A DNA stretch of 64,000 nt, from NCBI GenBank assembly GCA_965223155.1, contig CBDCVR010000015.1, positions 928,001 to 992,000 on the forward strand. Direction: 5' to 3'. Made by a program: the position numbers and the translations under genes. Each line of letters opens with the position of its first letter. The stretch's first letter is position 1. Positions 1-64,000 of this stretch are shown here, in pieces. The notes beneath the pieces were generated by a model. The model did not search any database. It was not told the origin of the DNA and was given only the letters and a program-made list of their open reading frames with translations. The DNA is from Candidatus Multivoradales bacterium (lineage in GTDB: Bacteria; Acidobacteriota; Thermoanaerobaculia; Multivoradales; JAHEKO01).

Positions 1-2
1 GC

Positions 3-686
3 GAGCGCCACGTCCGCGACCCCGAAGAGCCGTCCTCGCCGCTCGAGCACCCGACCATCGGCAGCGTGCTGCGGCTCTTGAAGCGGTCCTTGCTCAACCG
101 CGGAACGGCCTGGCTCATCCTCTTCATCGGTACCTACAAGCTGGGCGAGAACATGGCCGACACGATGTTCAAGCCCTTCCTCGTGGACGCTGGCTACTCG
201 GGTCAGCAGATCGGCCTCTGGGTCGGCACCTGGGGCATGCTGTTTTCGATCGCCGGCTCGATCGCTGGCGGACTGCTGGCGAGCCGCATCCGCCTGATCC
301 ACGCGGTCGGCATCACCGCACTCTTCCGCGTCGGCCCGGTCGCCGGCGAGTGGTGGCTGGCGATGGTCGAGCCGACTCCCGAACGCGTCCTTGCCGTGAC
401 CTGCGCCGAGCACTTCTTCGGCGGCGCTCTGACCACCGCGCTTTTCGCCTACATGATGTCCCGGGTCGACAAGCGCATCGGCGCTAGCCACTACACGCTT
501 CTGGCTTCGGTCGAGGTCTGGGGCAAGGTCCCGGCCGCCGCGATGTCGGGGGTCATCACGCAGGCCACCTCCTACGCCTTCATCTTTGGTCTGGCCACGA
601 TCCTGTCGCTGGCCTTCTTGAGCCTGCTGGTACCGGTCAAGCGCCATGAGGGCGACCCGGTGCCGGGCTCGACCCCGGATCCGTGA
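3..686 (+). CDS. AmpG-like MFS transporter, 5' end outside window
   Basis: Frame open from the window edge. Multiple TM segments and AmpG-type motifs [20 protein letters not shown] and ASHYTLLAS. Confidence 0.75.
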
Positions 687-2053
687 CGCCCCGGCCGCTC
701 GCCATTGTCGCCGGGGCCGGCATCTTCGGGGTGACCGCGGCCCTCGAGCTCGACCGGCGGGGCTGGGCGGTGACTCTCATCGATCCGGGCCCGATCCCGC
801 ATCCGCTGGCGGCTTCGACCGACATCTCCAAGGTCTGCCGCATGGAGTACGGTCCCGACGAGCTCTACACGGAGCTCATGGAGCGGGCTCGTGATGGCTG
901 GCTCGACTGGAACCGGCGCTGGCGCCGCGACGGCCGCGATGCTCTCTACCACGAGACCGGCGTGCTCATGGTCTGCCTCGATCCGATGGCGCCGGACGGC
1001 TTCGAGTACGAGAGCTTCCGCGCGCTCGAGCGCCGAGGGCACGCTCCGGAGCGTCTCGGCGGCCCGAGTCTGGTCGAGCGCTTCCCCGCGTGGTCCGAAG
1101 CCTTCGTCGACGGCTTCTTTCATGCCGTCGGCGGCTGGGTCGAAAGCGGCCGGGTCGTGGCGCGCCTCGCCGCCGAAGCCCGGCACCGGGGCATCGCATT
1201 CGCCGAAGGCCAGCGGGTGGTCGGGGTCGAGCCCGCCCGTGGCGGCGGAGCGAAGCTCCGGGTGACTCTCGGTCCTGGCTCGCCCAGCCCCGGTTCGATC
1301 GTCCGCGGTTCGATCGTCGATGGCTCGTCCGCTCGTGGTTCGACCGGCACCAGCGCCGACGACCCGACTCCGATCTGTCTCGAAGCCAACGCCGTCGTCC
1401 TGGCCGGCGGCTCGTGGGTGGGTGGCGTCCTTCCCGAGCTCGCCGGCTCCCTGGTCCAGACCTACCATCCGGTCTGGCACCTGCGGCCGCGTGACCCTGA
1501 AGCCTTCCGGGCCGACCGGTTCCCGGTCTTTACCGCCGACGTGGCGCGCACGGGCTTCTACGGCTTTCCGCTCCATCCACGCGAAGGCGTCGTCAAGATG
1601 GGCCATCACGGTACCGGGGTCAAGCCCGTGCCGGAGGAGTCCAACCTCGGCGGCAATCCCGCTGTCTCGCCAATGCCTCCGTCAACGTCTCCGCCAGCGT
1701 CGCTGACGGTACCGGCCGAGATCACCGAGCGGCTTTTCGCCTTTCTGGCCGAGAACTTTCCCTCCCTCGCCAACGCCGAGCTGGTCGGCACCCGCCTGTG
1801 CCCGTACTGCGACACCCCCGATGAGGACTTCTGGATCGCGCGGCACCCCGAGCTCCCGGCGCTTACCGTCGCTTCCGGCGGCAGCGGCCATGCCTTCAAG
1901 TTCGCTCCCGTCCTGGGCACTCTCGTCGCCGACGTGGTCGAGGGAACGTTCGGACCAGATTCGGGGCGAGTCTCCGAGCGCTTCCGCTGGCGACCGGACC
2001 TCAGGCTCGAGCGCGGCCGCGAAGCCGCTCGCTGTCACGAGACGAGCTGGTGA
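683..2053 (+). CDS. FAD-dependent oxidoreductase (sarcosine oxidase / fructosyl-amino acid oxidase-like)
   Basis: Rossmann motif [18 protein letters not shown]-terminal [11 protein letters not shown] and [16 protein letters not shown] overlap with the upstream stop. Confidence 0.85.
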
Positions 2054-2204
2054 CGCGGAAATATCGAGGGATCGAATCGGAAATGACTCGGAAATGAACT
2101 GCCCTCTTAGGTTCGGGCAAATAACGAAATAGACCCAGTTTCTTTGCGCTGTTGCTCCTATCCTGCGTGATACAAGTCGGAAATGAACATGATATCGTCG
2201 GCGC

Positions 2205-3383
2205 ATGATCCCCTATCGGAAGCCCGATTCCTGGATCCGATACGACGCCAGCGCGGTGCTTGCTCCACTAGCAGCCGCCAAGGCGGCAGTGCTTTCGCTG
2301 ACGACAATCCCCTACCAGAGAAGCTGGGCCGAGGAGCTGCAACACCTTCAGCTCAAGAGAGAGGTGGCTGGCACCTCCAGGATCGAAGGCGCCGACTTCA
2401 CCGAGCGCGAGCTCGACATCGCCCTCGGAGAATCTGCGGGCGAGCTCGCCACGCGCTCCCAGAGGCAGGCCGCGGCGGCGGTCAAGACCTACCGCTGGAT
2501 CGCAACGTTGCCGACCGACCGGCCGGTCGACGAGCGCCTGATTCGCGAGATTCATAAGTTGATCGTCCGGGACGCAGACGACGATCATTGCCCTCCGGGT
2601 GAGCTCAGAGGCCCTGACCAGAACGTCACCTTCGGTTCTCCGCGACATCGTGGCGTCGAGGGCGGAGACTCCTGCCGGGAGGCTTTCTCCGAACTCTGCT
2701 CGGCGATCGGGCAAGAGTTCCGAGAGCACGACCCTCTCGTTCAGGCTCTTGCCCTCCACTATCACCTGGCGGCAATGCATCCGTTTCTGGATGGCAACGG
2801 CCGCACCGCCCGTGCCGCGGAGACGCTGCTCCTTCAGCGCACGGGTCTCAAAGACACTTTGTTCATTGCGATGTCCAACTACTACTATGAGGAAAAGACC
2901 GCGTATCTAGAAGCCCTTGCCCGGGTCCGCTCGAGCCAGGGAGATCTGACGGAGTTCCTGAGATTCGGCCTGCGGGGCATCGGGTTCCAATCCCAGCGCC
3001 TGTTTCAAGACATTCGAGTCCATGTCTCGAAGGCTCTCTTCAAGGTCACGATGTACGACCTCTTCGACCGGCTCCAGTCACCCAGAAAGCGCGTCCTGGC
3101 CGAACGCCAAGTTCAGATTCTGAAGCTCCTGCTCAAGAAGGACCGCAAGTGGTCGGAGGTCTACGATCGGACTCGCGAGCACTACACGTCTCTGAAGAAT
3201 CCCACCCGAGCACTCGACCGCGATCTCAGCAGCCTCCTCCATCTCAGAGCGATCGAGCTCTCGGGCGAAGAAACCGACCCTGTGTTCTCGATCCGCTTGG
3301 ACTGGCCAGGTGAGATCAGCGAGACCGAATTCTTCGCCCGGGTCAAGGAGCTGCCGCGGGCCAAGACCCATCGCTTCCTGTAA
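2205..3383 (+). CDS. Fic family protein (class II-like, with inhibitory motif)
   Basis: Canonical Fic motif HPFLDGNGRTAR, N-terminal TSRIEG ((S/T)xxxEG), basic helical C-terminal domain. Confidence 0.9.
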   Translation: MIPYRKPDSWIRYDASAVLAPLAAAKAAVLSLTTIPYQRSWAEELQHLQLKREVAGTSRIEGADFTERELDIALGESAGELATRSQRQAAAAVKTYRWIATLPTDRPVDERLIREIHKLIVRDADDDHCPPGELRGPDQNVTFGSPRHRGVEGGDSCREAFSELCSAIGQEFREHDPLVQALALHYHLAAMHPFLDGNGRTARAAETLLLQRTGLKDTLFIAMSNYYYEEKTAYLEALARVRSSQGDLTEFLRFGLRGIGFQSQRLFQDIRVHVSKALFKVTMYDLFDRLQSPRKRVLAERQVQILKLLLKKDRKWSEVYDRTREHYTSLKNPTRALDRDLSSLLHLRAIELSGEETDPVFSIRLDWPGEISETEFFARVKELPRAKTHRFL

Positions 3384-3419
3384 TCCCGGTCGCTCATTTC
3401 GGGCTGACTGACAACCCAC

Positions 3420-5021
3420 CTACATCTTGCGGCTGCGCCGCAGGGTGTCGGTCAGGGTGGCTACGACCTTGGTTTCCTCGGGCTCGGACAGGTCCAGGAT
3501 CTCCTGGAGGGCGATGCCGATGTGCGGGATGTATTTTTCGATGTACTGCTGCTTGCGCTCGGCGTCCCGGGCGCGCGCGGCGCGCTTCAGAAAGACGCCC
3601 AACCGGCGGCCCACGTGCTGGAGCGCGAGCTTGGTCTCCTTGACGATTTCGTCGTAGGCGGCCACCGCCTCCTTCGACTCCGAGGTAAACGGCACCCAGA
3701 CGCTGGCGATGTGGACCATGAGAACCAGCGGACCGGTGGGCAGCGCGCCGCGGGCCTTCTGCAGCCCATAGCTCCTCCAGTTGGTGCCCAGAACGCTCTT
3801 CGACAGCGCGCAGGCGCCCGCCTGATAGAGGAGCGGCACCCGGTTGGCAAAGCGGTAGACGGCGGCCAGATCCTCGGCTCCGAGCTCGCCGCCGTAGGCC
3901 AGGCCGACTTCGACTTGAAAGGGGTTGCCCCGGTAGACCGAGGGCGAGCGCGTCACCGCGTCGTAGTAATCGGCCTCGACCTGCTCGTTCAGACTCGCCA
4001 GGATGCGCTCCTCGCCGATTGGCGAAAGGCAATCGGTGGGCGGAGCCGGAATCCGGGTCTCGCGAATCACCGCCAGGAGCTTCTCGGCCCGCTCGGGCGA
4101 GACTCGCCGGGGCGAGGTGCGCGAGGTCAGTCCTGAACCCTCGGCAATCCGCCGGGCGAGCGTCGGGCCGACCCGGCTGAACTCGGTCTGGAAAAACGAC
4201 TTCAAGGTGGTCGCGCGGGTGTCCTTGAGCATCCGCAGGAGCAAGCCGATCTCGACTCCGTAGGGATGGGGTTGAATCTCGAGGGCTTCCTTGGGCAGGT
4301 CTCGATTCGCCCGCTTGAAGACGACCGGCTCGGCGTCTTCGTCGGCCCCCGGCGCCCGGAAGGCGATCTCGACGTGGGGGTTGGCGAGAGCCGTCTGGCG
4401 CAGATAGGTCTCGACCCCGTGCTTGCCGCCGCGATAGGTACCTTCGAGCTCGATCGTCACCCGGGTGCCGTGCGCCGCCTCCCAGCTCACCGTCGTGTCC
4501 TTCTTCACCACCGGCTCGTTCTTCTTGGTATCGATCACCAGCTCGTAGCGATGCGCGGGGCGGCGCTTCGAGGTGCGGCTTTCGATCACCACCGGCTTGC
4601 CGGTCGTCAACTGCCCGTACATGCCGGCGGCCGAGATGCCGATGCCTTGCTGGCCCCGGCTCTGGCGCAAACGATGAAACTTCGAGCCGTAGAGGAGCTT
4701 GCCGAAGATACGCGGGATCTGGTTCTTCAAGATTCCCGGGCCGTTGTCGGTGACCGTGACCCGGTAGCGGTTGTCGGTCCCCTCGACGGCCGCGATTCCG
4801 ACCTCGATCGTGGGCAGGATGCCGGCTTCTTCGCACGCATCGAGCGAGTTGTCGACCGCCTCCTTGATCGTGGTCAGAAGCGCCTTGGTCGGACTGTCGA
4901 AACCCAGCAGGTGACGGTTCTTGGTGAAAAACTCCGAGACCGAGATCTCGCGCTGAGCCGCGGCCATGGACCTGGCCGTGGCTCGCCGTGGCCGGGCCGG
5001 CTTGGAGGTTCGTTTCGCCAT
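3420..5021 (-). CDS. top6B: DNA topoisomerase VI subunit B
   Basis: EISVSEFFTKNRHLLGF; GHKL motifs KEAVDNSLDA, DNGPG, GSKFH..SRGQQGIG; PHPYG; RFANRVPLLY; VPFTSESKEA. Confidence 0.93.
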   Translation of the reverse strand: MAKRTSKPARPRRATARSMAAAQREISVSEFFTKNRHLLGFDSPTKALLTTIKEAVDNSLDACEEAGILPTIEVGIAAVEGTDNRYRVTVTDNGPGILKNQIPRIFGKLLYGSKFHRLRQSRGQQGIGISAAGMYGQLTTGKPVVIESRTSKRRPAHRYELVIDTKKNEPVVKKDTTVSWEAAHGTRVTIELEGTYRGGKHGVETYLRQTALANPHVEIAFRAPGADEDAEPVVFKRANRDLPKEALEIQPHPYGVEIGLLLRMLKDTRATTLKSFFQTEFSRVGPTLARRIAEGSGLTSRTSPRRVSPERAEKLLAVIRETRIPAPPTDCLSPIGEERILASLNEQVEADYYDAVTRSPSVYRGNPFQVEVGLAYGGELGAEDLAAVYRFANRVPLLYQAGACALSKSVLGTNWRSYGLQKARGALPTGPLVLMVHIASVWVPFTSESKEAVAAYDEIVKETKLALQHVGRRLGVFLKRAARARDAERKQQYIEKYIPHIGIALQEILDLSEPEETKVVATLTDTLRRSRKM

Positions 5022-5164
5022 TCGTGGATGCCCGCCCGGGACGTCCCGTGCTCAGGCGGCGCCGATGATATCGTCGCGCCACTTTTGCTGAACGCCGTCG
5101 TCCCGAGCCCGGCCCGTCCGGGTCTTCGGAGCTGGCAACCCCGGGACTTCCAGGAGACCGTGCC

Positions 5165-6490
5165 ATGAACCTCAATCGCCTTGCCGTTCGCCCCTGTTTC
5201 CGATTCTCCACGGTAGCGCTTCTCACCTGCCTGGCCCTTGCGCTCGCGGCGCCCGCGCCAGCGGCCACCTTGATCCATGCCGGCCACCTCATCGACGGCG
5301 TCTCGGGCGAGCGGCACGCCGAGCGCACGATCGTGATTGAAGGCACGACCATCACCGCCGTCGAGGAAGGCTTCCGCGCGCCTGGAGACGGCGACACGGT
5401 GATCGATCTCTCGGCCGCGACCGTCCTCCCGGGCTTGATGGACATGCACGTGCACTTGACCGGCGAGCTCAACCCGAAGAACTACCTCGACCGCGTGCAG
5501 CTCAACACCGCGGCCTTCGCGATCAAGTCGGTCGAGTACGCCCGGCGCACGCTCATGGCCGGCTTCACCACCGTGCGCAATCCCGGAGACGACGGCACGA
5601 TCACGGTGGCGCTGCGCGAAGAGATCGCCAAGGGGCTGATCCCGGGGCCGCGGATCTTTACCGCTGGCAAGAGCCTGGCGACGACCGGTGGCCACGCCGA
5701 TCCGACCAATGGCCTCCGCGCCGATCTCACCCGGGACGCCGGTCCCGAAGACGGCGTCGTCAACGGTCCCGAAGACGCGGCCAAGGCCGTGCGCCACCGC
5801 TACAAGGAAGGCGCCGATTTCATCAAGATCACCGCCACCGGTGGCGTTCTCTCGGTCGCCAAGAGCGGCCAGAACCCGCAGTTCTCGGAGGCCGAGCTCG
5901 TCGCCATCGTCGAGACCGCCAACGACTACGGCTTCCACGTCGCCGCCCACGCGCACGGCGCCGAGGGCATGAAGCGGGCGGTGCGCGCCGGGGTCCGGTC
6001 GATCGAGCACGGCACCCTCATGGACGAGGAGACCATGGCGCTCATGAAGCGGCATGGCACCTACTACGTGCCCACCATCCTTGCCGGCAACTTCGTGGCC
6101 GAGAAAGCCGCGATCGACGGCTACTTTCCGGACCTCGTGCGGCCCAAGGCCGCCGCCATCGGCCCCAAGATCAAAGAGACCTTCGCCAAGGCCTACAAGG
6201 CCGGCGTCAAGATCGCCTTCGGCACCGACTGCGGGGTGTCGCCGCACGGCGGCAACGCCGAAGAGTTCGTCCACATGGTGGACGCCGGCATGCCGCCGAT
6301 GGAAGCCATCCGCTCGGCCACCGTCACCACCGCCGAGCTCCTCGGCATCCAGAGCCAGGCCGGCTCGATCGAAGCCGGCAAGCTGGCCGACCTGATCGCG
6401 GTCAACGGCAATCCCCTGGACGACATCGCCCTCCTCCAGGACGTGACCTTCGTCATGAAGCACGGATCCGTCTACAAGGACGTACGCTGA
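5165..6490 (+). CDS. Exported metal-dependent amidohydrolase (Xaa-Pro dipeptidase-like)
   Basis: Signal peptide-like N-terminus; [39 protein letters not shown]. Confidence 0.88.
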
Positions 6491-6515
6491 CGGCGGCGGT
6501 AAGCGAGCTCCGAGC

Positions 6516-7046
6516 CTGAGCTCAGCCGACGCGAAGCCCGCACCGGCGGGCGATGCGGAGACGCCCTGGTACCACGACGGCCTGCGCTTTTCCTGCCAGG
6601 GCTGTGGCCACTGCTGCACCGTCGAGGGCTACGTCTGGATCGACCGAACGGAGATCAAGCGCCTGGCGAAGCACTTGGGCCTCTCCATCGACGAGTTCGG
6701 CAGGGGCTATCTGCGCCGAGTGGGCCGCCGCTACAGCCTGATCGACAAGCCGAACCCGGCGCTGCCCGGTTCCCGTCCCTGCATCTTCTGGGACGAAGAG
6801 GGCAAGGGCTGCTCAGTCTACGAGCTCCGGCCGAAACAGTGCCGGACCTACCCGTTCTGGAAAGAGATCCTGGCGAGCGAAGACGCCTGGCGGAAAGAGG
6901 CCGACGCTTGCGGCGGCATCGAGCCCGGCGGGGACCGGGGTCGTCTCTACGACCGGGCGGAGATCGAAGAGCTCAAGACGTACCTGCGGGAAACCGAGGC
7001 CGGCTCCGGGAGCCCTTGCTGCGACTCCCGCGGGGCAGCTCCCTAG
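6516..7046 (+). CDS. YkgJ family Cys-cluster (Zn/Fe-chelating) protein; start uncertain
   Basis: The frame of ORF 6675-7046 extends upstream through PWYHDGLRFSCQGCGHCC, and later has CIFW..GCSVYELRPKQCRTYPFW. CTG at 6516 is a tentative start. Confidence 0.8.
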   Translation: MSSADAKPAPAGDAETPWYHDGLRFSCQGCGHCCTVEGYVWIDRTEIKRLAKHLGLSIDEFGRGYLRRVGRRYSLIDKPNPALPGSRPCIFWDEEGKGCSVYELRPKQCRTYPFWKEILASEDAWRKEADACGGIEPGGDRGRLYDRAEIEELKTYLRETEAGSGSPCCDSRGAAP

Positions 7047-7161
7047 TCGGCCCGCTCGCGCCGAAGCCGGCTGGCGGTGCTCCACTTTCCGCACGGCACA
7101 CGAACGACCAGGTGCCTACCCGCTGGGGATCGAGCACGAACGCAGCTCTGTCGGGGCGGGC

Positions 7162-10100
7162 CTAGTCGTCCGGCTCGCAGCCGTCATCGCTGTCATCGCC
7201 GTCGTCGCTGTCGTCACTGTCGTCACCGGAGCAGCCCAGGTCGTCGTCGTCCAGGATCAGCCCCAGCGCCTGATGCGGCTCCACGATCACGCCGCCCGTC
7301 GAGGTCCCGATGCCCAGGAAGAAGGCCTCGTCGGCCTCCGTCAACGTGTCGCCAAGAACCGGCACCGAGATAACGGCGGACGTTTCCCCCGGCGCGAAAG
7401 CCAGGGTGCCAGAGGTCGCGACGTAGTCGATACCGGCGATTGCGGTGGCATCGGTAGTCGCAAAGGTAACGTCAATCTCCTGGGGCAGCGCACACGACAG
7501 GTTCACGCCGAAGGCGGCAGCGGTCGTACCGCTGTCTCCTTCGACGACTTCCGCGCCGGAAATCGACAGCACCGGCGTACGCAACGAGTGCAGGGACAGG
7601 TCATCAAAGTAGCCGTCCGCGGTCTGGCCGGAGCTCAGGCGACTGGTCACGAGACGAATTCGGATCCACCGGGTGCCCGAAGGCGCTGAACGCAAATCGC
7701 TCAGGTAGCTCCAGGCTAGGGGGCTCACCATCTCTCCCGTGTCGTAACTGTCGAGGACAACGGTGTTGGACGCGTCGCGATACTCGACGACTACCCGAGC
7801 GGTATCGGCGGGGAACTCGTCAAAGGTGTGCACCAACCCTTCGAACAAGAAGGCCTGGCCGCCGCCGTCGATCTCGGCAGCATAGGCCGAGACATCGACG
7901 TCTTGCCGCAGCTCCGCAAAGTCGGCCTGACCCGCGAAGAAATAGGCGGACCCTTCGCCCGGAGGTGGATCGGCGAAACGCTGCTGCCAATCGACACCGG
8001 CCGCTTCGGTCCAGCCTGGGATCTCGGTGATTACGAAATCCTCCGCTCCGGGGTTCTCGATCAAGTTCGGACCCTGGCACAGCTCGTCGTCCAGGATCGC
8101 AACGTCCGCGGACGGATCGGCCAGCTCGCCGCTCGACGGGTTGCTCAACACCACCGCGAAGAGCTCATCGCTTTCGAAGATCAAGTCGCCGATCACCGAC
8201 AGCGAAACCGTGGCCGAGGTCGAGCCGGCGGCGATCGTGACCGTCCCCGAGTCGGCAACATAGTCGCTGCCCGCAACCGCGTCGCCGTCGACCGTTCCGT
8301 ACTGGACGGTGATCGGCACCCCAACCGCCCGATCCAGTTCCACCGCTACGTTGACGGTTGTCAGACCGCTGTCCCCTTCTTCTATCGACGTGTCGCGGAT
8401 CGAGATCTGAACCGGATCCAGGTCGTCGTCCAGGATCGTGACGACACCGGTGGCGTCCGCCAACGTCGCGTTCACCGCTCCAGCGAGCTGCACGACAAAG
8501 GTCTCATCCGGCTCGGGCGCACCATCATCGACAATCGCGACGGCGATCTCGCCTTCCACCTGGCCCGCCGCGATCGTCAACGACCCACTCACGGCCAGGT
8601 AGTCCGCGGCCGCCTCTGCCGAGCCATCCGCGGACGAGTAGTTCACTGAGACCTCGAGGCTCGAGGCCGAAGACAGGCTTGCGGTCAGGATCGCCGTCCC
8701 ACCGGCCTCGTCGATCGAAACGTCGTCGATGGTGAGAACGGGCGCTGCATCGTCGTCAAAGATCGTGCCCACCGCGGAGCCGTCTGAGAGAACGGCATTG
8801 ATCGGACTGGCCAGACTTGCGAGGAAGGTCTCCGTGCTCTCATCCAGGGTGTCACCGAGCACGCTGACGACGATCGTGCCCTCGGTAGCCCCTGCGGGAA
8901 TGGTGATCGTCCCGGCCGCCGCCAGGTAGTCGATGCCCGCAAGGGCTGCGCCCGCTCCCGCGCCGTCCGACGTGGCAAATGAGACCGTGACATCCAAGCC
9001 GCTTGCCGAAGAAAGTGAAACCGTGAAGATCATCTCCACGGTGCCGGCATCCCCCTCGGTCACCATGGCGTCGGCAATCGAGATCGAGGGCGCCAGGTCG
9101 TCGTCGAGAATCGTCACCACGCCGGCCAGATCGGACTCCTGCGCGTTGACGAGACCCGACAGTTCCACCGAAAGGGTCTCGTCGGTCTCGTCGAGGACGT
9201 CACCCAGAACCGGCACGGCGATCTCGGCGGAGAGCTCTCCGGCGGGAATCACGAGGCTGCCGGCGACCGCCGTGTAGTCCGCACCGGCGGTCGCCGTCCC
9301 GTCGGTGGTCAAAAATGCGGCTTCCACATCCAGGCCACTGGCCGTGCTCAGCGTCACGGCAACGAGGGCCGTCGAGGTTCCCGAATCGCCCTCGACCACC
9401 GAAACGTCCGCGATCGCAAGAAGCGGAGGGTCGTCGTCATCCACGATGGAGCCAATGCCTTGGGCATCACCCAGAATGGCGTTCTGGACGCTCAGAAGAT
9501 CGACGACGAACATCTCGTCCGTCTCGTCGAGCAGATCCCCGAGAATCGGCACCTCGATCGATCCGTCCATCGAGCCCGCCGCGATCACCACGGCACCGGA
9601 AGTCGCTTCGTAATCCGCGCCCGCGGTCGCTCCGCCGATCCCGATGCCGTCGGCCGTCGCGAACTGAACCGTGACGTCCTGACCGCTCGGCTCCGAGAGG
9701 ACGAGGGCGAAGGTGGCTAGGGTGGCCCCCGCATCGCCTTCAATCACCGAGACATCGCTCAGAGACACGATCGGCGCCGCGTCGTCATCCAGGATCGTGC
9801 CGGGTACTTGCGCCCGATCGAGCACCCCGCCGACGGCATTCGAAAGCTCGAGAACTACGGTCTCGTCCGCTTCGTCCAGTGCGTCGTCGATCCCGATGAC
9901 GACGATCTGGGCCGTGGTCTCGCCTGGAGCGAAGGTCACCGTCCCGCTCTGCGGCTGGTAGTCGGCCCCGGCCGTGGCGCTGCCGTCCGCGGTCGTAAAG
10001 TCGAAGGCGACCGTCCGGTTCGGCGCCTCGGAAAGGCTGATCGAGAAGACCAGTCCCGTGGAAGAGGACTGCGCTTCGAGCTCCGAAGGCTCGCTTACGG

Positions 10101-13100
10101 CGACGGTCGGGGTAACAAAGACGTCGGTCGCGGTCGGATCCGAGGCTTCGGCGGTCGCCGGGTCGTCCGAAATCACCGGCGCCAGCTCGGCACTGGCGAC
10201 GCTCGCCTGGTTCTGGATAGCCAATGCAAGAGCCGGGAACGGATCGTCGACGACCACCTGGAAGCTCACGGTCTGGGTGGCGCCGGCCGCGACCGAACCC
10301 ACTTGCACTTCGATCGGATCTTCGCTCGTGACGCTGCCGGCCGAGGTCTGAACCGAGCCCGCGACTAGAGCCGTGTTGAGCGGAGTCGTATCGGTGACGA
10401 CGACGGCGGTGGCGGCGGTGTTCCCCAGGTTCCGAAGAACGATGCAGTAGAGGATGGTGTCTCCGGGTGAGACCTGTCCATCCCCGTCCGCGTCCACCAG
10501 CAAGAGGCCGGTCTTCTCGACCACAAGATCCGGTGCGGCCGACACCGCGGTAACCGTCGGGTCGGCCGAGCCTCCGAGGTCTGGATCATCCGTCGGCACG
10601 AGCGGTAGCTCGATGCTGGTCACCTCGCCCTGATTCGAGATCTCGGCCACTCCGGCCGCTACGGGGTCGTCCACGACCACCTCGAAGAACACCGCCGCCG
10701 TTCCCATCCCGCCTAGGATCTCTCCCAAGGCGATCCGGACCGGATCCTCCGAATCGATCGAACCCTGGCTCGCGGAGATCGATCCCGGAACGAGGGTGGT
10801 GTGAGCCGGGATCGGGTCTTCGAGAACCACTCCGCTCGCCGCGGTATTACCGTTGTTCTTGATCTCGATGCCGTACCGGATCGTGTCGCCCGGACTCGGG
10901 ACGCCGTCGCCATCGGCATCGGCGGCAAGCGCGTCCACCTTCTCGGCCACGAGGTCGGGGAGCGCGACGACCGTCGTCACCGTGGGATCCGCATCTCCAC
11001 CCAGATCCGGGTCGTCGCTCAGGACCGCGGGCACCTCCGCCGAAGTCACAACTGCCTGATTGACCACCGCATCAAAGCCCGCGGGCACGGGATCGTCGAC
11101 GAGAACCCTGAAGGCCACGGTCGCGACCGCGCCGTTGGCCAGATCGCCGATGTTGACCGTCACCGGATTCTCGGAAACCACGATTCCCAAGTCCGACGTC
11201 ACCGAGCCGGCAACGATCCTGGTCCCCTGCGGCACCTGGTCGGTCAAAACGACGTTCGTCGCCAGGCCCCCCGCATTGGAAACCACGATCGAGTAAAGCA
11301 GCTCGTCTCCTGGGCTTGGGACGCCGTCTGAGTCGTTGTCGGCCGAGAGCTCGTCGACCTTGGTGACGCCGAGAACCGGCGCAGCCACATCGTCGTTCAG
11401 GATCGTCCCGGTCCCGGCGGCGAAGAAGATCGCGGCGTTGACCGGATTCGCGAGCACGAATCGAAAGCGCTCGTCGATCTCCACGTCCTCGTCACCAAAG
11501 ACGTCGATCGCGACGGTCTTCGAGGTCTCCCCCGGGGCGAACGTAAGACTGCCCGAGGCCGCCGCGTAGTCGATGCCGGCGCTTGCTTCCTCGTCGGCCG
11601 TCGCGTAGTCGACCGTCACCGTCAGCGAGCTGGGTGACGAGAGGCTCACGGTGAAGACAAACGAGGTCGTGCCCGAGTCGCCCTCCAGGGCTTCGACGTT
11701 CCCCACGAGGACCACCGGCAGGGCCTCCACGTCCCCGGTATCGGCGCCCACGTTATTCGACAGATCGGTATCGGTCTCCGCGGCCGACACCGTAGCCAGG
11801 TTCTGGACGCTCATCGGCGCGTCCGTTCCCACGGAAACCTCGAGGGTCAGGGCGGGAAGCGTTGCGCCCGCGCCGAGCGGCCCGGCATGCTCGCAGCTCA
11901 CGACTCCAGCGGCCTCCGTGCAGCTCCAGCCGGAGCCGAAGGCTCCGAGGAAGACCTGGCCCACGGGCAGCTGGTCCACAATCTGGACGGGACCGAGCGC
12001 CACGGCCGGCCCGAGATTGGCGACGTCCAACCGGTACTGAACCTGCTGGCCTTGGATCAAATCGCCAATCCTGGTCTTGGTGATCGCCAGATCCGCAGAG
12101 GCTTGGAGGATGGTGGTGTCCGTTGCCGTATTGTTGGCCGGGTCGGCATCGCCGCCCGCGACCGGCGAGACCGTCACGGTCGCATCCAGCGTGCCGCGCG
12201 CCTCCGGCGCGATCTCACCGAACACCGTCAGCACAACGCTCTGCCCTGTGTCGAGATCCAGACCCGACCAGACGCCGGTGCCCGGATCGAACGAGCCGAT
12301 CGACGGCACGTAGCCTGTCGCGGCCACAGCCGCGGGAACAAAATCCGTGAGAACCACCGAAGGAGCCAGCCCGGAACCGAAGTTCGTCACCACGACTTGG
12401 TACTGGGTCGAAGTACCCGCCAGAGCGATGTCGAGCCCGTCGTCGATCGCCACCGCGAGGTCCGGACTCACTTCCCTTCGGATCTTCTGGAACAGCGCTT
12501 CTTCGGCCTCGGGGACACTGTCCACAAGCACCACGAAACCTTCCGGGCCACCCGGCGGTTGCGGCCGGACGAACTCCTCGAACGTCTCCTCGAACGTCAT
12601 TGCCCGGGCGCCGACGCCAATCCCGTTGATGACGTCGATGCCCGCGGCGACGGCGTCGTCCGCCGCCAGCCCTACCGGCCCGCCAAAATCCTCCCCATCG
12701 GTCGAGATGTCCAGGATGCGCTTCTCGCTCGGCGGATGCGCCGTCATGATGGTCGAGGTCATGAGCCGGATGCAGGTGGCCACGGCCGTACCGCCGTCCG
12801 TCTGCGGAATCGAGCGCACGGCGTCGGCCAGGGCCTGCGCGTTGGCGTCCGTGACGATCACCGGCGCCAGATCGACCCTGGCGTAGGACTGGAACTGATA
12901 GACCGAGAGACGCAATGTCCCGTCTCTGGGGATCACCGTCGGGTCTTCGAGCGCCCGAGCCACGGCCTCCAGTTGCAACTGCCACTGCTGCGCGGTGATG
13001 CTTCCGGAGGCATCGAAACAGATGCCGAGATCCACCTTCGGGCCGTCGTCGTTGACGATCTCCACCTCGGCCGAGGACCCGGCGATCGGCGCGCCCGCGG

Positions 13101-16100
13101 GCTCCGCCAACGTGACCGCGAACACTTCGTCGGGCTCGCCTACGAGATCGCCGACGACCTCGGCCGGAACGTCGACTCGCTCCTGCCCCGCGGGCACGGT
13201 GACCAGGGTCGTAGTGGCGACGAAGTCCGAGCCCGCGATCGCGGTCCCGCCTTGGGTGGCGAAGGTCACGTCGACCGGGGCCGGCGCGGCGCACGAAGCT
13301 CGGACGGGAACGTTTGTCGTCGTGAGACCAGTGTCACCTTCGAGAGTACGGCCGCCATCGACCGAGAGCGTCACCCGCCCCTTGATGCGCAGCGCCAGGG
13401 CGTCGAACCGGCAGCCGCTGAATGTGGGGTCGCCCGAGCACTGGAGCCGCACGCGCGCCGTCCGGGTGCCGGCCGGCGCAAGACGCTCGTCGGCGACCGG
13501 CGTCCAGACACTCGCGTTCCCGGTCTGGGCGCCGGTATCGAAAGCGTCGAGGAGCACTCCCGCGCCGTCCAGGTACTCGACCAGAATGCGGTAGGCGTGG
13601 GGCGGCGACTCGTAGCTGGTGCCAAATGCCCCGGCAAACGCCATCGTCAAGGCTCCGGCATCGGCCAATGCCGCATAGGCGGCCAGATCCACGTCCTGCG
13701 CGAGCTCCGGCACTCCGGCCTGGCCGCCATCGAGGAATGACAAACCGCCGTAGGGCACCGGGCCGAAGGTCACGGCATCCGGCTGCGCCCAGCTGCCCGC
13801 GGTCACGTCCCAACCCAAGATCGTGCCGCCGTCGAGCGGCTCCTCGCCGCTCCCGTTGACGAGGAGGTTGGCGCTCAAGCACGAGCCGTCGTCGTCGTCG
13901 TCCTCGATCCGAACCATCGAAAGCGCCGTCCTGAGTACCGCGTTGACCGGGGCGTCCCAGCGCACCAGAAACTCTTCCGGAACCTCGTCCAGGGTGTCCC
14001 CGACGACCGTCAGGTCGAGGGTCTTGACCGTCTCGCCGGGAGCAAACGTTAGAGTCCCGGCCGCCGCCACGAAGTCTTCGACCGCGCGAGCGGTTCCGTT
14101 CCACGTCTGATAGTCGACCGACACGGTCTGGTACTCGGCCGCGCTGAGCTCGACCGTCAGGGTCGCGGTCACACTGCCGGCGTCGCCCTCGACGACCTCG
14201 AGGAATTCGGTCACGGCGATGCTCGGCATCGGCTCGTCGTCCAGGATCCTGCCCTCGCCCTGCCCGTCGAGGATGACGGCGTTGTGCGGCGACGGAGCGC
14301 TCAGATCCACGAAAAAGGTCTTGATCGGACCCGGCTCGAGATTGCCGAAGACGGCCACCTCGACCGTGGTCGCGATCTCGCCGGCGAGAATCTGGGCCGT
14401 ACCCGAGGCCGCCTCGTAGTCGAGCCCGGCGATCGCGGTGCCGTCCGCGGTTGCCCAGGCGACCTCGACGTCGTGGACCACCGGAGAGGCAATCGAGATC
14501 TCGAAGATGGCGAGGTTGGTTCCCGAGTCGCCCTCCACGACCGGAGCATCGGCAATCGAGATCTGGACCGGGAGATCGTCATCTCTGATGGTCCCGGTCG
14601 CGGAGCCATCCCCGAGCGCGGCGTTCGCCGGCGCGGACAGAACCACTTCTAAGGTCTCATCGCCCTCGCCCGCCAGATCCGCCAGGACCTCGACCGGAAT
14701 CGTGCTCGCAGTTTCGCCAGCAGCAAAGACCAGAACGCCTGACGTGGCAACGTAGTCGCTGCCCGCGGTCGCCGTGCCATCTACGGTTGCGAACTCCACC
14801 ACCACCACTTCGCCGGTCGTGTTCGTGTGAACGACCGGAAACTCCAGGAAGATCGAACCGCTGTTGCCTTCCACCGCCTCGGCGTCGCCGATGCTCATCA
14901 GGGCCCCATCGTCGTCCTGAATCGTTACCACTCCTTCGCCGTCGCCGACGCCCACCAAGGTCGAGGAGGTCGCGATCTCGACTTGAAAGGTCTCACCCAA
15001 CTCCGCCAGGAGATCGTCCACGATGCCGACCGCAATCGTCGCATCCGTCTCCCCGGGGGCGAGCGTGATCGTTCCCGCCGCGGGCAGAAAATCACTTCCC
15101 TCGAGCGCGGTGCCGGGCACGCTCTGGTAGTCCACAACGACCGGCACCGACACCGGCGCGGAGAGCGAGACCTGCAGATCGACGCTGCCGTCTCCCTCAA
15201 CCACCGCCGCGTCCCCGACCGACAGGAAGACTCCGTCCTCGTTGCGCGTCACCACCTCGTTGGTCTCGGCCGTCGCGCCGATCAGGGGGCCATTGTCCGC
15301 CTCTCGATAGCGATAGCTCCAGGCGGCACGGTTGCGGAACTCGCCGTACCAAACCGATCCTGTCGAGTCCAAGACCTCAACGTCGAACTCGACCAGCACC
15401 AGGGCTCCGGCCGGGATGGCGCCGATCGCGACGCCCGCGGCGGGATCGGCCCCGGCCACTGGCACGCCGTTGACCCGAAACGAACCCGGCACAAACACCG
15501 TCCCCGGCGGCGGCGGGTCGGCAAAGACCACATCTTCGGCGCTCGAGGCGCCTTGATTGAAGAGTTCGACCGTGTACCCGAGCAGCTCGCCCTCCTGCAC
15601 AAAGACCTTGTCCACGGTCTTTGCCGGATCCGGGAAGGCGGCTCCGGCCGCCTCGATCTCGAACGCCAGGACATTGGGATAGTCGGCTCCGGCGCAGGAC
15701 CCATAGATCCAGGCCTCGGACAGGCCCGGCGCGAGCGCGTGGCTGGCGTCAACCTCGGTGATGTCCCACCCTTGCCTGGCGCCGGCAACCGGCGCGCCGG
15801 GCGCGTGGTTGAGCGAACCGAAGGTGCCGCGGCTGTCGAGCTGCCCGGCGCCGTCGTTGATCTGGGACGACCAGAAGAGGCCGGCGGGATTGTTGGGGCC
15901 GGAAAGCTCGAAGAACGGCCGGTTGGGCGAGTTGCCGGGGTCTTCGGGGAACAGACGCACTCGCGTTGCGTCAAGCGGATCGCCATCGCCCGCCGAGATC
16001 GCGATCCTGCCGGCCAGGGGACGAAGGCCCGGGGTGTGAAGATCGATCGGCTCGCTGAGCGTACTTTGGTTCGTACAGGTCGCAAGGCCGGTAATGATGG

Positions 16101-19100
16101 ACAGATTCCGGACAGGATCGGCCGGATCGGCGTAGGCCACCGCCAGGGTCCAGCCCGCGTGTCTCTCATTGAGCGTCGGGCTCAACACCGAATAGACGCC
16201 CTCGACTTCGTACTCGCCGCCGTGCTTGCCGGCGACGAAATCCGTGACGTCGGCCGTGCGCATGTAGGCGCGCACCCAGCTGTGGCGCCCGGTTGCCGGG
16301 TCCGGGGCTACGAGAACCGACTCGCCGTCGGGAGCGATCAAGCGCACCGGCGTGTCGCGGCCCGGATCGGTCTCGAGCGCCGATCCGGCCCACACCAGCT
16401 CGGCGTAGAGAACGCTTGCTCCCGCGGGCAGATCCAGGACAGCAGCCGACGAGTTCTGCGTCCAGTCCTGAGTCGTTCCCGGAGGGTACGTTCCCACCTG
16501 TTGAGCGGTATCGGTCGTGGTGAAGACACCGATCGCGCCTTCGGTCCCGGCTCGGTGTCGGTGCCCCGAGCAAGACCCAGCGTGTTTCCAGTGAGCACGA
16601 CCCCACCCCGCGTGGTGGTCGCGTAGCGCCGGATGAAGCGATCATCCTCGAACAGGCTGCCCAGGGCCTGGGTGTCGCCACCGATCACGGCGAGCGGCGA
16701 GACCGGGGCGATGTCCACCGTGAACTGCGACCAGCTGGAACCCACGGGGTCTCCGTCCCATAGCTCGTCGCCGATGGTCTGGATCGTGATGGTTCCTTCG
16801 GTCTGGCCGGCCGGGATCACAATCTGGCCGGAACGAGCGACGTAGTCGAAGCCGGCGAGCGCGGTCAGGTCGCCGGTCCAGAAATCGACGGCAACGTCGG
16901 AGTAGACAACCGGTTTCGACAGGGACACCACGAAGTCCAGGTCGTGGAGTCCCCGGTCGAACTCCCGCCGCGACGCGTTGGCGATCGACACCGTCACGTC
17001 GCCGTCGTCGTCCTCGATCGTTGCCGCCGCGAAGTCTCCTCCAAATCCATTCCGAAAGCCCGCGCCGATCGCGTTGTTGACGTTGAGCCGGAAGCCTTCG
17101 GCCTCTTCGTCCTCGAGGTCTCCCAAGATCTGTACGGCCACGTCGGCGGTAAGCGCGCCAGCCGGAATCGTCAGGGTTCCGGTGGTCGCGACGTAGTCGA
17201 CTCCCGCCGTGGCGAAATCGAGCGGCTCGTTGCCCAGCGGTGCCGTCGCGAAATCGGCGGTCACATCGACGGACGCGGGCCGGTCCAGATAGACGGTGAA
17301 GAAGAGATTCCTGGTGCCCACGTCACCTTCCACGACCCGGGCCGGTGCTATGTCCAGCAATGCCTCCTCGCCGTCGGCGAGCACCACGACCCGCCCGCGT
17401 GCCAGGCCGATCGAGGTACCCACGGGGCCCGCCAGATCCAGGTAGAACTCCTCCTGTGCCGGCTCGTAGGAGGTGTCGTCCACCACCGGGACGGCGATCT
17501 CCTGGAAGGTCTCCCCGGGCGCGAACGTGACCGTCCCCGAGACCGCCGTGTAGTCCGAGGGGGCGACCGCCGTGCCGTCGGCCGTGGCATAGCCCACCGA
17601 AACCGTCGAGGTGGACGCACAGGACAACTTGACCGGAACGTTGGCTACCGCGTTCTCTTCGAAGACCGCGACCTCGCCCGCCGAGACCGTCGACGTGCCG
17701 ACCGCCCGGAGCGTCAGGGCGTCGTACAGAGCCGAGTGAAAGGCACCAATCGGCACCGCGCTGACCAGCCGGACGCGGAGGACCTCGGTGCCGGCAGGGG
17801 CGGACCTAATATCGACGACCTGCTCCCAGGCGAAGGGGTTGACGCTGTCGCTCGAATCGAAGGAGTCGAGAACCGTGCCGGAGCCATCTCGATACTCGAG
17901 AACGATCCGTGAAGCATCGTCTTCCAACGCCCGGACAAAGCCCTCGAAGAAAAAGGACACCGCGCCGGCATCGATGTCGGCCGAAAGCGCCGAGACGTCA
18001 ACGTCTTGAGCGAGCTCATGCGCCACGGCACCACCGATGGTCAAGATCGAGACGCCTCCCTCGACCGGCAGCGGACTGTTGCCGGTACGCTGGCCCCAGT
18101 TACCCAGGACTTCGGTCCAGCCGATCAGGTTCTGGGCTCCGAAGTTCTCCCGCTCCTCGCCGCCGCCGTTCTCGAACAGGTTGGCACCGACGCACGCGGC
18201 GTCGTCCTCGACCACGGTCACGAAGCCGATCGCTTCGGCCGGGTAGACCACCGCGTTTGTGACCGCCACGATCCGCACCGCGATGGCCTCGTCCCCTTCG
18301 GGCAGGCCGTCGCCCAGAACCTCGACCGGAATCGTCGTGCTCGAAGCGCCGGCTGGAATCGATACCCTGCCCTCCGCGGCAACAAAGTCCAGCCCGGCGT
18401 AGGCGGAGCCGTTGGTCAAGACCTCGTAGTCAACCACGACCGGAAGCGCGGCGGGCCCGGTAAGCGTGACCGGCAGCTGGGCGATGGTCGAGCCCACGTT
18501 GCCCTCGGCCACCGCGACCTCGCCGGCCACGACCCGGACCAGAGCGTCGTCGTTCTGAATCGTGCCGCGGGCCGCCAGGGTCCCGAGAGTGACGTTGTGC
18601 GGATCAAAGAGCTCGAGGTCGAAGAACTCGTCGCCCTCGGCGATCCCGTCTCCCACGATCTCGACTTGGATCGTCCCAGCCGCGCTGCCCGCGGGAATCG
18701 TCAATGTCCCGGCCGTGGCCACGTAGTCGGAGCCCGAAGCCAAGGCCGAACCGTCGCGGGTCGCATAGTCCGCGGCGACGTCGAACGGAAAGGTCGTATC
18801 GAGAGACGCGGCAAAAACGGCCATTGTCGTGCCGGCATCACCTTCCGCCACGGTGACGTCGGCCACCGTCAGCACCGGCGCCGACCGATCCACGATGGTC
18901 CCGGTCAGCACGGGGGTGGCGACGACCATCTCGGCGGTTCCCGTCAGGTCGACCGTGAAGGATTCGTCGATCTCGGTCTCAACGTCCGCCAGAACCGGCA
19001 CGGTGACCTGCTCGCTGACAGATCCCGCCGGAAAGAGGACGCTGCCGGCCGACGCGGTGTAATCAACACCAGCGGCGGCGGTGCCGTCCGTCGTTGCGTA

Positions 19101-21824
19101 GTTGACGGTGACGTCGTCGGCGAAGGCACAGGTGAGATTCAGGGTGAAGACCGCGTCCACCGGCACGCCATCACCCTCCACCACGCGGACGCCGTCTCCG
19201 CTCAGGCCGGCCCGCTTGCCCGGGCGCAGGACGAATCCGTCGTAATAGGTGTCGTTCGATCCACCTTCGAGATGCCGGCTCACCAGGCGCAGGCGGGCCC
19301 ATCGCGTGCCTACCGGGGCGATGCCCCGCTCCGTGACTTCCTGCCAGGCCGCCGTGGACGCGATCTCACCCGAATCGAAGGCTCCGAGCACAGCCGCATT
19401 GGCGGCATCCCGGTACTCGAGGATCACCCGGGTGCTGTCGGCGGGCGCAGTGCTCGCCGAGACCACCCAACCCGCGAGTTCGAGAGCCTGCCCGCCGGCG
19501 TCGATGGCCTGCGCGTAGGCGGAGAGATCCAAGTCCTGGAAGATCTCGGCGTCACCGGCGCCGGCGGTTCGCGCCACCCAGGAGCCGGCAACGGCCCCGA
19601 AGGGCGGCGAGGTCGTCGTCGACCAGGATCCCGAGGCGACGGTCCAGTCCGCGGGTAGCGTCGTCGCCTCGAAGCTTCCCGAGGTCACTAGATCTCCTCC
19701 GTAGCACGCACCGCCGGGCAGGTCGTCATCGCGCACCACCACCGCCGCCTCGCTCCGGTCCAGGCTCGCGTTGACGACGTTCGAGAAGCTCACTTCGAAG
19801 CTCTCGTCGCCTTCCTCCAGAACGTCGCCTTCGACCGCGATCGCGAGCACGGCGGAAACCGAGCCCGCCGGGATGATCAGGGTGCCCGCGGCGGCAACGA
19901 AATCCTCGGGCGCCGTCGCGCTTCCGGCCACCGTCGCGTAGTCGACCGAGACCGGCAGGTGCGAAGCAAACGCCAGTGACAGCTCGACCGCTCCCTGAAC
20001 GGTTCCTTGATCGCCTTCCGCCACGACCGCATCCGCTACGAACAGCACCGGAGGATCGTCGTTGTTGAGAATCGTGCCCTCGCCCTCACCGTCCGCCAGG
20101 ACTGCGCCCACCGGACTCAAGAGCACCACCCGAAACGTCTCGGGGGGCTCGCTCGCCGAGTCGCCGACGACCTGGACCACCAGCGTCTTCGCAACGACGC
20201 CGGGCTCGAAGTCGAGGACGCCGGACGCCGCCAGGTAGTCGGAGCCGGCCGTCGCCGTGCCGTCCGTGGTCGCAAACGCCACCGAAATCGGATCCAGGGA
20301 CGGCTCGGACAACGTCACGACAAAGACCGCGTCAACCGAGCCCAAGTCGCTCTCGGTCACGACCACGTCGCCGACACTCAGAGTCGGCGGCGTATCGTCG
20401 TCCAGAATCGTCGCCGACGCCTGCGAGCGCTCGATCGTCGCGTTGGCCGCCGCGGAGAGATCAAGGAAGAAGGTCTCGTCGTCTTCGATTGCGGTCTCGC
20501 CGGAGACCACGACGGCAACCTCCCGCACCGTCTCACCGGGAGCGAAGGTCAAGGTGCCAGCCGCGGCGGTGTAGTCCGAGCCGGCAGTGGCGCTGCCGTC
20601 CGAGGTCGCGAAATCGACCGTCACAGTGGCCGTCGTCGCGTGCGAGAGCTCGACCAGAAACAGCGCCTCGACCGTGCCGGCATCGCCCTCGACGAGCTCG
20701 ACGTCGGCGACACCAAGAGCCGGCGAGCCGGACACCGCCGTGCAGATCTCGAGCGCCACGTCATCGACAAAGAAGTTCGAGTGCGCCGGCGCCCCACCGG
20801 TCACGGCCTCGATGCGCACCGTGTGCGACAGGCCGTCGGCGAAGGCGGACAGATTGACTTCGACACGCCGGTAGCCGGCTCGGTACGTGATCTCGTCCGC
20901 GTTGACGGTGCGCACCGGCTGCCCATCGACCAAGACGTTCAAGACATCGGCGCCGTTGCCACTCGCCCGCGGAATCCAGAGGGAAAACGACAGCGAAGCG
21001 ATGCCCGCATCGAACACCATCGACTGCTCGACACTCGACACTTCCGAGCCGGTATCCGAGCCTCCCAAGAAGGCCCAGCCGTCGCCGCTGCGCGCCCCTC
21101 CAAAGCCGCAGGTCGCGGCCGTGCAGATCGGACTTCCGAACAGAGTCGAGCCCTCCGTCCAGGCGCCGCTCGGGCTGCCGGTCTCGAAGCCGCCGTCTTG
21201 GACCCGATCGGTGATCGGCGCCACCGAACAGGCCGGCGCGGCGTCACACAGGAGCCGAACGTCGTCTACCTGCGCGTACCAGCCGAAGGCCTCCGGATCG
21301 GGATCGGCGTAGCGCCAGCGTAAGCGGACGTCGGCCGCTCCGGCGAAGGCCGTCAGGTCCACCTCGGCCGCCTCTCCGGGCAGCGCGCGCATGCCGCCCA
21401 GGTCCGCGCTCCCGGCGGCAACCGCCGCCCAGGAGACACCGGCATCGACGCTCGCTTCGAGCGCCAGAGCATCCGAGCCGGCGAAGCTTTGGTAGTTGAC
21501 CCGGTAGCGCAAGAGCGCCGAGCCGGCCGTGGAAAGATCGAGAGCGGGAGTCGCCAGTACCGCGTCGAAGGCTCCGGGTCCGGCCAGATCGCTCGACACG
21601 CAGGCGCTGTCTCCGCCGCCGCCGGTGTAGTTGAAGCTCTCGCCGCAGCCCGAGCGATCACCCCAGCTCAGGGTCCCGAGCTCCGAGGACGTCGTCCAGC
21701 CCGCCGGCAGGCCGCCCTCGAAAGCGACCGGAGCGCCGTTGCACTCGAGTGTCGCTGCCGCCGGTCCGGCGGCCAGAGTTGCCACCGCCGTCAACAGCAG
21801 ACTGGCGAGAAGGCACCTACTCAC
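7162..21824 (-). CDS. Giant secreted Calx-beta/DUF11/vWA adhesin-like protein (~4,890 aa), interrupted by a 1-nt frameshift at ~16545 (ORFs 16338-22001 and 7162-16497)
   Basis: Signal peptide from GTG 21824 (VSRCLLASLLLTAVATLAAGPAAA). By eye ~22 Calx-beta repeats (VxEGD..VDYAT.DGTA.AG.DY..I.DDD), ~6 DUF11-like repeats, one vWA with DASGS, and four related carbohydrate-binding-like modules. Motif continuity across the shift. Confidence 0.85.
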
Positions 21825-21977
21825 GCGGTCACGACCGCGGACTTCATGACTCGCTATCGCGCCGCTACCGGCCGATCGAGCCACCACGCTGCCAACCAAT
21901 TCCCATGAGATTCTGAACCCTTCGAACGTCCGAATCGCCGAGCGATTCCAACGAAAGTCGAAATGAGAAGCTACCGC

Positions 21978-21987
21978 ATGGTAACAT
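21978..21987. promoter_or_regulatory. Candidate overlapping extended -10 elements (TGnTAACAT on +, TGnTACCAT on -) between the adhesin and RHS1
   Basis: ATGGTAACAT in the AT-richer divergent intergenic region; motif match only. Confidence 0.3.
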
Positions 21988-22027
21988 ATTCGCAGCTTCA
22001 CTCACGACGGACGATAGGGGATGCTGG

Positions 22028-25000
22028 TTGGCACGGCAGAACGAACGGTTGGCACATCGGCTTGGCGTAGCTTTTAGGGATCGTTCCGGAGACGGCTCGA
22101 TCGCATCGGTTGGGCTCATCGGCCCGCTCAAATCCGGTGCCGCATTCGCGCTCATTGCGGCATGGGGGCTTTTCTTCCTCTGGGCCACCCCGGCGGCGGC
22201 CCAGAACAACTGCTTCGGGGACGTCACCTGGGGCGGCGACGTCGACTCGACGATCGCAAAGCCCGAGAACTGCACCGCGGACACCCGCTGCTATCCACCC
22301 GAGCTTGCCGGCTCGGGAGTTTCGTTCGCTCCGGGCTGCGACCCATCGGCCGGGCCCTGCGACGTCACCGTCACGGCCCAGCTCCGCTTCCCCGGCAACC
22401 GGGACAACGAAGACTTCGTCGATGCCTCGGGCCTCGCCTACAGCTTCGCGACCTTTGCCGTCTTCGACAACACCGGCTCCGGCGTCGGCGGCTGCGGTGT
22501 TGCCGGCGCGGTCATCCAATGGGACACCGGCACCGCGACCATCCGCGGCCAGGCCAAGAAGGGCGACATCTTCACCATCGTCGCCCGCGCCTGCCCGTGC
22601 TCGCCCGAAGGCCTCTGCCCCCTGTGCGAGAAGACCGAGTCCTTCGTCATCCCGATCGGCAGCCCGCCGCCCCAGGACGACTGCGACGACTGCAAGGCCT
22701 GCCCGCTGCCGGGCGCTTCGGCCGGCGGCGGCGGGCCCAAAGGGACCACCGAAACCAACTCCGGCCCCGAGACGCTCGTCTACTACACGGCCGGCGGCAC
22801 GGGCGCACCCGGCACCCCCGGCGCGGACGAGCACGCCGCCACCCTCGGCCACGGCTTTGCCCACAACTTCTCCGAGCGGCTCGTCGCCGTGCCCGACGAC
22901 CCGTACGACGCCGAGCGCGTCTGGATGCTGACCCGCAAGGGAACCTTCCGCCAGTTCTGGAACCTCCAGGGCGGCGAGTACCTGGGCACCGCGCCCTCGG
23001 ACGAGTACCGCACGCTCTTTGCCACGGCCGCGGGCTACGAGCTTCGCGGCCTCGACGGCACGGTCCAGAGCTTCGATGCGGCCGGCGTCTGGACCGGCAC
23101 GGCCGACGCCTCGGGCAACGCCACGACCCCTGCCTACGACGCCTCCGGTCTTCTCACCGCGGTCGCTCTCCCCGACGGCAGACAAGAGACCTTCACCTAC
23201 CACCCGGCCGGCTCCGGCCAGGACGGCAAGCTCGCCACGATCACCGAGGTCGGCATCGACGGCACCTCGACCTTGACCTGGACCTACACCTGGTCCGGAG
23301 ACACCCTCGTCCGGATCGACGCCCCGGACGGCACCGCTCTCGCCTACGGCTACGACGACCCGCGCCACCCGGGCTTTCGAACTCTGACCGAACGGATCGG
23401 CACCGACGCGAGCCGCCGCGTCGAGCGCGGCTACGCCTACGACGACGAAGGCAACGTCGTCCAGACCTGGAGAGGCGATACCGTCCCCGCCGTTGCCGGA
23501 GTGAGCGCTTCGCTGCCCGGATCGAACGCCGTCGATCACGAGACCTTCGCCTTCGACGACCCGGTCAACCCGACCGTCACCACCAGGACCGACGCTCTCG
23601 GCAAGATCGCGACCTACGCCATCGGCCGCGACCCTTCGAGCGGCAAGGCCCGCGTGACCTCGATTGCGGGCGACTGCCCGGCCTGCGGCCTCGGTCCCAA
23701 CAGCCAGATCTTCTACGACGACCCGGACCATCCGCTGCTTCCCACTCGCTCGATCGACGGCCGCGGCACGGTCACCGCCATGACCTACGACGGCAACGGC
23801 AGGATGACCTCGCGCACGGAGGCGCTCGGCACCCCCGAGGAGCGCACCACGACCTGGAGCTACGACGATCCCGCCTTCCCGGCCGTCGCGACCACCATCG
23901 AGGAGCCCTCCACAACTGCTGGAGCCAGCCGCACCACCACCCTCGTTCTCGGCGCCGACGGCCACCCCACCACCCGCACCGTCTCAGGGGTCGAGGCCGC
24001 TAGCGCCTTCTCGCTGACCACCGCCACCACCTACACCCCCGAGGGCCAGGTCGCAACGATCGATCCCCCCGGCTTCGGCTCCGACGACGTCACCGGCTTG
24101 ACCTATGACCCCGCCCGCGGAGGCCAGATCCCGCTTTCCCGCACCGACCCGATCGTCGGAAGCCTTCCCAACGGCGGCGCCACCACCTTCGGCTATGACC
24201 CCTTCAACCGCAGAACCTCGGTCACCGACCCCAACGGGCTCGAGACCGTCACCGCCTACGATGCCGCCGACCGGGTGACCTCCGTCATCCAGAAGGGCGC
24301 GACCGCCGCCGAGGATCTCGTCACCGTCCATCAGTACACCGCCTTCGGCGACTTGGAGCGCACCATCCTCCCCGAAGGCAACGCCATCGAGTACGCCTAC
24401 GACTCCGCCGGACGCCTGACCTCGATCGGGCGCGGCCCCGCCCCCGGGGCCCTCCTCGAAAGAACCCTCTACGAGCTCGACGCCGCCGGCAACCGCACCC
24501 GCGAGACGCTCCAGGGCTTCGACGGCTCGGCCTGGACCACCGCCTCCGAGACCGCCTACCTCTACGACTCCCGATGCCAGCTCGACAAGATCGTCCGCGC
24601 CCCCGGAACCCCCCAAGAAGCCATCACCGAGTACCGCTACGACTGCAACGGCAACCTCGAATCCCTCTGGGACGCCAACCACTCCTCGGCCTCCGATCCC
24701 CCGACCCAGAGCTACACCTACGACCGCCTGGACCGGTTGACCGCCATCGACCAGCCCTGGGCAACTGGGCAACCAGGAGAGATGGCAACCACCACCTACG
24801 CCTACGACGTCCAGGACCACCTCGTTGCCGTCACCGACGCCGAGGGCAACACCACCGCCTACGTCTACTCCGACCGGGATCTTCTGACCCGCCAGGACTC
24901 CCCCGTCTCCGGGGCCTCGACCTTTGCCTACAACGACCACGGCGAGCTCGTCTCCGAAACCGACGGCCGCGGGGTCACAACGACCCGGACCATCGACGCC

Positions 25001-26911
25001 GCCCGCAGGGTCACCTTCCTCGACTCCGACGAGAACGCCCTCGATACCGCCTACACGTACGACGACCCCGCGGTGCCGTTCTCGGCGGGCAGGCTCACGG
25101 CCATCACCCGAGACACCCAGTCGATCGACTACGCTTACGACCGCTTCGGACGCACCATCCAGGACGGCACCCTCGCCTACGCCTACGACACGAACGGCAA
25201 CCGCACCGCAGTCACCTACCCAGGCGGAGTCGCCGCCACGACCACCCACGACTACGCCGATCGGGAGGAGACCCTGGCCGTCACGGATGGCGCAACCTCG
25301 ACCAACCTCGTCACCGCCGCCGCCTATCTCCCCTCGGGCCCCCTCACCTCCCTCGCCCTCGGCAACGGCTTGGCCGAGACCCGATCCTTCGATGCCCGGT
25401 ACTTCCCGGCAGGCATCGCCGTCCCCGGACGACTCGACTGGACCTACTCGACCGACACGATCGGCAACATCCTAGAGATCGCTGACACCGGAGGAGGCGG
25501 CGACCGAACCTACACCTACCAGGACGTCCACTACTTCTTGACTTCAGGCACCGGCCCCTGGGGCAGCCTGGCCTTCACCTACGACAAGATCGGCAACCGG
25601 TTGTCTGAGACCCGGGACGCCGGCGGCTCTCCCCAGAACCGGCCCTACGCCTACCCGGCTTCGCCTTCAGGAGGCAACCTCCCCAAGCTCGCCTCGATCA
25701 CGGACCCCGCGGGAGACCGTCTCGAGCGCTTCTTCTTCGACGACGCCGGCAACCAGACCTACCGCGCCACTCAGACCGCCAAGCACCGGCTGAGCTACGA
25801 TGCCCTGGGACGGATGGGCCAGATCAAGACCGACTCGGACGAAACCGCGGGGGCTCTCGTCACCCTCGCCTACGACGGCAGGAGCTTCCTCCGGGAGGCC
25901 ACTCGAAGCCCCTTCCCCGGCCAGCCCGCCACCGTCACCACCAACCCAACCTACAGCTCCGACGGGCTTCTCATGCACAAGGCCACCAGCGAGGTGCTGG
26001 GACCGGACGACCCGAGAGGCGAGGGGAGTGCCACCAGCGACGCCTACGTCCTCTACTTCGCGGGCAGGCCCGTAGGCGTCCTCGACAATGAGACCGTGAC
26101 CCCGCTCGGTGGAACGCCGACCAGCACCTCGACCCTCACCTACCTCACCACCGACCACCTCGGCACCCCCGTCCTCGCCACCGACGACTCCGGCACCACC
26201 ACCTGGGCCGGAGGCTTTGAACCCTTCGGGGACGACTGGCAGGCGGAGACGGGTACCGGGGCGAGTGACGCCGGAGTCTTCCTGCGCTTCCCCGGCCAGT
26301 GGGACGACCCGGCCTGGGGTGGGGCCGGGACGGCGGGCACTAGCGCCTCAGACCCGGGCTTCTACTACAACGTCCACAGGTGGTACGAGCCGGGGACGGG
26401 GAGGTATGCGAGGGTCGATCCGCTGGGCAAGACAAGCATCGACGGCACGAGACATCTCTTTGCATACTCCGAAAGTCGGCCGCTCTTCTTTGTGGACCCA
26501 AATGGCCTCAAAGTAGTGATCGAGGACGGCGGCGTCCAAACCGCCTATGACAACCTAAAGGACTGCTTCCCGTTTTTCCGTAACTTGATGGACCACTACG
26601 AGACGCAGACAGGCTTCCGTGGTCGAGACATCACATGGTCTATCAAGCAGCCCGTGTGGAACCCTCCAAGCTGCAATGCTGGCGGCCTCCGAGGTGAAGA
26701 GCGGACGGCTTGGGTTCCAAAAGAACTTGATTGTGAACTCATGGCCAAATGCATGGTCCACGAGTTCTACGAACGATGGCTCATTGACGTCGGCGGACAT
26801 CCGCAGTCGAAGGGCGGGACTGGGAGCGCAAACGACATGGCCAAGGCGAAGGAATCAACCTTGCCGGCGGAGTGTTGCTGTCCGACTTCCTCTTCAAAGG
26901 AGAGTGAGTGA
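22028..26911 (+). CDS. RHS repeat protein 1 (full length, signal peptide, HExxE-type C-terminal tip)
   Basis: YD repeats; core end RFPGQW..YYNVHRWYEPGTGRYARVDPLG..DPNGL; signal-like ..WGLFFLWATPAAA|Q; tip contains MVHEFYE. Exact start uncertain. Confidence 0.92.
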   Translation: MARQNERLAHRLGVAFRDRSGDGSIASVGLIGPLKSGAAFALIAAWGLFFLWATPAAAQNNCFGDVTWGGDVDSTIAKPENCTADTRCYPPELAGSGVSFAPGCDPSAGPCDVTVTAQLRFPGNRDNEDFVDASGLAYSFATFAVFDNTGSGVGGCGVAGAVIQWDTGTATIRGQAKKGDIFTIVARACPCSPEGLCPLCEKTESFVIPIGSPPPQDDCDDCKACPLPGASAGGGGPKGTTETNSGPETLVYYTAGGTGAPGTPGADEHAATLGHGFAHNFSERLVAVPDDPYDAERVWMLTRKGTFRQFWNLQGGEYLGTAPSDEYRTLFATAAGYELRGLDGTVQSFDAAGVWTGTADASGNATTPAYDASGLLTAVALPDGRQETFTYHPAGSGQDGKLATITEVGIDGTSTLTWTYTWSGDTLVRIDAPDGTALAYGYDDPRHPGFRTLTERIGTDASRRVERGYAYDDEGNVVQTWRGDTVPAVAGVSASLPGSNAVDHETFAFDDPVNPTVTTRTDALGKIATYAIGRDPSSGKARVTSIAGDCPACGLGPNSQIFYDDPDHPLLPTRSIDGRGTVTAMTYDGNGRMTSRTEALGTPEERTTTWSYDDPAFPAVATTIEEPSTTAGASRTTTLVLGADGHPTTRTVSGVEAASAFSLTTATTYTPEGQVATIDPPGFGSDDVTGLTYDPARGGQIPLSRTDPIVGSLPNGGATTFGYDPFNRRTSVTDPNGLETVTAYDAADRVTSVIQKGATAAEDLVTVHQYTAFGDLERTILPEGNAIEYAYDSAGRLTSIGRGPAPGALLERTLYELDAAGNRTRETLQGFDGSAWTTASETAYLYDSRCQLDKIVRAPGTPQEAITEYRYDCNGNLESLWDANHSSASDPPTQSYTYDRLDRLTAIDQPWATGQPGEMATTTYAYDVQDHLVAVTDAEGNTTAYVYSDRDLLTRQDSPVSGASTFAYNDHGELVSETDGRGVTTTRTIDAARRVTFLDSDENALDTAYTYDDPAVPFSAGRLTAITRDTQSIDYAYDRFGRTIQDGTLAYAYDTNGNRTAVTYPGGVAATTTHDYADREETLAVTDGATSTNLVTAAAYLPSGPLTSLALGNGLAETRSFDARYFPAGIAVPGRLDWTYSTDTIGNILEIADTGGGGDRTYTYQDVHYFLTSGTGPWGSLAFTYDKIGNRLSETRDAGGSPQNRPYAYPASPSGGNLPKLASITDPAGDRLERFFFDDAGNQTYRATQTAKHRLSYDALGRMGQIKTDSDETAGALVTLAYDGRSFLREATRSPFPGQPATVTTNPTYSSDGLLMHKATSEVLGPDDPRGEGSATSDAYVLYFAGRPVGVLDNETVTPLGGTPTSTSTLTYLTTDHLGTPVLATDDSGTTTWAGGFEPFGDDWQAETGTGASDAGVFLRFPGQWDDPAWGGAGTAGTSASDPGFYYNVHRWYEPGTGRYARVDPLGKTSIDGTRHLFAYSESRPLFFVDPNGLKVVIEDGGVQTAYDNLKDCFPFFRNLMDHYETQTGFRGRDITWSIKQPVWNPPSCNAGGLRGEERTAWVPKELDCELMAKCMVHEFYERWLIDVGGHPQSKGGTGSANDMAKAKESTLPAECCCPTSSSKESE

Positions 26912-27543
26912 ACGCGCCAGCGCGGCATTCCGCAAACATGCTGTTGCTTGCCGTCTTCGTTGCGGGTCTTGGTACCTTCGCGATCTTTGCCAAGCACAAC
27001 CTCTTTTTCGGTGTCCTCTTGGTCTTGTGCGTTGTGGCCGACTTATGGGTTGCTGGCCAGTCTTCAACTTGGCGAAGATTCGTGGTCGTGCTGCACTATC
27101 TGATTCTGTCTGCTGTGCTCTTCGCGGCCTTCCTTCGGGTTGCCAGCTACGCTGGCTTTCCGACTGAACTCGGACCGTACTTCCCGGAAGTTGTTTTCTA
27201 CGAGTGGTCTCGACCCGGAGTGTACTTGGCAATACTTGGGACATGCGTGGGTTGTATCACTACCGTCGCGTGCATCCTCGCCTTGCTCCCGAAGTACAAG
27301 GAACACTGCGCGCGAAGCGATTTGTTTGGCTACCTTCTATTCCTTGCCAGTATTCTCGCAGTGCCGATCTGGCTAGCTTTTTCCAGCCCCATACGGAACC
27401 TGAGTGCCTATGACCAGGACGACCTGGCGGGCTTCGGACTTGTCTCTCTTGTCAGCCATGTTACGCCGGCGCTTGCAACTCATGGTCTAGTCGCATTTGT
27501 CCTCCTCTTCCAACGGAGTCGTTCGGCGCGATTGAAGGTCTGA
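26908..27543 (+). CDS. Multi-TM membrane protein, putative cognate immunity/partner of RHS1
   Basis: GTGA overlap with RHS1 stop, about six hydrophobic segments, lower GC. Confidence 0.7.
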   Translation: MNAPARHSANMLLLAVFVAGLGTFAIFAKHNLFFGVLLVLCVVADLWVAGQSSTWRRFVVVLHYLILSAVLFAAFLRVASYAGFPTELGPYFPEVVFYEWSRPGVYLAILGTCVGCITTVACILALLPKYKEHCARSDLFGYLLFLASILAVPIWLAFSSPIRNLSAYDQDDLAGFGLVSLVSHVTPALATHGLVAFVLLFQRSRSARLKV

Positions 27544-27813
27544 GACGTTGTAGTGAGGCGTTCCCTGTAAGCCGGTCTGACTCCCCGGCCGGCGCCTTCT
27601 TGGGACTGATTCAATGAAGTCAGCGAGATTCCTCTGCTCTTTTTCGGACCAGCAGCGGCCGTCGATATCCTGTTTCAAAAATAGAATCGACCAAACGGGG
27701 CTTTGGAGCCGTTTCCTGAATTGCGGTGAGCAATGCGGCCCCGACGAGCCGTGCTCAGGCCAGTTCGAGTCGATTGTGGCAGGAAACTAGGGTGGAATTC
27801 GGTGACAGATGAG

Positions 27814-27827
27814 ATGAGTCGGTCGGT
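27814..27827 (+). repeat. Left subterminal inverted repeat ATGAGTCGGTCGGT
   Basis: Perfect 14-bp reverse complement of ACCGACCGACTCAT at 29152-29165. Confidence 0.9.
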
Positions 27828-27898
27828 CTCCAGCTGGGACACTGTGCCAGTTGGAGATAACCAAGAATCGGCATCAGAGCCGAGAAAGGAGACCGACC

Positions 27899-28912
27899 AT
27901 GGAGTATCTTGGCATCGATGTTCACTCGAAGTACAGCGAGGTGTGTGGCGTATCAGAAGACGGTGAGGTGACGGTTCGCCGGCGGGTTCCGACGACCGAG
28001 ACGGGCCTGCGAAGGTTCTTCGCCAATCGGGAACGCTCGCAGGTGACGCTCGAGAGCGGTCCGGTCACACCCTGGGTCTATCGACTGCTGTCTGAGCTCG
28101 GCCATGAGGTGATGGTGGTCAATCCACGCCGGGTACGTCTGATCGCGGAATCGACCCTGAAGACGGACGGAATCGACGCCGAGATCCTGGCTCGTTTGAG
28201 CCGGTTGGATCTGGGTTTGCTTCGACCAGTCTACCAGCGCACAGGTGAGGCCCAAGAGCTTCGGACGCGTCTTCGGGTCCGAACGAGTCTGGTGAAGACC
28301 AGGACCTCGCTGATCAACTCCGTACGCGGAACGCTGCGGGCACAGGGCTACCGAGTGCCCTCATGTCCGGCGAAGAGCTTCGTGGCTCGGTACGCGTCGA
28401 TGTCGGTCGAAGCCGGCCTGTTGGGAGCGCTCGAACCTCTGGTAACGACAATCGGCGAGCTGACCGATCGGATCCACCATCTCGAAGACGACCTCATCTC
28501 CGAGTCGAGATCAAACGAGCTGGTCCGTCGGCTGCAGACGGTTCCTGGTGTGGGGCCTCTGGTGAGCCTTGCGTTCGTCGGCTGGATGGATCGTCCGGAT
28601 CGGTTCGAGAAAAGCCGCGACGTCGGAGCGTGTCTGGGCTTGAGACCGTCGCTTCGCAGCTCAGGAGGGCATGAGGTCAGGGGCCGGATCACTCGCGAGG
28701 GCGACTCGGAGATGCGCAGACTCTTGGTGCAGGCAGCTCATGCGGCGTTGAACTGTCGCAAAGAGTCGTCACTCAAGAGATGGGCTGAGGGCCTGGTCGA
28801 GAGGCTGGGTAAGGGCAAGGCCGTGGTCGCGCTAGCTAGGAAGATCGCGGTGTTGCTCCACAGGCTGTGGGTGACAGGTGAGAGCTTCCGAGCCTTTCCC
28901 AAGGCAGCGTAG
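27899..28912 (+). CDS. IS110-family DEDD recombinase/transposase
   Basis: GIDVH, LESG, KTDGIDA, VPGVGP, GLRPSLRSSGG, ALARKIA. RBS AAGGAG before ATG 27899. Confidence 0.95.
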   Translation: MEYLGIDVHSKYSEVCGVSEDGEVTVRRRVPTTETGLRRFFANRERSQVTLESGPVTPWVYRLLSELGHEVMVVNPRRVRLIAESTLKTDGIDAEILARLSRLDLGLLRPVYQRTGEAQELRTRLRVRTSLVKTRTSLINSVRGTLRAQGYRVPSCPAKSFVARYASMSVEAGLLGALEPLVTTIGELTDRIHHLEDDLISESRSNELVRRLQTVPGVGPLVSLAFVGWMDRPDRFEKSRDVGACLGLRPSLRSSGGHEVRGRITREGDSEMRRLLVQAAHAALNCRKESSLKRWAEGLVERLGKGKAVVALARKIAVLLHRLWVTGESFRAFPKAA

Positions 28913-28949
28913 AAGAGATAACTAGACGACCAACAAGCAAGGACGGATT

Positions 28950-29095
28950 GAGAGGTTCGATGACTCCGAAAGTATCCTTGGTGGCCCCGACACCGTGTGA
29001 CAGATGGGAGCATCGATTCCTAAACGGACGCAAAACTCACCATGCACCGGTTCAAAGAAGAACCCTACAGAGTGCGAATAGAAGCTCGTCCCAAG
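28950..29095 (+). ncRNA. Putative bridge/seekRNA in the 3' non-coding end of IS copy 1
   Basis: Two stem-internal loop-stem modules. The loops carry GTATCCT and GTGACAG (target arms) and ATAGAAG (circle-junction arm). Boundaries approximate. Confidence 0.75.
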
Positions 29096-29151
29096 CCTCG
29101 ATCCAAACCTAAGGAAAACTACAAAAAGAAGAAACGAAACTCTTGACGCCA

Positions 29152-29165
29152 ACCGACCGACTCAT
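29152..29165 (+). repeat. Right subterminal inverted repeat
   Basis: ACCGACCGACTCAT, preceded by -35-like TTGACG (29143-29148). Confidence 0.9.
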
Positions 29166-29189
29166 AGAAGGATACTTATCTCTTTCGCC

Positions 29190-31064
29190 GTGCCGTTCTC
29201 GGCCGGACGCTTGACCGCTATCTCCCGCAACGGCCACTCCATTGACTACGCCTACGACCGCTTCGGACGCACCATCCAGGACGGCACCCTCGCCTACGCC
29301 TACGACACGAACGGCAACCGCACCGCAGTCACCTACCCAGGCGGCGTCACCGCCACGACCACCCACGACTACGCCGACCGGGAGGAGACCCTGGCCGTCA
29401 CGGATGGCGCAACCTCAACCAACCTCGTGACCGCCGCCACCTACCTGCCTTCAGGCCCGCTCACTTCCCTCGCCCTCGGCAACGGCTTGGCCGAGACCCG
29501 ATCCTTCGACTCGAGGTACTTCCCGGCAGGGATCACCGTCCCCGGACGACTCGACTGGACCTACTCGACCGACACGATCGGCAACATCCTGGAGATCGCT
29601 GACACCGGAGGCGGCGGCGACCGCACCTACACCTACCAGGACGTCCACTACTTCTTGACTTCAGGCACCGGACCCTGGGGCAGCCTGGCCTTCACCTACG
29701 ACAAGATCGGAAACCGGTTGTCTGAGACCCGGGACGCTGGCGGCTCTCCCCAGAACCGGCCCTACGCCTACCCGGCTTCGCCTTCAGGAGGCAACCTCCC
29801 CAAGCTCGCCTCGATCACGGACCCCGCGGGAGACCGTCTCGAGCGCTTCTTCTTCGACGACGCCGGCAACGAGACCTATCGCTCGACGACTACCGCCAAG
29901 CACCGGCTGAGCTACGATGCCCTGGGACGGATGAGCCAGATCAAGACCGACTCGGACGAGACCGCGGGGGCCCTCGTCACCCTCGCCTACGACGGCAGGA
30001 GCTTCCTGCGTGAAGCCGCCCGAAGCCCCTTCCCCGGCCTGCCCGCCACCGTCACCACCAACCCCACCTACAGCTCCGACGGGCTTCTCATGCACAAGGC
30101 CACCAGCGAGGTGCTGGGACCGGACGACCCGAGAGGCGAGGGGAGTGCCACCAGCAACGCCTACGTCCTCTACTTCGCCGGCAGGCCCGTAGGCATCCTC
30201 GAAAACGAAACCGTGACGCCCCTGGGCGGCGGCACAACCTCGAGCTCCACCCTCACCTACCTGACCACCGACCATCTCGGCACCCCCGTCCTCGCCACCG
30301 ATACCGGGGGAGCCACCACCTGGGCCGGAGGCTTCGCACCCTTCGGGGACGACTGGCAGGCGGAGACGGGTACCGGGGCGAGTGACGCCGGAGTCTTCCT
30401 GCGCTTCCCCGGCCAGTGGGACGACCCGGCCTGGGGTGGGGCGGGGGCGGCGGGCACTAGCGCCTCAGACCCGGGCCTCTACTACAACGTCCACAGGTGG
30501 TACGAGCCGGGGACGGGGAGGTACGGGAGGGTTGATCCGTTGGGCAAAAACGGAGAGGTCATCAGCTGGCCAACCGACGCTGCTGGGCTCGTTGCTCTCC
30601 GGGCGGGCACGGAGGCATCTGCGGCGATTAGGGACCTACAGGTTGTCAGTTGGAGTGCGACATTGTCTCCTTGGTTCGGATACGCACATCAGAACCCACT
30701 GAACCTCGTCGATCCAAATGGTCTCCTAACTTGTCGAGGACAGTGGAAAAAGACCTCAAGCCGGAGAGCCTTCTTGCTGTGGCCGCCGTTGTTTTGGAAC
30801 GGATGCGTCTGTCGTTGGCGCTGCGAGTCATGCACGCAAGACGACATCCTTCCCGCCAATCCCTCTGATATGCCTCTCACCAAGGGCTCAATGATCAACA
30901 CCGGCAGAGGCGCCAAGTTCGGAGATACCTGTCTTTGCCCCCCTCCTGGTGACGAAACAGGATGTTTCGAGTGTCAACCTCCTGAACTGCCCCAGCTACG
31001 AACTCCCGGAACCGCAATATGTGATCAAGGTCGCATCTCGGTACCGGGCCGATCTTGTTCATGA
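29190..31064 (+). pseudogene. Orphan RHS core fragment 2 with Cys-rich tip CT2
   Basis: Near-identical to RHS1 from PFSAGRL onward, lacks the N-terminal ~1000 aa; DPNGL followed by a unique Cys-rich tip. Confidence 0.85.
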
Positions 31065-31552
31065 GTCCAACATCACGAAAGCGGCACCTCGTTCCCCTGA
31101 TTGGCGCGGTCACACTTCTCGTGATTCTTGTGGTCATCGGGTGGACAAGCTCCGCTTCGAAGGCCTATCTCAGCGCCATTCCGGTGCCTCCAAATGCGCA
31201 CTCTGTTTCTGAGATGTCTGGGCTTCTAGGCCTGCGGAGAACCATCTCGTTCGAACTAGACGAAGAATATCCCTCCAACACAGCGAGAACCTTCTATAGC
31301 AATTGGGCGGCTCGGGCCGGTTGGCGAGTAGTTCCCGAAAGCGAAGATGCTTGGAGTACGGATCGTTGGCAGTCTTTCGTAGACGCGTCAGGCCAACGCG
31401 AAGCCTCTGTTGACCAATGGCTCGTTCGTTGGATAAGCACCGATGGAAGATGGGATCTTAGACTAGCCTTGCGTTACGAACGTCCACTAACACAGAGAAC
31501 GAGACCAATACGACAAACGGCCTATTTGGCAGCTTCCAGAATCGGAATATGA
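31061..31552 (+). CDS. Single-TM-anchored protein, putative partner/immunity for CT2
   Basis: ATGA overlap with the fragment 2 stop; N-terminal hydrophobic helix. Confidence 0.7.
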   Translation: MSPTSRKRHLVPLIGAVTLLVILVVIGWTSSASKAYLSAIPVPPNAHSVSEMSGLLGLRRTISFELDEEYPSNTARTFYSNWAARAGWRVVPESEDAWSTDRWQSFVDASGQREASVDQWLVRWISTDGRWDLRLALRYERPLTQRTRPIRQTAYLAASRIGI

Positions 31553-31623
31553 CGATTGCCGAGGTCGGCGTTGATAGCACCTTGACCCTGACTTGGGCCT
31601 GTACCGGAAACTAGCTAGACCGC

Positions 31624-34302
31624 GTGACCTCCGTCATCCAGAAGGGCGCGACCGCCGCCGAAGACCTCGTCACCGAGAACCGCTACAACGCCTTCGGGGA
31701 CCTCGCCCGCACCATCCTCCCCGAAGGCAACGCCATCGAGTACGCCTACGACTCCGCCGGACGCCTGACCTCGATCGGGCGCGGCCCCGCCCCCGGGGCC
31801 CTTCTCGAAAGAACCCTCTACGAGCTCGACGCCGCCGGCAACCGCACCCGCGAGACGCTTCAATCCTTCGACGGCTCGGCCTGGGTCACCACCTCCGAGA
31901 CCGCCTACCTCTACGACTCCCGATGCCAGCTCGACCGGATCGTCCGCGCCCCCGGAACCCCCCAAGAGGCCGTCACCGAGTACCGCTACGACTGCAACGG
32001 CAACCTCGAATCCCTCTGGGACGCCAACCACTCCTCGGCCTCCGATCCCCCGACCCAGAGCTACACCTACGACCGCCTGGACCGGTTGACCGCCATCGAC
32101 CAGCCCTGGGCAACTGGGCAACCAGGAGAGATGGCAACCACCACCTACGCCTACGACGTCCAGGACCACCTCGTTGCCGTCACCGACGCCGAGGGCAACA
32201 CCACCGCCTACGTCTACTCCGACCGGGATCTTCTGACCCGCCAGGACTCCCCCGTCTCCGGGGCCTCGACCTTTGCCTACAACGACCACGGCGAGCTCGT
32301 CTCCGAAACCGACGGCCGCGGGGTCACCACCACCCGAACCGTCGATGCCCTAGACCGGGTGACCTTCGTCGATTCCGAAGAGAACGCCCTCGATACCGCC
32401 TACACGTACGACGACCCCTCGGTGCCCTTCTCGGCGGGCAGGCTCACGGCCATCACCCGCGCTGGACAATCGATTGACTACGCCTACGACCGCTTCGGAC
32501 GCACCATCCAGGACGGCACCCTCGCCTACGCCTACGACACGAACGGCAACCGCACCGACGTCACCTACCCAGGCGGCGTCGCCGCCACGACCACCCACGA
32601 CTACGCCGACCGGGAGGAGACCCTGGCCGTCACGGATGGCGCAACCTCGACCAACCTCGTCACCGCCGCCGCCTATCTCCCCTCGGGCCCCCTCACCTCC
32701 CTCGCCCTCGGCAACGGCTTGGCCGAGACCCGATCCTTCGATGCCCGGTACTTCCCGGCCGGCATCGCCGTCCCCGGACGACTCGACTGGACCTACTCGA
32801 CCGACACGATCGGCAACATCCTAGAGATCGCTGACACCGGAGGCGGCGGCGGCCGCACCTACACCTACCAGGACATCCACTACTTCCTCACCTCGGGCAC
32901 CGGCCCCTGGGGCAGCCTGGCCTTCACCTACGACAAGATCGGCAACCGGTTGTCTGAGACCCGGGACGCCGGCGGCTCTCCCCAGAACCGGCCCTACGCC
33001 TACCCGGCTTCGCCTTCCGGAGGCAACCTCCCCAAGCTCGCTTCGATCACGGACCCCGCGGGAGACCGTCTCGAGCGCTTCTTCTTCGACGACGCCGGCA
33101 ACCAGACCTACCGCTCGACTCAGACCGCCAAGCACCGGCTGAGCTACGATGCTCTGGGACGGATGAGCCAGATCAAGACCGACTCGGACGAGACCGCCGG
33201 GGCCCTCGTCACCCTCGCCTACGACGGCAGGAGTTTCTTGAGGGAGGCCACTCGAAGCCCCTTCCCCGGCCAGCCCGCCACCGTCACCACTAACCCCACC
33301 TACAGCTCCGACGGGCGCCTGATGCACAAGGCGACGAGCGAGGTGCTGGGACCGGACGACCCGAGAGGCGAGGGGAGTGCCACCAGCGACGCCTACGTCC
33401 TCTACTTCGCCGGCAGGCCGGCCGGCATCCTCGACAATGAGACCGTAATTCCACTCGGTGGACCGCCGACCAGCACCTCGACCCTCACCTACTTGACCAC
33501 CGACCACCTCGGCACCCCCGTCCTCGCCACCGACGCCAGTGGAGCCAGTACCTGGAGTGGAGGCTTTGAGCCCTTCGGGGACGACTGGCAGGCGCAGGCC
33601 GGTACCGGGGCGAGTGAGGCGGGGGTCTTTCTGAGGTTTCCCGGGCAATGGGACGATGCGGCCTGGGGCGGGGCGGGAGCGGGGGCGGGGGCCGCTAGTG
33701 CCTCAGACCCGGGCCTCTACTACAACGTCCACAGGTGGTACGAGCCGGGGACGGGGAGGTATGGGAGGGTCGATCCGCTGGGGTTGGTTGCTGATATCCA
33801 TCTCTATCGCTACGCGAAGCAGGACCCCTTGACTTGGATCGATCCTCTCGGGTTGCAGCTTGTGAAACCTCCTGACATTCCCTACTTTGAGCCACCTGGT
33901 GACAACCTACCCCCCAACTGTTCGGCTGGACCCTGGGTCTTCGATGACTTCGGCGTTCGGAGTGAACCCCAAGAAATGCAATGGGTGCTCCGGCGCGCTC
34001 AGCGAAAATGGGTGCGGATCCCACCTGCTTTTGGCATAGCACTACCAATCCCGACCGGCAGTTGTGACTGCTTCTATGTTCCGAGAGGCCTCATTCAGCC
34101 CCATCAGCGAGTAGAGCGGTGGAAGCGTCGTCTGGAATGCGACGGCTGCCCCGCCGGAGAAGAAACGCGGCTACGGGATGCAGCAGAACCGGAAAGTCAG
34201 TGGGAAGACAGAGTTCCTGTCCTACCTGCGAATGGTGTTCGGAAGACGACTGCTCCGGGCTGTCTTTGCCAACCAATTCTGACTGAAGCCCCGCCGTCAT
34301 GA
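31624..34302 (+). pseudogene. Orphan RHS core fragment 3 with tip CT3
   Basis: Begins mid-core (VTSVIQKG); DPLGL then LVKPPDIPYFE..CLCQP. Confidence 0.85.
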
Positions 34303-35078
34303 AGCGAATCTGTCTCAGCATAGCTCTTCTCGCTACCTTGTTGACCTGGGGTTGTGAGCGCCCAGGGCCATCGCAAGCAACCTCCGCGCCCTCCTACAAG
34401 CTCGGCGACAAGGCCCCTCTCGAACTGAGTTCCTTCCCGTCCGGCGTCTGGCCTCGTGCAGCAAGTCTCTTTGAGAGCTTTTGGAATGGAGATCGCGCAG
34501 CGGGGAGGTCGCTCACCCAACTTTACGAGGAGAAGGGATTCGTCACGTCCGCCGCGGTCATCGCGTTTGCGCTCGACCAAGAGCTTCCCGGTCAACTAAG
34601 TCCTCGTTTCATGTGGTCTGAGAAGTCCTTCACCCCTGAAGTCGAGTCGATCCAGCGCCAGGGGGCTCGGAGAATCTCAAGAGCTGTGTGGAATTCTGAG
34701 TTCGATGATGCCGTTGCTCTCGGCGAAGAGCTACTGAGACCCGGGGAGACCATTCTCCAGATTCCTGTCGAGTGGGCAACTGCAGCCTTTGCTCAGGCAG
34801 CCGCAACCCACGGCCTGAACTCGGTCAACTTCTCTCGGCTGGAAGCAGCCTTCCGAACGTACACTACTCTGGTGGGTGAAACGGCTACGATACCGATCAG
34901 TCTTCGAGGGAATAAAGACATCTGGGCTTGGATTTCCTTGTCCACTGCGTTGGCAGATCTCTCTCAGCCCAAGATGGCTGCTGCCGTTCTTGCCGTTGGC
35001 GTGTCGTTGAACGAAGATTCTGATCGCTCTCTCAAGAAGAGGGTGCAGAAACGAATTCGGCAACTCCTAGAGACTTGA
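34299..35078 (+). CDS. Putative lipoprotein, partner/immunity for CT3
   Basis: ATGA overlap; MKR + hydrophobic core + LTWG|C lipobox-like; helical C-terminal part. Confidence 0.72.
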   Translation: MKRICLSIALLATLLTWGCERPGPSQATSAPSYKLGDKAPLELSSFPSGVWPRAASLFESFWNGDRAAGRSLTQLYEEKGFVTSAAVIAFALDQELPGQLSPRFMWSEKSFTPEVESIQRQGARRISRAVWNSEFDDAVALGEELLRPGETILQIPVEWATAAFAQAAATHGLNSVNFSRLEAAFRTYTTLVGETATIPISLRGNKDIWAWISLSTALADLSQPKMAAAVLAVGVSLNEDSDRSLKKRVQKRIRQLLET

Positions 35079-35130
35079 CGACGAGCGATCGTCGAGGTCT
35101 GCTCGCAAAGCCTTGTGCACCCCAAGGAGC

Positions 35131-35430
35131 GGAACCCCCCAGGAGGCCATCACCGAGTACCGCTACGACTGCAACGGCAACCTCGAGTCCCTCTGGGACG
35201 CCAACCACGACTCCGCCTCCGACCCCCCGACCCAGAGCTACACCTACGATCGGCTCGACCGCCTGACCGCCATCGCCCAGCCCTGGGCAACTGGGCAACC
35301 AGGAGAGATGGCCACCACCACCTACGCTTTATGGAACACGTTCCAGGACTGCAATCAGAAATGTGGCAAGCTATGCGGCCCGGATGAGCCTTGCTCAGAT
35401 CAATTTCAGTCAGTAGCTGCAGGCAACTGA
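35131..35430 (+). pseudogene. Internally deleted RHS remnant: short core piece fused to a tip tail
   Basis: Core GTPQEAITEY..MATTTYA joined in frame to LWNTFQDCNQKCGKLCGP..; no DPxGL. Confidence 0.75.
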
Positions 35431-35433
35431 CAA

Positions 35434-35697
35434 ATGCGTGCTCGACCTGCTTCTTGGCTGTCTCCACGAAGTGCTGTTGTTGTGCTTGTCCTTGTATTCC
35501 TCGCCGGCTGTTGGTGGCGTATGGGACTGCTAGAGAAGGCTCTCGTCCTTCGCGATGTGGTCGGCATTGAAGTGGAGAAGCTGGACACAGCGCTGGATCG
35601 CGTGTGGTTTGTGGTTGGCTCGCCTTTGGCGTTCCTGGCTATTGGCCTGGCACTCTTGGGACTAGCGCACATCCTGCTTCGTGTTCTGTCTAGATAA
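35434..35697 (+). CDS. Small 2-TM protein, orphan partner/immunity gene (copy A)
   Basis: Starts 3 nt after the remnant stop; same 87-aa translation as 49238-49501. Confidence 0.65.
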   Translation: MRARPASWLSPRSAVVVLVLVFLAGCWWRMGLLEKALVLRDVVGIEVEKLDTALDRVWFVVGSPLAFLAIGLALLGLAHILLRVLSR

Positions 35698-35728
35698 GCG
35701 TCGCTGCTCGTGGAGTGATGCTCTTTAG

Positions 35729-38700
35729 GTGAGGCCCGACATGCTGAGATGTCTAGGCCTTCGAGTTGCATCGATCTCGAAAAGGCTGCTCAACCATCGA
35801 CCGACCATCCCATCCGCCACCTCAATCGTCGAATTGCGTTTCCGCGAACGCGCCGGCCGGCGCCGCCAGGCGGCCCGGCTGTTGCTCCTCGCGGCGAGCG
35901 GGATCGCCTTCCTCTGGGCCACCCCGGCGGCGGCCCAGAACAACTGCTTCGGGGACGTCACCTGGGGCGGCGACGTCGACTCGACGATCGCAAAGCCCGA
36001 GAACTGCACCGCGGACACCCGCTGCTATCCACCCGAGCTTGCCGGCTCGGGAGTTTCGTTCGCTCCGGGCTGCGACCCATCGGCCGGGCCCTGCGACGTC
36101 ACCGTCACGGCCCAGCTCCGCTTCCCCGGCAACCGGGACAACGAAGACTTCGTCGATGCCTCGGGCCTCGCCTACAGCTTCGCGACCTTTGCCGTCTTCG
36201 ACAACACCGGCTCCGGCGTCGGCGGCTGCGGTGTTGCCGGCGCGGTCATCCAATGGGACACCGGCACCGCGACCATCCGCGGCCAGGCCAAGAAGGGCGA
36301 CATCTTCACCATCGTCGCCCGCGCCTGCCCGTGCTCGCCCGAAGGCCTCTGCCCCCTGTGCGAGAAGACCGAGTCCTTCGTCATCCCGATCGGCAGCCCG
36401 CCGCCCCAGGACGACTGCGACGACTGCAAGGCCTGCCCGCTGCCGGGCGCTTCGGCCGGCGGCGGCGGGCCCAAAGGGACCACCGAAACCAACTCCGGCC
36501 CCGAGACGCTCGTCTACTACACCGCCGGCGGCACGGGCGCGCCCGGCACCCCCGGCGCCGACGAGCACGCGGCCACTCTCGGCCACGGCTTTGCCCACAA
36601 CTTCTCCGAGCGGCTCGTCGCCGTCCCCGACGACCCGTACGACAGCGACCGCATCTGGATGCTGACCCGCAAGGGCACCTTCCGCCAGTTCTGGAACCTC
36701 CAGGGCGGCGAGTACCTGGGCACCGCGCCCTCGGACGAGTACCGCACGCTCTTTGCCACGGCCGCGGGCTACGAGCTTCGCGGCCTCGACGGCACGGTCC
36801 AGAGCTTCGATGCCGCCGGCGTCTGGACCGGCACGGCCGACGCCTCGGGCAACGCCACGACCCCTGCCTACGACGCCTCCGGTCTTCTCACCGCAGTCGC
36901 TCTCCCCGACGGCAGACAAGAGACCTTCACCTATCATCCGGCCGGCTCCGGCCAGGACGGCAAGCTCGCCACGATCACCGAGGTCGGCATCGACGGCACC
37001 TCGACCTTGACCTGGACCTACACCTGGTCCGGAGACACCCTCGTCCGGATCGACGCCCCGGACGGCACCGCTCTCGCCTACGGCTACGACGACCCGCGCC
37101 ACCCGGGCTTTCGAACTCTGACCGAACGGATCGGCACCGACGCGAGCCGCCGCGTCGAGCGCGGCTACGCCTACGACGACGAGGGCAACGTCGTCCAGAC
37201 CTGGAGAGGCGATACCGTCCCCGCCGTTGCCGGAGTGAGCGCTTCGCTGCCCGGATCGAACGCCGTCGATCACGAGACCTTCGCCTTCGACGACCCGGTC
37301 AACCCGACCGTCACCACCAGGACCGACGCTCTCGGCAAGATCGCGACCTACGCCATCGGCCGCGACCCTTCGAGCGGCAAGGCCCGCGTGACCTCGATTG
37401 CGGGCGACTGCCCGGCCTGCGGCCTCGGTCCCAACAGCCAGCTCCTCTACGACGACCCGGACCATCCGCTGCTTCCCACTCGCTCGATCGACGGCCGCGG
37501 CACGGTCACCGCCATGACCTACGACGGCAACGGCAGGATGACCTCGCGCACGGAGGCCCTCGGCACCCCCGAGGAGCGCACCACGACCTGGAGCTACGAC
37601 GATCCCGCCTTCCCGGCCGTCGCGACCACCATCGAGGAGCCCTCCACAACTGCTGGAGCCAGCCGCACCACCACCCTCGTTCTCGGCGCCGACGGCCACC
37701 CCACCACCCGCACCGTCTCAGGGGTCGAGGCCGCTAGCGCCTTCTCGCTGACCACCACCACCACCTACACCCCCGAGGGCCAGGTCGCAACGATCGATCC
37801 CCCCGGCTTCGGCTCCGACGACGTCACCGGCTTGACCTACGACCCCGCCCGCGGAGGCCAGATCCCGCTTTCCCGCACCGACCCGATCGTCGGAAGCCTT
37901 CCCAACGGCGGCGCCACCACCTTCGGCTATGACCCCTTCAACCGCAGAACCTCGGTCACCGACCCCAACGGGCTCGAGACCGTCACCGCCTACGATGCCG
38001 CCGACCGCGTGACCTCCGTCACCCAGAAGGGCGCGACCGCCGCCGAGGATCTCGTCACCGTCCATCAGTACACCCCCTTCGGCGACTTGGAGCGCACCAT
38101 CCTCCCCGAAGGCAACGCCATCGAGTACGCCTACGACTCCGCCGGACGCCTGACCTCGATCGGGCGCGGCCCCGCCCCCGGGGCCCTCCTCGAAAGGACC
38201 CTCTACGAGCTCGACGCCGCCGGCAACCGCACCCGCGAGACGCTCCAGGGCTTCGACGGCTCGGCCTGGACCACCGCCTCCGAGACCGCCTACCTCTACG
38301 ACTCCCGATGCCAGCTCGACAAGATCGTCCGCGCCCCCGGAACCCCCCAAGAAGCCGTCACCGAGTACCGCTACGACTGCAACGGCAACCTCGAATCCCT
38401 CTGGGACGCCAACCACTCCTCGGCCTCCGATCCCCCGACCCAGAGCTACACCTACGACCGCCTGGACCGGTTGACCGCCATCGACCAGCCCTGGGCAACT
38501 GGGCAACCAGGAGAGATGGCAACCACCACCTACGCCTACGACGTCCAGGACCACCTCGTTGCCGTCACCGACGCCGAGGGCAACACCACCGCCTACGTCT
38601 ACTCCGACCGGGATCTTCTGACCCGCCAGGACTCCCCCGTCTCCGGGGCCTCGACCTTTGCCTACAACGACCACGGCGAGCTCGTCTCCGAAACCGACGG

Positions 38701-40636
38701 CCGCGGGGTCACCACCACCCGAACCGTCGATGCCCTAGACCGGGTGACCTTCGTCGATTCCGAAGAGAACGCCCTCGATACCGCCTACACGTACGACGAC
38801 CCCGCCGTTGCCTTCTCGGCGGGCAGGCTCACGGCCATCACCCGAGACACCCAGTCGATTGACTACGCCTACGACCGCTTCGGACGCACCATCCAGGACG
38901 GCACCCTCGCCTACGCCTACGACACGAACGGCAACCGCACCGACGTCACCTACCCAGGCGGCGTCGCCGCCACGACCACCCACGACTACGCCGACCGGGA
39001 GGAGACCCTGGCCGTCACGGATGGCGCAACCTCGACCAACCTCGTCACCGCCGCCGCCTATCTCCCCTCGGGCCCCCTCACCTCCCTCGCCCTCGGCAAC
39101 GGCTTGGCCGAGACCCGATCCTTCGACTCGAGGTACTTCCCGTCATCCATCACCGTCCCCGGACGCCTCGACTGGACCTACTCGACCGACACGATCGGCA
39201 ACATCCTAGAGATCGCAGACTCAGGAGGAGGAGGCGACCGAACCTACACCTACCAGGACGTCCACTACTTCTTGACTTCAGGCACCGGCCCCTGGGGCGC
39301 TCTCGCCTTCACCTACGACAAGATCGGCAACCGGTTGTCTGAGACCCGGGACGCCGGCGGCTCTCCCCAGAACCGGCCCTACGCCTACCCGGCTTCGCCT
39401 TCCGGAGGCAACCTCCCCAAGCTCGCTTCGATCACGGACCCCGCGGGAGACCGTCTCGAGCGCTTCTTCTTCGACGACGCCGGCAACCAGACCTACCGCT
39501 CGACTCAGACCGCCAAGCACCGGCTGAGCTACGATGCTCTGGGACGGATGAGCCAGATCAAGACCGACTCGGACGAGACCGCCGGGGCCCTCGTCACCCT
39601 CGCCTACGACGGCAGGAGTTTCTTGAGGGAGGCCACTCGAAGCCCCTTCCCCGGCCAGCCCGCCACCGTCACCACCAGCCCCACCTACAGCTCCGACGGG
39701 CGCCTCATGCACAAGGCGACGAGCGAGGTGCTGGGACCGGAAAATCCCCGAGGCGAGGGGAGTGCCACGGCCGACGCCTACGTCCTCTACTTCGCCGGCA
39801 GGCCGGCCGGCATCCTCGAAAACGAGACCGTGACCCCGCTCGGTGGAACGCCCGCGAGCACCTCCACCCTCACCTATCTCACCACCGACCACCTCGGCAC
39901 CCCGGTCCTTGCCACCGACGACTCCGGCACCACCACCTGGGCCGGAGGCTTCGCACCCTTCGGGGACGACTGGCAGGCGCAGGCCGGTACCGGGGCGAGT
40001 GAGGCGGGAGTCTTCCTGCGCTTCCCGGGCCAGTGGGACGACCCGGCCTGGAGTGTCGAATCAACGGGAGGAACCGCAGACCTCTACTACAACGTCCACC
40101 GCTGGTACGAGCCGGGGACGGGCAGGTACGGGAGGGTGGATCCGGCGGGACAAGATTCATACGCACGGTACAAGTTCTCCGGGCTTCCACCCAACCTTAC
40201 ATATGCGTATGCTGACCTGAACCCACTTCAGCATCTGGATCGTCTGGGCCTGAAGGTGGAGAAATGCGGCCGGCCAGCTGACCTTCCAGTAATTGGCGTT
40301 CTTGGTCTGAAGCACAACTGGTTGAAGACTGATACCCGTCAGGGCGGCATGGGACGAGCAGGGGGCGAGATCCCTGGACACGGACGTTGCGATTGTCCAT
40401 ATGCTCAGACCGAAGTCGTCGATCACAGCAACGAAACAGGCCCGGAGGTCACTTGCTTCGAGATTAGAGACATCGACGAAGATTGCGTAAACCAAGCCAT
40501 CGGAGCGGGGCAAAAGACTGGGCCTTGGATACCGGGCGCCAACGATTGCTGGACATTCGTCGACCAGGTAATCAACAAATGTCGCACCGACAACTTCAAT
40601 CGTGGCCGGCCCGGCTGGCGCGAAAGCCCACTCTAA
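35729..40636 (+). CDS. RHS repeat protein 4 (full length, signal peptide, tip CT4)
   Basis: Core near-identical to RHS1. Signal LRFRERAGRRRQAARLLLLAASGIAFLWATPAAA (possible TTG start 35834). DRLGL then KVEKC..HNWL..NDCWTF. Confidence 0.92.
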   Translation: MRPDMLRCLGLRVASISKRLLNHRPTIPSATSIVELRFRERAGRRRQAARLLLLAASGIAFLWATPAAAQNNCFGDVTWGGDVDSTIAKPENCTADTRCYPPELAGSGVSFAPGCDPSAGPCDVTVTAQLRFPGNRDNEDFVDASGLAYSFATFAVFDNTGSGVGGCGVAGAVIQWDTGTATIRGQAKKGDIFTIVARACPCSPEGLCPLCEKTESFVIPIGSPPPQDDCDDCKACPLPGASAGGGGPKGTTETNSGPETLVYYTAGGTGAPGTPGADEHAATLGHGFAHNFSERLVAVPDDPYDSDRIWMLTRKGTFRQFWNLQGGEYLGTAPSDEYRTLFATAAGYELRGLDGTVQSFDAAGVWTGTADASGNATTPAYDASGLLTAVALPDGRQETFTYHPAGSGQDGKLATITEVGIDGTSTLTWTYTWSGDTLVRIDAPDGTALAYGYDDPRHPGFRTLTERIGTDASRRVERGYAYDDEGNVVQTWRGDTVPAVAGVSASLPGSNAVDHETFAFDDPVNPTVTTRTDALGKIATYAIGRDPSSGKARVTSIAGDCPACGLGPNSQLLYDDPDHPLLPTRSIDGRGTVTAMTYDGNGRMTSRTEALGTPEERTTTWSYDDPAFPAVATTIEEPSTTAGASRTTTLVLGADGHPTTRTVSGVEAASAFSLTTTTTYTPEGQVATIDPPGFGSDDVTGLTYDPARGGQIPLSRTDPIVGSLPNGGATTFGYDPFNRRTSVTDPNGLETVTAYDAADRVTSVTQKGATAAEDLVTVHQYTPFGDLERTILPEGNAIEYAYDSAGRLTSIGRGPAPGALLERTLYELDAAGNRTRETLQGFDGSAWTTASETAYLYDSRCQLDKIVRAPGTPQEAVTEYRYDCNGNLESLWDANHSSASDPPTQSYTYDRLDRLTAIDQPWATGQPGEMATTTYAYDVQDHLVAVTDAEGNTTAYVYSDRDLLTRQDSPVSGASTFAYNDHGELVSETDGRGVTTTRTVDALDRVTFVDSEENALDTAYTYDDPAVAFSAGRLTAITRDTQSIDYAYDRFGRTIQDGTLAYAYDTNGNRTDVTYPGGVAATTTHDYADREETLAVTDGATSTNLVTAAAYLPSGPLTSLALGNGLAETRSFDSRYFPSSITVPGRLDWTYSTDTIGNILEIADSGGGGDRTYTYQDVHYFLTSGTGPWGALAFTYDKIGNRLSETRDAGGSPQNRPYAYPASPSGGNLPKLASITDPAGDRLERFFFDDAGNQTYRSTQTAKHRLSYDALGRMSQIKTDSDETAGALVTLAYDGRSFLREATRSPFPGQPATVTTSPTYSSDGRLMHKATSEVLGPENPRGEGSATADAYVLYFAGRPAGILENETVTPLGGTPASTSTLTYLTTDHLGTPVLATDDSGTTTWAGGFAPFGDDWQAQAGTGASEAGVFLRFPGQWDDPAWSVESTGGTADLYYNVHRWYEPGTGRYGRVDPAGQDSYARYKFSGLPPNLTYAYADLNPLQHLDRLGLKVEKCGRPADLPVIGVLGLKHNWLKTDTRQGGMGRAGGEIPGHGRCDCPYAQTEVVDHSNETGPEVTCFEIRDIDEDCVNQAIGAGQKTGPWIPGANDCWTFVDQVINKCRTDNFNRGRPGWRESPL

Positions 40637-40661
40637 GCGGGCAGCCAGATCGAACGCGGTA

Positions 40662-40895
40662 GTGACTGGGCGAATTGCACTCTGGATCCTCGGGCTTGTG
40701 GGAACGTCGGGCTTTTTTTATAGCCTCTCCGGGGCGCTGCAGGCCGCATGGCTCAGTGCCACACCTGGCTATCCGATCGAAAGAGCTCGGTACAACTTCG
40801 CCGCGTGGAGTCTGGCTTGCTTGGTGTTTCTGGGCCTCATCCTATTCGTCGTCTTTCGCCTCTACAGGACTCGGAACCGAGAAAACAACACATAG
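40662..40895 (+). CDS. Small 2-TM protein, putative partner/immunity for CT4
   Basis: Immediately after the RHS4 stop, two hydrophobic helices; GTG 40662 chosen (ORF track starts 40602). Confidence 0.62.
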   Translation: MTGRIALWILGLVGTSGFFYSLSGALQAAWLSATPGYPIERARYNFAAWSLACLVFLGLILFVVFRLYRTRNRENNT

Positions 40896-40907
40896 TCTCG
40901 CCATCGA

Positions 40908-42234
40908 GCCCTACGCCTACCCGGCCTCGCCTTCCGGAGGCAACGTTCCGAAACTCGCCTCGATCGCCGATCCGTCAGGAAACGCCTCCGAGCGCTTCTT
41001 CTTCGACGACGCCGGCAACGAAACCTACCGCGCCACCCAGACCGCCAAGCACCGCCTGAGCTACGATGCCCTGGGACGGATGAGCCAGATCAAGACCGAC
41101 TCCGACGAGACCGCGGGGGCCCTCGTCACCCTCGCCTACGACGGCAGGAGCTTCTTGCGCCAAGCCGCCCGGAGCCCCTTTCCCGGCCAGCCCGCCACCG
41201 TCACCACCCGCCCCACCTACACCTCCGACGGGCTCTTGATGCACAAGGAGACCTCCGAGGTCTTGGGACCCGAGGATCCCCGAGGCGAGGGATCGGCAAC
41301 CAGCGACGCCTACGTCCTCTACTTCGCCGGCAGGCCGGTAGGCATCCTCGAGAACGAGACCGTGACGCCCCTGGGCGGCGGCACAACCTCGAGCTCCACG
41401 TTGACGTACTTGACCACCGACCACCTCGGCACCCCGGTGCTGGCCACCGACGACTCCGGCGCCACCATCTGGGCCGGAGGCTTCGAGCCGTTTGGAGCAG
41501 ACTGGCAGGCACAGGCCGGTACCGGGGCGAGTGAGGCGGGCGTCTTTCTGAGGTTTCCCGGGCAATGGGACGATGCGGCCTGGAGCGGGGCGGGAGCGGG
41601 GGCGGGGGCCGCTAGCGCCTCAGACCCGGGTCTCTACTACAACGTCCACAGGTGGTACGAGTACGGGACGGGGAGGTATGGGAGGGTCGATCCGCTGGGG
41701 CTTGAGGGAGGTGGCCTCAATCTCTTTCTTTACGCTACCGCCAACACTCCCCGAGTGACAGATGCGCTCGGCCTGGAGGCTAGGGTCGATCCCGCTCTCC
41801 AACCGTATGTAGACTGCGCGAAGCAGGCTCCCTTCTTTGACATGGCATGGAAGTGGCTCGAACAGTCACCCGGAATCTGGGACATCAGACCGATCGACCA
41901 AGGCCCGAACTTGCATAAGGGTCGGACTCTTCCCAGGGACAAGAACCATGGCACGCCAGATTGCAAAGCTGGTGGTCGGATCTTTCCCGACGACCGACGA
42001 CGGGAGTACTTCAGCCCTGAGGCGGCTTGCAGGCCAGTCGTTGAGTCGATCGCTCACGAAGTCATAGAGGTGTTCGCCTTCTGCTATCTGAACATGGACG
42101 ACAACGCCGCTCACACGTTTGTGGAACGCGGTGACTTTGACGACTCGGAGGATCAGTACAACCGAGGTGTCGATGATTCGACGGCTGAAATCGGCTGCAG
42201 GTCGTGCAAGTGCAAGCGTGCCCTCGGACGCTAG
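40908..42234 (+). pseudogene. Orphan RHS core fragment 5 with HExxE tip CT5
   Basis: Core homology starts at PYAYPASPSGGN; DALGL then tip with IAHEVIE..NAAH. Confidence 0.85.
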
Positions 42235-42257
42235 GTGATACCGGAAGGTCGATCTGC

Positions 42258-43007
42258 ATGAGTAGCTCGCTGCATCGACTTACCCTTGCCTTTGTGCTGT
42301 TTCTTGCCTCTAGTTGGGCCCTGTACTATTTGGCTCCTCGATGGCCCTTCGTCGTCGCGTACTCCGACTTCCATTCTCTTGGCGTCCCTGATCCGATGTG
42401 GCGGTTGTCGAGGGAACCTACGGGGTGGCCGTTGACTCTGTCTCGTGGTCTGCTCTCAGGTTGTGTGGGCGGTCTCTTGAGTAGTGTGAGCCTGTTCAGG
42501 CGAGACTTGACTAAGGCTGCTGCGCTTTCGATTTCAGTCTTGCTGGTAGCGGCCGTTATGCTCCTCACATATCCACTTGCCCGCTCGCTCTGTCTGGCCG
42601 GACGCCACGACGGAGAGGCCTCGATCTTCGTAGAGTTTGGCGGCTCCCCCATTCAGCTTGAGTTGCGGAACCAGCGTTCCTCTTATGAGCTTACTGGACC
42701 GCAGCCAAACTCCTGGTTCGTTGGAGCGAAGCTATGTCAAATAGAGTTCAAGACAGGCCACGAGTCTCTGAACGTAGCCCGAGAGACCGGTCTGTTGTCA
42801 TTGCCGCCCGTCCTTGAGCTGGAGTCGACGTTTCCTCATGACTTGGTCCGAATAACGATCGTGTCTGAAGAGTACTCGAATACGGTCCTAGGGGTACGGG
42901 GTGGGGGTCGCCACAGTAGGAGAGTCAACCGCATCCTTGATCGCATGTCACGCTACACAGGGCTCGCCGACTTGAACGTGGACGACAGGTGCTCGACAGG
43001 TACCTAG
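42258..43007 (+). CDS. Membrane protein with C-terminal soluble domain, putative partner/immunity for CT5
   Basis: ATG 42258 shortly after the CT5 stop; about three TM segments; lower GC. Confidence 0.65.
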   Translation: MSSSLHRLTLAFVLFLASSWALYYLAPRWPFVVAYSDFHSLGVPDPMWRLSREPTGWPLTLSRGLLSGCVGGLLSSVSLFRRDLTKAAALSISVLLVAAVMLLTYPLARSLCLAGRHDGEASIFVEFGGSPIQLELRNQRSSYELTGPQPNSWFVGAKLCQIEFKTGHESLNVARETGLLSLPPVLELESTFPHDLVRITIVSEEYSNTVLGVRGGGRHSRRVNRILDRMSRYTGLADLNVDDRCSTGT

Positions 43008-43406
43008 CTCCCCATCTGCATCCCAGTGTCAAGAGCTGCCTCGAGACGTAGGTTCCACTCATTAGGCGGCGGTCTGTCAAGGGCACGGCTGTTCCTCCCG
43101 GCCTGGTCGGTCGGTTCGCGTTATGGGCAAGGTAGGTTCGGTAGCGCTTGGTTTCGGGTCTCTCGAGGTGGAGTCGATGACGCTCCATCCACTCATCAGG
43201 ATCTAGGCCGAGAGAGATTGGTGCCAGGCCTGCAAGATGCAAGCTGAGTGTACCCACCTGGGAAATCCGGTGACAGGATACCTATTTCAAGGGAAGAATC
43301 CGGCCGCAAAGGGACACTCGAAATATGTATCCTTCTATGAGTCGGTCGGTTGGCGTCAAGAGTTTCGTTTCTTCTTTTTGTAGTTTTCCTTAGGTTTGGA
43401 TCGAGG

Positions 43407-43552
43407 CTTGGGACGAGCTTCTATTCGCACTCTGTAGGGTTCTTCTTTGAACCGGTGCATGGTGAGTTTTGCGTCCGTTTAGGAATCGATGCTCCCATCT
43501 GTCACACGGTGTCGGGGCCACCAAGGATACTTTCGGAGTCATCGAACCTCTC
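43407..43552 (-). ncRNA. Putative bridge/seekRNA of IS copy 2
   Basis: Mirror of 28950-29095. Confidence 0.75.
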
Positions 43553-43589
43553 AATCCGTCCTTGCTTGTTGGTCGTCTAGTTATCTCTT

Positions 43590-44603
43590 CTACGCTGCCT
43601 TGGGAAAGGCTCGGAAGCTCTCACCTGTCACCCACAGCCTGTGGAGCAACACCGCGATCTTCCTAGCTAGCGCGACCACGGCCTTGCCCTTACCCAGCCT
43701 CTCGACCAGGCCCTCAGCCCATCTCTTGAGTGACGACTCTTTGCGACAGTTCAACGCCGCATGAGCTGCCTGCACCAAGAGTCTGCGCATCTCCGAGTCG
43801 CCCTCGCGAGTGATCCGGCCCCTGACCTCATGCCCTCCTGAGCTGCGAAGCGACGGTCTCAAGCCCAGACACGCTCCGACGTCGCGGCTTTTCTCGAACC
43901 GATCCGGACGATCCATCCAGCCGACGAACGCAAGGCTCACCAGAGGCCCCACACCAGGAACCGTCTGCAGCCGACGGACCAGCTCGTTTGATCTCGACTC
44001 GGAGATGAGGTCGTCTTCGAGATGGTGGATCCGATCGGTCAGCTCGCCGATTGTCGTTACCAGAGGTTCGAGCGCTCCCAACAGGCCGGCTTCGACCGAC
44101 ATCGACGCGTACCGAGCCACGAAGCTCTTCGCCGGACATGAGGGCACTCGGTAGCCCTGTGCCCGCAGCGTTCCGCGTACGGAGTTGATCAGCGAGGTCC
44201 TGGTCTTCACCAGACTCGTTCGGACCCGAAGACGCGTCCGAAGCTCTTGGGCCTCACCTGTGCGCTGGTAGACTGGTCGAAGCAAACCCAGATCCAACCG
44301 GCTCAAACGAGCCAGGATCTCGGCGTCGATTCCGTCCGTCTTCAGGGTCGATTCCGCGATCAGACGTACCCGGCGTGGATTGACCACCATCACCTCATGG
44401 CCGAGCTCAGACAGCAGTCGATAGACCCAGGGTGTGACCGGACCGCTCTCGAGCGTCACCTGCGAGCGTTCCCGATTGGCGAAGAACCTTCGCAGGCCCG
44501 TCTCGGTCGTCGGAACCCGCCGGCGAACCGTCACCTCACCGTCTTCTGATACGCCACACACCTCGCTGTACTTCGAGTGAACATCGATGCCAAGATACTC
44601 CAT
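43590..44603 (-). CDS. IS110-family DEDD recombinase/transposase
   Basis: Same translation as 27899-28912. Confidence 0.95.
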   Translation of the reverse strand: MEYLGIDVHSKYSEVCGVSEDGEVTVRRRVPTTETGLRRFFANRERSQVTLESGPVTPWVYRLLSELGHEVMVVNPRRVRLIAESTLKTDGIDAEILARLSRLDLGLLRPVYQRTGEAQELRTRLRVRTSLVKTRTSLINSVRGTLRAQGYRVPSCPAKSFVARYASMSVEAGLLGALEPLVTTIGELTDRIHHLEDDLISESRSNELVRRLQTVPGVGPLVSLAFVGWMDRPDRFEKSRDVGACLGLRPSLRSSGGHEVRGRITREGDSEMRRLLVQAAHAALNCRKESSLKRWAEGLVERLGKGKAVVALARKIAVLLHRLWVTGESFRAFPKAA

Positions 44604-44709
44604 GGTCGGTCTCCTTTCTCGGCTCTGATGCCGATTCTTGGTTATCTCCAACTGGCACAGTGTCCCAGCTGGAGACCGACCGACTCATCTCATCTGTCAC
44701 CGAATTCGC

Positions 44710-47700
44710 CCTCGATTGCGGGCGACTGCCCGGCCTGCGGCCTCGGACCCAACAGCCAGATCTTCTACGACGACCCGGACCATCCGCTGCTCCCTACCCG
44801 CTCGATCGACGGCCGCGGCACGGTCACCGCCATGACCTACGACGGCAACGGCAGGATGACCTCGCGCACGGAGGCGCTCGGCACCCCCGAGGAGCGCACC
44901 ACGACCTGGAGCTACGACGATCCCGCCTTCCCGGCCGTCGCGACCACCATCGAGGAGCCCTCCACAACTGCTGGAGCCAGCCGCACCACCACCCTCGTTC
45001 TCGGCGCCGACGGCCACCCCACCACCCGCACCGTCTCAGGGGTCGAGGCCGCTAGCGCCTTCTCGCTGACCACCGCCACCACCTACACCCCCGAGGGCCA
45101 GGTCGCAACGATCGATCCCCCCGGCTTCGGCTCCGACGACGTCACCGGCTTGACCTATGACCCCGCCCGCGGAGGCCAGATCCCGCTTTCCCGCACCGAC
45201 CCGATCGTCGGAAGCCTTCCCAACGGCGGCGCCACCACCTTCGGCTACGACCCCTTCAACCGCAGGACCTCGGTCACCGACCCCAACGGGCTCGAGACCG
45301 TCACCGCCTACGATGCCGCCGACCGCGTGACCTCCGTCATCCAGAAGGGCGCGACCGCCGCCGAGGATCTCGTCACCGTCCATGAGTACACCCCCTTCGG
45401 CGACTTGGAGCGCACCATTCTCCCCGAAGGCAACGCCATCGAGTACGCCTACGACTCCGCCGGACGCCTGACCTCGATCGGGCGCGGCCCCGCCCCCGGG
45501 GCCCTCCTCGAAAGGACCCTCTACGAGCTCGACGCCGCCGGCAACCGCACCCGCGAGACGCTCCAGGGCTTCGACGGCTCGGCCTGGACCACCGCCTCCG
45601 AGACCGCCTACCTCTACGACTCCCGATGCCAGCTCGACAAGATCGTCCGCGCCCCCGGAACCCCCCAAGAAGCCGTCACCGAGTACCGCTACGACTGCAA
45701 CGGCAACCTCGAATCCCTCTGGGACGCCAACCACTCCTCGGCCTCCGATCCCCCGACCCAGAGCTACACCTACGACCGCCTGGACCGGTTGACCGCCATC
45801 GACCAGCCCTGGGCAACTGGGCAACCAGGAGAGATGGCAACCACCACCTACGCCTACGACGTCCAGGACCACCTCGTTGCCGTCACCGACGCCGAGGGCA
45901 ACACCACCGCCTACGTTTACTCCGACCGGGATCTTCTGACCCGCCAGGACTCCCCAGTCTCCGGGGCCTCGACCTTTGCCTACAACGACCACGGCGAGCT
46001 CGTCTCCGAAACCGACGGCCGCGGGGTCACCACCACCCGGACCATCGACGCCGCCCGCAGGGTGACCTTCGTCGATTCCGAAGAGAACGCCCTCGATACC
46101 GCCTACACGTACGACGACCCCGCCGTTGCCTTCTCGGCCGGACGCTTGACCGCTATCTCCCGCAACGGCCACTCCATCGACTACGCTTACGACCGCTTCG
46201 GACGCACCATCCAGGACGGCACCCTCGCCTACGCCTACGACACGAACGGCAACCGCACCGCAGTCACCTACCCAGGCGGCGTCACCGCCACGACCACCCA
46301 CGACTACGCCGACCGGGAGGAGACCCTGGCCGTCACGGATGGCGGCAGCGGAGGAGGCACCACCAACCTCGTGACCGCCGCCGCCTATCTCCCCTCGGGC
46401 CCCCTCACCTCCCTCGCCCTCGGCAACGGCTTGGCCGAGACCCGATCCTTCGACTCGAGGTACTTCCCGGCCGGCATCACCGTCCCCGGACGACTCGACT
46501 GGACCTACTCGACCGACACGATCGGCAACATCCTAGAGATCGCTGACACCGGAGGAGGAGGCGACCGAACCTACACCTACCAGGACGTCCACTACTTCCT
46601 CACCTCGGGCACCGGACCCTGGGGCAGCCTGGCCTTCACCTACGACAAGATCGGCAACCGGTTGTCTGAGACCCGGGACGCCGGCGGTTCTCCCCAGAAC
46701 CGGCCCTACGCCTACCCGGCTTCGCCTTCAGGAGGCAACCTCCCCAAGCTCGCCTCGATCACGGACCCCGCGGGAGACCGTCTCGAGCGCTTCTTCTTCG
46801 ACGACGCCGGCAACCAGACCTACCGCGCCACTCAGACCGCCAAGCACCGGCTGAGCTACGATGCCCTGGGACGGATGAGCCAGATCAAGACCGACTCGGA
46901 CGAGACCGCCGGGGCCCTCGTCACCCTCGCCTACGACGGCAGAAGCTTCCTCCGGGAGGCCACTCGAAGCCCCTTCCCCGGCCAGCCCGCCACCGTCACC
47001 ACCAACCCCACCTACAGCTCCGACGGGCGCCTCATGCACAAGGCGACGAGCGAGGTGCTGGGACCGGACGACCCGAGAGGCGAGGGGAGTGCCACCAGCG
47101 ACGCCTACGTCCTCTACTTCGCCGGCAGGCCGGCCGGCATCCTCGACAATGAGACCGTAATTCCACTCGGTGGACCGCCGACCAGCACCTCGACCCTCAC
47201 CTACTTGACCACCGACCACCTCGGCACCCCCGTCCTCGCCACCGACGCCAGTGGAGCCAGTACCTGGAGTGGAGGCTTTGAGCCCTTCGGGGACGACTGG
47301 CAGGCGCAGGCCGGTACCGGGGCGAGTGAGGCGGGGGTCTTTCTGAGGTTTCCCGGGCAATGGGACGATGCGGCCTGGGGCGGGGCGGGAGCGGGGGCGG
47401 GGGCCGCTAGTGCCTCAGACCCGGGCCTCTACTACAACGTCCACAGGTGGTACGAGCCGGGGACGGGGAGGTATGGGAGGGTCGATCCGCTGGGGTTGGT
47501 TGCTGATATCCATCTCTATCGCTACGCGAAGCAGGACCCCTTGACTTGGATCGATCCTCTCGGGTTGCAGCTTGTGAAACCTCCTGACATTCCGTACTTT
47601 GAGTCACCTGGCGACAGCCTACCCCCCAACTGTTCGGCTGGACCCTGGGTCTTCGATGGCTTCGGCGTTCGGAGTGGGCCTCAAAAAATCCGCTGGGTGC

Positions 47701-48014
47701 TCAGGCGCGCTCAACGAAAATGGGTGCGGATCCCACCTGCTTTTGGCATAGCACTACCAATCCCGACCGGCAGTTGTGACTGCTTCTATGTACCAGAGGG
47801 AGCGATCCGACCGAACCAAAGGCTTGAACGTTGGAAGCGTCGTCTTGAGTGCGATGGCTGCCCACTAGATGAGGAAGTGCGAGAGCGACCCGGGACCGGC
47901 CCTGAAAATGAGTGGGAGGATCGTTCTCCAGTTCTTCCGACCTCAGGCGTCCGAAAGATTTCCGCCCCTGGGTGCATTTGCCCACCAGTGCTCGATGAAA
48001 AGCTACCCTCCTAG
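44710..48014 (+). pseudogene. Orphan RHS core fragment 6 with tip CT6 (paralog of CT3)
   Basis: Core homology starts at CCTCGATTGCGGGC (SIAGDCPAC) right after the REP arm; the upstream part of the ORF is IS antisense sequence. Confidence 0.85.
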
Positions 48015-48849
48015 GATTCCTGGGCGACCTCGCCCGCACCCCATCCGAGCCCTCTACTGTCTCGCTGCGCTCTTGGCGTGGAATTGTGGGAACAACGAAA
48101 CAAGCCCCGACTTCCCTTCGGCGTTTTCGGCCCTCTATTTCAAATCCGAGCACTATGAGGTGGGAGATACCTTCGACCAGGAACTTCGTCTCCTTGCTCC
48201 GATCCGCTGGCCTGAAGCTGCGAAACTCTTTCATGAAGCATGGCGCGGCGACCCACGAGCCGGACTTGCCCTTCAACGTCTCTATGAACACAAAGGCTTT
48301 CCTACCGCAGCAGCTCTCTTCGCGCTCGCCTCACGCAACGCCATCAACGTGCCAGACCTACTGCCTGCTTGGTCACAGCTCGGGGGTGCGTCTGAGTTGT
48401 ACTCCGATCTTGAGGGTGAGGTGGCCCGAGCGGCCTTCCGTGGAGACTGTGCCAGAGCGGTCGGCCTCGCCCAACCGGTCGTACTCGACTCGGAAGTAGG
48501 CCCCAGCCTGCAACTACTCGTGGAATGGGCTCACGCAGTGGTCTGTTCGTCGAGTCGAGCTTCCAGGGACCTTCATTTCGCTAATCTGGAAGCCGCTGTT
48601 CGCATCTATTCGTCACTAGTCGCAGAAGCTAGGGTGATCCCGACCATGTACGCAAACGATCAGCTGTCAGCGTGGACGCAGCTTTCAGGGGCCCTTTCGG
48701 AGCTAGAGCAACCCGCCCTCGCAAGCGCGGCTCTTTCTCTTGGACTTCAACTGTCTCCAAAGGCAGAACCGAGTCGAACAAGACAGATAGAACGGCGCGC
48801 TCGCTACTTGAGGAAGAAAGCTGACAGGGCGCGCGACACACCCGGCTGA
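47995..48849 (+). CDS. Putative lipoprotein, partner/immunity for CT6; diverged paralog of 34299-35078
   Basis: LLAWN|C; shared motifs WP.AA.LF...W.GD..AG..L..LYE.KGF, VEWA, LEAA.R.Y..LV.E, W..LS.AL..L.QP. Confidence 0.72.
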   Translation: MKSYPPRIPGRPRPHPIRALYCLAALLAWNCGNNETSPDFPSAFSALYFKSEHYEVGDTFDQELRLLAPIRWPEAAKLFHEAWRGDPRAGLALQRLYEHKGFPTAAALFALASRNAINVPDLLPAWSQLGGASELYSDLEGEVARAAFRGDCARAVGLAQPVVLDSEVGPSLQLLVEWAHAVVCSSSRASRDLHFANLEAAVRIYSSLVAEARVIPTMYANDQLSAWTQLSGALSELEQPALASAALSLGLQLSPKAEPSRTRQIERRARYLRKKADRARDTPG

Positions 48850-48852
48850 GCG

Positions 48853-49234
48853 CGGCACGTCCTGGACCACCACCTCCGAGACCGCCTACCTCTACGACTC
48901 CCGATGCCGGCTCGACCGGATCGTCCGCGCCCCCGGAACCCCCCAGGAGGCCATCACCGAGTACCGCTACGACTGCAACGGCAACCTCGAGTCCCTCTGG
49001 GACGCCAACCACGACTCCGCCTCCGACCCCCCGACCCAGAGCTACACCTACGATCGGCTCGACCGCCTGACCGCCATCGCCCAGCCCTGGGCAACTGGGC
49101 AACCAGGAGAGATGGCCACCACCACCTACGCTTTATGGAACACGTTCCAGGACTGCAATCAGAAATGTGGCAAGCTATGCGGCCCGGATGAGCCTTGCTC
49201 AGATCAATTTCAGTCAGTAGCTGCAGGCAACTGA
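48853..49234 (+). pseudogene. Internally deleted RHS remnant (second copy)
   Basis: Same TTTYA|LWNTFQDC junction as 35131-35430 with a longer 5' core piece. Confidence 0.75.
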
Positions 49235-49237
49235 CAA

Positions 49238-49501
49238 ATGCGTGCTCGACCTGCTTCTTGGCTGTCTCCACGAAGTGCTGTTGTTGTGCTTGTCCTTGTA
49301 TTCCTCGCCGGCTGTTGGTGGCGTATGGGACTGCTAGAGAAGGCTCTCGTCCTTCGCGATGTGGTCGGCATTGAAGTGGAGAAGCTGGACACAGCGCTGG
49401 ATCGCGTGTGGTTTGTGGTTGGCTCGCCTTTGGCGTTCCTGGCTATTGGCCTGGCACTCTTGGGACTAGCGCACATCCTGCTTCGTGTTCTGTCTAGATA
49501 A
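49238..49501 (+). CDS. Small 2-TM protein, orphan partner/immunity gene (copy B)
   Basis: Same translation as 35434-35697, offset 13,804 nt. Confidence 0.65.
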   Translation: MRARPASWLSPRSAVVVLVLVFLAGCWWRMGLLEKALVLRDVVGIEVEKLDTALDRVWFVVGSPLAFLAIGLALLGLAHILLRVLSR

Positions 49502-49532
49502 GCGTCGCTGCTCGTGGAGTGATGCTCTTTAG

Positions 49533-52500
49533 GTGAGGCCCGACATGCTGAGATGTCTAGGCCTTCGAGTTGCATCGATCTCGAAAAGGCTGCTCAACCA
49601 TCGACCGACCATCCCATCCGCCACCTCAATCGTCGAATTGCGTTTCCGCGAACGCGCCGGCCGGCCCCGCCAGGCGGCCCGGCTGTCGCTCCTCGCGGCA
49701 GCCGGCACGGCTTTCCTCTGGGCCACCCCGGCGGCGGCCCAGAACAACTGCTTCGGGGACGTCACCTGGGGCGGCGACGTCGACTCGACGATCGCAAAGC
49801 CCGAGAACTGCACCGCGGACACCCGCTGCTATCCACCCGAGCTTGCCGGCTCGGGAGTTTCGTTCGCTCCGGGCTGCGACCCGTCGGCCGGGCCCTGCGA
49901 CGTCACCGTCACGGCCCAGCTCCGCTTCCCCGGCAACCGGGACAACGAAGACTTCGTCGATGCCTCGGGCCTCGCCTACAGCTTCGCGACCTTTGCCGTC
50001 TTCGACAACACCGGCTCCGGCGTCGGCGGCTGCGGTGTTGCCGGCGCGGTCATCCAATGGGACACCGGCACCGCGACCATCCGCGGCCAGGCCAAGAAGG
50101 GCGACCTCTTCACCATCGTCGCCCGCGCCTGCCCGTGCTCGCCCGAAGGCCTCTGCCCCCTGTGCGAGAAGACCGAGTCCTTCGTCATCCCGATCGGCAG
50201 CCCGCCGCCCCAGGACGACTGCGACGACTGCAAGGCCTGCCCGCTGCCAGGCGCTTCGGCCGGCGGCGGCGGGCCCAAAGGGACCACCGAAACCAACTCC
50301 GGCCCCGAGACGCTCGTCTACTACACCGCCGGCGGCACGGGCGCGCCCGGCACCCCCGGCGCCGACGAGCACGCGGCCACTCTCGGCCACGGCTTTGCCC
50401 ACAACTTCTCCGAGCGGCTCGTCGCCGTCCCCGACGACCCGTACGACAGCGACCGCATCTGGATGCTGACCCGCAAGGGCACCTTCCGCCAGTTCTGGAA
50501 CCTCCAGGGCGGCGAGTACCTGGGCACCGCGCCCTCGGACGAGTACCGCACGCTCTTTGCCACGGCCGCGGGCTACGAGCTTCGCGGCCTCGACGGCACG
50601 GTCCAGAGCTTCGATGCGGCCGGCGTCTGGACCGGCACGGCCGACGCCTCGGGCAACGCCACGACCCCTGCCTACGACGCCTCCGGTCTTCTCACCGCGG
50701 TCGCTCTCCCCGACGGCAGACAAGAGACCTTCACCTACCACCCGGCCGGCTCCGGCCAGGACGGCAAGCTCGCCACGATCACCGAGGTCGGCATCGACGG
50801 CACCTCGACCTTGACCTGGACCTACACCTGGTCCGGAGACGAGCTCGTCCGGATCGACGCCCCGGACGGCACCGCTCTCGCCTACGCCTACGACGACCCG
50901 CGCCACCCGGGCTTCCGGACTCTCACCGAGCGGATCGGCACCGACACCAGCCGCCGCGTCGAGCGCGGCTACGCCTACGACGACGAGGGCAACGTCGTTC
51001 AGACCTGGAGAGGCGACACCGTTCCCGCCGTCGCTGGAGTGAGCGCTTCGCTGCCCGGGCCCGCCGCCGTCGATCACGAGACCTTCGCCTTCGACGACCC
51101 GGTCAACCCGGCGGTGACCACCCGGACCGACGCTCTCGGCAAGATCGCGACCTACGCCATCGGCCGCGACCCTTCGAGCGGCAAGGCCCGCGTGACCTCG
51201 ATTGCGGGCGACTGCCCGGCCTGCGGCCTCGGACCCAACAGCCAGCTCGTCTACGACGACCCGGACCATCCGCTGCTCCCTACCCGCTCGATCGACGGCC
51301 GCGGCACGGTCACGGCCATGGCCTACGACGCCAACGGCCGCATGACCTCGAGGACCGAAGCCCTCGGCACCCCTGAGGAGCGCACCACGACTTGGAGCTA
51401 CGACGATCCGGCCTTCCCGGCCGTCGCCACCACAATCGAAGAGCCCTCGACAACTGCCGGAGCCAGTGGAGCCAGCGGAGCCAGCCGCACCACGACCCTC
51501 GTTCTCGGCGCCGACGGCCATCCCACCACCCGCACCGTCTCGGGAGTCGAGGCCGCAAGCGCCTTCTCGCTTACCACCACCACTACCTACACCGCCGAGG
51601 GCCAGATCGAGACGATCGATCCGCCCGGCTTCGGCACCGACGACGTCACCGCCTTTACCTACGACCCCGCCCGGGGCGGCCAGATCCCACTCTCCCGCAC
51701 CGACCCGATCGTCGGAAGCCTCCCGAACGGCGGCGCCACCACCTACGCCTACGACCCCTTCAACCGCCGAACCTCGGTCACCGACCCCAACGGCGTCGAG
51801 ACCGTCACCGCCTACGACGCCGCCGACCGCGTGACCTTCGTCACCCACAAGGGCACGACCGCCGCCGAGGACCTCGTCACCGAGAACCGCTACAACGCCT
51901 TCGGGGACCTCGCCCTCACCATCCTGCCTCAAGGCAACGCCATCGAGTACGCCTACGACGACACCGGACGCTTGACCTCGATCGGACGCGGTCCCGCCCC
52001 CGGGACCCTCCTCGAGAGGACCCTCTACGAGCTCGACGCCGCCGGCAACCGCACCCGCGAGACGCTTCAATCCTTCGACGGCACGTCCTGGGTCACGACC
52101 TCCGAGACCGCCTACCTCTACGACTCCCGATGCCGGCTCGACCGGATCGTCCGCGCCCCCGGAACCCCCCAGGAATCCGTCACCGAGTACCGCTACGACT
52201 GCAACGGCAACCTCGAGTCCCTCTGGGACGCCAACCACGACTCGGCCTCGGATCCTCCGACCCAGAGCTACACCTACGACCGGCTCGACCGCCTGACCGC
52301 CATCGCCCAGCCCTGGGCCGGAGCGGGGGCCGGCTCTGCCACCACCACCTACGCCTACGACGTCCAGGACCACCTCGTCGCCGTCACCGACGCCGAGGGC
52401 AACACCACCGCCTACGTCTACTCCGACCGGGATCTCCTGACCCGTCAGGACTCTCCCGTCTCAGGGGTTGCCACCTTCGCCTACAACGACCACGGCGAGC

Positions 52501-54284
52501 TCGTCTCCGAGACCGACGGCCGAGGCGTCACCACCACCCGGACCGTTGACGCTCTCGACCGCGTCACCTTCCTCGACTCCGACGAGAACGCTCTTGACAC
52601 CACCTACACCTACGACGACCCCGCCGTTGCCTTCTCGGCCGGACGCCTGACCGCCATCTCCCGCAACGGCCATTCCATCGACTACCGATACGACCGCTTC
52701 GGACGCACCACCCAGGACGGCACCCTCGCCTACGCCTACGACGCGAACGGCAACCGCACCGGCGTCACCTACCCGGGCGGAGTCTCCGTCACGACCACCC
52801 ACGACTACGCCGACCGGGAGGAGACCCTGGCCGTCACGGATGGTGGCGCCGGGGGAGGGACCACCAGCCTCGTCTCCGCCGCCACCTACCTCCCCTCGGG
52901 CCCGCTCACCTCCCTCGTCCTCGGCAACGGTCTTACCGAGACCCGAGCCTTCGACCCCCGGTACTTCCCGGCCGGGATCTCCGTTCCCGGACGCCTCGAC
53001 TGGGCCTACGCGACCGACTCGCTCGGCAACATCCTCCAGATCGCAGATGCCGGTCCAGGCCCGGACCGCACCTACACCTACCAGGACGTCCACTACTTCC
53101 TGACCTCGGGCACCGGGCCCTGGGGCTCTCGTGCCTTCACCTACGACAAGATCGGCAACCGGCTCTCTGAGACCCGGGACGGCACTGCTGACTCCTACGC
53201 CTACCCGGCCTCCCCCTCCGGAGGCAACCTCCCCAAGCTCGCGACGATCGCTACGGGAAACACCGCCTCCGAGCGCTTCTTCTTCGACGACGCCGGCAAC
53301 GAAACCTACCGCGCCACCCACACCGCCAAGCACCGGCTGAGCTACGATGCCCTGGGACGGATGAGCCAGATCAAGACTGACTCGGGCGAGACCGCGGGGG
53401 CCCTCGTCACCCTCGCCTACGACGGCAGGAGCTTCTTGCGCCAAGCCGCCCGAAGCCCCTTCCCCGGCCAGCCCGCCACCGTCACCACCAACCCCACCTA
53501 CTCCTCCGACGGGCTTCTCATGCACAAGGAGACGACCGCGGTCTTGGGACCCGAAGATCCCCGAGGCGAGGGCAGCGCCATCAGCGACGCCTACGTCCTC
53601 TACTTCGCCGGCAGGCCCGTCGGCATCCTCGAGAACGAGACCGTGACCCCGCTCGGCGGATCGCCCGCGAGCACCTCCACCCTCACCTATCTCACCACCG
53701 ACCACCTCGGCACCCCGGTCCTTGCCACCGACGACTCCGGCACCACCACCTGGGCCGGAGGCTTCGCACCCTTCGGGGACGACTGGCAGGCGCAGGCCGG
53801 TACCGGGGCGAGTGAGGCGGGAGTCTTCCTGCGCTTCCCGGGCCAGTGGGACGACCCGGCCTGGGGCGGGGCGGGAGCGGGGTCCGCTAGCGCCTCAGAC
53901 CCTGGCCTCTACTACAACGTCCACAGGTGGTACGAGCCGGGGACGGGGAGGTATGGGAGGGTCGATCCGTTGGGGTTCCGACAGGGAACCGAACCGTTCC
54001 TGTACTCCCGCAACAATCCCGTCGTCTGGGCTGACCCGCTAGGCCTCGCGCCTTGCGAGTGCACGGATGCGTGCCCTAGCGGGGAGTGGACCTATGTCGG
54101 TGCGTCAGGCGGATTTGGATTTGGCGGAGGCCTAGCAGGCCAATGGGGCACCTTTCATTGCAACGGCAAACCTGAGGTCGACGTCCCTGTGAAGGCCGTG
54201 TGTGGCGTGCTCGGCTTCGCAGAAGACGGAAGATCAGCTGCTGCGTTCGATCAATTGGCGAGACAACAGTATGCGGCTCTTTGA
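49533..54284 (+). CDS. RHS repeat protein 7 (full core, apparently truncated tip)
   Basis: Signal peptide, GAS x3 insertion (51459-51485), DPLGL then CECTDACPSGEW..; runs into GT2 remnant DNA at ~54220. Confidence 0.88.
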   Translation: MRPDMLRCLGLRVASISKRLLNHRPTIPSATSIVELRFRERAGRPRQAARLSLLAAAGTAFLWATPAAAQNNCFGDVTWGGDVDSTIAKPENCTADTRCYPPELAGSGVSFAPGCDPSAGPCDVTVTAQLRFPGNRDNEDFVDASGLAYSFATFAVFDNTGSGVGGCGVAGAVIQWDTGTATIRGQAKKGDLFTIVARACPCSPEGLCPLCEKTESFVIPIGSPPPQDDCDDCKACPLPGASAGGGGPKGTTETNSGPETLVYYTAGGTGAPGTPGADEHAATLGHGFAHNFSERLVAVPDDPYDSDRIWMLTRKGTFRQFWNLQGGEYLGTAPSDEYRTLFATAAGYELRGLDGTVQSFDAAGVWTGTADASGNATTPAYDASGLLTAVALPDGRQETFTYHPAGSGQDGKLATITEVGIDGTSTLTWTYTWSGDELVRIDAPDGTALAYAYDDPRHPGFRTLTERIGTDTSRRVERGYAYDDEGNVVQTWRGDTVPAVAGVSASLPGPAAVDHETFAFDDPVNPAVTTRTDALGKIATYAIGRDPSSGKARVTSIAGDCPACGLGPNSQLVYDDPDHPLLPTRSIDGRGTVTAMAYDANGRMTSRTEALGTPEERTTTWSYDDPAFPAVATTIEEPSTTAGASGASGASRTTTLVLGADGHPTTRTVSGVEAASAFSLTTTTTYTAEGQIETIDPPGFGTDDVTAFTYDPARGGQIPLSRTDPIVGSLPNGGATTYAYDPFNRRTSVTDPNGVETVTAYDAADRVTFVTHKGTTAAEDLVTENRYNAFGDLALTILPQGNAIEYAYDDTGRLTSIGRGPAPGTLLERTLYELDAAGNRTRETLQSFDGTSWVTTSETAYLYDSRCRLDRIVRAPGTPQESVTEYRYDCNGNLESLWDANHDSASDPPTQSYTYDRLDRLTAIAQPWAGAGAGSATTTYAYDVQDHLVAVTDAEGNTTAYVYSDRDLLTRQDSPVSGVATFAYNDHGELVSETDGRGVTTTRTVDALDRVTFLDSDENALDTTYTYDDPAVAFSAGRLTAISRNGHSIDYRYDRFGRTTQDGTLAYAYDANGNRTGVTYPGGVSVTTTHDYADREETLAVTDGGAGGGTTSLVSAATYLPSGPLTSLVLGNGLTETRAFDPRYFPAGISVPGRLDWAYATDSLGNILQIADAGPGPDRTYTYQDVHYFLTSGTGPWGSRAFTYDKIGNRLSETRDGTADSYAYPASPSGGNLPKLATIATGNTASERFFFDDAGNETYRATHTAKHRLSYDALGRMSQIKTDSGETAGALVTLAYDGRSFLRQAARSPFPGQPATVTTNPTYSSDGLLMHKETTAVLGPEDPRGEGSAISDAYVLYFAGRPVGILENETVTPLGGSPASTSTLTYLTTDHLGTPVLATDDSGTTTWAGGFAPFGDDWQAQAGTGASEAGVFLRFPGQWDDPAWGGAGAGSASASDPGLYYNVHRWYEPGTGRYGRVDPLGFRQGTEPFLYSRNNPVVWADPLGLAPCECTDACPSGEWTYVGASGGFGFGGGLAGQWGTFHCNGKPEVDVPVKAVCGVLGFAEDGRSAAAFDQLARQQYAAL

Positions 54285-54690
54285 CATCTCGACCCCCGCT
54301 GCTTCGGTCGAGGGCGGGTGGTTCGGCACGCTGACCGAAAGCAACTGCATCGCCCTTCACAAGCGACAGTACACGGCAATGGGCGGCTACGATCCGCGGT
54401 TTGATGCGCCCGGGGGAGGCCTGGCGAACCTTGATTTCTTTGCCCGGATTTGCGAACGATTCCGTGACGAGCTGGTCGTCCTGCTCGGTGAGGGAACTTT
54501 CCACCAAGTCCACGGCGGTGCGGCGACCAGCGACGCCAGCTACCCTTCGCGCTGGATGGGCCAGTACGAGCGCATCCGGGGCGCTCCCTACAAGCCGCCG
54601 CGGATCGACCCCTACTATTTCGGCCGCCTTCCGGCGCAAGCAAGGCGTTTCCTGGATCCGGGCTCTGTCCCGGGCACGAAAGGAACGTGA
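54220..54690 (+). pseudogene. C-terminal fragment of a family 2 glycosyltransferase
   Basis: EDQLLRSINW, ESNCIAL..GGYDPRF..PGGGLANLDFF, GEGTFHQVHGG; no N-terminal half. Confidence 0.7.
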
Positions 54691-54845
54691 CGGATGGCCA
54701 TCGCTGCCGGGCAGTCACGCTTGATCACCTTGGCCGTTGGTCCCACATCGACCGGATGTGCGAGCTCGAAGCCTAGGTTCCGATCGCGGACGAGCTCGAG
54801 AGCCAGGAAAACCGAAGTTTCTGCGGCGGCGCCGCGCCGCGGAGA

Positions 54846-55076
54846 CTAGCCCTTGGAGCGCCGCGGATCGTTGCCGTAGGTGTACTCGGTCTGGATCTTG
54901 CCGTCCTGCTTGTGGACGATGAGTTGGCCGAGGCCCGTCCGCTTGGCCAGCTGGCGGCCACGCTCGACGGCGTCAGCCTTTGTGTCGTGACGGCTCGAGG
55001 CGCGCTTGGCTCCGCGCTTCTTGACCTGCCAGGTGTCGCCGTCTTTGGTTACGTGGAAAACTTCTCGTTTGGCCAT
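54846..55076 (-). CDS. DUF2188 family small protein
   Basis: FHV...WQVK..GAKRAS..HDTK..A...GRQLA..LIVHKQDGKIQ..TYGNDP; RBS AAGGAG upstream. Confidence 0.85.
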   Translation of the reverse strand: MAKREVFHVTKDGDTWQVKKRGAKRASSRHDTKADAVERGRQLAKRTGLGQLIVHKQDGKIQTEYTYGNDPRRSKG

Positions 55077-55282
55077 AATCCCTCTCCTTGATGGCTGTTG
55101 CTGACGCCGTGGCGCGGCACGCCCCGACGGCTGTAGCAGTATAGTCCGCGGCCGCCCCTTCTCGAAGTCGTGTTGGGTTGCGCACCCGTGCCGGGCGCCG
55201 CGGCCCGCGTCGAAGCCGGGCACCGTCGCTCGCAGACAGGCCGGAGCCCGACCGCAGCCAAGCTCGGGTCGGGCCGCGGCCG

Positions 55283-55311
55283 TTGACACCAACCCGGTCG
55301 GACACTACGCT
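55283..55311 (+). promoter_or_regulatory. Sigma70-type promoter for the TonB receptor
   Basis: TTGACA-N17-TACGCT about 60 nt upstream of the ATG. Confidence 0.6.
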
Positions 55312-55370
55312 CTGCTTACTTTCTTGATTACAGGCCCCACCCAGAGTGCCGGGCCGGAAAGGCAGGAATC

Positions 55371-58361
55371 ATGATGCGATTTTCGAGAACACCACGTGGT
55401 ATCGGCAGCGGCGAGCTCGTTCGCTACGGCTTCGTCGCGTTCCTCGCTCTGCTTCTGGCCCTGGCTGCTCCGGTCGCGGTCTGGGCGCAGGAGGGCGAGG
55501 AGGCCGAGGAGGCGGCGAGCGAGGCGGGCGCCGACGAGGGTGGCGATGCCGAAACGGTATCGGACACCATCGTGGTCACCGGCTCCCGAATCCCGACCAA
55601 CCCTCTCTATCAACGCGCGCCGATCGTCGAGGTTGACGAGATCGAGATCAAGCGCTCGGGTCTGACCAACCTGGGAGCCAGCCTCCAGCAGATCCCGAGC
55701 ATGGGTACCGCCATCAACGCGCGCTTCAACGTGCCCGGCAACTCGGGCTTTCCCCAGGACGGCAACGGTATCGGGGCCGGTGCGGTGCAGCTCTCGCTGC
55801 GCAACGTCGGCGCCAAGCGGACTCTGGTTCTGGTCGACGGCCAGCGCTGGATCCCCGGAGCTTCGGCTTCGGGCGTCGCCAACGCGGTCGATCTCAACAC
55901 ACTGCCTTCCAACATGATCGAGCGGGTCGAGGTGCTGCAGGACGGCGCCTCGGCGATCTACGGCTCGGACGCGATCGGGGGCGTGGTCAACGTCATCACC
56001 CGCAGCGACTTTGAAGGCTTGCGGTTCTCGGTCCAGAAGGGCAGCTTCGTGAGCGAGGGCGACGGCGAGGGCACCGAGGTCTCGAGCCTCTGGGGCGGCG
56101 GCAGCGACCGGACGAACGTGGTCTTTAGCGCCGCCTTTTTCGAGGAGGGCGCGGTCACGACCACCGATCGGGCGCAGTCGGCGTTTCCCAATCCCTTCGC
56201 GACGACCTGCGACATTCCGGGCACTTTCTGTTCCTCGTTTACCCCGCAGGGCCGCTTTATCCTGGGTCCGAACTTCGACTTCTGGGACGGCACGCTCAAC
56301 ACCGGCGTTCTGAACGACGGTGGCTCGAACGTTCCGATCTTCGACCCCAATAGCCCGAACGGCGGAGACTTCCACGCCTTTACCGCGGCCGACCGGTTCA
56401 ACTACAACGGCCAGGACTTTAACTATCTCCAAACGCCGAACCGGCGAGCCAATCTCTTTACTTCGATCACCCACGCCTTGACCGATTCGACGGACTTGAA
56501 CTTCAAGGCGTCGTACACCAACCGGAAGTCCAACACCCGAGCCGCTCCCGAGCCGCTGTGCCTGGGCGCCGGCTGTGGCAACCGGATCGCGGAGAACATC
56601 CTGATCCACCGCGACAATCCCTTCAATCCCTTCGGCGTCGATCTGTCGGTGGCGAACGGCAATCTGGAGTTCTTCGGCCGCCGGCCGCTCGAGTCGGGTC
56701 CCCGGCTCTTCAACCAGGACGTCGATACCTACTTCACCAGCGTCGGCTTCGACGGTACCTTCGGCACCGATTCGCGCAACTTTGCCTGGGACGTGACGGC
56801 GGCCTACGGCGAGAATCGAGGCTTCCAGCAGAAGCGCAACTCGCACAACATCGCGAAGATTGCGGTCGCGCTGGGCGATCCGGACGTTTGCGCCCAGGTG
56901 CCGAACTGCGTTCCGTTCAACTTCTTCGGCGGCCAGGGACCCAACGGCGCCGGCTCGATCACTCAGGAGATGCTGGACTTCGTCACCTACACTCAGCGTG
57001 ACTTCAGCGAGCAGACGCTCCTCAATCTGAGTGCCAACATCAGCGGCGATCTCTTCCAGCTCCCCAACCAGGCCAACGTCGGCTTTGCCGCCGGCATCGA
57101 GCACCGGGAGCAGGACGGCTCCTTCCAGCCCGATCCGATCGCGGCCAGCGGCGAGACCGCCGGCATTCCGTCGGCGCCCACCGCGGGCGGCTTCGACGTC
57201 TCCGAGGCGTATCTCGAGCTCAACTTCCCGCTCATGATCGACCGGCCCGGAGCCGAGTATCTCGAGCTCAACGTGGCCGGCCGGTACTCGGACTACAGCA
57301 CGTCGGGCGGCGAGGACACCTACAAGCTCGGCTTCCTGTACCGACCGATCGAAACACTGTCGCTTCGCGGCTCGGTCGCGACCGGCCTCCGGGCTCCCGG
57401 CATCGGCGAGCTCTTCGGCGGCGCCGCGCGCGAGGACTTCACGTTCCTGGATCCGTGCGCTGACGTTCTCGGCGTGATCGGCTCGGCCAACGGCGGCCGG
57501 GACACGCCGCAGCCACAGAACATCATCGACAACTGTGCCGCCCTGGGCGTGCCGGTCGGCTTCTCCCAGCGCAATCCGCAGCTTTCAGCGATCTCGGCCG
57601 GCAACGCGGGCCTCATCGCCGAGACTTCGGACAGCTACTCGCTGGGGTTCGTCTACAGCCCTGGACGGGGTCCGAGCGGGCGCGGCTGGACGGTCTCGGC
57701 CGACTTCTACGACCTTCAGATCGACGATGCCATTCAGGGCCGTAGCCCCGGTGAGGTCATCACCGCCTGCGTCCAGACCCTGGATCCGTTCTTCTGCAAC
57801 GGCGTCGAGCGCGCCGCCAGCGGTCTCATCAATCTGGTCGACAACCAGTTGCAGAACATCGGCGGCATCGAGGCTTCCGGCGCCGACTTCACCTTCGACT
57901 GGTTCGGCGGCGGCGCTTGGGCTTTCGGCTTCAACGCCACCTACCTGAGCGACTACACCGAGCTGACCCGCAACCCGGACGGCTCGCTGTCGAGCGTCGA
58001 TCGGACCGGCACCCTGACCGACGAGACCTTCCAGCGCGGCTTCGCCGAGTGGCGGGCGGTCACCAAGGTGGACTGGCGCCGGGAGCGCTGGGACACGGGT
58101 GTGACCTTGCGCTGGACCGACGAGATGCTGCTCGACTCCGGCAGCACGCTCGATTCGATCCTGTACGCGGATCTCCTGGTCCGGTACCTGCTGCCGTATG
58201 GCGACGACTCGACCAGCGTCAGCTTCGGCATCAATAACCTCTTCGACGAGGATCCGAGCGTCTGCGACGCCTGCGGTGTCGTCAGCATGAGCCCCTTCCA
58301 TGACCTGCCGGGCATGGTCGGCTACGTCCGGCTCGACGTCGGTCTCGGCGACGGCTCGTAA
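55371..58361 (+). CDS. TonB-dependent receptor
   Basis: Signal peptide, TonB box DTIVVTGSRI, plug motifs RTLVLVDGQR and IERVEVLQDGASAIYGSDAIGGVVNVIT, barrel end GINNLFD. Confidence 0.93.
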   Translation: MMRFSRTPRGIGSGELVRYGFVAFLALLLALAAPVAVWAQEGEEAEEAASEAGADEGGDAETVSDTIVVTGSRIPTNPLYQRAPIVEVDEIEIKRSGLTNLGASLQQIPSMGTAINARFNVPGNSGFPQDGNGIGAGAVQLSLRNVGAKRTLVLVDGQRWIPGASASGVANAVDLNTLPSNMIERVEVLQDGASAIYGSDAIGGVVNVITRSDFEGLRFSVQKGSFVSEGDGEGTEVSSLWGGGSDRTNVVFSAAFFEEGAVTTTDRAQSAFPNPFATTCDIPGTFCSSFTPQGRFILGPNFDFWDGTLNTGVLNDGGSNVPIFDPNSPNGGDFHAFTAADRFNYNGQDFNYLQTPNRRANLFTSITHALTDSTDLNFKASYTNRKSNTRAAPEPLCLGAGCGNRIAENILIHRDNPFNPFGVDLSVANGNLEFFGRRPLESGPRLFNQDVDTYFTSVGFDGTFGTDSRNFAWDVTAAYGENRGFQQKRNSHNIAKIAVALGDPDVCAQVPNCVPFNFFGGQGPNGAGSITQEMLDFVTYTQRDFSEQTLLNLSANISGDLFQLPNQANVGFAAGIEHREQDGSFQPDPIAASGETAGIPSAPTAGGFDVSEAYLELNFPLMIDRPGAEYLELNVAGRYSDYSTSGGEDTYKLGFLYRPIETLSLRGSVATGLRAPGIGELFGGAAREDFTFLDPCADVLGVIGSANGGRDTPQPQNIIDNCAALGVPVGFSQRNPQLSAISAGNAGLIAETSDSYSLGFVYSPGRGPSGRGWTVSADFYDLQIDDAIQGRSPGEVITACVQTLDPFFCNGVERAASGLINLVDNQLQNIGGIEASGADFTFDWFGGGAWAFGFNATYLSDYTELTRNPDGSLSSVDRTGTLTDETFQRGFAEWRAVTKVDWRRERWDTGVTLRWTDEMLLDSGSTLDSILYADLLVRYLLPYGDDSTSVSFGINNLFDEDPSVCDACGVVSMSPFHDLPGMVGYVRLDVGLGDGS

Positions 58362-58384
58362 GGGTCGCCTTCATCCACCAACCT

Positions 58385-58421
58385 CGGGGCGGCTTCCGCA
58401 AGGGAGCCGCCCCGTTTCTTT
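58385..58421 (+). terminator. Rho-independent terminator
   Basis: CGGGGCGGCTTCC-GCAA-GGGAGCCGCCCCG followed by TTTCTTT. Confidence 0.85.
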
Positions 58422-58472
58422 CTGGAGCTCGCGCGACCGTTCCGCGGCGCGCCGTGCCGTGTCGTGCCGCGG

Positions 58473-61400
58473 CTAGTCTTTGTTCTTGAAGAGCTTGAGG
58501 AAGAAAATGTTGGCGGTAAATCCGTCGTCGGGACCGGCGACGGCAACGCCCAGGTCCACGTTGACGACCGTGCTCCAGGGGCCGACGAAGGTTCCGGCAA
58601 CGCCGGCGCCGGCCAGAAGCTCGCGATCCAGGCCCGAGACCTCGTCCGTCGCCCAGGCGGCGTCGGCCAGAAGCTCGGCGCGGAAGACGTTGCCCAGGTT
58701 CCAGCCATAGCTCAGGTGAGCGGCCAGGGCCTCCTCGGCCCGCACCTTGCCGGTCTGATATCCCCGCACCCGGACGTCCGAGAAGGAGCCGAAGTCGAAC
58801 TTCGAGAAGCGGTCGAGGTTCGAGCCGTCCAGAAACTCGAGCTCGGCGCCGAACTTCAGGAACTTGGGCAGGTGCCAGACCTTGCCGACTCCCACCGACC
58901 AGGTGGTGTAGGCGTCGTCGTCGGGCTCGTATTCGAGGTTGCCCGGCAGCCCCCAGAGCTCCCACTCGCCCCGCAGGTGGTAGTTTCCCCGCGCCCGGAA
59001 GCGGTACCCCTTGCGGTTGTAGCGGGTGGTGAGCGAAAGGGTGTGATTCGCGTGATTCGACGGCAGCACGAACTCCTCGGCGGTGGCATCGACCCGGCCG
59101 AAGCTGCGATAGCCGAGTTGATACTGGAACTCCACCTTGCCGAAGTTGCCGAGCGGCCGGCCGAGCTTCAAGTCCAGATTGGGATTCGAGGTCTCGACCT
59201 CTTCCTCCACCGCCTCGATCCCGTCGCGAAACAGGTTGTCGGTACCGCGAAGGGCCAGAGCGAAGGCGTCGACGCCCAGGTCCCACTTCGAGCCCAGAAA
59301 ATCCGGGTCGGTAATCGCCACGTTGACGAGCGGCCCGGCGAAGAAGACGTTGGCCTGGGTGCCGGTGCCGCGCCAGTCGAACCAGAACCAGTTGATCCCG
59401 CCGAGCGGGATCGGAAAGTCCTGATTCTCGTCGTAGAAGACCCCGCCCACCAGGAACCGGCGTTTCGTGTCGAGCTCGGCCTTGACCACGCGCTCGCCGG
59501 TCTCCTCGTCAATCACCAGGTACTTGAGCCCGTCGTCGGTGTCGCGCACGATGGTGGCTTCAGAGTCGAGAGCCGCCTGGCGGCTGGCGTCGAAGTCTTC
59601 GGGGTTGAGCGCGACGTCGGACAGCAGGATCTCGCGCTCGACCACGGTCGTGCCGCTCAGAATCGACCAGATCTGCTGGCCCACCAGACGGAGCGGCAAG
59701 AAGTAGCTCTCCGGAGACCAGGGGCCGGGCAAACCGTCGGCGCCTAGGGGAGAGAAGAACTGTGTCTCCTCGCTTGAGACCACCTCGCCTTCGAGGCCGA
59801 GCTGAACCGTGCGGGTCCGCACCCGAGCGTAGATCTCGCGATCGACCCAGACGGTACCCTGATAGAGGCTCTTGCCCTCGGTGACGGCGACGACCGGAGC
59901 GAAGTCGACCACCCAGCAGTCGCGGCCGTCGACCGTCTCGGTGCCGCGCAGCTCGTACCGGTACTCCTTGGTGAAGGTGATCTCGACGGGCAGGGCCGCC
60001 GCTTTTTCGGGCTGGATCAATGGAATCTCGGGAATGGTCTTCCGGCGCCAGCGCACTCCGTTGACCAGAAACTCCTGCCAGACCCAGTCGAAGCCGCCGC
60101 CCTCGTCGACGAAGTACGGGCCCCGAAAGGTGGCTTCGACCGACTGGTTCGCCGTGCCGCCCTGGAAACGCAGGTGGCTGGTGTTGACGGCACGGTAGGT
60201 CCCGAGCTTGCGCCTCTGGGCGTCCTCGAAGGCCTGCAGCCGGCGCACGATCTCCTCGACCGGCATCTGGCGTTTGTCGGCGACGGTGACCTCTTCCACG
60301 AGACCCAGGATGCCCTCGAGCTCGGCGGCGCTCATCCGCTCGAGTGCCAAGACCTCGACCGCTCCCGGGTCGGCGAGTCTCAAGGTGAAGCTGTCCCGAT
60401 CCCGATCGGTGCCCCACTGGGTGACCGTTTCGCCGGTGGCGAGGTCGATCCGGGCCGGCTCACGCAAGCGCGGATCGGAAAAGCGAAGCTCCAACTCGTC
60501 GCCGGCACCCGCCCGCGTCTCGATGACGACCCGCAGGCTGAGGTCCTCTCCGCGCACGAACGCGAAGGCGCTCGCCCCACCGGAAGGCTCGGAGCCGGGC
60601 GCGGGCGAAACATCTCCCGCGAACTCTCGCGCCAGCGTTCTGAGGCCGGCGAGCGCCGCCGACCGGATCGGCGGGGCCGCGGCCGACCCGCCATCGAAGA
60701 CCACGAGGCTGACACCGGCGTGAGCGTAGCGGGCGGCCTCCACCAGGAGCTTCTCGGGCGGCATGGGCAGGGCCAGGGCGTCGAGCACGATCTCGGCCCC
60801 TGGATCGTGAGCCAAGATCTCGGTGACCGCCGCGGTCAGCTTCTCTGGTGATGTCGCAGTCAGCGGAGCCAGCGGAGCCGGGGGAGCCAGGGCAACCGCA
60901 TCCAGATAGGCAGCGAGCTCGCCGACGATCTCGGCCCCGGCTCCGGCGGCGCCGGCCCCGGAAGACCCGCCTGGGGCAAACAGCCGCTGGATCGCGCCGG
61001 GCTCGGCCGGGATCGTCTTCGAGACCAGCCGCGCCGCCGGCTGAGCTCCCAGAACCGCCGCCGACGCCTGCTTGACCAAGAAGGCGTAGTCCGCGCCCGC
61101 GCCACCTCCAGGATCGTCGGTCGAGTCGCCCCCCTCCGAGCCGGCCGGCCAGGAGATCTGGACCCGAGTGCCCTCGGGACTCTGCCGGGCCAAAGCCGCC
61201 AGCGCGTCGAGCTCCCGCCCCAGGGCCTCGAGGTTGTCGAGAAGCGGCGGCGGCGTTTCGAACTCGGCCACCAGCCAGGGTGTGGCCCCAGCAGCAACGG
61301 CAGCGGCGAGCCCGGACGGCTCGCCCGCGGCCAACCGAACCCGGGTGCCGACGAAGAGCGGTGCTCCGGCGGCAAGCTCGGGGCCGGCGGCAAGCTCGCC

Positions 61401-61541
61401 GGCAAGCGAAGCGAGGTCGGACACCACGAGGGCCGCGCAGGGCGTGCATCGGTCCGGCGGCTCGGCAAGCGCCGGCGCCAGGCCGCCTGCTACGACGCCG
61501 GCCAGAGCCGCCGCCACGAACGTCAAGTGAAAGTTCTTCAT
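58473..61541 (-). CDS. Large exported envelope protein with a MucB/RseB/LolA-like middle domain and probable C-terminal beta-barrel
   Basis: Signal peptide from ATG 61541; YRYELRGTETVDGRDCWVVDF..GTVWVD motif; amphipathic strands ending NIFFLKLF. Confidence 0.65.
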   Translation of the reverse strand: MKNFHLTFVAAALAGVVAGGLAPALAEPPDRCTPCAALVVSDLASLAGELAAGPELAAGAPLFVGTRVRLAAGEPSGLAAAVAAGATPWLVAEFETPPPLLDNLEALGRELDALAALARQSPEGTRVQISWPAGSEGGDSTDDPGGGAGADYAFLVKQASAAVLGAQPAARLVSKTIPAEPGAIQRLFAPGGSSGAGAAGAGAEIVGELAAYLDAVALAPPAPLAPLTATSPEKLTAAVTEILAHDPGAEIVLDALALPMPPEKLLVEAARYAHAGVSLVVFDGGSAAAPPIRSAALAGLRTLAREFAGDVSPAPGSEPSGGASAFAFVRGEDLSLRVVIETRAGAGDELELRFSDPRLREPARIDLATGETVTQWGTDRDRDSFTLRLADPGAVEVLALERMSAAELEGILGLVEEVTVADKRQMPVEEIVRRLQAFEDAQRRKLGTYRAVNTSHLRFQGGTANQSVEATFRGPYFVDEGGGFDWVWQEFLVNGVRWRRKTIPEIPLIQPEKAAALPVEITFTKEYRYELRGTETVDGRDCWVVDFAPVVAVTEGKSLYQGTVWVDREIYARVRTRTVQLGLEGEVVSSEETQFFSPLGADGLPGPWSPESYFLPLRLVGQQIWSILSGTTVVEREILLSDVALNPEDFDASRQAALDSEATIVRDTDDGLKYLVIDEETGERVVKAELDTKRRFLVGGVFYDENQDFPIPLGGINWFWFDWRGTGTQANVFFAGPLVNVAITDPDFLGSKWDLGVDAFALALRGTDNLFRDGIEAVEEEVETSNPNLDLKLGRPLGNFGKVEFQYQLGYRSFGRVDATAEEFVLPSNHANHTLSLTTRYNRKGYRFRARGNYHLRGEWELWGLPGNLEYEPDDDAYTTWSVGVGKVWHLPKFLKFGAELEFLDGSNLDRFSKFDFGSFSDVRVRGYQTGKVRAEEALAAHLSYGWNLGNVFRAELLADAAWATDEVSGLDRELLAGAGVAGTFVGPWSTVVNVDLGVAVAGPDDGFTANIFFLKLFKNKD

Positions 61542-61717
61542 TCCGCTCCCCACATGCAAGTTCTCTGCGAGCCTCGTCCCGGACCCGATCCGATCAGGCC
61601 GGAGCCAATCGGATCCTGTCGGATCGCCGGACTCTACTATTGGGTTGGTCGAGGCGGGTTGGGCTGGGCAGTTTCGGCAAAGGCAGCCTACGACAGTGAC
61701 CCCTCGGTGCGCGGCCG

Positions 61718-63880
61718 CTACGAGCCTGGGGGCCGGCCCACCACCCTTACTGGGCTCGATTGGATTCTATTTCCATCCGGTGTCGTCGCCGCCAGCCGCA
61801 GCGCGTAGGTTCCGGCGGCCAGGTCCTGTGCTTCGAGCTCGACCAGGTAGCGTTCGATCCGGAGGCCCGTGGACGCAGCGGACGTCTCGGGCTCGCGCCG
61901 CACGGTCAGAAGCGGCAGCTCGGAAGCCACCTGTCCGCTCCCATCGAGAAGCTCGGCGCGCACCGTCCCCAGAATCCCGGACAGGTTGTAGCCGGCCAGG
62001 GCCAGGGAAAGACGCCCCGCGACCACCGACGGGCCGGCCGCGGGCACGAAGGCCGCGCCGCCGGTGACGAAGGGATAGGGGACCTCGGGGCGTTCACCGG
62101 TTTCCTGCCCGATCAACCACTTGCCGGCGGGCTCAGGGACAAGCGGCGGCAGCAGGTACGGCGCGGTCGAGTCCGAAGCCGGTACCGAAAGCGGCACCAC
62201 CCGCAGAGCGGTCGATCCGGTCTGGGCGTTCCGCACCAGGGTCCGGATGGCGTAGTCGCCGGGCGCCAGCTCCAGATGGCCCCAGAACTTGAAGCCACTG
62301 GCTCGGAGCACCGGGCCCACCTTTGCGACGTCGAGCGTCAGCCGCTGGGTGGCGAAGTCGGCGATGGTGCCGTCGTCCCGTATGGCGTAGGCGTAGATCT
62401 CGAGAGGCAAGATTCCGGAGTCATCGTCGGCCAAGAGCGCCCGCCCGTCGATCTCGACAAGCATCGGCACGTAGGCCCGCTCTTTCGGGCCCGGAAACGG
62501 AGCCGCCAGAACCGCGGTTTCCAGGCGGCCGCCCTCGGCGCCGCCGATGACGAGACCGGCGGCGTTGATCTTGCGCTCGGCACCGCTCTGCTCACCGAAG
62601 GGCCGCGGCGCGTAGAAGCCCGGCCGGTGCACCAGCCGCACGCCGCGCCGTCGATCCCGTAACCGCACCTTGAGGCGATGAAACGAGCCGTCAAGCTCCA
62701 GGTCCTCCGGCTGCAAGGTCAGGACGTAGGTAACGCTGGTCCGCTCCAGGAGCTCGCCCATGGCCTCGCCCAGGTTGTTGTAGTTACGGAAGAGCTCGCC
62801 GCCGGTCTCATCCGCCAGGATGAAAAGCCCGTCCTGCCCCGAGGCCCGCGGCTTGATCTCGGCGCCGGCGCGGGCGCCGCCGATATCCACCGCCTGGATC
62901 GTGCAGTCACCGCGCCGGAACTCCTCCAGCGTCTGCCGCAGGCTGCGTTGCGCCACCGAGCTGCCGTAGCGTTCCTCGGAATCGATCCGCCAGTGCTCGC
63001 CGACCGACGCGTCGTTGGCCATCTCGGTGATGCGGGCAAGATCCTCGGTACCGACGACGATCGAGCTGTCAAATCCCTCGGAGAGCAGCACGATGTGCTT
63101 GCGGCCGGAAACGCTCTGCATCAGCTTGGCCAGCTCTTCGAGCGAGCTCGACAGGGCCAGCACCTGCTGCTCTTGCTTCTCTCGCTGCTCGCGCCGGGCA
63201 AAGGGCTGAAGGTCCCGAGCGTTCTGAAGCATCATGGCCGCGCGCTCGGACTTCATCGAGCCGGCGCCGCGGGGTCCGGGGGCACCGGCCGGGCCGGACG
63301 GGAGTCCGGCGTCCAGGATCGAATCCACGACCAGGCCCAGGGGATCCTGAAAATGCCGGCCGGGCTCGGGCGAGCGCAGATCGCGGATCGCCGCCTCGAG
63401 CTGCCGATGGTCCCGGGTAAAGCTCAAGACCAGCTCGACGCCGGTCGATTCGGTGTAGGTAGCCACGGCCACCAGATCGGTTGGATGCAGGGCCTCGAGC
63501 GCCAGCGTCCGCGCCGCCGCCTGGGCCTTGCCGATCGAGCCCGGGGTCGAAAACGACAGATCGAAAAGCAGCAGGAAGTGGCGACTGGCCGCGAGCTGAG
63601 GCCGCTCGCTTGCCGGCCCGGAGGCGAGATCCACGACGTCAAAGGCTACGATGGGCTCCGCGGCTCCGTCGCGACGGACCTCGAAATCCTCGGCGGTGAG
63701 GCCCCGAACCGGACCGGCGGGGCCGAACACCTGAACCGGGACTTCGACCACCGTGACCGTCGCGACTTCTTCGAACCGATCGTCGCGCGCGGCGAGCGCG
63801 GCCGAGACAAGAACTGCCAGGCCCACGCCGAGGAGCACGGTCCGGCTCGTCAGGACACCACGGGAACTTCTAGGGCGCAT
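61718..63880 (-). CDS. VWA domain protein (VWFA-related type)
   Basis: VVEVPVQV..PVRGLTAEDF, LLFDLSFS, GRKHIVLLSEG, LADETGG, TYVLT..DGSFHRLKVRL..VHRPGFYA; start ATG 63880 inferred. Confidence 0.85.
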   Translation of the reverse strand: MRPRSSRGVLTSRTVLLGVGLAVLVSAALAARDDRFEEVATVTVVEVPVQVFGPAGPVRGLTAEDFEVRRDGAAEPIVAFDVVDLASGPASERPQLAASRHFLLLFDLSFSTPGSIGKAQAAARTLALEALHPTDLVAVATYTESTGVELVLSFTRDHRQLEAAIRDLRSPEPGRHFQDPLGLVVDSILDAGLPSGPAGAPGPRGAGSMKSERAAMMLQNARDLQPFARREQREKQEQQVLALSSSLEELAKLMQSVSGRKHIVLLSEGFDSSIVVGTEDLARITEMANDASVGEHWRIDSEERYGSSVAQRSLRQTLEEFRRGDCTIQAVDIGGARAGAEIKPRASGQDGLFILADETGGELFRNYNNLGEAMGELLERTSVTYVLTLQPEDLELDGSFHRLKVRLRDRRRGVRLVHRPGFYAPRPFGEQSGAERKINAAGLVIGGAEGGRLETAVLAAPFPGPKERAYVPMLVEIDGRALLADDDSGILPLEIYAYAIRDDGTIADFATQRLTLDVAKVGPVLRASGFKFWGHLELAPGDYAIRTLVRNAQTGSTALRVVPLSVPASDSTAPYLLPPLVPEPAGKWLIGQETGERPEVPYPFVTGGAAFVPAAGPSVVAGRLSLALAGYNLSGILGTVRAELLDGSGQVASELPLLTVRREPETSAASTGLRIERYLVELEAQDLAAGTYALRLAATTPDGNRIQSSPVRVVGRPPGS

Positions 63881-64000
63881 CCTGCTAACTACGAACCCGG
63901 GACACCGAGGTTGCCGGAGCGCGCCAACGTAGCGAGTATAGCCAGGCGTAGCCAGCCTAGCCGCCGTCCGCCAATCGCGCCACGTCGCTGGCACAGCCCC

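Follow-up and report, generated by a model that had tools for sequence, protein, structure and literature searches.

How do proteins of an Rhs (YD-repeat) array that carries no recognisable injection machinery leave the cell, and where do their C-terminal tips act? The window analysed here, a 64-kb stretch of DNA, contains seven RHS cores, all on the plus strand, within about 32 kb (22028-54284). This number, first proposed from the sequence alone, was borne out by Pfam, in which RHS_repeat and/or PF03527 matched 7/7 ORFs. RHS_repeat (PF05593) gave E values of 1e-35 to 7e-11 in six of them and 0.003 in R5f, and PF03527 matched every core, above its cut-off in R5f only; with NCBIfam, Rhs_assc_core (TIGR03696) exceeded its cut-off in R1, R4 and R7, which also matched TIGR01643. 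On sequence comparisons, we consider it likely that the array is a polymorphic Rhs toxin/immunity locus whose proteins are exported by Sec and need no T6SS, and that its host is an acidobacterium, with Thermoanaerobaculia as the most probable class. The features discussed below are collected in Table 1.

Table 1. Features of the Rhs array and its flank, with positions counted from the first letter of the window (f, fragment; P, partner).
Feature	Position	Strand	Remarks
Giant adhesin, part 2	7162-16497	-	3111 aa; Calx-beta x13, DUF11 and VWA (Pfam)
Giant adhesin, part 1	16338-22001	-	1887 aa; Calx-beta x9 (Pfam)
R1, full-length Rhs	22028-26911	+	1627 aa as longest ORF; likely start TTG 22049
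R1 parts			Signal peptide to ~22201; Cys-rich N-domain ~22202-22708; RHS shell; core DPLG...DPNGL
R1 tip	26510-26908	+	133 aa, 7 Cys
P1, multi-pass membrane protein, putative immunity	26908-27543	+	211 aa; GTGA overlap with R1 stop; from hydropathy
IS110 copy a	27795-29182	+	1388 bp; transposase 27851-28912; right end abuts truncated R2f
R2f, orphan RHS 3' fragment	29190-31064	+	624 aa
R2f tip	30726-31061	+	112 aa, 11 Cys
P2	31055-31552	+	Likely ATG 31061, overlaps R2f stop; one N-terminal TM segment
R3f, orphan RHS fragment, 5'-truncated	31624-34302	+	892 aa
R3f tip	33856-34299	+	148 aa, 7 Cys
P3, lipoprotein-like	34299-35078	+	259 aa, MKRICLSIALLATLLTWGC; ATGA overlap with R3f stop
RHS-core remnant 5' of R4	35130-35327	+	198 bp; in 5-kb unit duplicated at 48934-53969
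R4, full-length Rhs	35729-40636	+	1635 aa as longest ORF; likely start TTG 35834
R4 parts			Predicted cleavage AAA/Q at residue 70; N-domain 35936-36448; shell CPAC residues 561-564; core DPAG...DRLGL
R4 tip	40253-40633	+	127 aa, 7 Cys
P4, small membrane protein, putative immunity for R4	40602-40895	+	97 aa from GTG 40602; alternative GTG 40662
R5f, orphan RHS fragment, 5'-truncated	40675-42234	+	RHS homology starts 40908
R5f tip	41776-42231	+	152 aa, 7 Cys; 25% identity to R1 tip
P5, membrane protein	42204-43007	+	Likely ATG 42258; two or three TM segments
IS110 copy b	43320-44707	-	1388 bp; transposase 43590-44651; inside RHS coding sequence
R6f, RHS 5'-truncated by IS110	44577-48014	+	RHS homology starts 44710
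R6f tip	47568-48011	+	148 aa, 7 Cys; 78% identity to R3f tip
P6, lipoprotein-like	47869-48849	+	Likely ATG 47995; LAALLAWNC
RHS-core remnant 5' of R7	48853-49131	+	279 bp
R7, full-length Rhs	49533-54284	+	1583 aa; N-domain ~49740-50246
R7 tip	54048-54281	+	Only 78 aa, 5 Cys; 3'-truncated at array edge

The three full-length genes are separated by four orphan cassettes, each truncated at its 5' end, and by two IS110 copies. Each intact gene encodes, in order, a predicted signal peptide, an N-terminal domain (N-domain), a linker rich in Gly, the RHS shell (about 1150 aa), the Rhs-associated core and a tip that is polymorphic and 80-150 aa long. The core carries aspartyl autoprotease motifs, at which cleavage is predicted from the sequence. 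Autoproteolysis-type ends had been claimed for all seven cores; DPxG...DPxGL was canonical in five, and the second motif is a variant in R4 (Table 1) and in R5f (DPLGL...DALGL). Self-comparison gave 96.3% identity over 4284 nt between R1 and R4, 90.5% between R1 and R7, and 92.1% over 5056 nt between R4 and R7, about 600 nt upstream included. Homology among the three stops at 26432, 40155 and 53974, respectively, in each case the first DPxG motif, where identity collapses and the tip and partner cassettes switch abruptly. A promoter scan gave nothing beyond the shuffled expectation, and no Rfam family or tRNA was found.

Part of the array is inert, as the R7 tip is truncated and four cores are no more than fragments. 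If the whole locus were largely a decaying remnant with no present function, one would expect just such 5'-truncated cores, a truncated and partnerless R7 tip, an apparently frameshifted adhesin and two insertion sequences. Against this, R1, R4 and R7 are uninterrupted (1583-1635 aa), R1 and R4 retain complete tips and overlapping partner genes, and orphan cassettes are commonplace in rhs loci and functional there; decay of the locus as a whole seems to us highly improbable.

The two IS110 copies are 99.86% identical, and each abuts a truncated RHS fragment. Both matched DEDD_Tnp_IS110 (PF01548, 9.4e-25) and Transposase_20 (PF02371, 4.7e-21) in Pfam. Copy a has a sub-terminal inverted repeat of 14 nt, and copy b cuts R6f short at the IAGDCPACG region. 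Neither the two copies nor the 3' truncation of the R7 tip figured in the first-pass annotation. An IS110-mediated inversion was considered and rejected; it rejoins no RHS pieces.

R1, R4 and R7 do keep the predicted signal peptide previously assigned to three of the cores: a hydrophobic stretch is followed by TPAAA/QNNC (slash, predicted cleavage site), called from hydropathy and an alignment of 21 family members. The hydrophobic leader, then a conserved Cys, recurs across all 21, and 25/27 relatives with an intact N-terminus have a hydrophobic stretch before the domain (10-aa mean hydropathy of at least 1.8). In R4 the predicted site is of SPI type (AAA/Q), the pattern being both present and conserved, and PAAAQ is invariant in two relatives of 37% identity. 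Sec export of the array's Rhs proteins is well supported as a prediction from these features. Neither a transporter conserved beside the RHS genes of the family nor, in the RHS genes, the features of CDI systems (TPS domain, FHA repeats, CdiB transporter) were found.

The proteins could instead be delivered by a T6SS or another injection machine whose genes lie elsewhere in the genome, with a hydrophobic N-terminus that is not a cleaved signal peptide. The view taken here is limited to 64 kb of the genome, and the shell shares homology with those of T6SS Rhs proteins, with Tse15 (at the start of the shell) and Salmonella Rhs as its best, if weak, matches among PDB profiles (E 0.037-0.8). We give this reading very little credence: the reported absence of PAAR, VgrG, SpvB, WXG and secretion-machinery families held when 32 ORFs of the window were scanned with Pfam, prePAAR and Eag were not found there either, and no T6SS gene recurs across 50 related loci. 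Furthermore, the AxA/Q site is conserved in relatives only 37% identical, and an N-domain as rich in Cys as this one (13 Cys) does not fit easily with cytoplasmic assembly.

The Cys-rich N-domain, claimed for the same three genes, is kept in all of them, with the 13 Cys lying in residues 70-238 of R4; RHS-like sequence begins about 90 residues past it. A search of 1.84 billion representative proteins returned 38 matches at E<=1e-3, and the domain sits at the N-terminus in 36 of these; P0008 and P0019, matched at internal repeated stretches only, were treated as spurious. A Pfam scan covering 20 of the 38 found RHS in 8 of the 12 scanned proteins longer than 400 aa; P0008 and P0019 gave only below-cut-off or non-RHS matches, and no family was found in P0014, P0025, P0033 and the 8 shorter scanned proteins. 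The N-domain itself matched no family in Pfam or NCBIfam, and its alignment gave weak Pfam matches only (DUF6531, DUF7933), in 4 of 21 members. It forms a new family, and RHS proteins are the only ones on which it was seen.

An AlphaFold2 model of the N-domain is a beta-sandwich (whole-model mean pLDDT 71.4); over residues 1-150 most blocks of 10 residues have a pLDDT of 84-97, and four dip to 60-77. Foldseek found no match in the PDB at E<=0.001. The matches obtained are generic Ig/FnIII/CARDB-like sandwiches with TM 0.17-0.25, so they allow no functional assignment. The domain is predicted to be a beta-sandwich, disulfide-rich or metal-binding.

According to the first-pass annotation, every partner downstream of a tip is a TM protein or lipoprotein. 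This was correct for six of the seven tips; R7 has no credible partner. In 6/6 tip-partner pairs the tip's stop codon overlaps the partner's start codon or is no more than about 25 nt away from it. P4, which had been implied but not placed, has one or two TM segments, and the domain of P2 that follows its TM segment is presumed to be periplasmic. P3 and P6 combine a signal-like start with a non-canonical lipobox (LLTWGC and LLAWNC, respectively); they are just 37% identical, whereas their tips, R3f and R6f, are 78% identical. No partner matched a family in Pfam or NCBIfam. A P2-type partner also accompanies the R2f-type tip in the related loci L009 and L025. By a crude test, the ORF downstream of the relatives' RHS genes has a TM segment in 17/35 cases, only a lipobox-like motif in 6/35 and neither in 12/35. 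The polymorphic toxin/immunity reading is well supported as a prediction from sequence.

The tips are all Cys-rich, as had been stated: the window's seven have 5-11 Cys per 78-152 residues. Tips contain 6.8% Cys vs 0.2-2.1% in the shell and 1.19% in flanking ORFs. At least 5 Cys occur in the last 130 aa of 32/35 complete relatives (median 8), and the number of Cys is odd in 54/55 tips of the family. Cys-richness alone is nevertheless weak evidence for envelope action, because the Rhs tips of E. coli K-12 have 3, 6, 9 and 6 Cys.

None of the window's tips matched a Pfam or NCBIfam family, known cytoplasmic toxins included, and phmmer searches of the PDB with three of them found no relative. The R4 tip model (mean pLDDT 42.5) was too low in confidence for a structure search; a word-index search with this tip returned one RHS protein, P0043, 70% identical. 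A profile search with the R1/R5f tips returned the window's own proteins only. In the C-terminal 180 aa of the 35 relatives, Pfam recognised prokaryotic/secretory phospholipase A2 (PLA2) above cut-off in L025 and L029 and a serum-amyloid-A-like tip in L027 (E 4e-27), and no nuclease, deaminase or ADP-ribosyltransferase (ART) family. Secreted-type PLA2 is the sole enzyme family recognised in the relatives' tips, most of which are unclassified, a pattern that fits envelope action without proving it. By eye, HExxH and glycine-zipper tips also occur among the relatives; the R7 tip aligns with the latter and then ends.

Two further comparisons were not retained. The R1/R5f tips, with an invariant HExxE...H, were compared as possible zincins with the relatives' HExxH tips (hhalign probability 0.2%). 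The R4 tip was compared with the relatives' largest tip cluster, which has a GPNSNTFAG motif and is weakly DUF3750-like; a probability of 2% (E 0.024) leaves a weak lead only. The H...H...NxC..F pattern in this comparison might be read as that of an LRAT-like permuted papain.

Of the results named in the first-pass annotation as refuting its interpretation, none was obtained: a signal peptide is predicted, no tip matched a known cytoplasmic toxin family, and linkage to the adhesin is conserved in part of the family. The claim that the system acts outside the cytoplasm receives indirect support from the Cys content of the tips, the membrane or lipoprotein-like partners, the relatives' secreted-type PLA2 tips and the HExxH and glycine-zipper tips recognised by eye. 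Alternatively, the tips would be aimed at non-bacterial targets or prey (protists, fungi, Gram-positive cells), and the partners would only protect the producer's own envelope during passage of the toxin through its periplasm, with no part in kin discrimination; a toxin folding there would need self-protection whatever its target. PLA2 and serum-amyloid-A-like tips, along with a giant adhesin linked in one clade, would suit such targets. However, no eukaryote-directed domain was found, and orphan cassettes with fast partner divergence, as between P3 and P6, correspond to what Zhang 2012 (PMC3482391), in its treatment of polymorphic toxins, presents as the usual signature of an intraspecific arms race. 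We judge a non-bacterial or prey target to be quite unlikely.

The adhesin placed head-to-head with the array is real: Calx-beta, DUF11 and VWA domains are encoded on the minus strand, facing R1. The two overlapping adhesin ORFs probably belong to a single gene (about 4950 aa) that is frameshifted around 16338-16497. Reading of its N- and C-termini gave a Sec-type signal peptide and a conserved start, LECNGAPVAFEGGLPAGW. Orthologues of 45-47% identity adjoin RHS genes in 6 related loci. The proposed adhesin-RHS linkage was conserved in part, in 6/35 related loci and in one RHS clade only, to which the window belongs. This synteny is the sole basis for the suggestion that the Rhs proteins are displayed with the adhesin.

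Linkage to an adhesin, an Ig-like beta-sandwich in the N-domain model and tips without a catalytic family in the window would also suit surface proteins that are not toxic but serve, as teneurins do, as ligands in adhesion or kin recognition, with the tips as tags and the partners as receptors. The kin-recognition ligand/receptor pairs that the first-pass annotation offered as an alternative gained no specific support. Autoproteolysis motifs are kept in 7/7 cores (as variants in R4 and R5f), the relatives' tips include PLA2 and, by eye, HExxH and pore-like glycine-zipper types, and tips and partners are coupled as closely as is typical of toxins and their immunity proteins. Moreover, every solved RHS structure that we know of has its tip inside the shell, a poor position for a ligand. 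We regard surface ligands as very unlikely.

Under the reading of a Sec-exported toxin/immunity locus, the Rhs protein would pass Sec unfolded, then fold and oxidise in the periplasm, and would get to the cell surface or the medium, with the N-domain holding it at the surface or binding a receptor. Its tip would be a toxin acting on the membrane or periplasm, and the membrane or lipoprotein partners would be cognate immunity proteins that shield the producer during export and from attack by siblings. Orphans would form a reservoir, with tips swapped by recombination in the conserved core, and the Calx-beta adhesin travelling with the array in one clade may supply cell-cell contact.

A more far-reaching proposal, which we put forward tentatively and think unlikely to hold, is that Thermoanaerobaculia-type Acidobacteriota own a T6SS-free form of contact-dependent toxin delivery, in which Sec-exported Rhs proteins held at the surface by the lineage-specific N-domain, with the giant Calx-beta adhesin in one clade, carry envelope-acting cargo on a single-disulfide tether. 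A disulfide between tip and carrier is a possible reason for the odd Cys counts, and a single one would explain the odd number in 54/55 tips. Release of a covalently tethered tip would need thiol exchange at the target, possibly by way of the shell's invariant CPAC motif. The odd-Cys regularity is a cheap and sharp handle on whether the cargo is covalently tethered to the shell, and tips and partners without known families are a source of new envelope-acting toxin/immunity folds.

Framing RHS effectors of Gram-negative bacteria as T6SS cargo, as was done initially, overlooks signal-peptide Rhs systems that are already known, namely WapA, Myxococcus Rhs, teneurin-like proteins (TLPs) and the 'T2SS' class of Zhang 2012. 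What is new here is the N-domain family on signal-peptide Rhs proteins. Like T6SS PAAR-Rhs proteins (P. protegens RhsA; A. baumannii Tse15, PDB 8uxt), the array has an RHS cocoon, a DPxG...DPxGL core, a polymorphic tip at the C-terminus with a putative immunity gene behind it, and orphan cassettes. Unlike them, it has no PAAR, prePAAR, VgrG or chaperone that we could find; it combines a predicted cleavable signal peptide, a Cys-rich N-domain and membrane or lipoprotein-like partners in an acidobacterial host. The BC component of Tc toxins shares the RHS cocoon and, as predicted for the array, aspartyl autoproteolysis and an encapsulated toxic tip, but its SpvB/TcdB mid domains, beta-propeller and TcA were not found in the array, where immunity-like partners are present.

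WapA belongs to a monoderm host and has wall-binding domains, and its tips, tRNases that act in the cytoplasm, are paired with soluble immunity proteins. It resembles the array in its signal peptide, RHS repeats and polymorphic tip with an immunity gene, putative in the array; a review describes WapA of B. subtilis as Sec-dependent, wall-associated and active in contact-dependent competition (PMC10433427). The same review reports that M. xanthus Rhs proteins with signal sequences act independently of T6SS, with Rhs4 and Rhs5 mediating kin discrimination and thought to sit on the cell surface (PMC10433427). Rhs4 and Rhs5 are, like the array's proteins, large Rhs proteins with a signal sequence in a diderm host; they are about 4000 aa long and lie on Mx-alpha prophages, whereas the array has no visible prophage context. 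The MAGs in which the array's N-domain was found are of Acidobacteriota, apart from one 'Deltaproteobacteria' MAG and one titled only 'uncultured bacterium'. Zhang 2012 assigned RHS toxins, Acidobacteria included, to a 'T2SS' export class with Tox-PLA2 and metallopeptidase tips; its passages on these toxins do not describe the N-domain and family of the array (PMC3482391).

The teneurin-like protein BiTLP has, as is predicted for the array, a Sec signal, a YD shell and a downstream immunity gene; as reported in Nat Commun 2026 (PMC13018210), its tip is encapsulated, cleaved and about 15 kDa, was toxic to E. coli only when a signal peptide sent it to the periplasm, and permeabilised the membrane. 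A tip-to-plug disulfide in the BiTLP structure, which that report introduces with 'surprisingly', is the one instance so far (PMC13018210). What defines TLPs is the combination of FN-plug, NHL beta-propeller and YD shell; the array's genes leave no space for NHL between the N-domain and the first RHS repeats, and no NHL or propeller family was found by Pfam in R1, R4 or R7 at E<=0.01. TLPs of Gram-negative bacteria are also predicted SPII lipoproteins, in contrast to the predicted SPI-type site of the array (AAA/Q). MafB/MafI of Neisseria, described as diderm signal-peptide polymorphic toxins with orphan cassettes (PMC4287609), differ in that MafB is not known to have an RHS shell. They share with the array a signal peptide, a diderm host and orphan cassettes; the array family is a compact case for how diderm signal-peptide Rhs toxins get across the outer membrane of the producer and into the target.

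The host is probably an acidobacterium of the class Thermoanaerobaculia; a myxobacterial origin was considered and rejected on the make-up of the related loci and the acidobact_VWFA match given below. A literature search on Thermoanaerobaculia and Rhs found nothing on Rhs in Acidobacteriota. The family census in contigs was drawn from genome contigs: 46 of the 50 related loci are of Acidobacteriota type by title, three come from the one 'Deltaproteobacteria' MAG and one from the 'uncultured bacterium'. To the right of the array, ORF 58473-61559, missing from related loci, is Omp85-like by weak matches only (E 3e-4), and ORF 61718-63994 matched acidobact_VWFA (TIGR03436) with 142.6 bits, above the cut-off of 81.25.

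The window, with a G+C content of about 67%, contains between 22028 and 54284 seven plus-strand ORFs in which RHS/YD repeats are combined with an RHS core (Pfam; NCBIfam TIGR01643 and TIGR03696), the number counted in the first-pass annotation. R1, R4 and R7 are full-length genes; R2f, R3f, R5f and R6f are fragments without the 5' part. Self-comparison of the window gave DNA identities of 96.3% over 4284 nt between R1 and R4, 90.5% between R1 and R7, and 92.1% over 5056 nt between R4 and R7, the latter including about 600 nt upstream and a 198-279-nt RHS-core remnant. Homology between the three genes ended entirely at 26432, 40155 and 53974, the position of the first DPxG motif, where identity of the proteins collapsed as well. 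Such an arrangement, in which the carrier is conserved, the C-terminal tip is displaced and orphan tip cassettes lie downstream, is the classical rhs layout. Two inverted IS110-family copies, 99.86% identical and absent from the first-pass annotation, each border a truncated RHS fragment; copy b lies within RHS coding sequence, at the IAGDCPACG stretch of an rhs gene. If they recombined with each other, the two elements would flip 14 kb of the array.

Features of the rhs array and its surroundings
Feature	Position	Strand	Remarks
Fic-domain protein	2205-3383		PF02661, E 1.8e-14
Adhesin ORF 2	7162-16497	-	3111 aa; Calx-beta x13, DUF11, VWA (Pfam)
Adhesin ORF 1	16338-22001	-	1887 aa; Calx-beta x9 (Pfam)
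R1	22028-26911	+	full-length; Pfam/NCBIfam RHS
P1	after R1		multi-pass (hydropathy)
IS110-family copy a	27795-29182	+	1388 bp
R2f	29190-31064	+	RHS fragment
P2	after R2f		N-terminal anchor
R3f	31624-34302	+	RHS fragment
P3	34299-35078, after R3f		signal-like start, Cys in non-canonical lipobox
R4	35729-40636	+	full-length; Pfam/NCBIfam RHS
P4	after R4		small, one or two TM segments
R5f	RHS homology from 40908	+	RHS fragment
P5	after R5f		two or three TM segments
IS110-family copy b	43320-44707	-	1388 bp
R6f	RHS homology from 44710	+	RHS fragment
P6	47995-48849, after R6f		signal-like start, Cys in non-canonical lipobox
R7	49533-54284	+	full-length; Pfam/NCBIfam RHS
Tip regions used for Cys counts	26363-26908, 30480-31061, 33718-34299, 40085-40633, 41635-42231, 47430-48011, 53910-54281	+	
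ORF of 1028 aa	58473-61559		weak Omp85 and LolA-like matches
acidobact_VWFA ORF	61718-63994		TIGR03436, above cut-off

Signal peptides, TM segments and lipoboxes were assigned heuristically. The signal peptide and Cys-rich N-terminal domain ascribed to three of the cores were found on R1, R4 and R7, which begin with a positive stretch, a hydrophobic stretch and TPAAA|QNNC. The mature proteins open with the N-domain, which spans about 170 aa and contains 13 Cys, followed by a Gly-rich linker, an RHS shell of about 1150 aa, the core and the tip. Four Cys are conserved in the shell, CPAC at R4 residues 561-564, C861 and C884. The CxxC motif (CPAC, CPSC or CPTC; window positions ~37409-37420) was 98-100% conserved across 42 aligned family members, and is accompanied by C861 and C884 as a second conserved Cys pair. 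The cores had been described as ending in autoproteolysis-type DPxG..DPxGL motifs; five cores have the canonical form of this aspartyl-protease motif pair, and R4 (DRLGL) and R5f (DALGL) have a variant. PAAR, VgrG, SpvB and WXG domains, reported as lacking, were indeed absent from the 32 ORFs of the window scanned, as were TPS and NHL families.

The N-domain was unmatched in Pfam and NCBIfam. Apart from the window's own protein, only two relatives came out of a word-index search across 5.8 billion clusters. Both combine a signal peptide and the Cys-rich domain with an RHS shell, and both end in an HExxH tip that is rich in Cys. In an exhaustive phmmer search over 1.84 billion representatives, 38 proteins passed E<=1e-3; six of these reached 1e-10 or lower, and no match was as strong as 1e-30. 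The match lay N-terminally in 36 of the 38. Pfam was run on 20 of them; 12 of these exceed 400 aa, and 8 of the 12 were RHS proteins; P0014, P0025, P0033 and eight shorter scanned matches had no Pfam family. Two matches (P0008 and P0019) were treated as spurious, being matched at internal repeated stretches and having only below-cut-off or non-RHS Pfam hits. Judged from these searches, the N-domain is a new family confined to RHS proteins. From 21 sequences AlphaFold2 modelled a beta-sandwich, with pLDDT 84-97 in most blocks of residues 1-150, dips to 60-77 and a whole-model mean of 71.4. Foldseek against the PDB returned nothing at E<=0.001 and only generic Ig/FnIII/CARDB-like sandwiches; on this basis the domain is predicted to fold like modules that serve binding or adhesion.

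A pattern scan with one genome per species identified 50 related loci in 31 MAGs, the best identities to the window being 38-47%. Their titles assigned 46 of the 50 to Acidobacteriota, mostly Thermoanaerobaculia, three to a single 'Deltaproteobacteria' MAG and one to an 'uncultured bacterium'. The N-domain profile matched from the domain start in 33/50 loci; in the others, similarity is limited to the linker and the first part of the shell, which stand behind other N-terminal regions.

The tips of the window are all Cys-rich, as noted at first pass (5-11 Cys per 78-152 residues), and matched no Pfam or NCBIfam family and no PDB sequence. At least 5 Cys were present in the last 130 residues of 32/35 complete RHS ORFs from related loci (median 8), where Cys content was 0.2-2.1% in the shell and 1.19% in flanking ORFs. 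The R1 and R5f tips, 25% identical, have an invariant HExxE...H pattern and no relatives found outside the window. Two relatives of the R4 tip were found, one on another RHS protein (70% identity) and one, an orphan, in locus L029 (41%). The R7 tip aligned over about 60 residues with the glycine-zipper tips of L019, L046 and L048 and then stopped; it is cut short at the array's right-hand edge and has no partner. Partners P3 and P6 share only 37% identity, against 78% for the R3f and R6f tips, which looks like quicker divergence on the immunity side. Differences between these two tips cluster in the final 48 residues.

When the C-terminal 180 residues of each of the 35 relatives were searched with Pfam, prokaryotic / group XII secretory phospholipase A2 tips were identified in L025 (13952-14491) and L029 (13898-14437), above curated cut-offs, both followed by multi-pass membrane ORFs. 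Serum amyloid A (PF00277), a family best known from vertebrates, was matched by the L027 tip (13565-14104; E 4e-27). DUF3750 was weakly matched in L006 and L015, L013 matched only the RHS core family PF03527, and the remaining 29 tips had no Pfam match. By eye, HExxH motifs were seen in the tips of L002, L005, L014, L041, L047, P0003 and P0004, and long glycine zippers in those of L011, L019, L046, L020 and L023. No known cytoplasmic toxin family was recognised: nuclease, deaminase and ART families were found neither in the window's tips nor in the 35 relatives.

When the Cys between RWY..GRY, a core motif, and the stop codon were counted, the number was odd (5, 7, 9, 11 or 13) in 54/55 family tips: all seven in the window, 42 of the 43 unique complete RHS-family ORFs of related loci with a recognisable motif, and 5/5 database relatives. 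Fifteen further ORFs without the motif were left out, and the sole even count came from a 223-aa orphan in L012. Clustering of 44 counted tips gave 25 sequence clusters, all odd, and differences within a cluster amounted to two (7, 9, 11). In 30 tips with a strict cleavage motif, no Cys preceded the cleavage site, and the first followed within 8 residues in 21. A small control set of RHS proteins, two members of which are related, showed a similar tendency but included even counts (10/13 odd): E. coli K-12 rhsA-D had 3, 6, 9 and 6, three orphan pseudogenes 3, 1 and 5, and six plasmid RHS proteins 3, 9, 1, 1, 1 and 2. Cys-rich extracytoplasmic domains have even Cys counts as a rule, so the odd number suggests that one Cys is kept for a bond outside the tip. 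The one precedent comes from bacterial teneurin-like proteins (BiTLPs), where cryo-EM placed tip C2216 in a disulfide bond with plug C719 (PMC13018210). If the bond suggested for the present tips were an intramolecular tether, the remainder of the mature protein should be odd as well; against this, the remainder was odd and the total even in only 19/30 (p = 0.20), or 18/25 without five rows with a cut or misplaced N-terminus (L028, L031, L035, P0020 and P0042). Among the matches listed by one literature search, none concerned a cysteine-parity rule for Rhs.

P1-P6, the putative immunity partners, either overlap the preceding rhs stop codon with their start or begin at most ~25 nt after it (6/6). 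The claim that every downstream partner is a TM protein or lipoprotein held for these six by heuristic reading and failed for R7, which has no partner. A crude hydropathy and lipobox test on the relatives' downstream ORFs detected a TM segment in 17/35, only a lipobox-like motif in 6/35 and neither in 12/35. An R2f-type tip and a P2-type partner were found together in L009 and L025, as would be expected of a toxin/immunity cassette. The tip and partner repertoire fits, as indirect evidence, toxins that would act on the membrane or in the periplasm. Cysteine content alone proves little, since E. coli K-12 Rhs tips also contain 3-9 Cys.

The adhesin has its own signal peptide (heuristic). Where its two ORFs overlap (16338-16497), the Arg-rich tail of the 1887-aa ORF seems out of frame and the 3111-aa ORF carries the repeats on in another frame; this is probably a single gene of ~4950 aa with a frameshift (sequencing error or pseudogene), alternatively two genes. 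Of the 35 loci with at least 5 kb of upstream sequence, 6 have an orthologue on the upstream side of the RHS gene and no more than 10 kb from it (four divergent, two co-directional). Over the N-terminal, non-repeat 700 residues these orthologues are 45-47% identical, and their start motif is the same. Among N-domain loci, linkage was found in 5/26 loci and 5/18 MAGs. In a quick IQ-TREE analysis of 36 RHS shells (omitting L009, L013, every ORF shorter than 1500 aa and those without a complete 3' end), adhesin-linked rows fell in one clade of 10 rows (SH-aLRT 99%); L014 was scored as linked because it belongs to the same array as L018. The two exceptions in this clade were L008, with only 4 kb of upstream sequence, and L011, whose upstream flank is full of further rhs genes. 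The outer flanks of the window are unlike those of L001 and L005. The proposed adhesin-RHS linkage thus stands as a conserved unit of one clade and not family-wide, compatible with either shared function or inherited synteny.

Signal-peptide Rhs systems are already known. Zhang et al. 2012 list RHS toxins with 'T2SS' export and Tox-PLA2 and metallopeptidase tips, Acidobacteria included (PMC3482391), and a review attributed kin discrimination without a T6SS to M. xanthus signal-sequence Rhs (PMC10433427). BiTLPs are reported to be Sec-targeted, with immunity genes downstream and a tip toxic in the periplasm only (PMC13018210), and MafB is a diderm polymorphic toxin with a signal peptide (PMC4287609). 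New here are a lineage-specific family with a dedicated N-domain, the putative envelope-type repertoire of tips and partners, the adhesin unit and the odd-Cys rule of the tips (54/55); we therefore regard the array as a variant of a known system type and not as a new type. The literature search found no paper naming both Thermoanaerobaculia and Rhs.

The acidobact_VWFA match helped place the host; together with the titles of the related loci, it led to the rejection of a myxobacterial origin. The adjoining 1028-aa ORF was not conserved beside related rhs loci. No recurrent transporter was found beside related rhs genes, and their only recurrent neighbour besides the adhesin was an HTH-TPR protein (5 loci), which may be a regulator; of the three examined with Pfam, only that of L029 had the HTH domain. 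This TPR protein (435-586 aa) is encoded upstream of the RHS gene, 5-7 kb away, in L022, L029, L042, L046 and L047, in another clade. The Fic-domain protein, 4 kb beyond the adhesin, showed weak NCBIfam similarity to Fic adenylyltransferases.

Follow-up and report, generated by a model that had tools for sequence, protein, structure and literature searches.

RNA-guided recombinases of the IS110/IS1111 kind are under development as programmable DNA-insertion tools, and mechanistic knowledge of these enzymes comes mostly from IS621, an element of the IS110 group. Elements of the IS1111 group are recognized by subterminal inverted repeats of 7–17 bp together with short terminal extensions, as set out in the relevant sections of two reports (Siddiquee 2024, PMC11187229; Durrant 2024, PMC11208160). 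The guide order of IS1111 elements and their natural re-targeting were described in the former (PMC11187229); according to the latter (PMC11208160), IS1111 elements carry bridge RNAs in their right end, and the right donor of IS621 is paired discontiguously.

Here, an element from a window of 64,000 nucleotides, i.e., the whole stretch of DNA that was analyzed, is compared with these systems. Based on sequence analysis, it is interpreted as an autonomous insertion sequence of the IS1111 group, belonging to the RNA-guided IS110/IS1111 kind, whose 3' non-coding end would encode a two-module guide RNA (bridge RNA or long seekRNA) at approximately 28941-29091; a probability of roughly 0.88 is assigned to this joint reading.

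Structure of the element and its recombinase

The element extends from 27807 to 29168 on the forward strand (1362 bp, with the AG overlap counted once; letters read directly) and comprises a gene for a DEDD recombinase of 337 aa, subterminal inverted repeats of 14 bp each and, at its 3' end, 256 nt of non-coding sequence (Table 1). At the left junction, GGTGAC (27801-27806) is followed by AGATGAG (27807-27813), and at the right junction, CATAGA (29163-29168) is followed by AGGATAC (29169-29175). These limits and junction letters, as well as coordinates for module 1 and for ATAGAAG in module 2, had been given in a preliminary description of the window and were all borne out by direct reading.

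Table 1. Coordinates of the element's features and related sites in the window.
Feature	Position	Strand	Basis
Left target arm GGTGAC	27801..27806	+	Same six bases left of 15/15 copies; also contained in the 13-mer of the empty sites
AG overlap ('core'), left copy	27807..27808	+	AG common to both junctions and empty site
Left-end extension ATGAG, proposed right-donor arm	27809..27813	+	In relatives, covaries with the module-2 5' loop strand
Left subterminal inverted repeat ATGAGTCGGTCGGT	27814..27827	+	Perfect 14-bp complement of 29152-29165
Recombinase gene, 337 aa	27899..28912	+	Pfam domains and conserved motifs
Predicted long bridge/seekRNA, 151 nt	28941..29091	+	Ends placed from conservation only
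Module 1, target-binding loop (predicted)	28957..29016	+	Predicted folds and covariation
Right-target guide strand AAGTATCCTT	28970..28979	+	Reverse complement AAGGATACTT = 29168-29177
Left-target guide strand GTGACAG, then ATG	28997..29006	+	Equals 27802-27811
Module 2, proposed donor-binding loop	29026..29091	+	Predicted folds and covariation; outer stem ambiguous
Proposed right-donor guide CTCACCAT	29036..29043	+	Discontiguous reading CUCA-c-C-a-U against AG-A-TGAG
Left-donor guide ATAGAAG	29078..29084	+	Identical to the final 5 right-end bases followed by AG
TTGACG, possible -35 box of outward (junction) promoter	29143..29148	+	TTGAC at constant spacing from right end in relatives
Right subterminal inverted repeat ACCGACCGACTCAT	29152..29165	+	Read directly
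Right-end extension AGA	29166..29168	+	Read directly
Second AG copy and right target arm GATAC	29169..29175	+	Read directly; flanks of copies
Uninterrupted target site GGTGACAGGATAC	43269..43281	+	Partner arm of a repeat doublet; other arm holds the second copy
Second identical element copy (C15:971334-972695)	43334..44695	-	Genome sequence match

The recombinase matched the Pfam families DEDD_Tnp_IS110 (PF01548; 8.5e-25, 87.8 bits, cut-off 29) and Transposase_20 (PF02371; 4.5e-21, 75.5 bits, cut-off 21.3) and is distantly related to the IS621 and ISCro4 chains (IS621: E = 6e-10). Among 33 relatives, residues E52, D90, D93, G247, P250 and S255 are invariant, and D7 and G256 are nearly so; recombinase residues were equated with D11/E60/D102/D105/S241 of IS621 by motif position. 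The length of the protein and its GL-P----SG motif (G247..S255 G256), which reads GLRPSLRSSG, lie within the range of the IS1111 group (330-350 aa, GL-P----S(t)G). Furthermore, the terminal extensions outside the 14-bp repeats are 7 and 3 nt long, and 92 nt of non-coding sequence upstream of the recombinase gene compare with 256 nt downstream, both in agreement with this group. The recombinase had been called IS1111-type in the preliminary description, and this assignment is upheld by both Pfam domains, the subterminal repeats, the long 3' non-coding end and a guide order characteristic of IS1111 elements. Moreover, a conserved TTGAC is located 20 nt from the right end, which suggests a possible function as part of a junction promoter; a scan of positions 27700-29300 for the strict sigma-70 consensus found no promoter.

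Predicted guide RNA

A block corresponding to 28941-29091 is conserved among the element described here (element A), an 82% identical sibling in the same genome (element B) and the relative L037, and the sequence on either side of it diverges. With a covariance model of the 151-nt RNA (R1), matches were obtained in 25 of 29 same-phylum loci and in 76/80 metagenome loci, each time 3' of the recombinase gene. Compensatory changes were observed in 25 of the 28 base pairs of the RNA model. Pairing was found in 93.9% of the cells, as compared to 31-43% with slid partners, and none of 500 shuffles reached the observed values; the covariance model had itself guided the underlying alignments (A2 and A4), which thus lean towards structure, and the relatives are mutually dependent.

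Both the minimum free energy (MFE) fold and the centroid fold contained modules 1 and 2. The fold energy was ordinary (z = -0.71; 49/200 shuffles folded equally well), so that the case for a structure is made by covariation and not by energy. Folding and covariation had been recommended as a check on the guide RNA; the predicted folds and the covariation agree with the structure, and the energy of the single sequence is uninformative. A permissive Rfam search returned three chance-level matches (E = 0.69-7.1), none of which was to a bridge RNA family, and a single-protein search of a collection of genome contigs returned one close relative only.

Module 2 and the proposed donor guides

Module 2 is composed of the stems GGACG (29026-29030)/CGTCC (29087-29091), GCAC (29044-29047)/GTGC (29072-29075) and GGTTC/GAACC. 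The first two of these stems, the strand ATAGAAG and a partial CTCA match had been noticed before and were recovered here, with two modifications. First, the right-donor match is weak in this element; it consists of four contiguous bases (CTCA, 29036-29039) and extends to 6/7 positions with a bulge if it is read discontiguously. Second, the outer stem is ambiguous: CGTCC at 29087-29091 has an equally good alternative partner in GGACG at 28941-28945, resulting in a multiloop form, and the relatives are split in this respect. An extension of the left-donor strand (CT) was also considered for pairing with the right target and was rejected, since its letters do not match the right target.

In relatives, the left-donor guide variants ATAGA, ATGGA, AGACA and AAAGA match the respective right ends, which were located independently via the TTGAC anchor. 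On the other side of the loop, CTCA goes with ATGAG at the left end, and CCCA with ATGGG, in 33 of 37 distinct combinations. The letters of both ends agree with the putative circle junction CATAGA-AG-ATGAG, which had been deduced from them in the preliminary description. Module 2 is discussed here as a putative donor-binding loop, a role that is proposed from these sequence comparisons.

As an alternative, module 1 could be the sole guide in the form of a short seekRNA. Module 2 would then represent a protein-binding or processing scaffold or a 3' structure of the mRNA, the recombinase would recognize the ends via the subterminal repeats, and the matches between module 2 and the ends would have no pairing role. 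Such an arrangement would be in line with ISEc11, for which transposition was highest with only the 82-nt RNA, and for which the relevant sections of the report assign no definite role to the long form (Siddiquee 2024, PMC11187229). It would also agree with the contiguous right-donor match being restricted to CTCA and with the high conservation of module 2 and the ends, which leaves few independent changes to test. Nevertheless, we regard it as unlikely, since four distinct right ends are each mirrored in the left-donor guide, 33 of 37 combinations show agreement between the left-end extension and the strand opposite, and donor-binding nucleotides were predicted in IS1111 RNAs (Durrant 2024, PMC11208160, in the sections on this group).

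Copies, target sites and mobility

In the genome, 14 full-length matches of approximately 100% identity featuring the same exact limits and one additional interrupted copy were found. No full-length copy shows damage to the reading frame, the ends or the RNA. The left junctions show GGTGAC in 15/15 copies; the right junctions show AGGATAC in 14/15 and AGGATGC in the remaining one. Beyond the target repeat, the flanks differ between copies. Uninterrupted GGTGACAGGATAC sites occur 17 times in the genome, versus no occurrence of the reversed control pattern, and are located within REPIN-like palindromic repeats. Moreover, a filled site on contig C7 and an empty site on contig C14 share a context of 98.9% identity. 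Comparison of the copies indicates insertion in one orientation at GGTGAC-AG-GATAC, the very target that had been read from the ends before; insertion of other copies into unrelated targets, named earlier as an observation that would speak against this decoding, was looked for, and identical flanks were found at all copies except for the AGGATGC variant. The element accounts for at least 15 repeats of the host genome and marks the palindromic repeat family as an insertion hot spot.

The earlier assessment of the element as recently active fits the 14 near-identical copies and the filled/empty pair. That the copies are instead immobile and owe their identity to duplication, gene conversion or assembly redundancy, without recent transposition, appears improbable. 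Three copies are located on small contigs (C2, C7, C11) which partly repeat chromosomal regions, and this speaks for such an explanation. Likewise, neither a circle junction nor an excision joint or empty site was detected in the contigs of four sequencing runs, which would hardly show one and in which the only loose ends were flanks of other copies. However, flanks that differ from copy to copy, the intactness of reading frame, ends and RNA in all of them, and the existence of a filled/empty pair argue against it.

Proposed target recognition by module 1

The outer stem of module 1 is formed by TCGATG-A-CTCC (28957-28967) and GGAGCATCGA (29007-29016) and encloses an inner GGTG/CACC hairpin. 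The loop strands read GTATCCT (28972-28978) and GTGACAG (28997-29003). The letters of these stems and of both loop strands, as well as the coordinates of the outer stem and the loop strands, had been specified in the preliminary description and were verified by direct reading. Within the right-target guide strand, GTATC complements the right arm, CT complements AG and the final T complements the last base of the right end. The 5' strand of module 1 is accordingly complementary to the top strand of AG plus the right arm; its 3' strand is identical to the left arm plus AG and so complementary to the bottom strand. Hence, the two unpaired strands match opposite target strands and overlap at the insertion point, in the order found in IS1111 elements. 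In the window, each of the two IS copies contains the pattern GTATCCT-N(10-30)-GTGACAG once; it has no further occurrence there and none in 100 shuffles.

The target loop strands extend into the product junctions. GTGAC-AG-ATG is identical to 10 nt of the left junction (27802-27811, i.e., left arm, AG and the first three bases of the left end), and 10 nt of the right junction are likewise identical to the reverse complement of the right-target strand, A-AG-GATACTT. With such a reach into both product junctions, the strands would be suited to act in excision and not in insertion alone. In the left-target strand, the AT(G) after AG was examined as a handshake with the left end, but covariation could not be shown: AT follows AG in 32 of 44 distinct left-target strands, and it is still present in the relative L051, which has a different left-end start. 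In every element whose left end was located with a pattern anchored on ATG, a search blind to other starts, that end begins with ATG. The AT(G) may therefore reflect a constraint of the scaffold.

In element B, the ends and module-2 loops are unchanged, and compensatory changes are present in two stems. Its module-1 loops read AAAGGGT instead of GTATCCT and GTGCCAG instead of GTGACAG. Flanks of element B are GGTTCC with ACCCTTTTC and GGTGCC with AGCCTTTCC; the left guide changed from GTGAC to GTGCC, and the right-target guide changed in step with its flank. Occurrences of GTKCCASCCTTT in the genome were not enriched (three versus four for the reversed control), so that empty sites provide no proof for element B.

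Corresponding results were obtained across the family. The 7-nt arm of the right guide matched its own flank at six or more positions in 34/70 comparisons, as compared to 4/3594 cross pairs. The longest exact guide-flank match reached at least 9 in 9/22 own cases versus 1/460, and for the 9-mer of the left guide, at least seven positions were matched in 33/45 own cases versus 10/864. Below 5/7 were 24 of the 70 right-arm comparisons, of which at least five appear to have been extracted automatically with the register off by one base. In the closest foreign copy, L037, guide and flank differ by one A.C mismatch. In summary, loop strands change together with flanks, in the sibling as well as across approximately 100 relatives, while the stems keep pairing. 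The identical flanks and empty sites, the re-targeted sibling, the family-wide guide-flank concordance and the structural covariation support the earlier decoding of target and donor. That the target is instead chosen by the protein via the palindromic repeat, with the loop-target matches being chance or a relic of a captured target, is scarcely credible: the target does lie in a structured repeat and the fold energy is unexceptional, but the 7-mer pair is absent from 100 shuffles, the loops of element B changed to fit non-repeat targets, and self exceeds cross concordance across about 70 elements.

Extent of the overlap

The element's own sequences show AG as the overlap, as had been proposed under the term 'core'. 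In the relative L052, AA is present in the left-target, right-target and left-donor guides and at both junctions. Other relatives carry AC in the right-target guide but AG in the left-target and left-donor guides. At the left junction of these AC-guide relatives, AG was observed in all 11 readable rows (10 distinct insertions); at the right junction, AC was observed in seven distinct insertions, AG in three and AT in two. None of them showed the opposite arrangement, with AC on the left and AG on the right. A staggered two-base exchange across mismatched cores, as in IS621, should yield both combinations after replication; with only one of them seen, a one-base crossover or strand-biased resolution is suggested. 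The sibling elements thus suggest that A alone need be common, and we consider it possible, albeit doubtful, that in this IS1111 subfamily donor and target must agree solely in the first base of the apparent AG 'core'.

Proposed mechanism

The RNA would either form the 3' portion of the transcript of the recombinase gene or be transcribed from a promoter that arises at the circle junction, and would bind the DEDD recombinase. Module 1 would select the target, and module 2 would hold the joined ends of the excised circle, with ATAGA-AG pairing with the right end and CUCA..C.U pairing discontiguously with the left end. As in IS621, the strands would then be exchanged at the A(G) common to donor and target. 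For targeting, a short RNA limited to module 1 may be enough, a situation demonstrated for ISEc11.

Significance and comparison with known systems

The element is a clear but ordinary representative, one of very many such orthologues, and by itself changes nothing known of the RNA-guided IS110/IS1111 kind. Regarding use as a reprogrammable tool, as envisaged in the preliminary description, its sequence makes it a candidate only. Its value lies in being a fully readable example of the IS1111 group, in which the target, the donor and each of the four guide strands can be made out, and in the comparative set formed by a re-targeted sibling in the same genome and approximately 100 relatives with a common scaffold. 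This set serves two questions, namely whether module 2 binds the donor in IS1111 elements and how many 'core' bases need to be shared.

The likeness to ISEc11 and ISXne4 of the IS1111 group is one of architecture; the best plasmid-borne IS110-family match to the recombinase has 37% identity. Within the relevant sections of the report on these elements (PMC11187229), the shared features are a recombinase of 330-350 aa, subterminal inverted repeats, a guide RNA in the 3' non-coding end, and a strand complementary to the top strand that lies 5' of the bottom-strand match, with both matches overlapping in the target. A natural sibling pair with conserved stems and changed target letters, comparable to elements A and B, is also known from that group. 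Their RNAs have long forms of 145-172 nt and short forms of 82-96 nt; here, a 151-nt block and a module 1 of about 80 nt were found. In contrast, their target is another one, and those sections do not settle what the long form does, whereas a donor-matching, covarying module 2 can be read here.

As far as the sources consulted extend, orientation-specific insertion into repeated extragenic palindromes is shared with ISPa11 (IS1111 group, 96/172-nt seekRNA), ISPpu9/ISPpu10 and IS621, the repeat family, the 13-bp site and the host phylum being different (an Acidobacteria MAG is the nearest record with a name). IS621 (IS110 group; PMC11208160, PMC11208158, relevant sections) has a DEDD and Ser recombinase in common with the element, and its discontiguous right-donor pairing resembles the one proposed here; furthermore, similar to the handshake guide of IS621, the base 3' of the element's right-target guide can pair with the last left base of the donor. 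Unlike the element, IS621 carries the RNA in its left end and features a reversed guide order, subterminal repeats of 2-3 bp and the core CT. Finally, the siblings of the element suggest, in contrast to IS621, that the second overlap base need not be common.

The IS1111-type element and its recombinase

At the level of the sequence, all testable features of the IS1111 group are present in the element, as are those of seekRNA/bridge RNA systems, with a second loop that matches one donor half exactly and the other partially. Within its reading frame, the IS110-family domain pair PF01548 (E = 8.5e-25) and PF02371 (E = 4.5e-21) was identified by Pfam analysis. In an alignment with 32 relatives (58-87% identity), residues E52, D90, D93 and S255 are invariant, and D7 and G256 nearly so. 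The recombinase motif reads GLRPSLRSSG, and GL-P----S(t)G is the IS1111 form given in passages of Siddiquee 2024 (PMC11187229). The protein has only distant similarity to the IS621 and ISCro4 recombinases of known structure (E = 6e-10 and 3e-10, respectively). Direct reading reproduced the element ends of the preliminary description letter for letter (Table); the non-coding ends comprise 92 nt on the left and 256 nt on the right.

An inverted repeat (TCTCCAGCTGG / CCAGTTGGAGA, 27827-27857) follows the left subterminal repeat, ahead of the ribosome-binding site; it is nearly unchanged in a sibling element of the same genome (element B) and in L037, a relative from an Acidobacteria metagenome-assembled genome, and may represent a 5'-leader hairpin.

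Table. Features of the element, predicted guide strands and examples of target-repeat doublets (window positions, or host contig C13, C14 or C15 with position)
Feature	Position	Strand	Remarks
Whole IS element	27807-29168	+	1362 bp
Left subterminal inverted repeat ATGAGTCGGTCGGT, preceded by end sequence AG-ATGAG	27814-27827	+	perfect 14-bp repeat
Recombinase gene, only long reading frame	27899-28912	+	337 aa, ATG after AGGAG
Right-target guide GTATCCT	28972-28978	+	5' strand of module-1 loop; reverse complement of AG+GATAC
Left-target guide GTGACAG	28997-29003	+	3' strand of module-1 loop; equals GTGAC+AG
Right-donor strand CTCACCAT	29036-29043	+	with CTCA complementary to left-end extension bases TGAG
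Left-donor guide ATAGAAG	29078-29084	+	equals last five bases of right end + AG
Right subterminal repeat partner ACCGACCGACTCAT, followed by AGA	29152-29165	+	direct reading
Target-repeat doublets, examples	43269-43333; C13:301094-301164; C13:303669-303739; C14:561681-561739; C15:702794-702885

Genomic copies and target site

The host assembly (4.0 Mb, 15 contigs; window at C15:928001-992000) contains 14 full-length copies, of which 12 are identical, one measures 1363 bp and one scored slightly lower, as a single difference would explain. The window itself includes a second intact copy on the minus strand (43334-44695), and a 15th copy, on contig C7, is interrupted by another insertion sequence. 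Since three copies are located on small contigs (C2, C7, C11) partly repeating chromosomal regions, the number of independent insertion sites lies between 12 and 15.

No copy occupies an unrelated target: the left junction reads GGTGAC in 15/15 copies and the right junction AGGAT(A/G)C, namely AGGATAC in 14/15 and AGGATGC in 1/15. The empty 13-mer GGTGACAGGATAC occurs 17 times in the genome vs 0 times for the reversed control pattern, and one empty target site is present in the window (43269-43281). Moreover, C7:1-10444 shares 98.9% identity with C14:355657-366092, and the correspondence resumes with C7:13185-13485 and C14:366091-366393; the site is occupied on C7 and empty at C14:366085. This pair shows that the element was gained precisely, together with a single AG. 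Junctions, empty sites and this filled/empty pair support the target GGTGAC-AG-GATAC proposed previously, and the same deduction from the junctions and the pair yields the predicted joined ends CATAGA-AG-ATGAG. Target sites are embedded in REPIN-like repeats (GAAATnC-GGTGACAGGATAC-nTATTTC), which frequently form inverted doublets (spacing 58-91 bp) able to fold into long hairpins. The IS110/IS1111 family is known to insert into repeated palindromes, according to titles of cited references and to the abstract of the ISPpu9 paper.

The C7 copy is broken at element position 971 by a 1369-bp insertion (C7:11414-12782; about 2472-3840 of the extracted locus L015), and element bases 961-971 (11) are found on either side of it. 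A 435-aa transposase of the Mutator family (PF00872, E = 1.8e-65) is encoded within the insertion, from which a 60-nt probe occurs five times in the genome. Immediately downstream of the first copy in the window is an ORF of 624 aa containing RHS repeats (PF05593, E = 7.1e-11; 29190-31064); its start is uncertain, so that the insertion may cut the ORF off from upstream sequence. In sequencing run X4, one contig joins the left end (before 27807) to a flank not ending in GGTGAC; this joint could derive from a relative, from a rearrangement or from insertion off target.

Predicted guide RNA and target recognition

The two-module RNA proposed for the 3' non-coding end is recovered in both the minimum-energy and the centroid fold predicted for 28940-29100, and covariation backs its stems; the fold energy is ordinary (z = -0.71). 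An Rfam search of the RNA region found nothing. Direct reading confirmed that the module-1 loop letters match the target arms, and the re-targeted sibling and the concordance within the family agree with this. The pair GTATCCT/GTGACAG at a spacing of 10-30 nt was found solely in the window's two IS copies and in 0/100 shuffles. Furthermore, the matches extend into the integrated junctions: GTGACAGATG equals 27802-27811, and the reverse complement of 28970-28979, AAGGATACTT, equals 29168-29177.

Relatives at E <= 1e-40 were detected in 27 (host included) of 401 same-phylum genomes; among full-length ones, identity to the window's protein does not exceed 44%, and fragment L062 reaches 56% over 154 residues. 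Many unnamed environmental relatives (58-87% identity) are present in a large protein database, and a metagenome scan yielded 80 loci (51-86% identity). A covariance model built from the 151-nt block of the predicted RNA (28 pairs) finds the RNA in 25/29 same-phylum loci, always downstream of the gene, and matches 76/80 metagenome loci; among the former, L038, L061, L064 and L065 gave no match. Locus L045 (genome G152, flagged unpublished) represents one row in the counts, and no claim depends on it. Covariation, named as a check in the preliminary description, was observed as compensatory both-sided changes in 25/28 pairs (first set, 24 distinct rows) and 93.9% pairing cells vs 31-43% with partners slid by 1-3 columns, values reached by 0/500 shuffles in an alignment that was fitted to the model and is hence biased in favour of structure. 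Stems and adjoining letters are conserved (GACUGCG...AGAUGGCAGC; CAUGCACC...AGAGUGCGAAUAGAAGC), and the interior of each module-1 loop strand varies between elements.

Loops were compared with the flanks of their own and of other elements. For 22 rows of the first set (excluding two duplicates, two with too little flank and four with truncated loops, one of these being a chance-level second match in L063), the 5' strand was compared as its reverse complement with the 300 nt that follow the RNA, and the longest exact match reached at least 9 in 9/22 own vs 1/460 cross pairs. The merged set comprised 102 elements; in 80 of them the right end could be recognised and >=9 nt of flank were available, corresponding to 70 distinct guide/flank pairs. 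Here, the right 7-nt arm agreed in register at >=6 positions in 34/70 own vs 4/3594 cross pairs and at >=5 positions in 46/70 vs 28/3594; the 24 low-scoring rows include at least five in which automatic extraction shifted the register by one base (L042, L051, L058, L062, L094). The left 9-mer (7 + AG) agreed at >=7 positions in 33/45 own vs 10/864 cross pairs, with fewer independent cases because the left arm GTGCC is common to many relatives. As rows are related to each other, all these ratios are descriptive and not probabilities. L052 carries AA in place of AG at both junctions as well as in three guide strands (left-target, right-target, left-donor).

Many relatives of ~52% identity (metagenome loci L097-L148) carry guides for the nearly palindromic target GTGCC-AG-GCAC, and among these loci the left arm GTGCC was found with many different right arms. 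In L040 (genome G053), the right end is first followed by sequence resembling its own left target plus AG, and the right-target-guide match does not begin until 37 nt later, which may reflect a nested or tandem arrangement of targets.

Natural re-targeting

Element B is represented by two copies (C15:372320 and C13:297857) and is 82% identical to the window's element. The left ends of the two elements agree over the first ~90 nt and the right ends over the last 16 nt; the module-2 loop strands are also shared, except for one base at the 5' edge. The module-1 loops of B read AAAGGGT for GTATCCT and GTGCCAG for GTGACAG. Its copies are flanked by GGTTCC and ACCCTTTTC and by GGTGCC and AGCCTTTCC. 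These flanks suit the loops of B but not the loops of the window's element, and compensatory changes occurred in two stems (GGTG/CACC to GGAG/CTCC; GGTTC/GAACC to GGTCC/GGACC). The same type of evidence was used for ISEc11 vs ISXne4 in passages of Siddiquee 2024 (PMC11187229). The L037 copy (85% protein identity) is inserted in GGTGAC-AG-GCTAC, with an empty GGTGACAGGCTAC ~50 bp away; its guide GTAACCT has one A.C mismatch to the flank.

A lone, inverted 42-nt left-end fragment (L019, C13:299287-299328; 98% identical) lies ~125 bp downstream of the B copy at C13:297857. It is preceded by GGTTCC and hence located at a B-type left target.

Module 2 and the donor ends

Of the donor matches proposed previously, ATAGAAG proved exact and covarying, and CTCA is partial as noted, becoming longer only discontiguously. 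Right ends of relatives were located independently via the conserved TTGAC ~20 nt from the end, and left-donor variants ATAGA, ATGGA, AGACA and AAAGA each recur as the same five bases at that end; L043 has G for A, where a G.T pair is still allowed. The remainder of the right-donor strand could pair with A and AG only with one mismatch and one bulge (CUCA-c-C-a-U). Relatives with left end ATGGG have CCCA, three of them reading CCCAUC-g-U, a full match with one bulge. Over 37 distinct combinations, representing few independent events, ATGAG occurs with CTCA in 18/19 and ATGGG with CCCA in 15/18. Passages of Durrant 2024 (PMC11208160) describe discontiguous right-donor pairing for IS621 and donor-binding nucleotides in a multiloop for many IS1111 orthologues. 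An alternative stem pairing of the window's block is in keeping with the latter: GGACG is present twice (28941-28945, 29026-29030), and either may pair with CGTCC (29087-29091), placing the donor-matching strands in a multiloop or a simple internal loop. In several relatives, the 5' leader is the better pairing partner of the RNA 3' end; guide assignments are independent of the module-2 stem choice. Since a short RNA sufficed for ISEc11 (passages of Siddiquee 2024, PMC11187229), a donor-binding role of module 2, as read from these matches, is given a probability of about two in three.

Sharing of the overlap bases

In 17 rows of the merged set, including element B, the right-target guide has AC at the overlap, and the left-target and left-donor guides have AG. 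The left junction is AG in 11/11 readable rows of this kind, equalling 10 distinct insertions because the two B copies share one guide; AC was seen at no left junction of the whole merged set. Right junctions of AC-guide elements show AC in seven distinct insertions, AG in three and AT in two. As deduced from these junctions, the donor supplies the second overlap base at the left junction and the target supplies it at the right one. For IS621, a two-base staggered exchange is described in the literature; a similar exchange across mismatched cores should leave both combinations after replication. One combination was seen, suggesting that only the A of AG must be common to donor and target in this IS1111 subfamily, a tentative proposal with the odds against it, given small numbers and a B target not enriched as empty sites. 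For the window's element the question is moot, since target and donor both contain AG.

A possible promoter at the circle junction

TTGACG (29143-29148) keeps a distance of 20 nt to the right end, as TTGAC does throughout the family. In the circular form, 18 nt (hand count) would separate it from GAAGAT, the chromosomal equivalent being GAAGGA, and both could form a promoter at the junction. Review passages and a reference title on ISEc11 Pjunc describe a junction promoter for the IS110/IS1111 family. A strict sigma-70 consensus scan of 27700-29300 found no promoter. Among the listed sequencing runs, none is recorded as RNA, and contigs of four of the runs contained no circle junction or excision joint, which contigs would hardly show.

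Relation to known systems

According to passages of Siddiquee 2024 (PMC11187229), IS1111-type seekRNAs carry the top-strand-complementary strand first, with two overlapping matches, and the IS110 type is reversed. The window's element shares the IS1111-type strand order and overlap, opposite to the IS110 type. Its value is that of a clean example: it is fully decoded, a natural control is built in, and the set for comparison is large. For 93% of the IS1111 elements in ISfinder, RNAs of this type have been predicted (passages of Durrant 2024, PMC11208160), and four were demonstrated experimentally (passages of Siddiquee 2024, PMC11187229); the element thus belongs to an already known kind.
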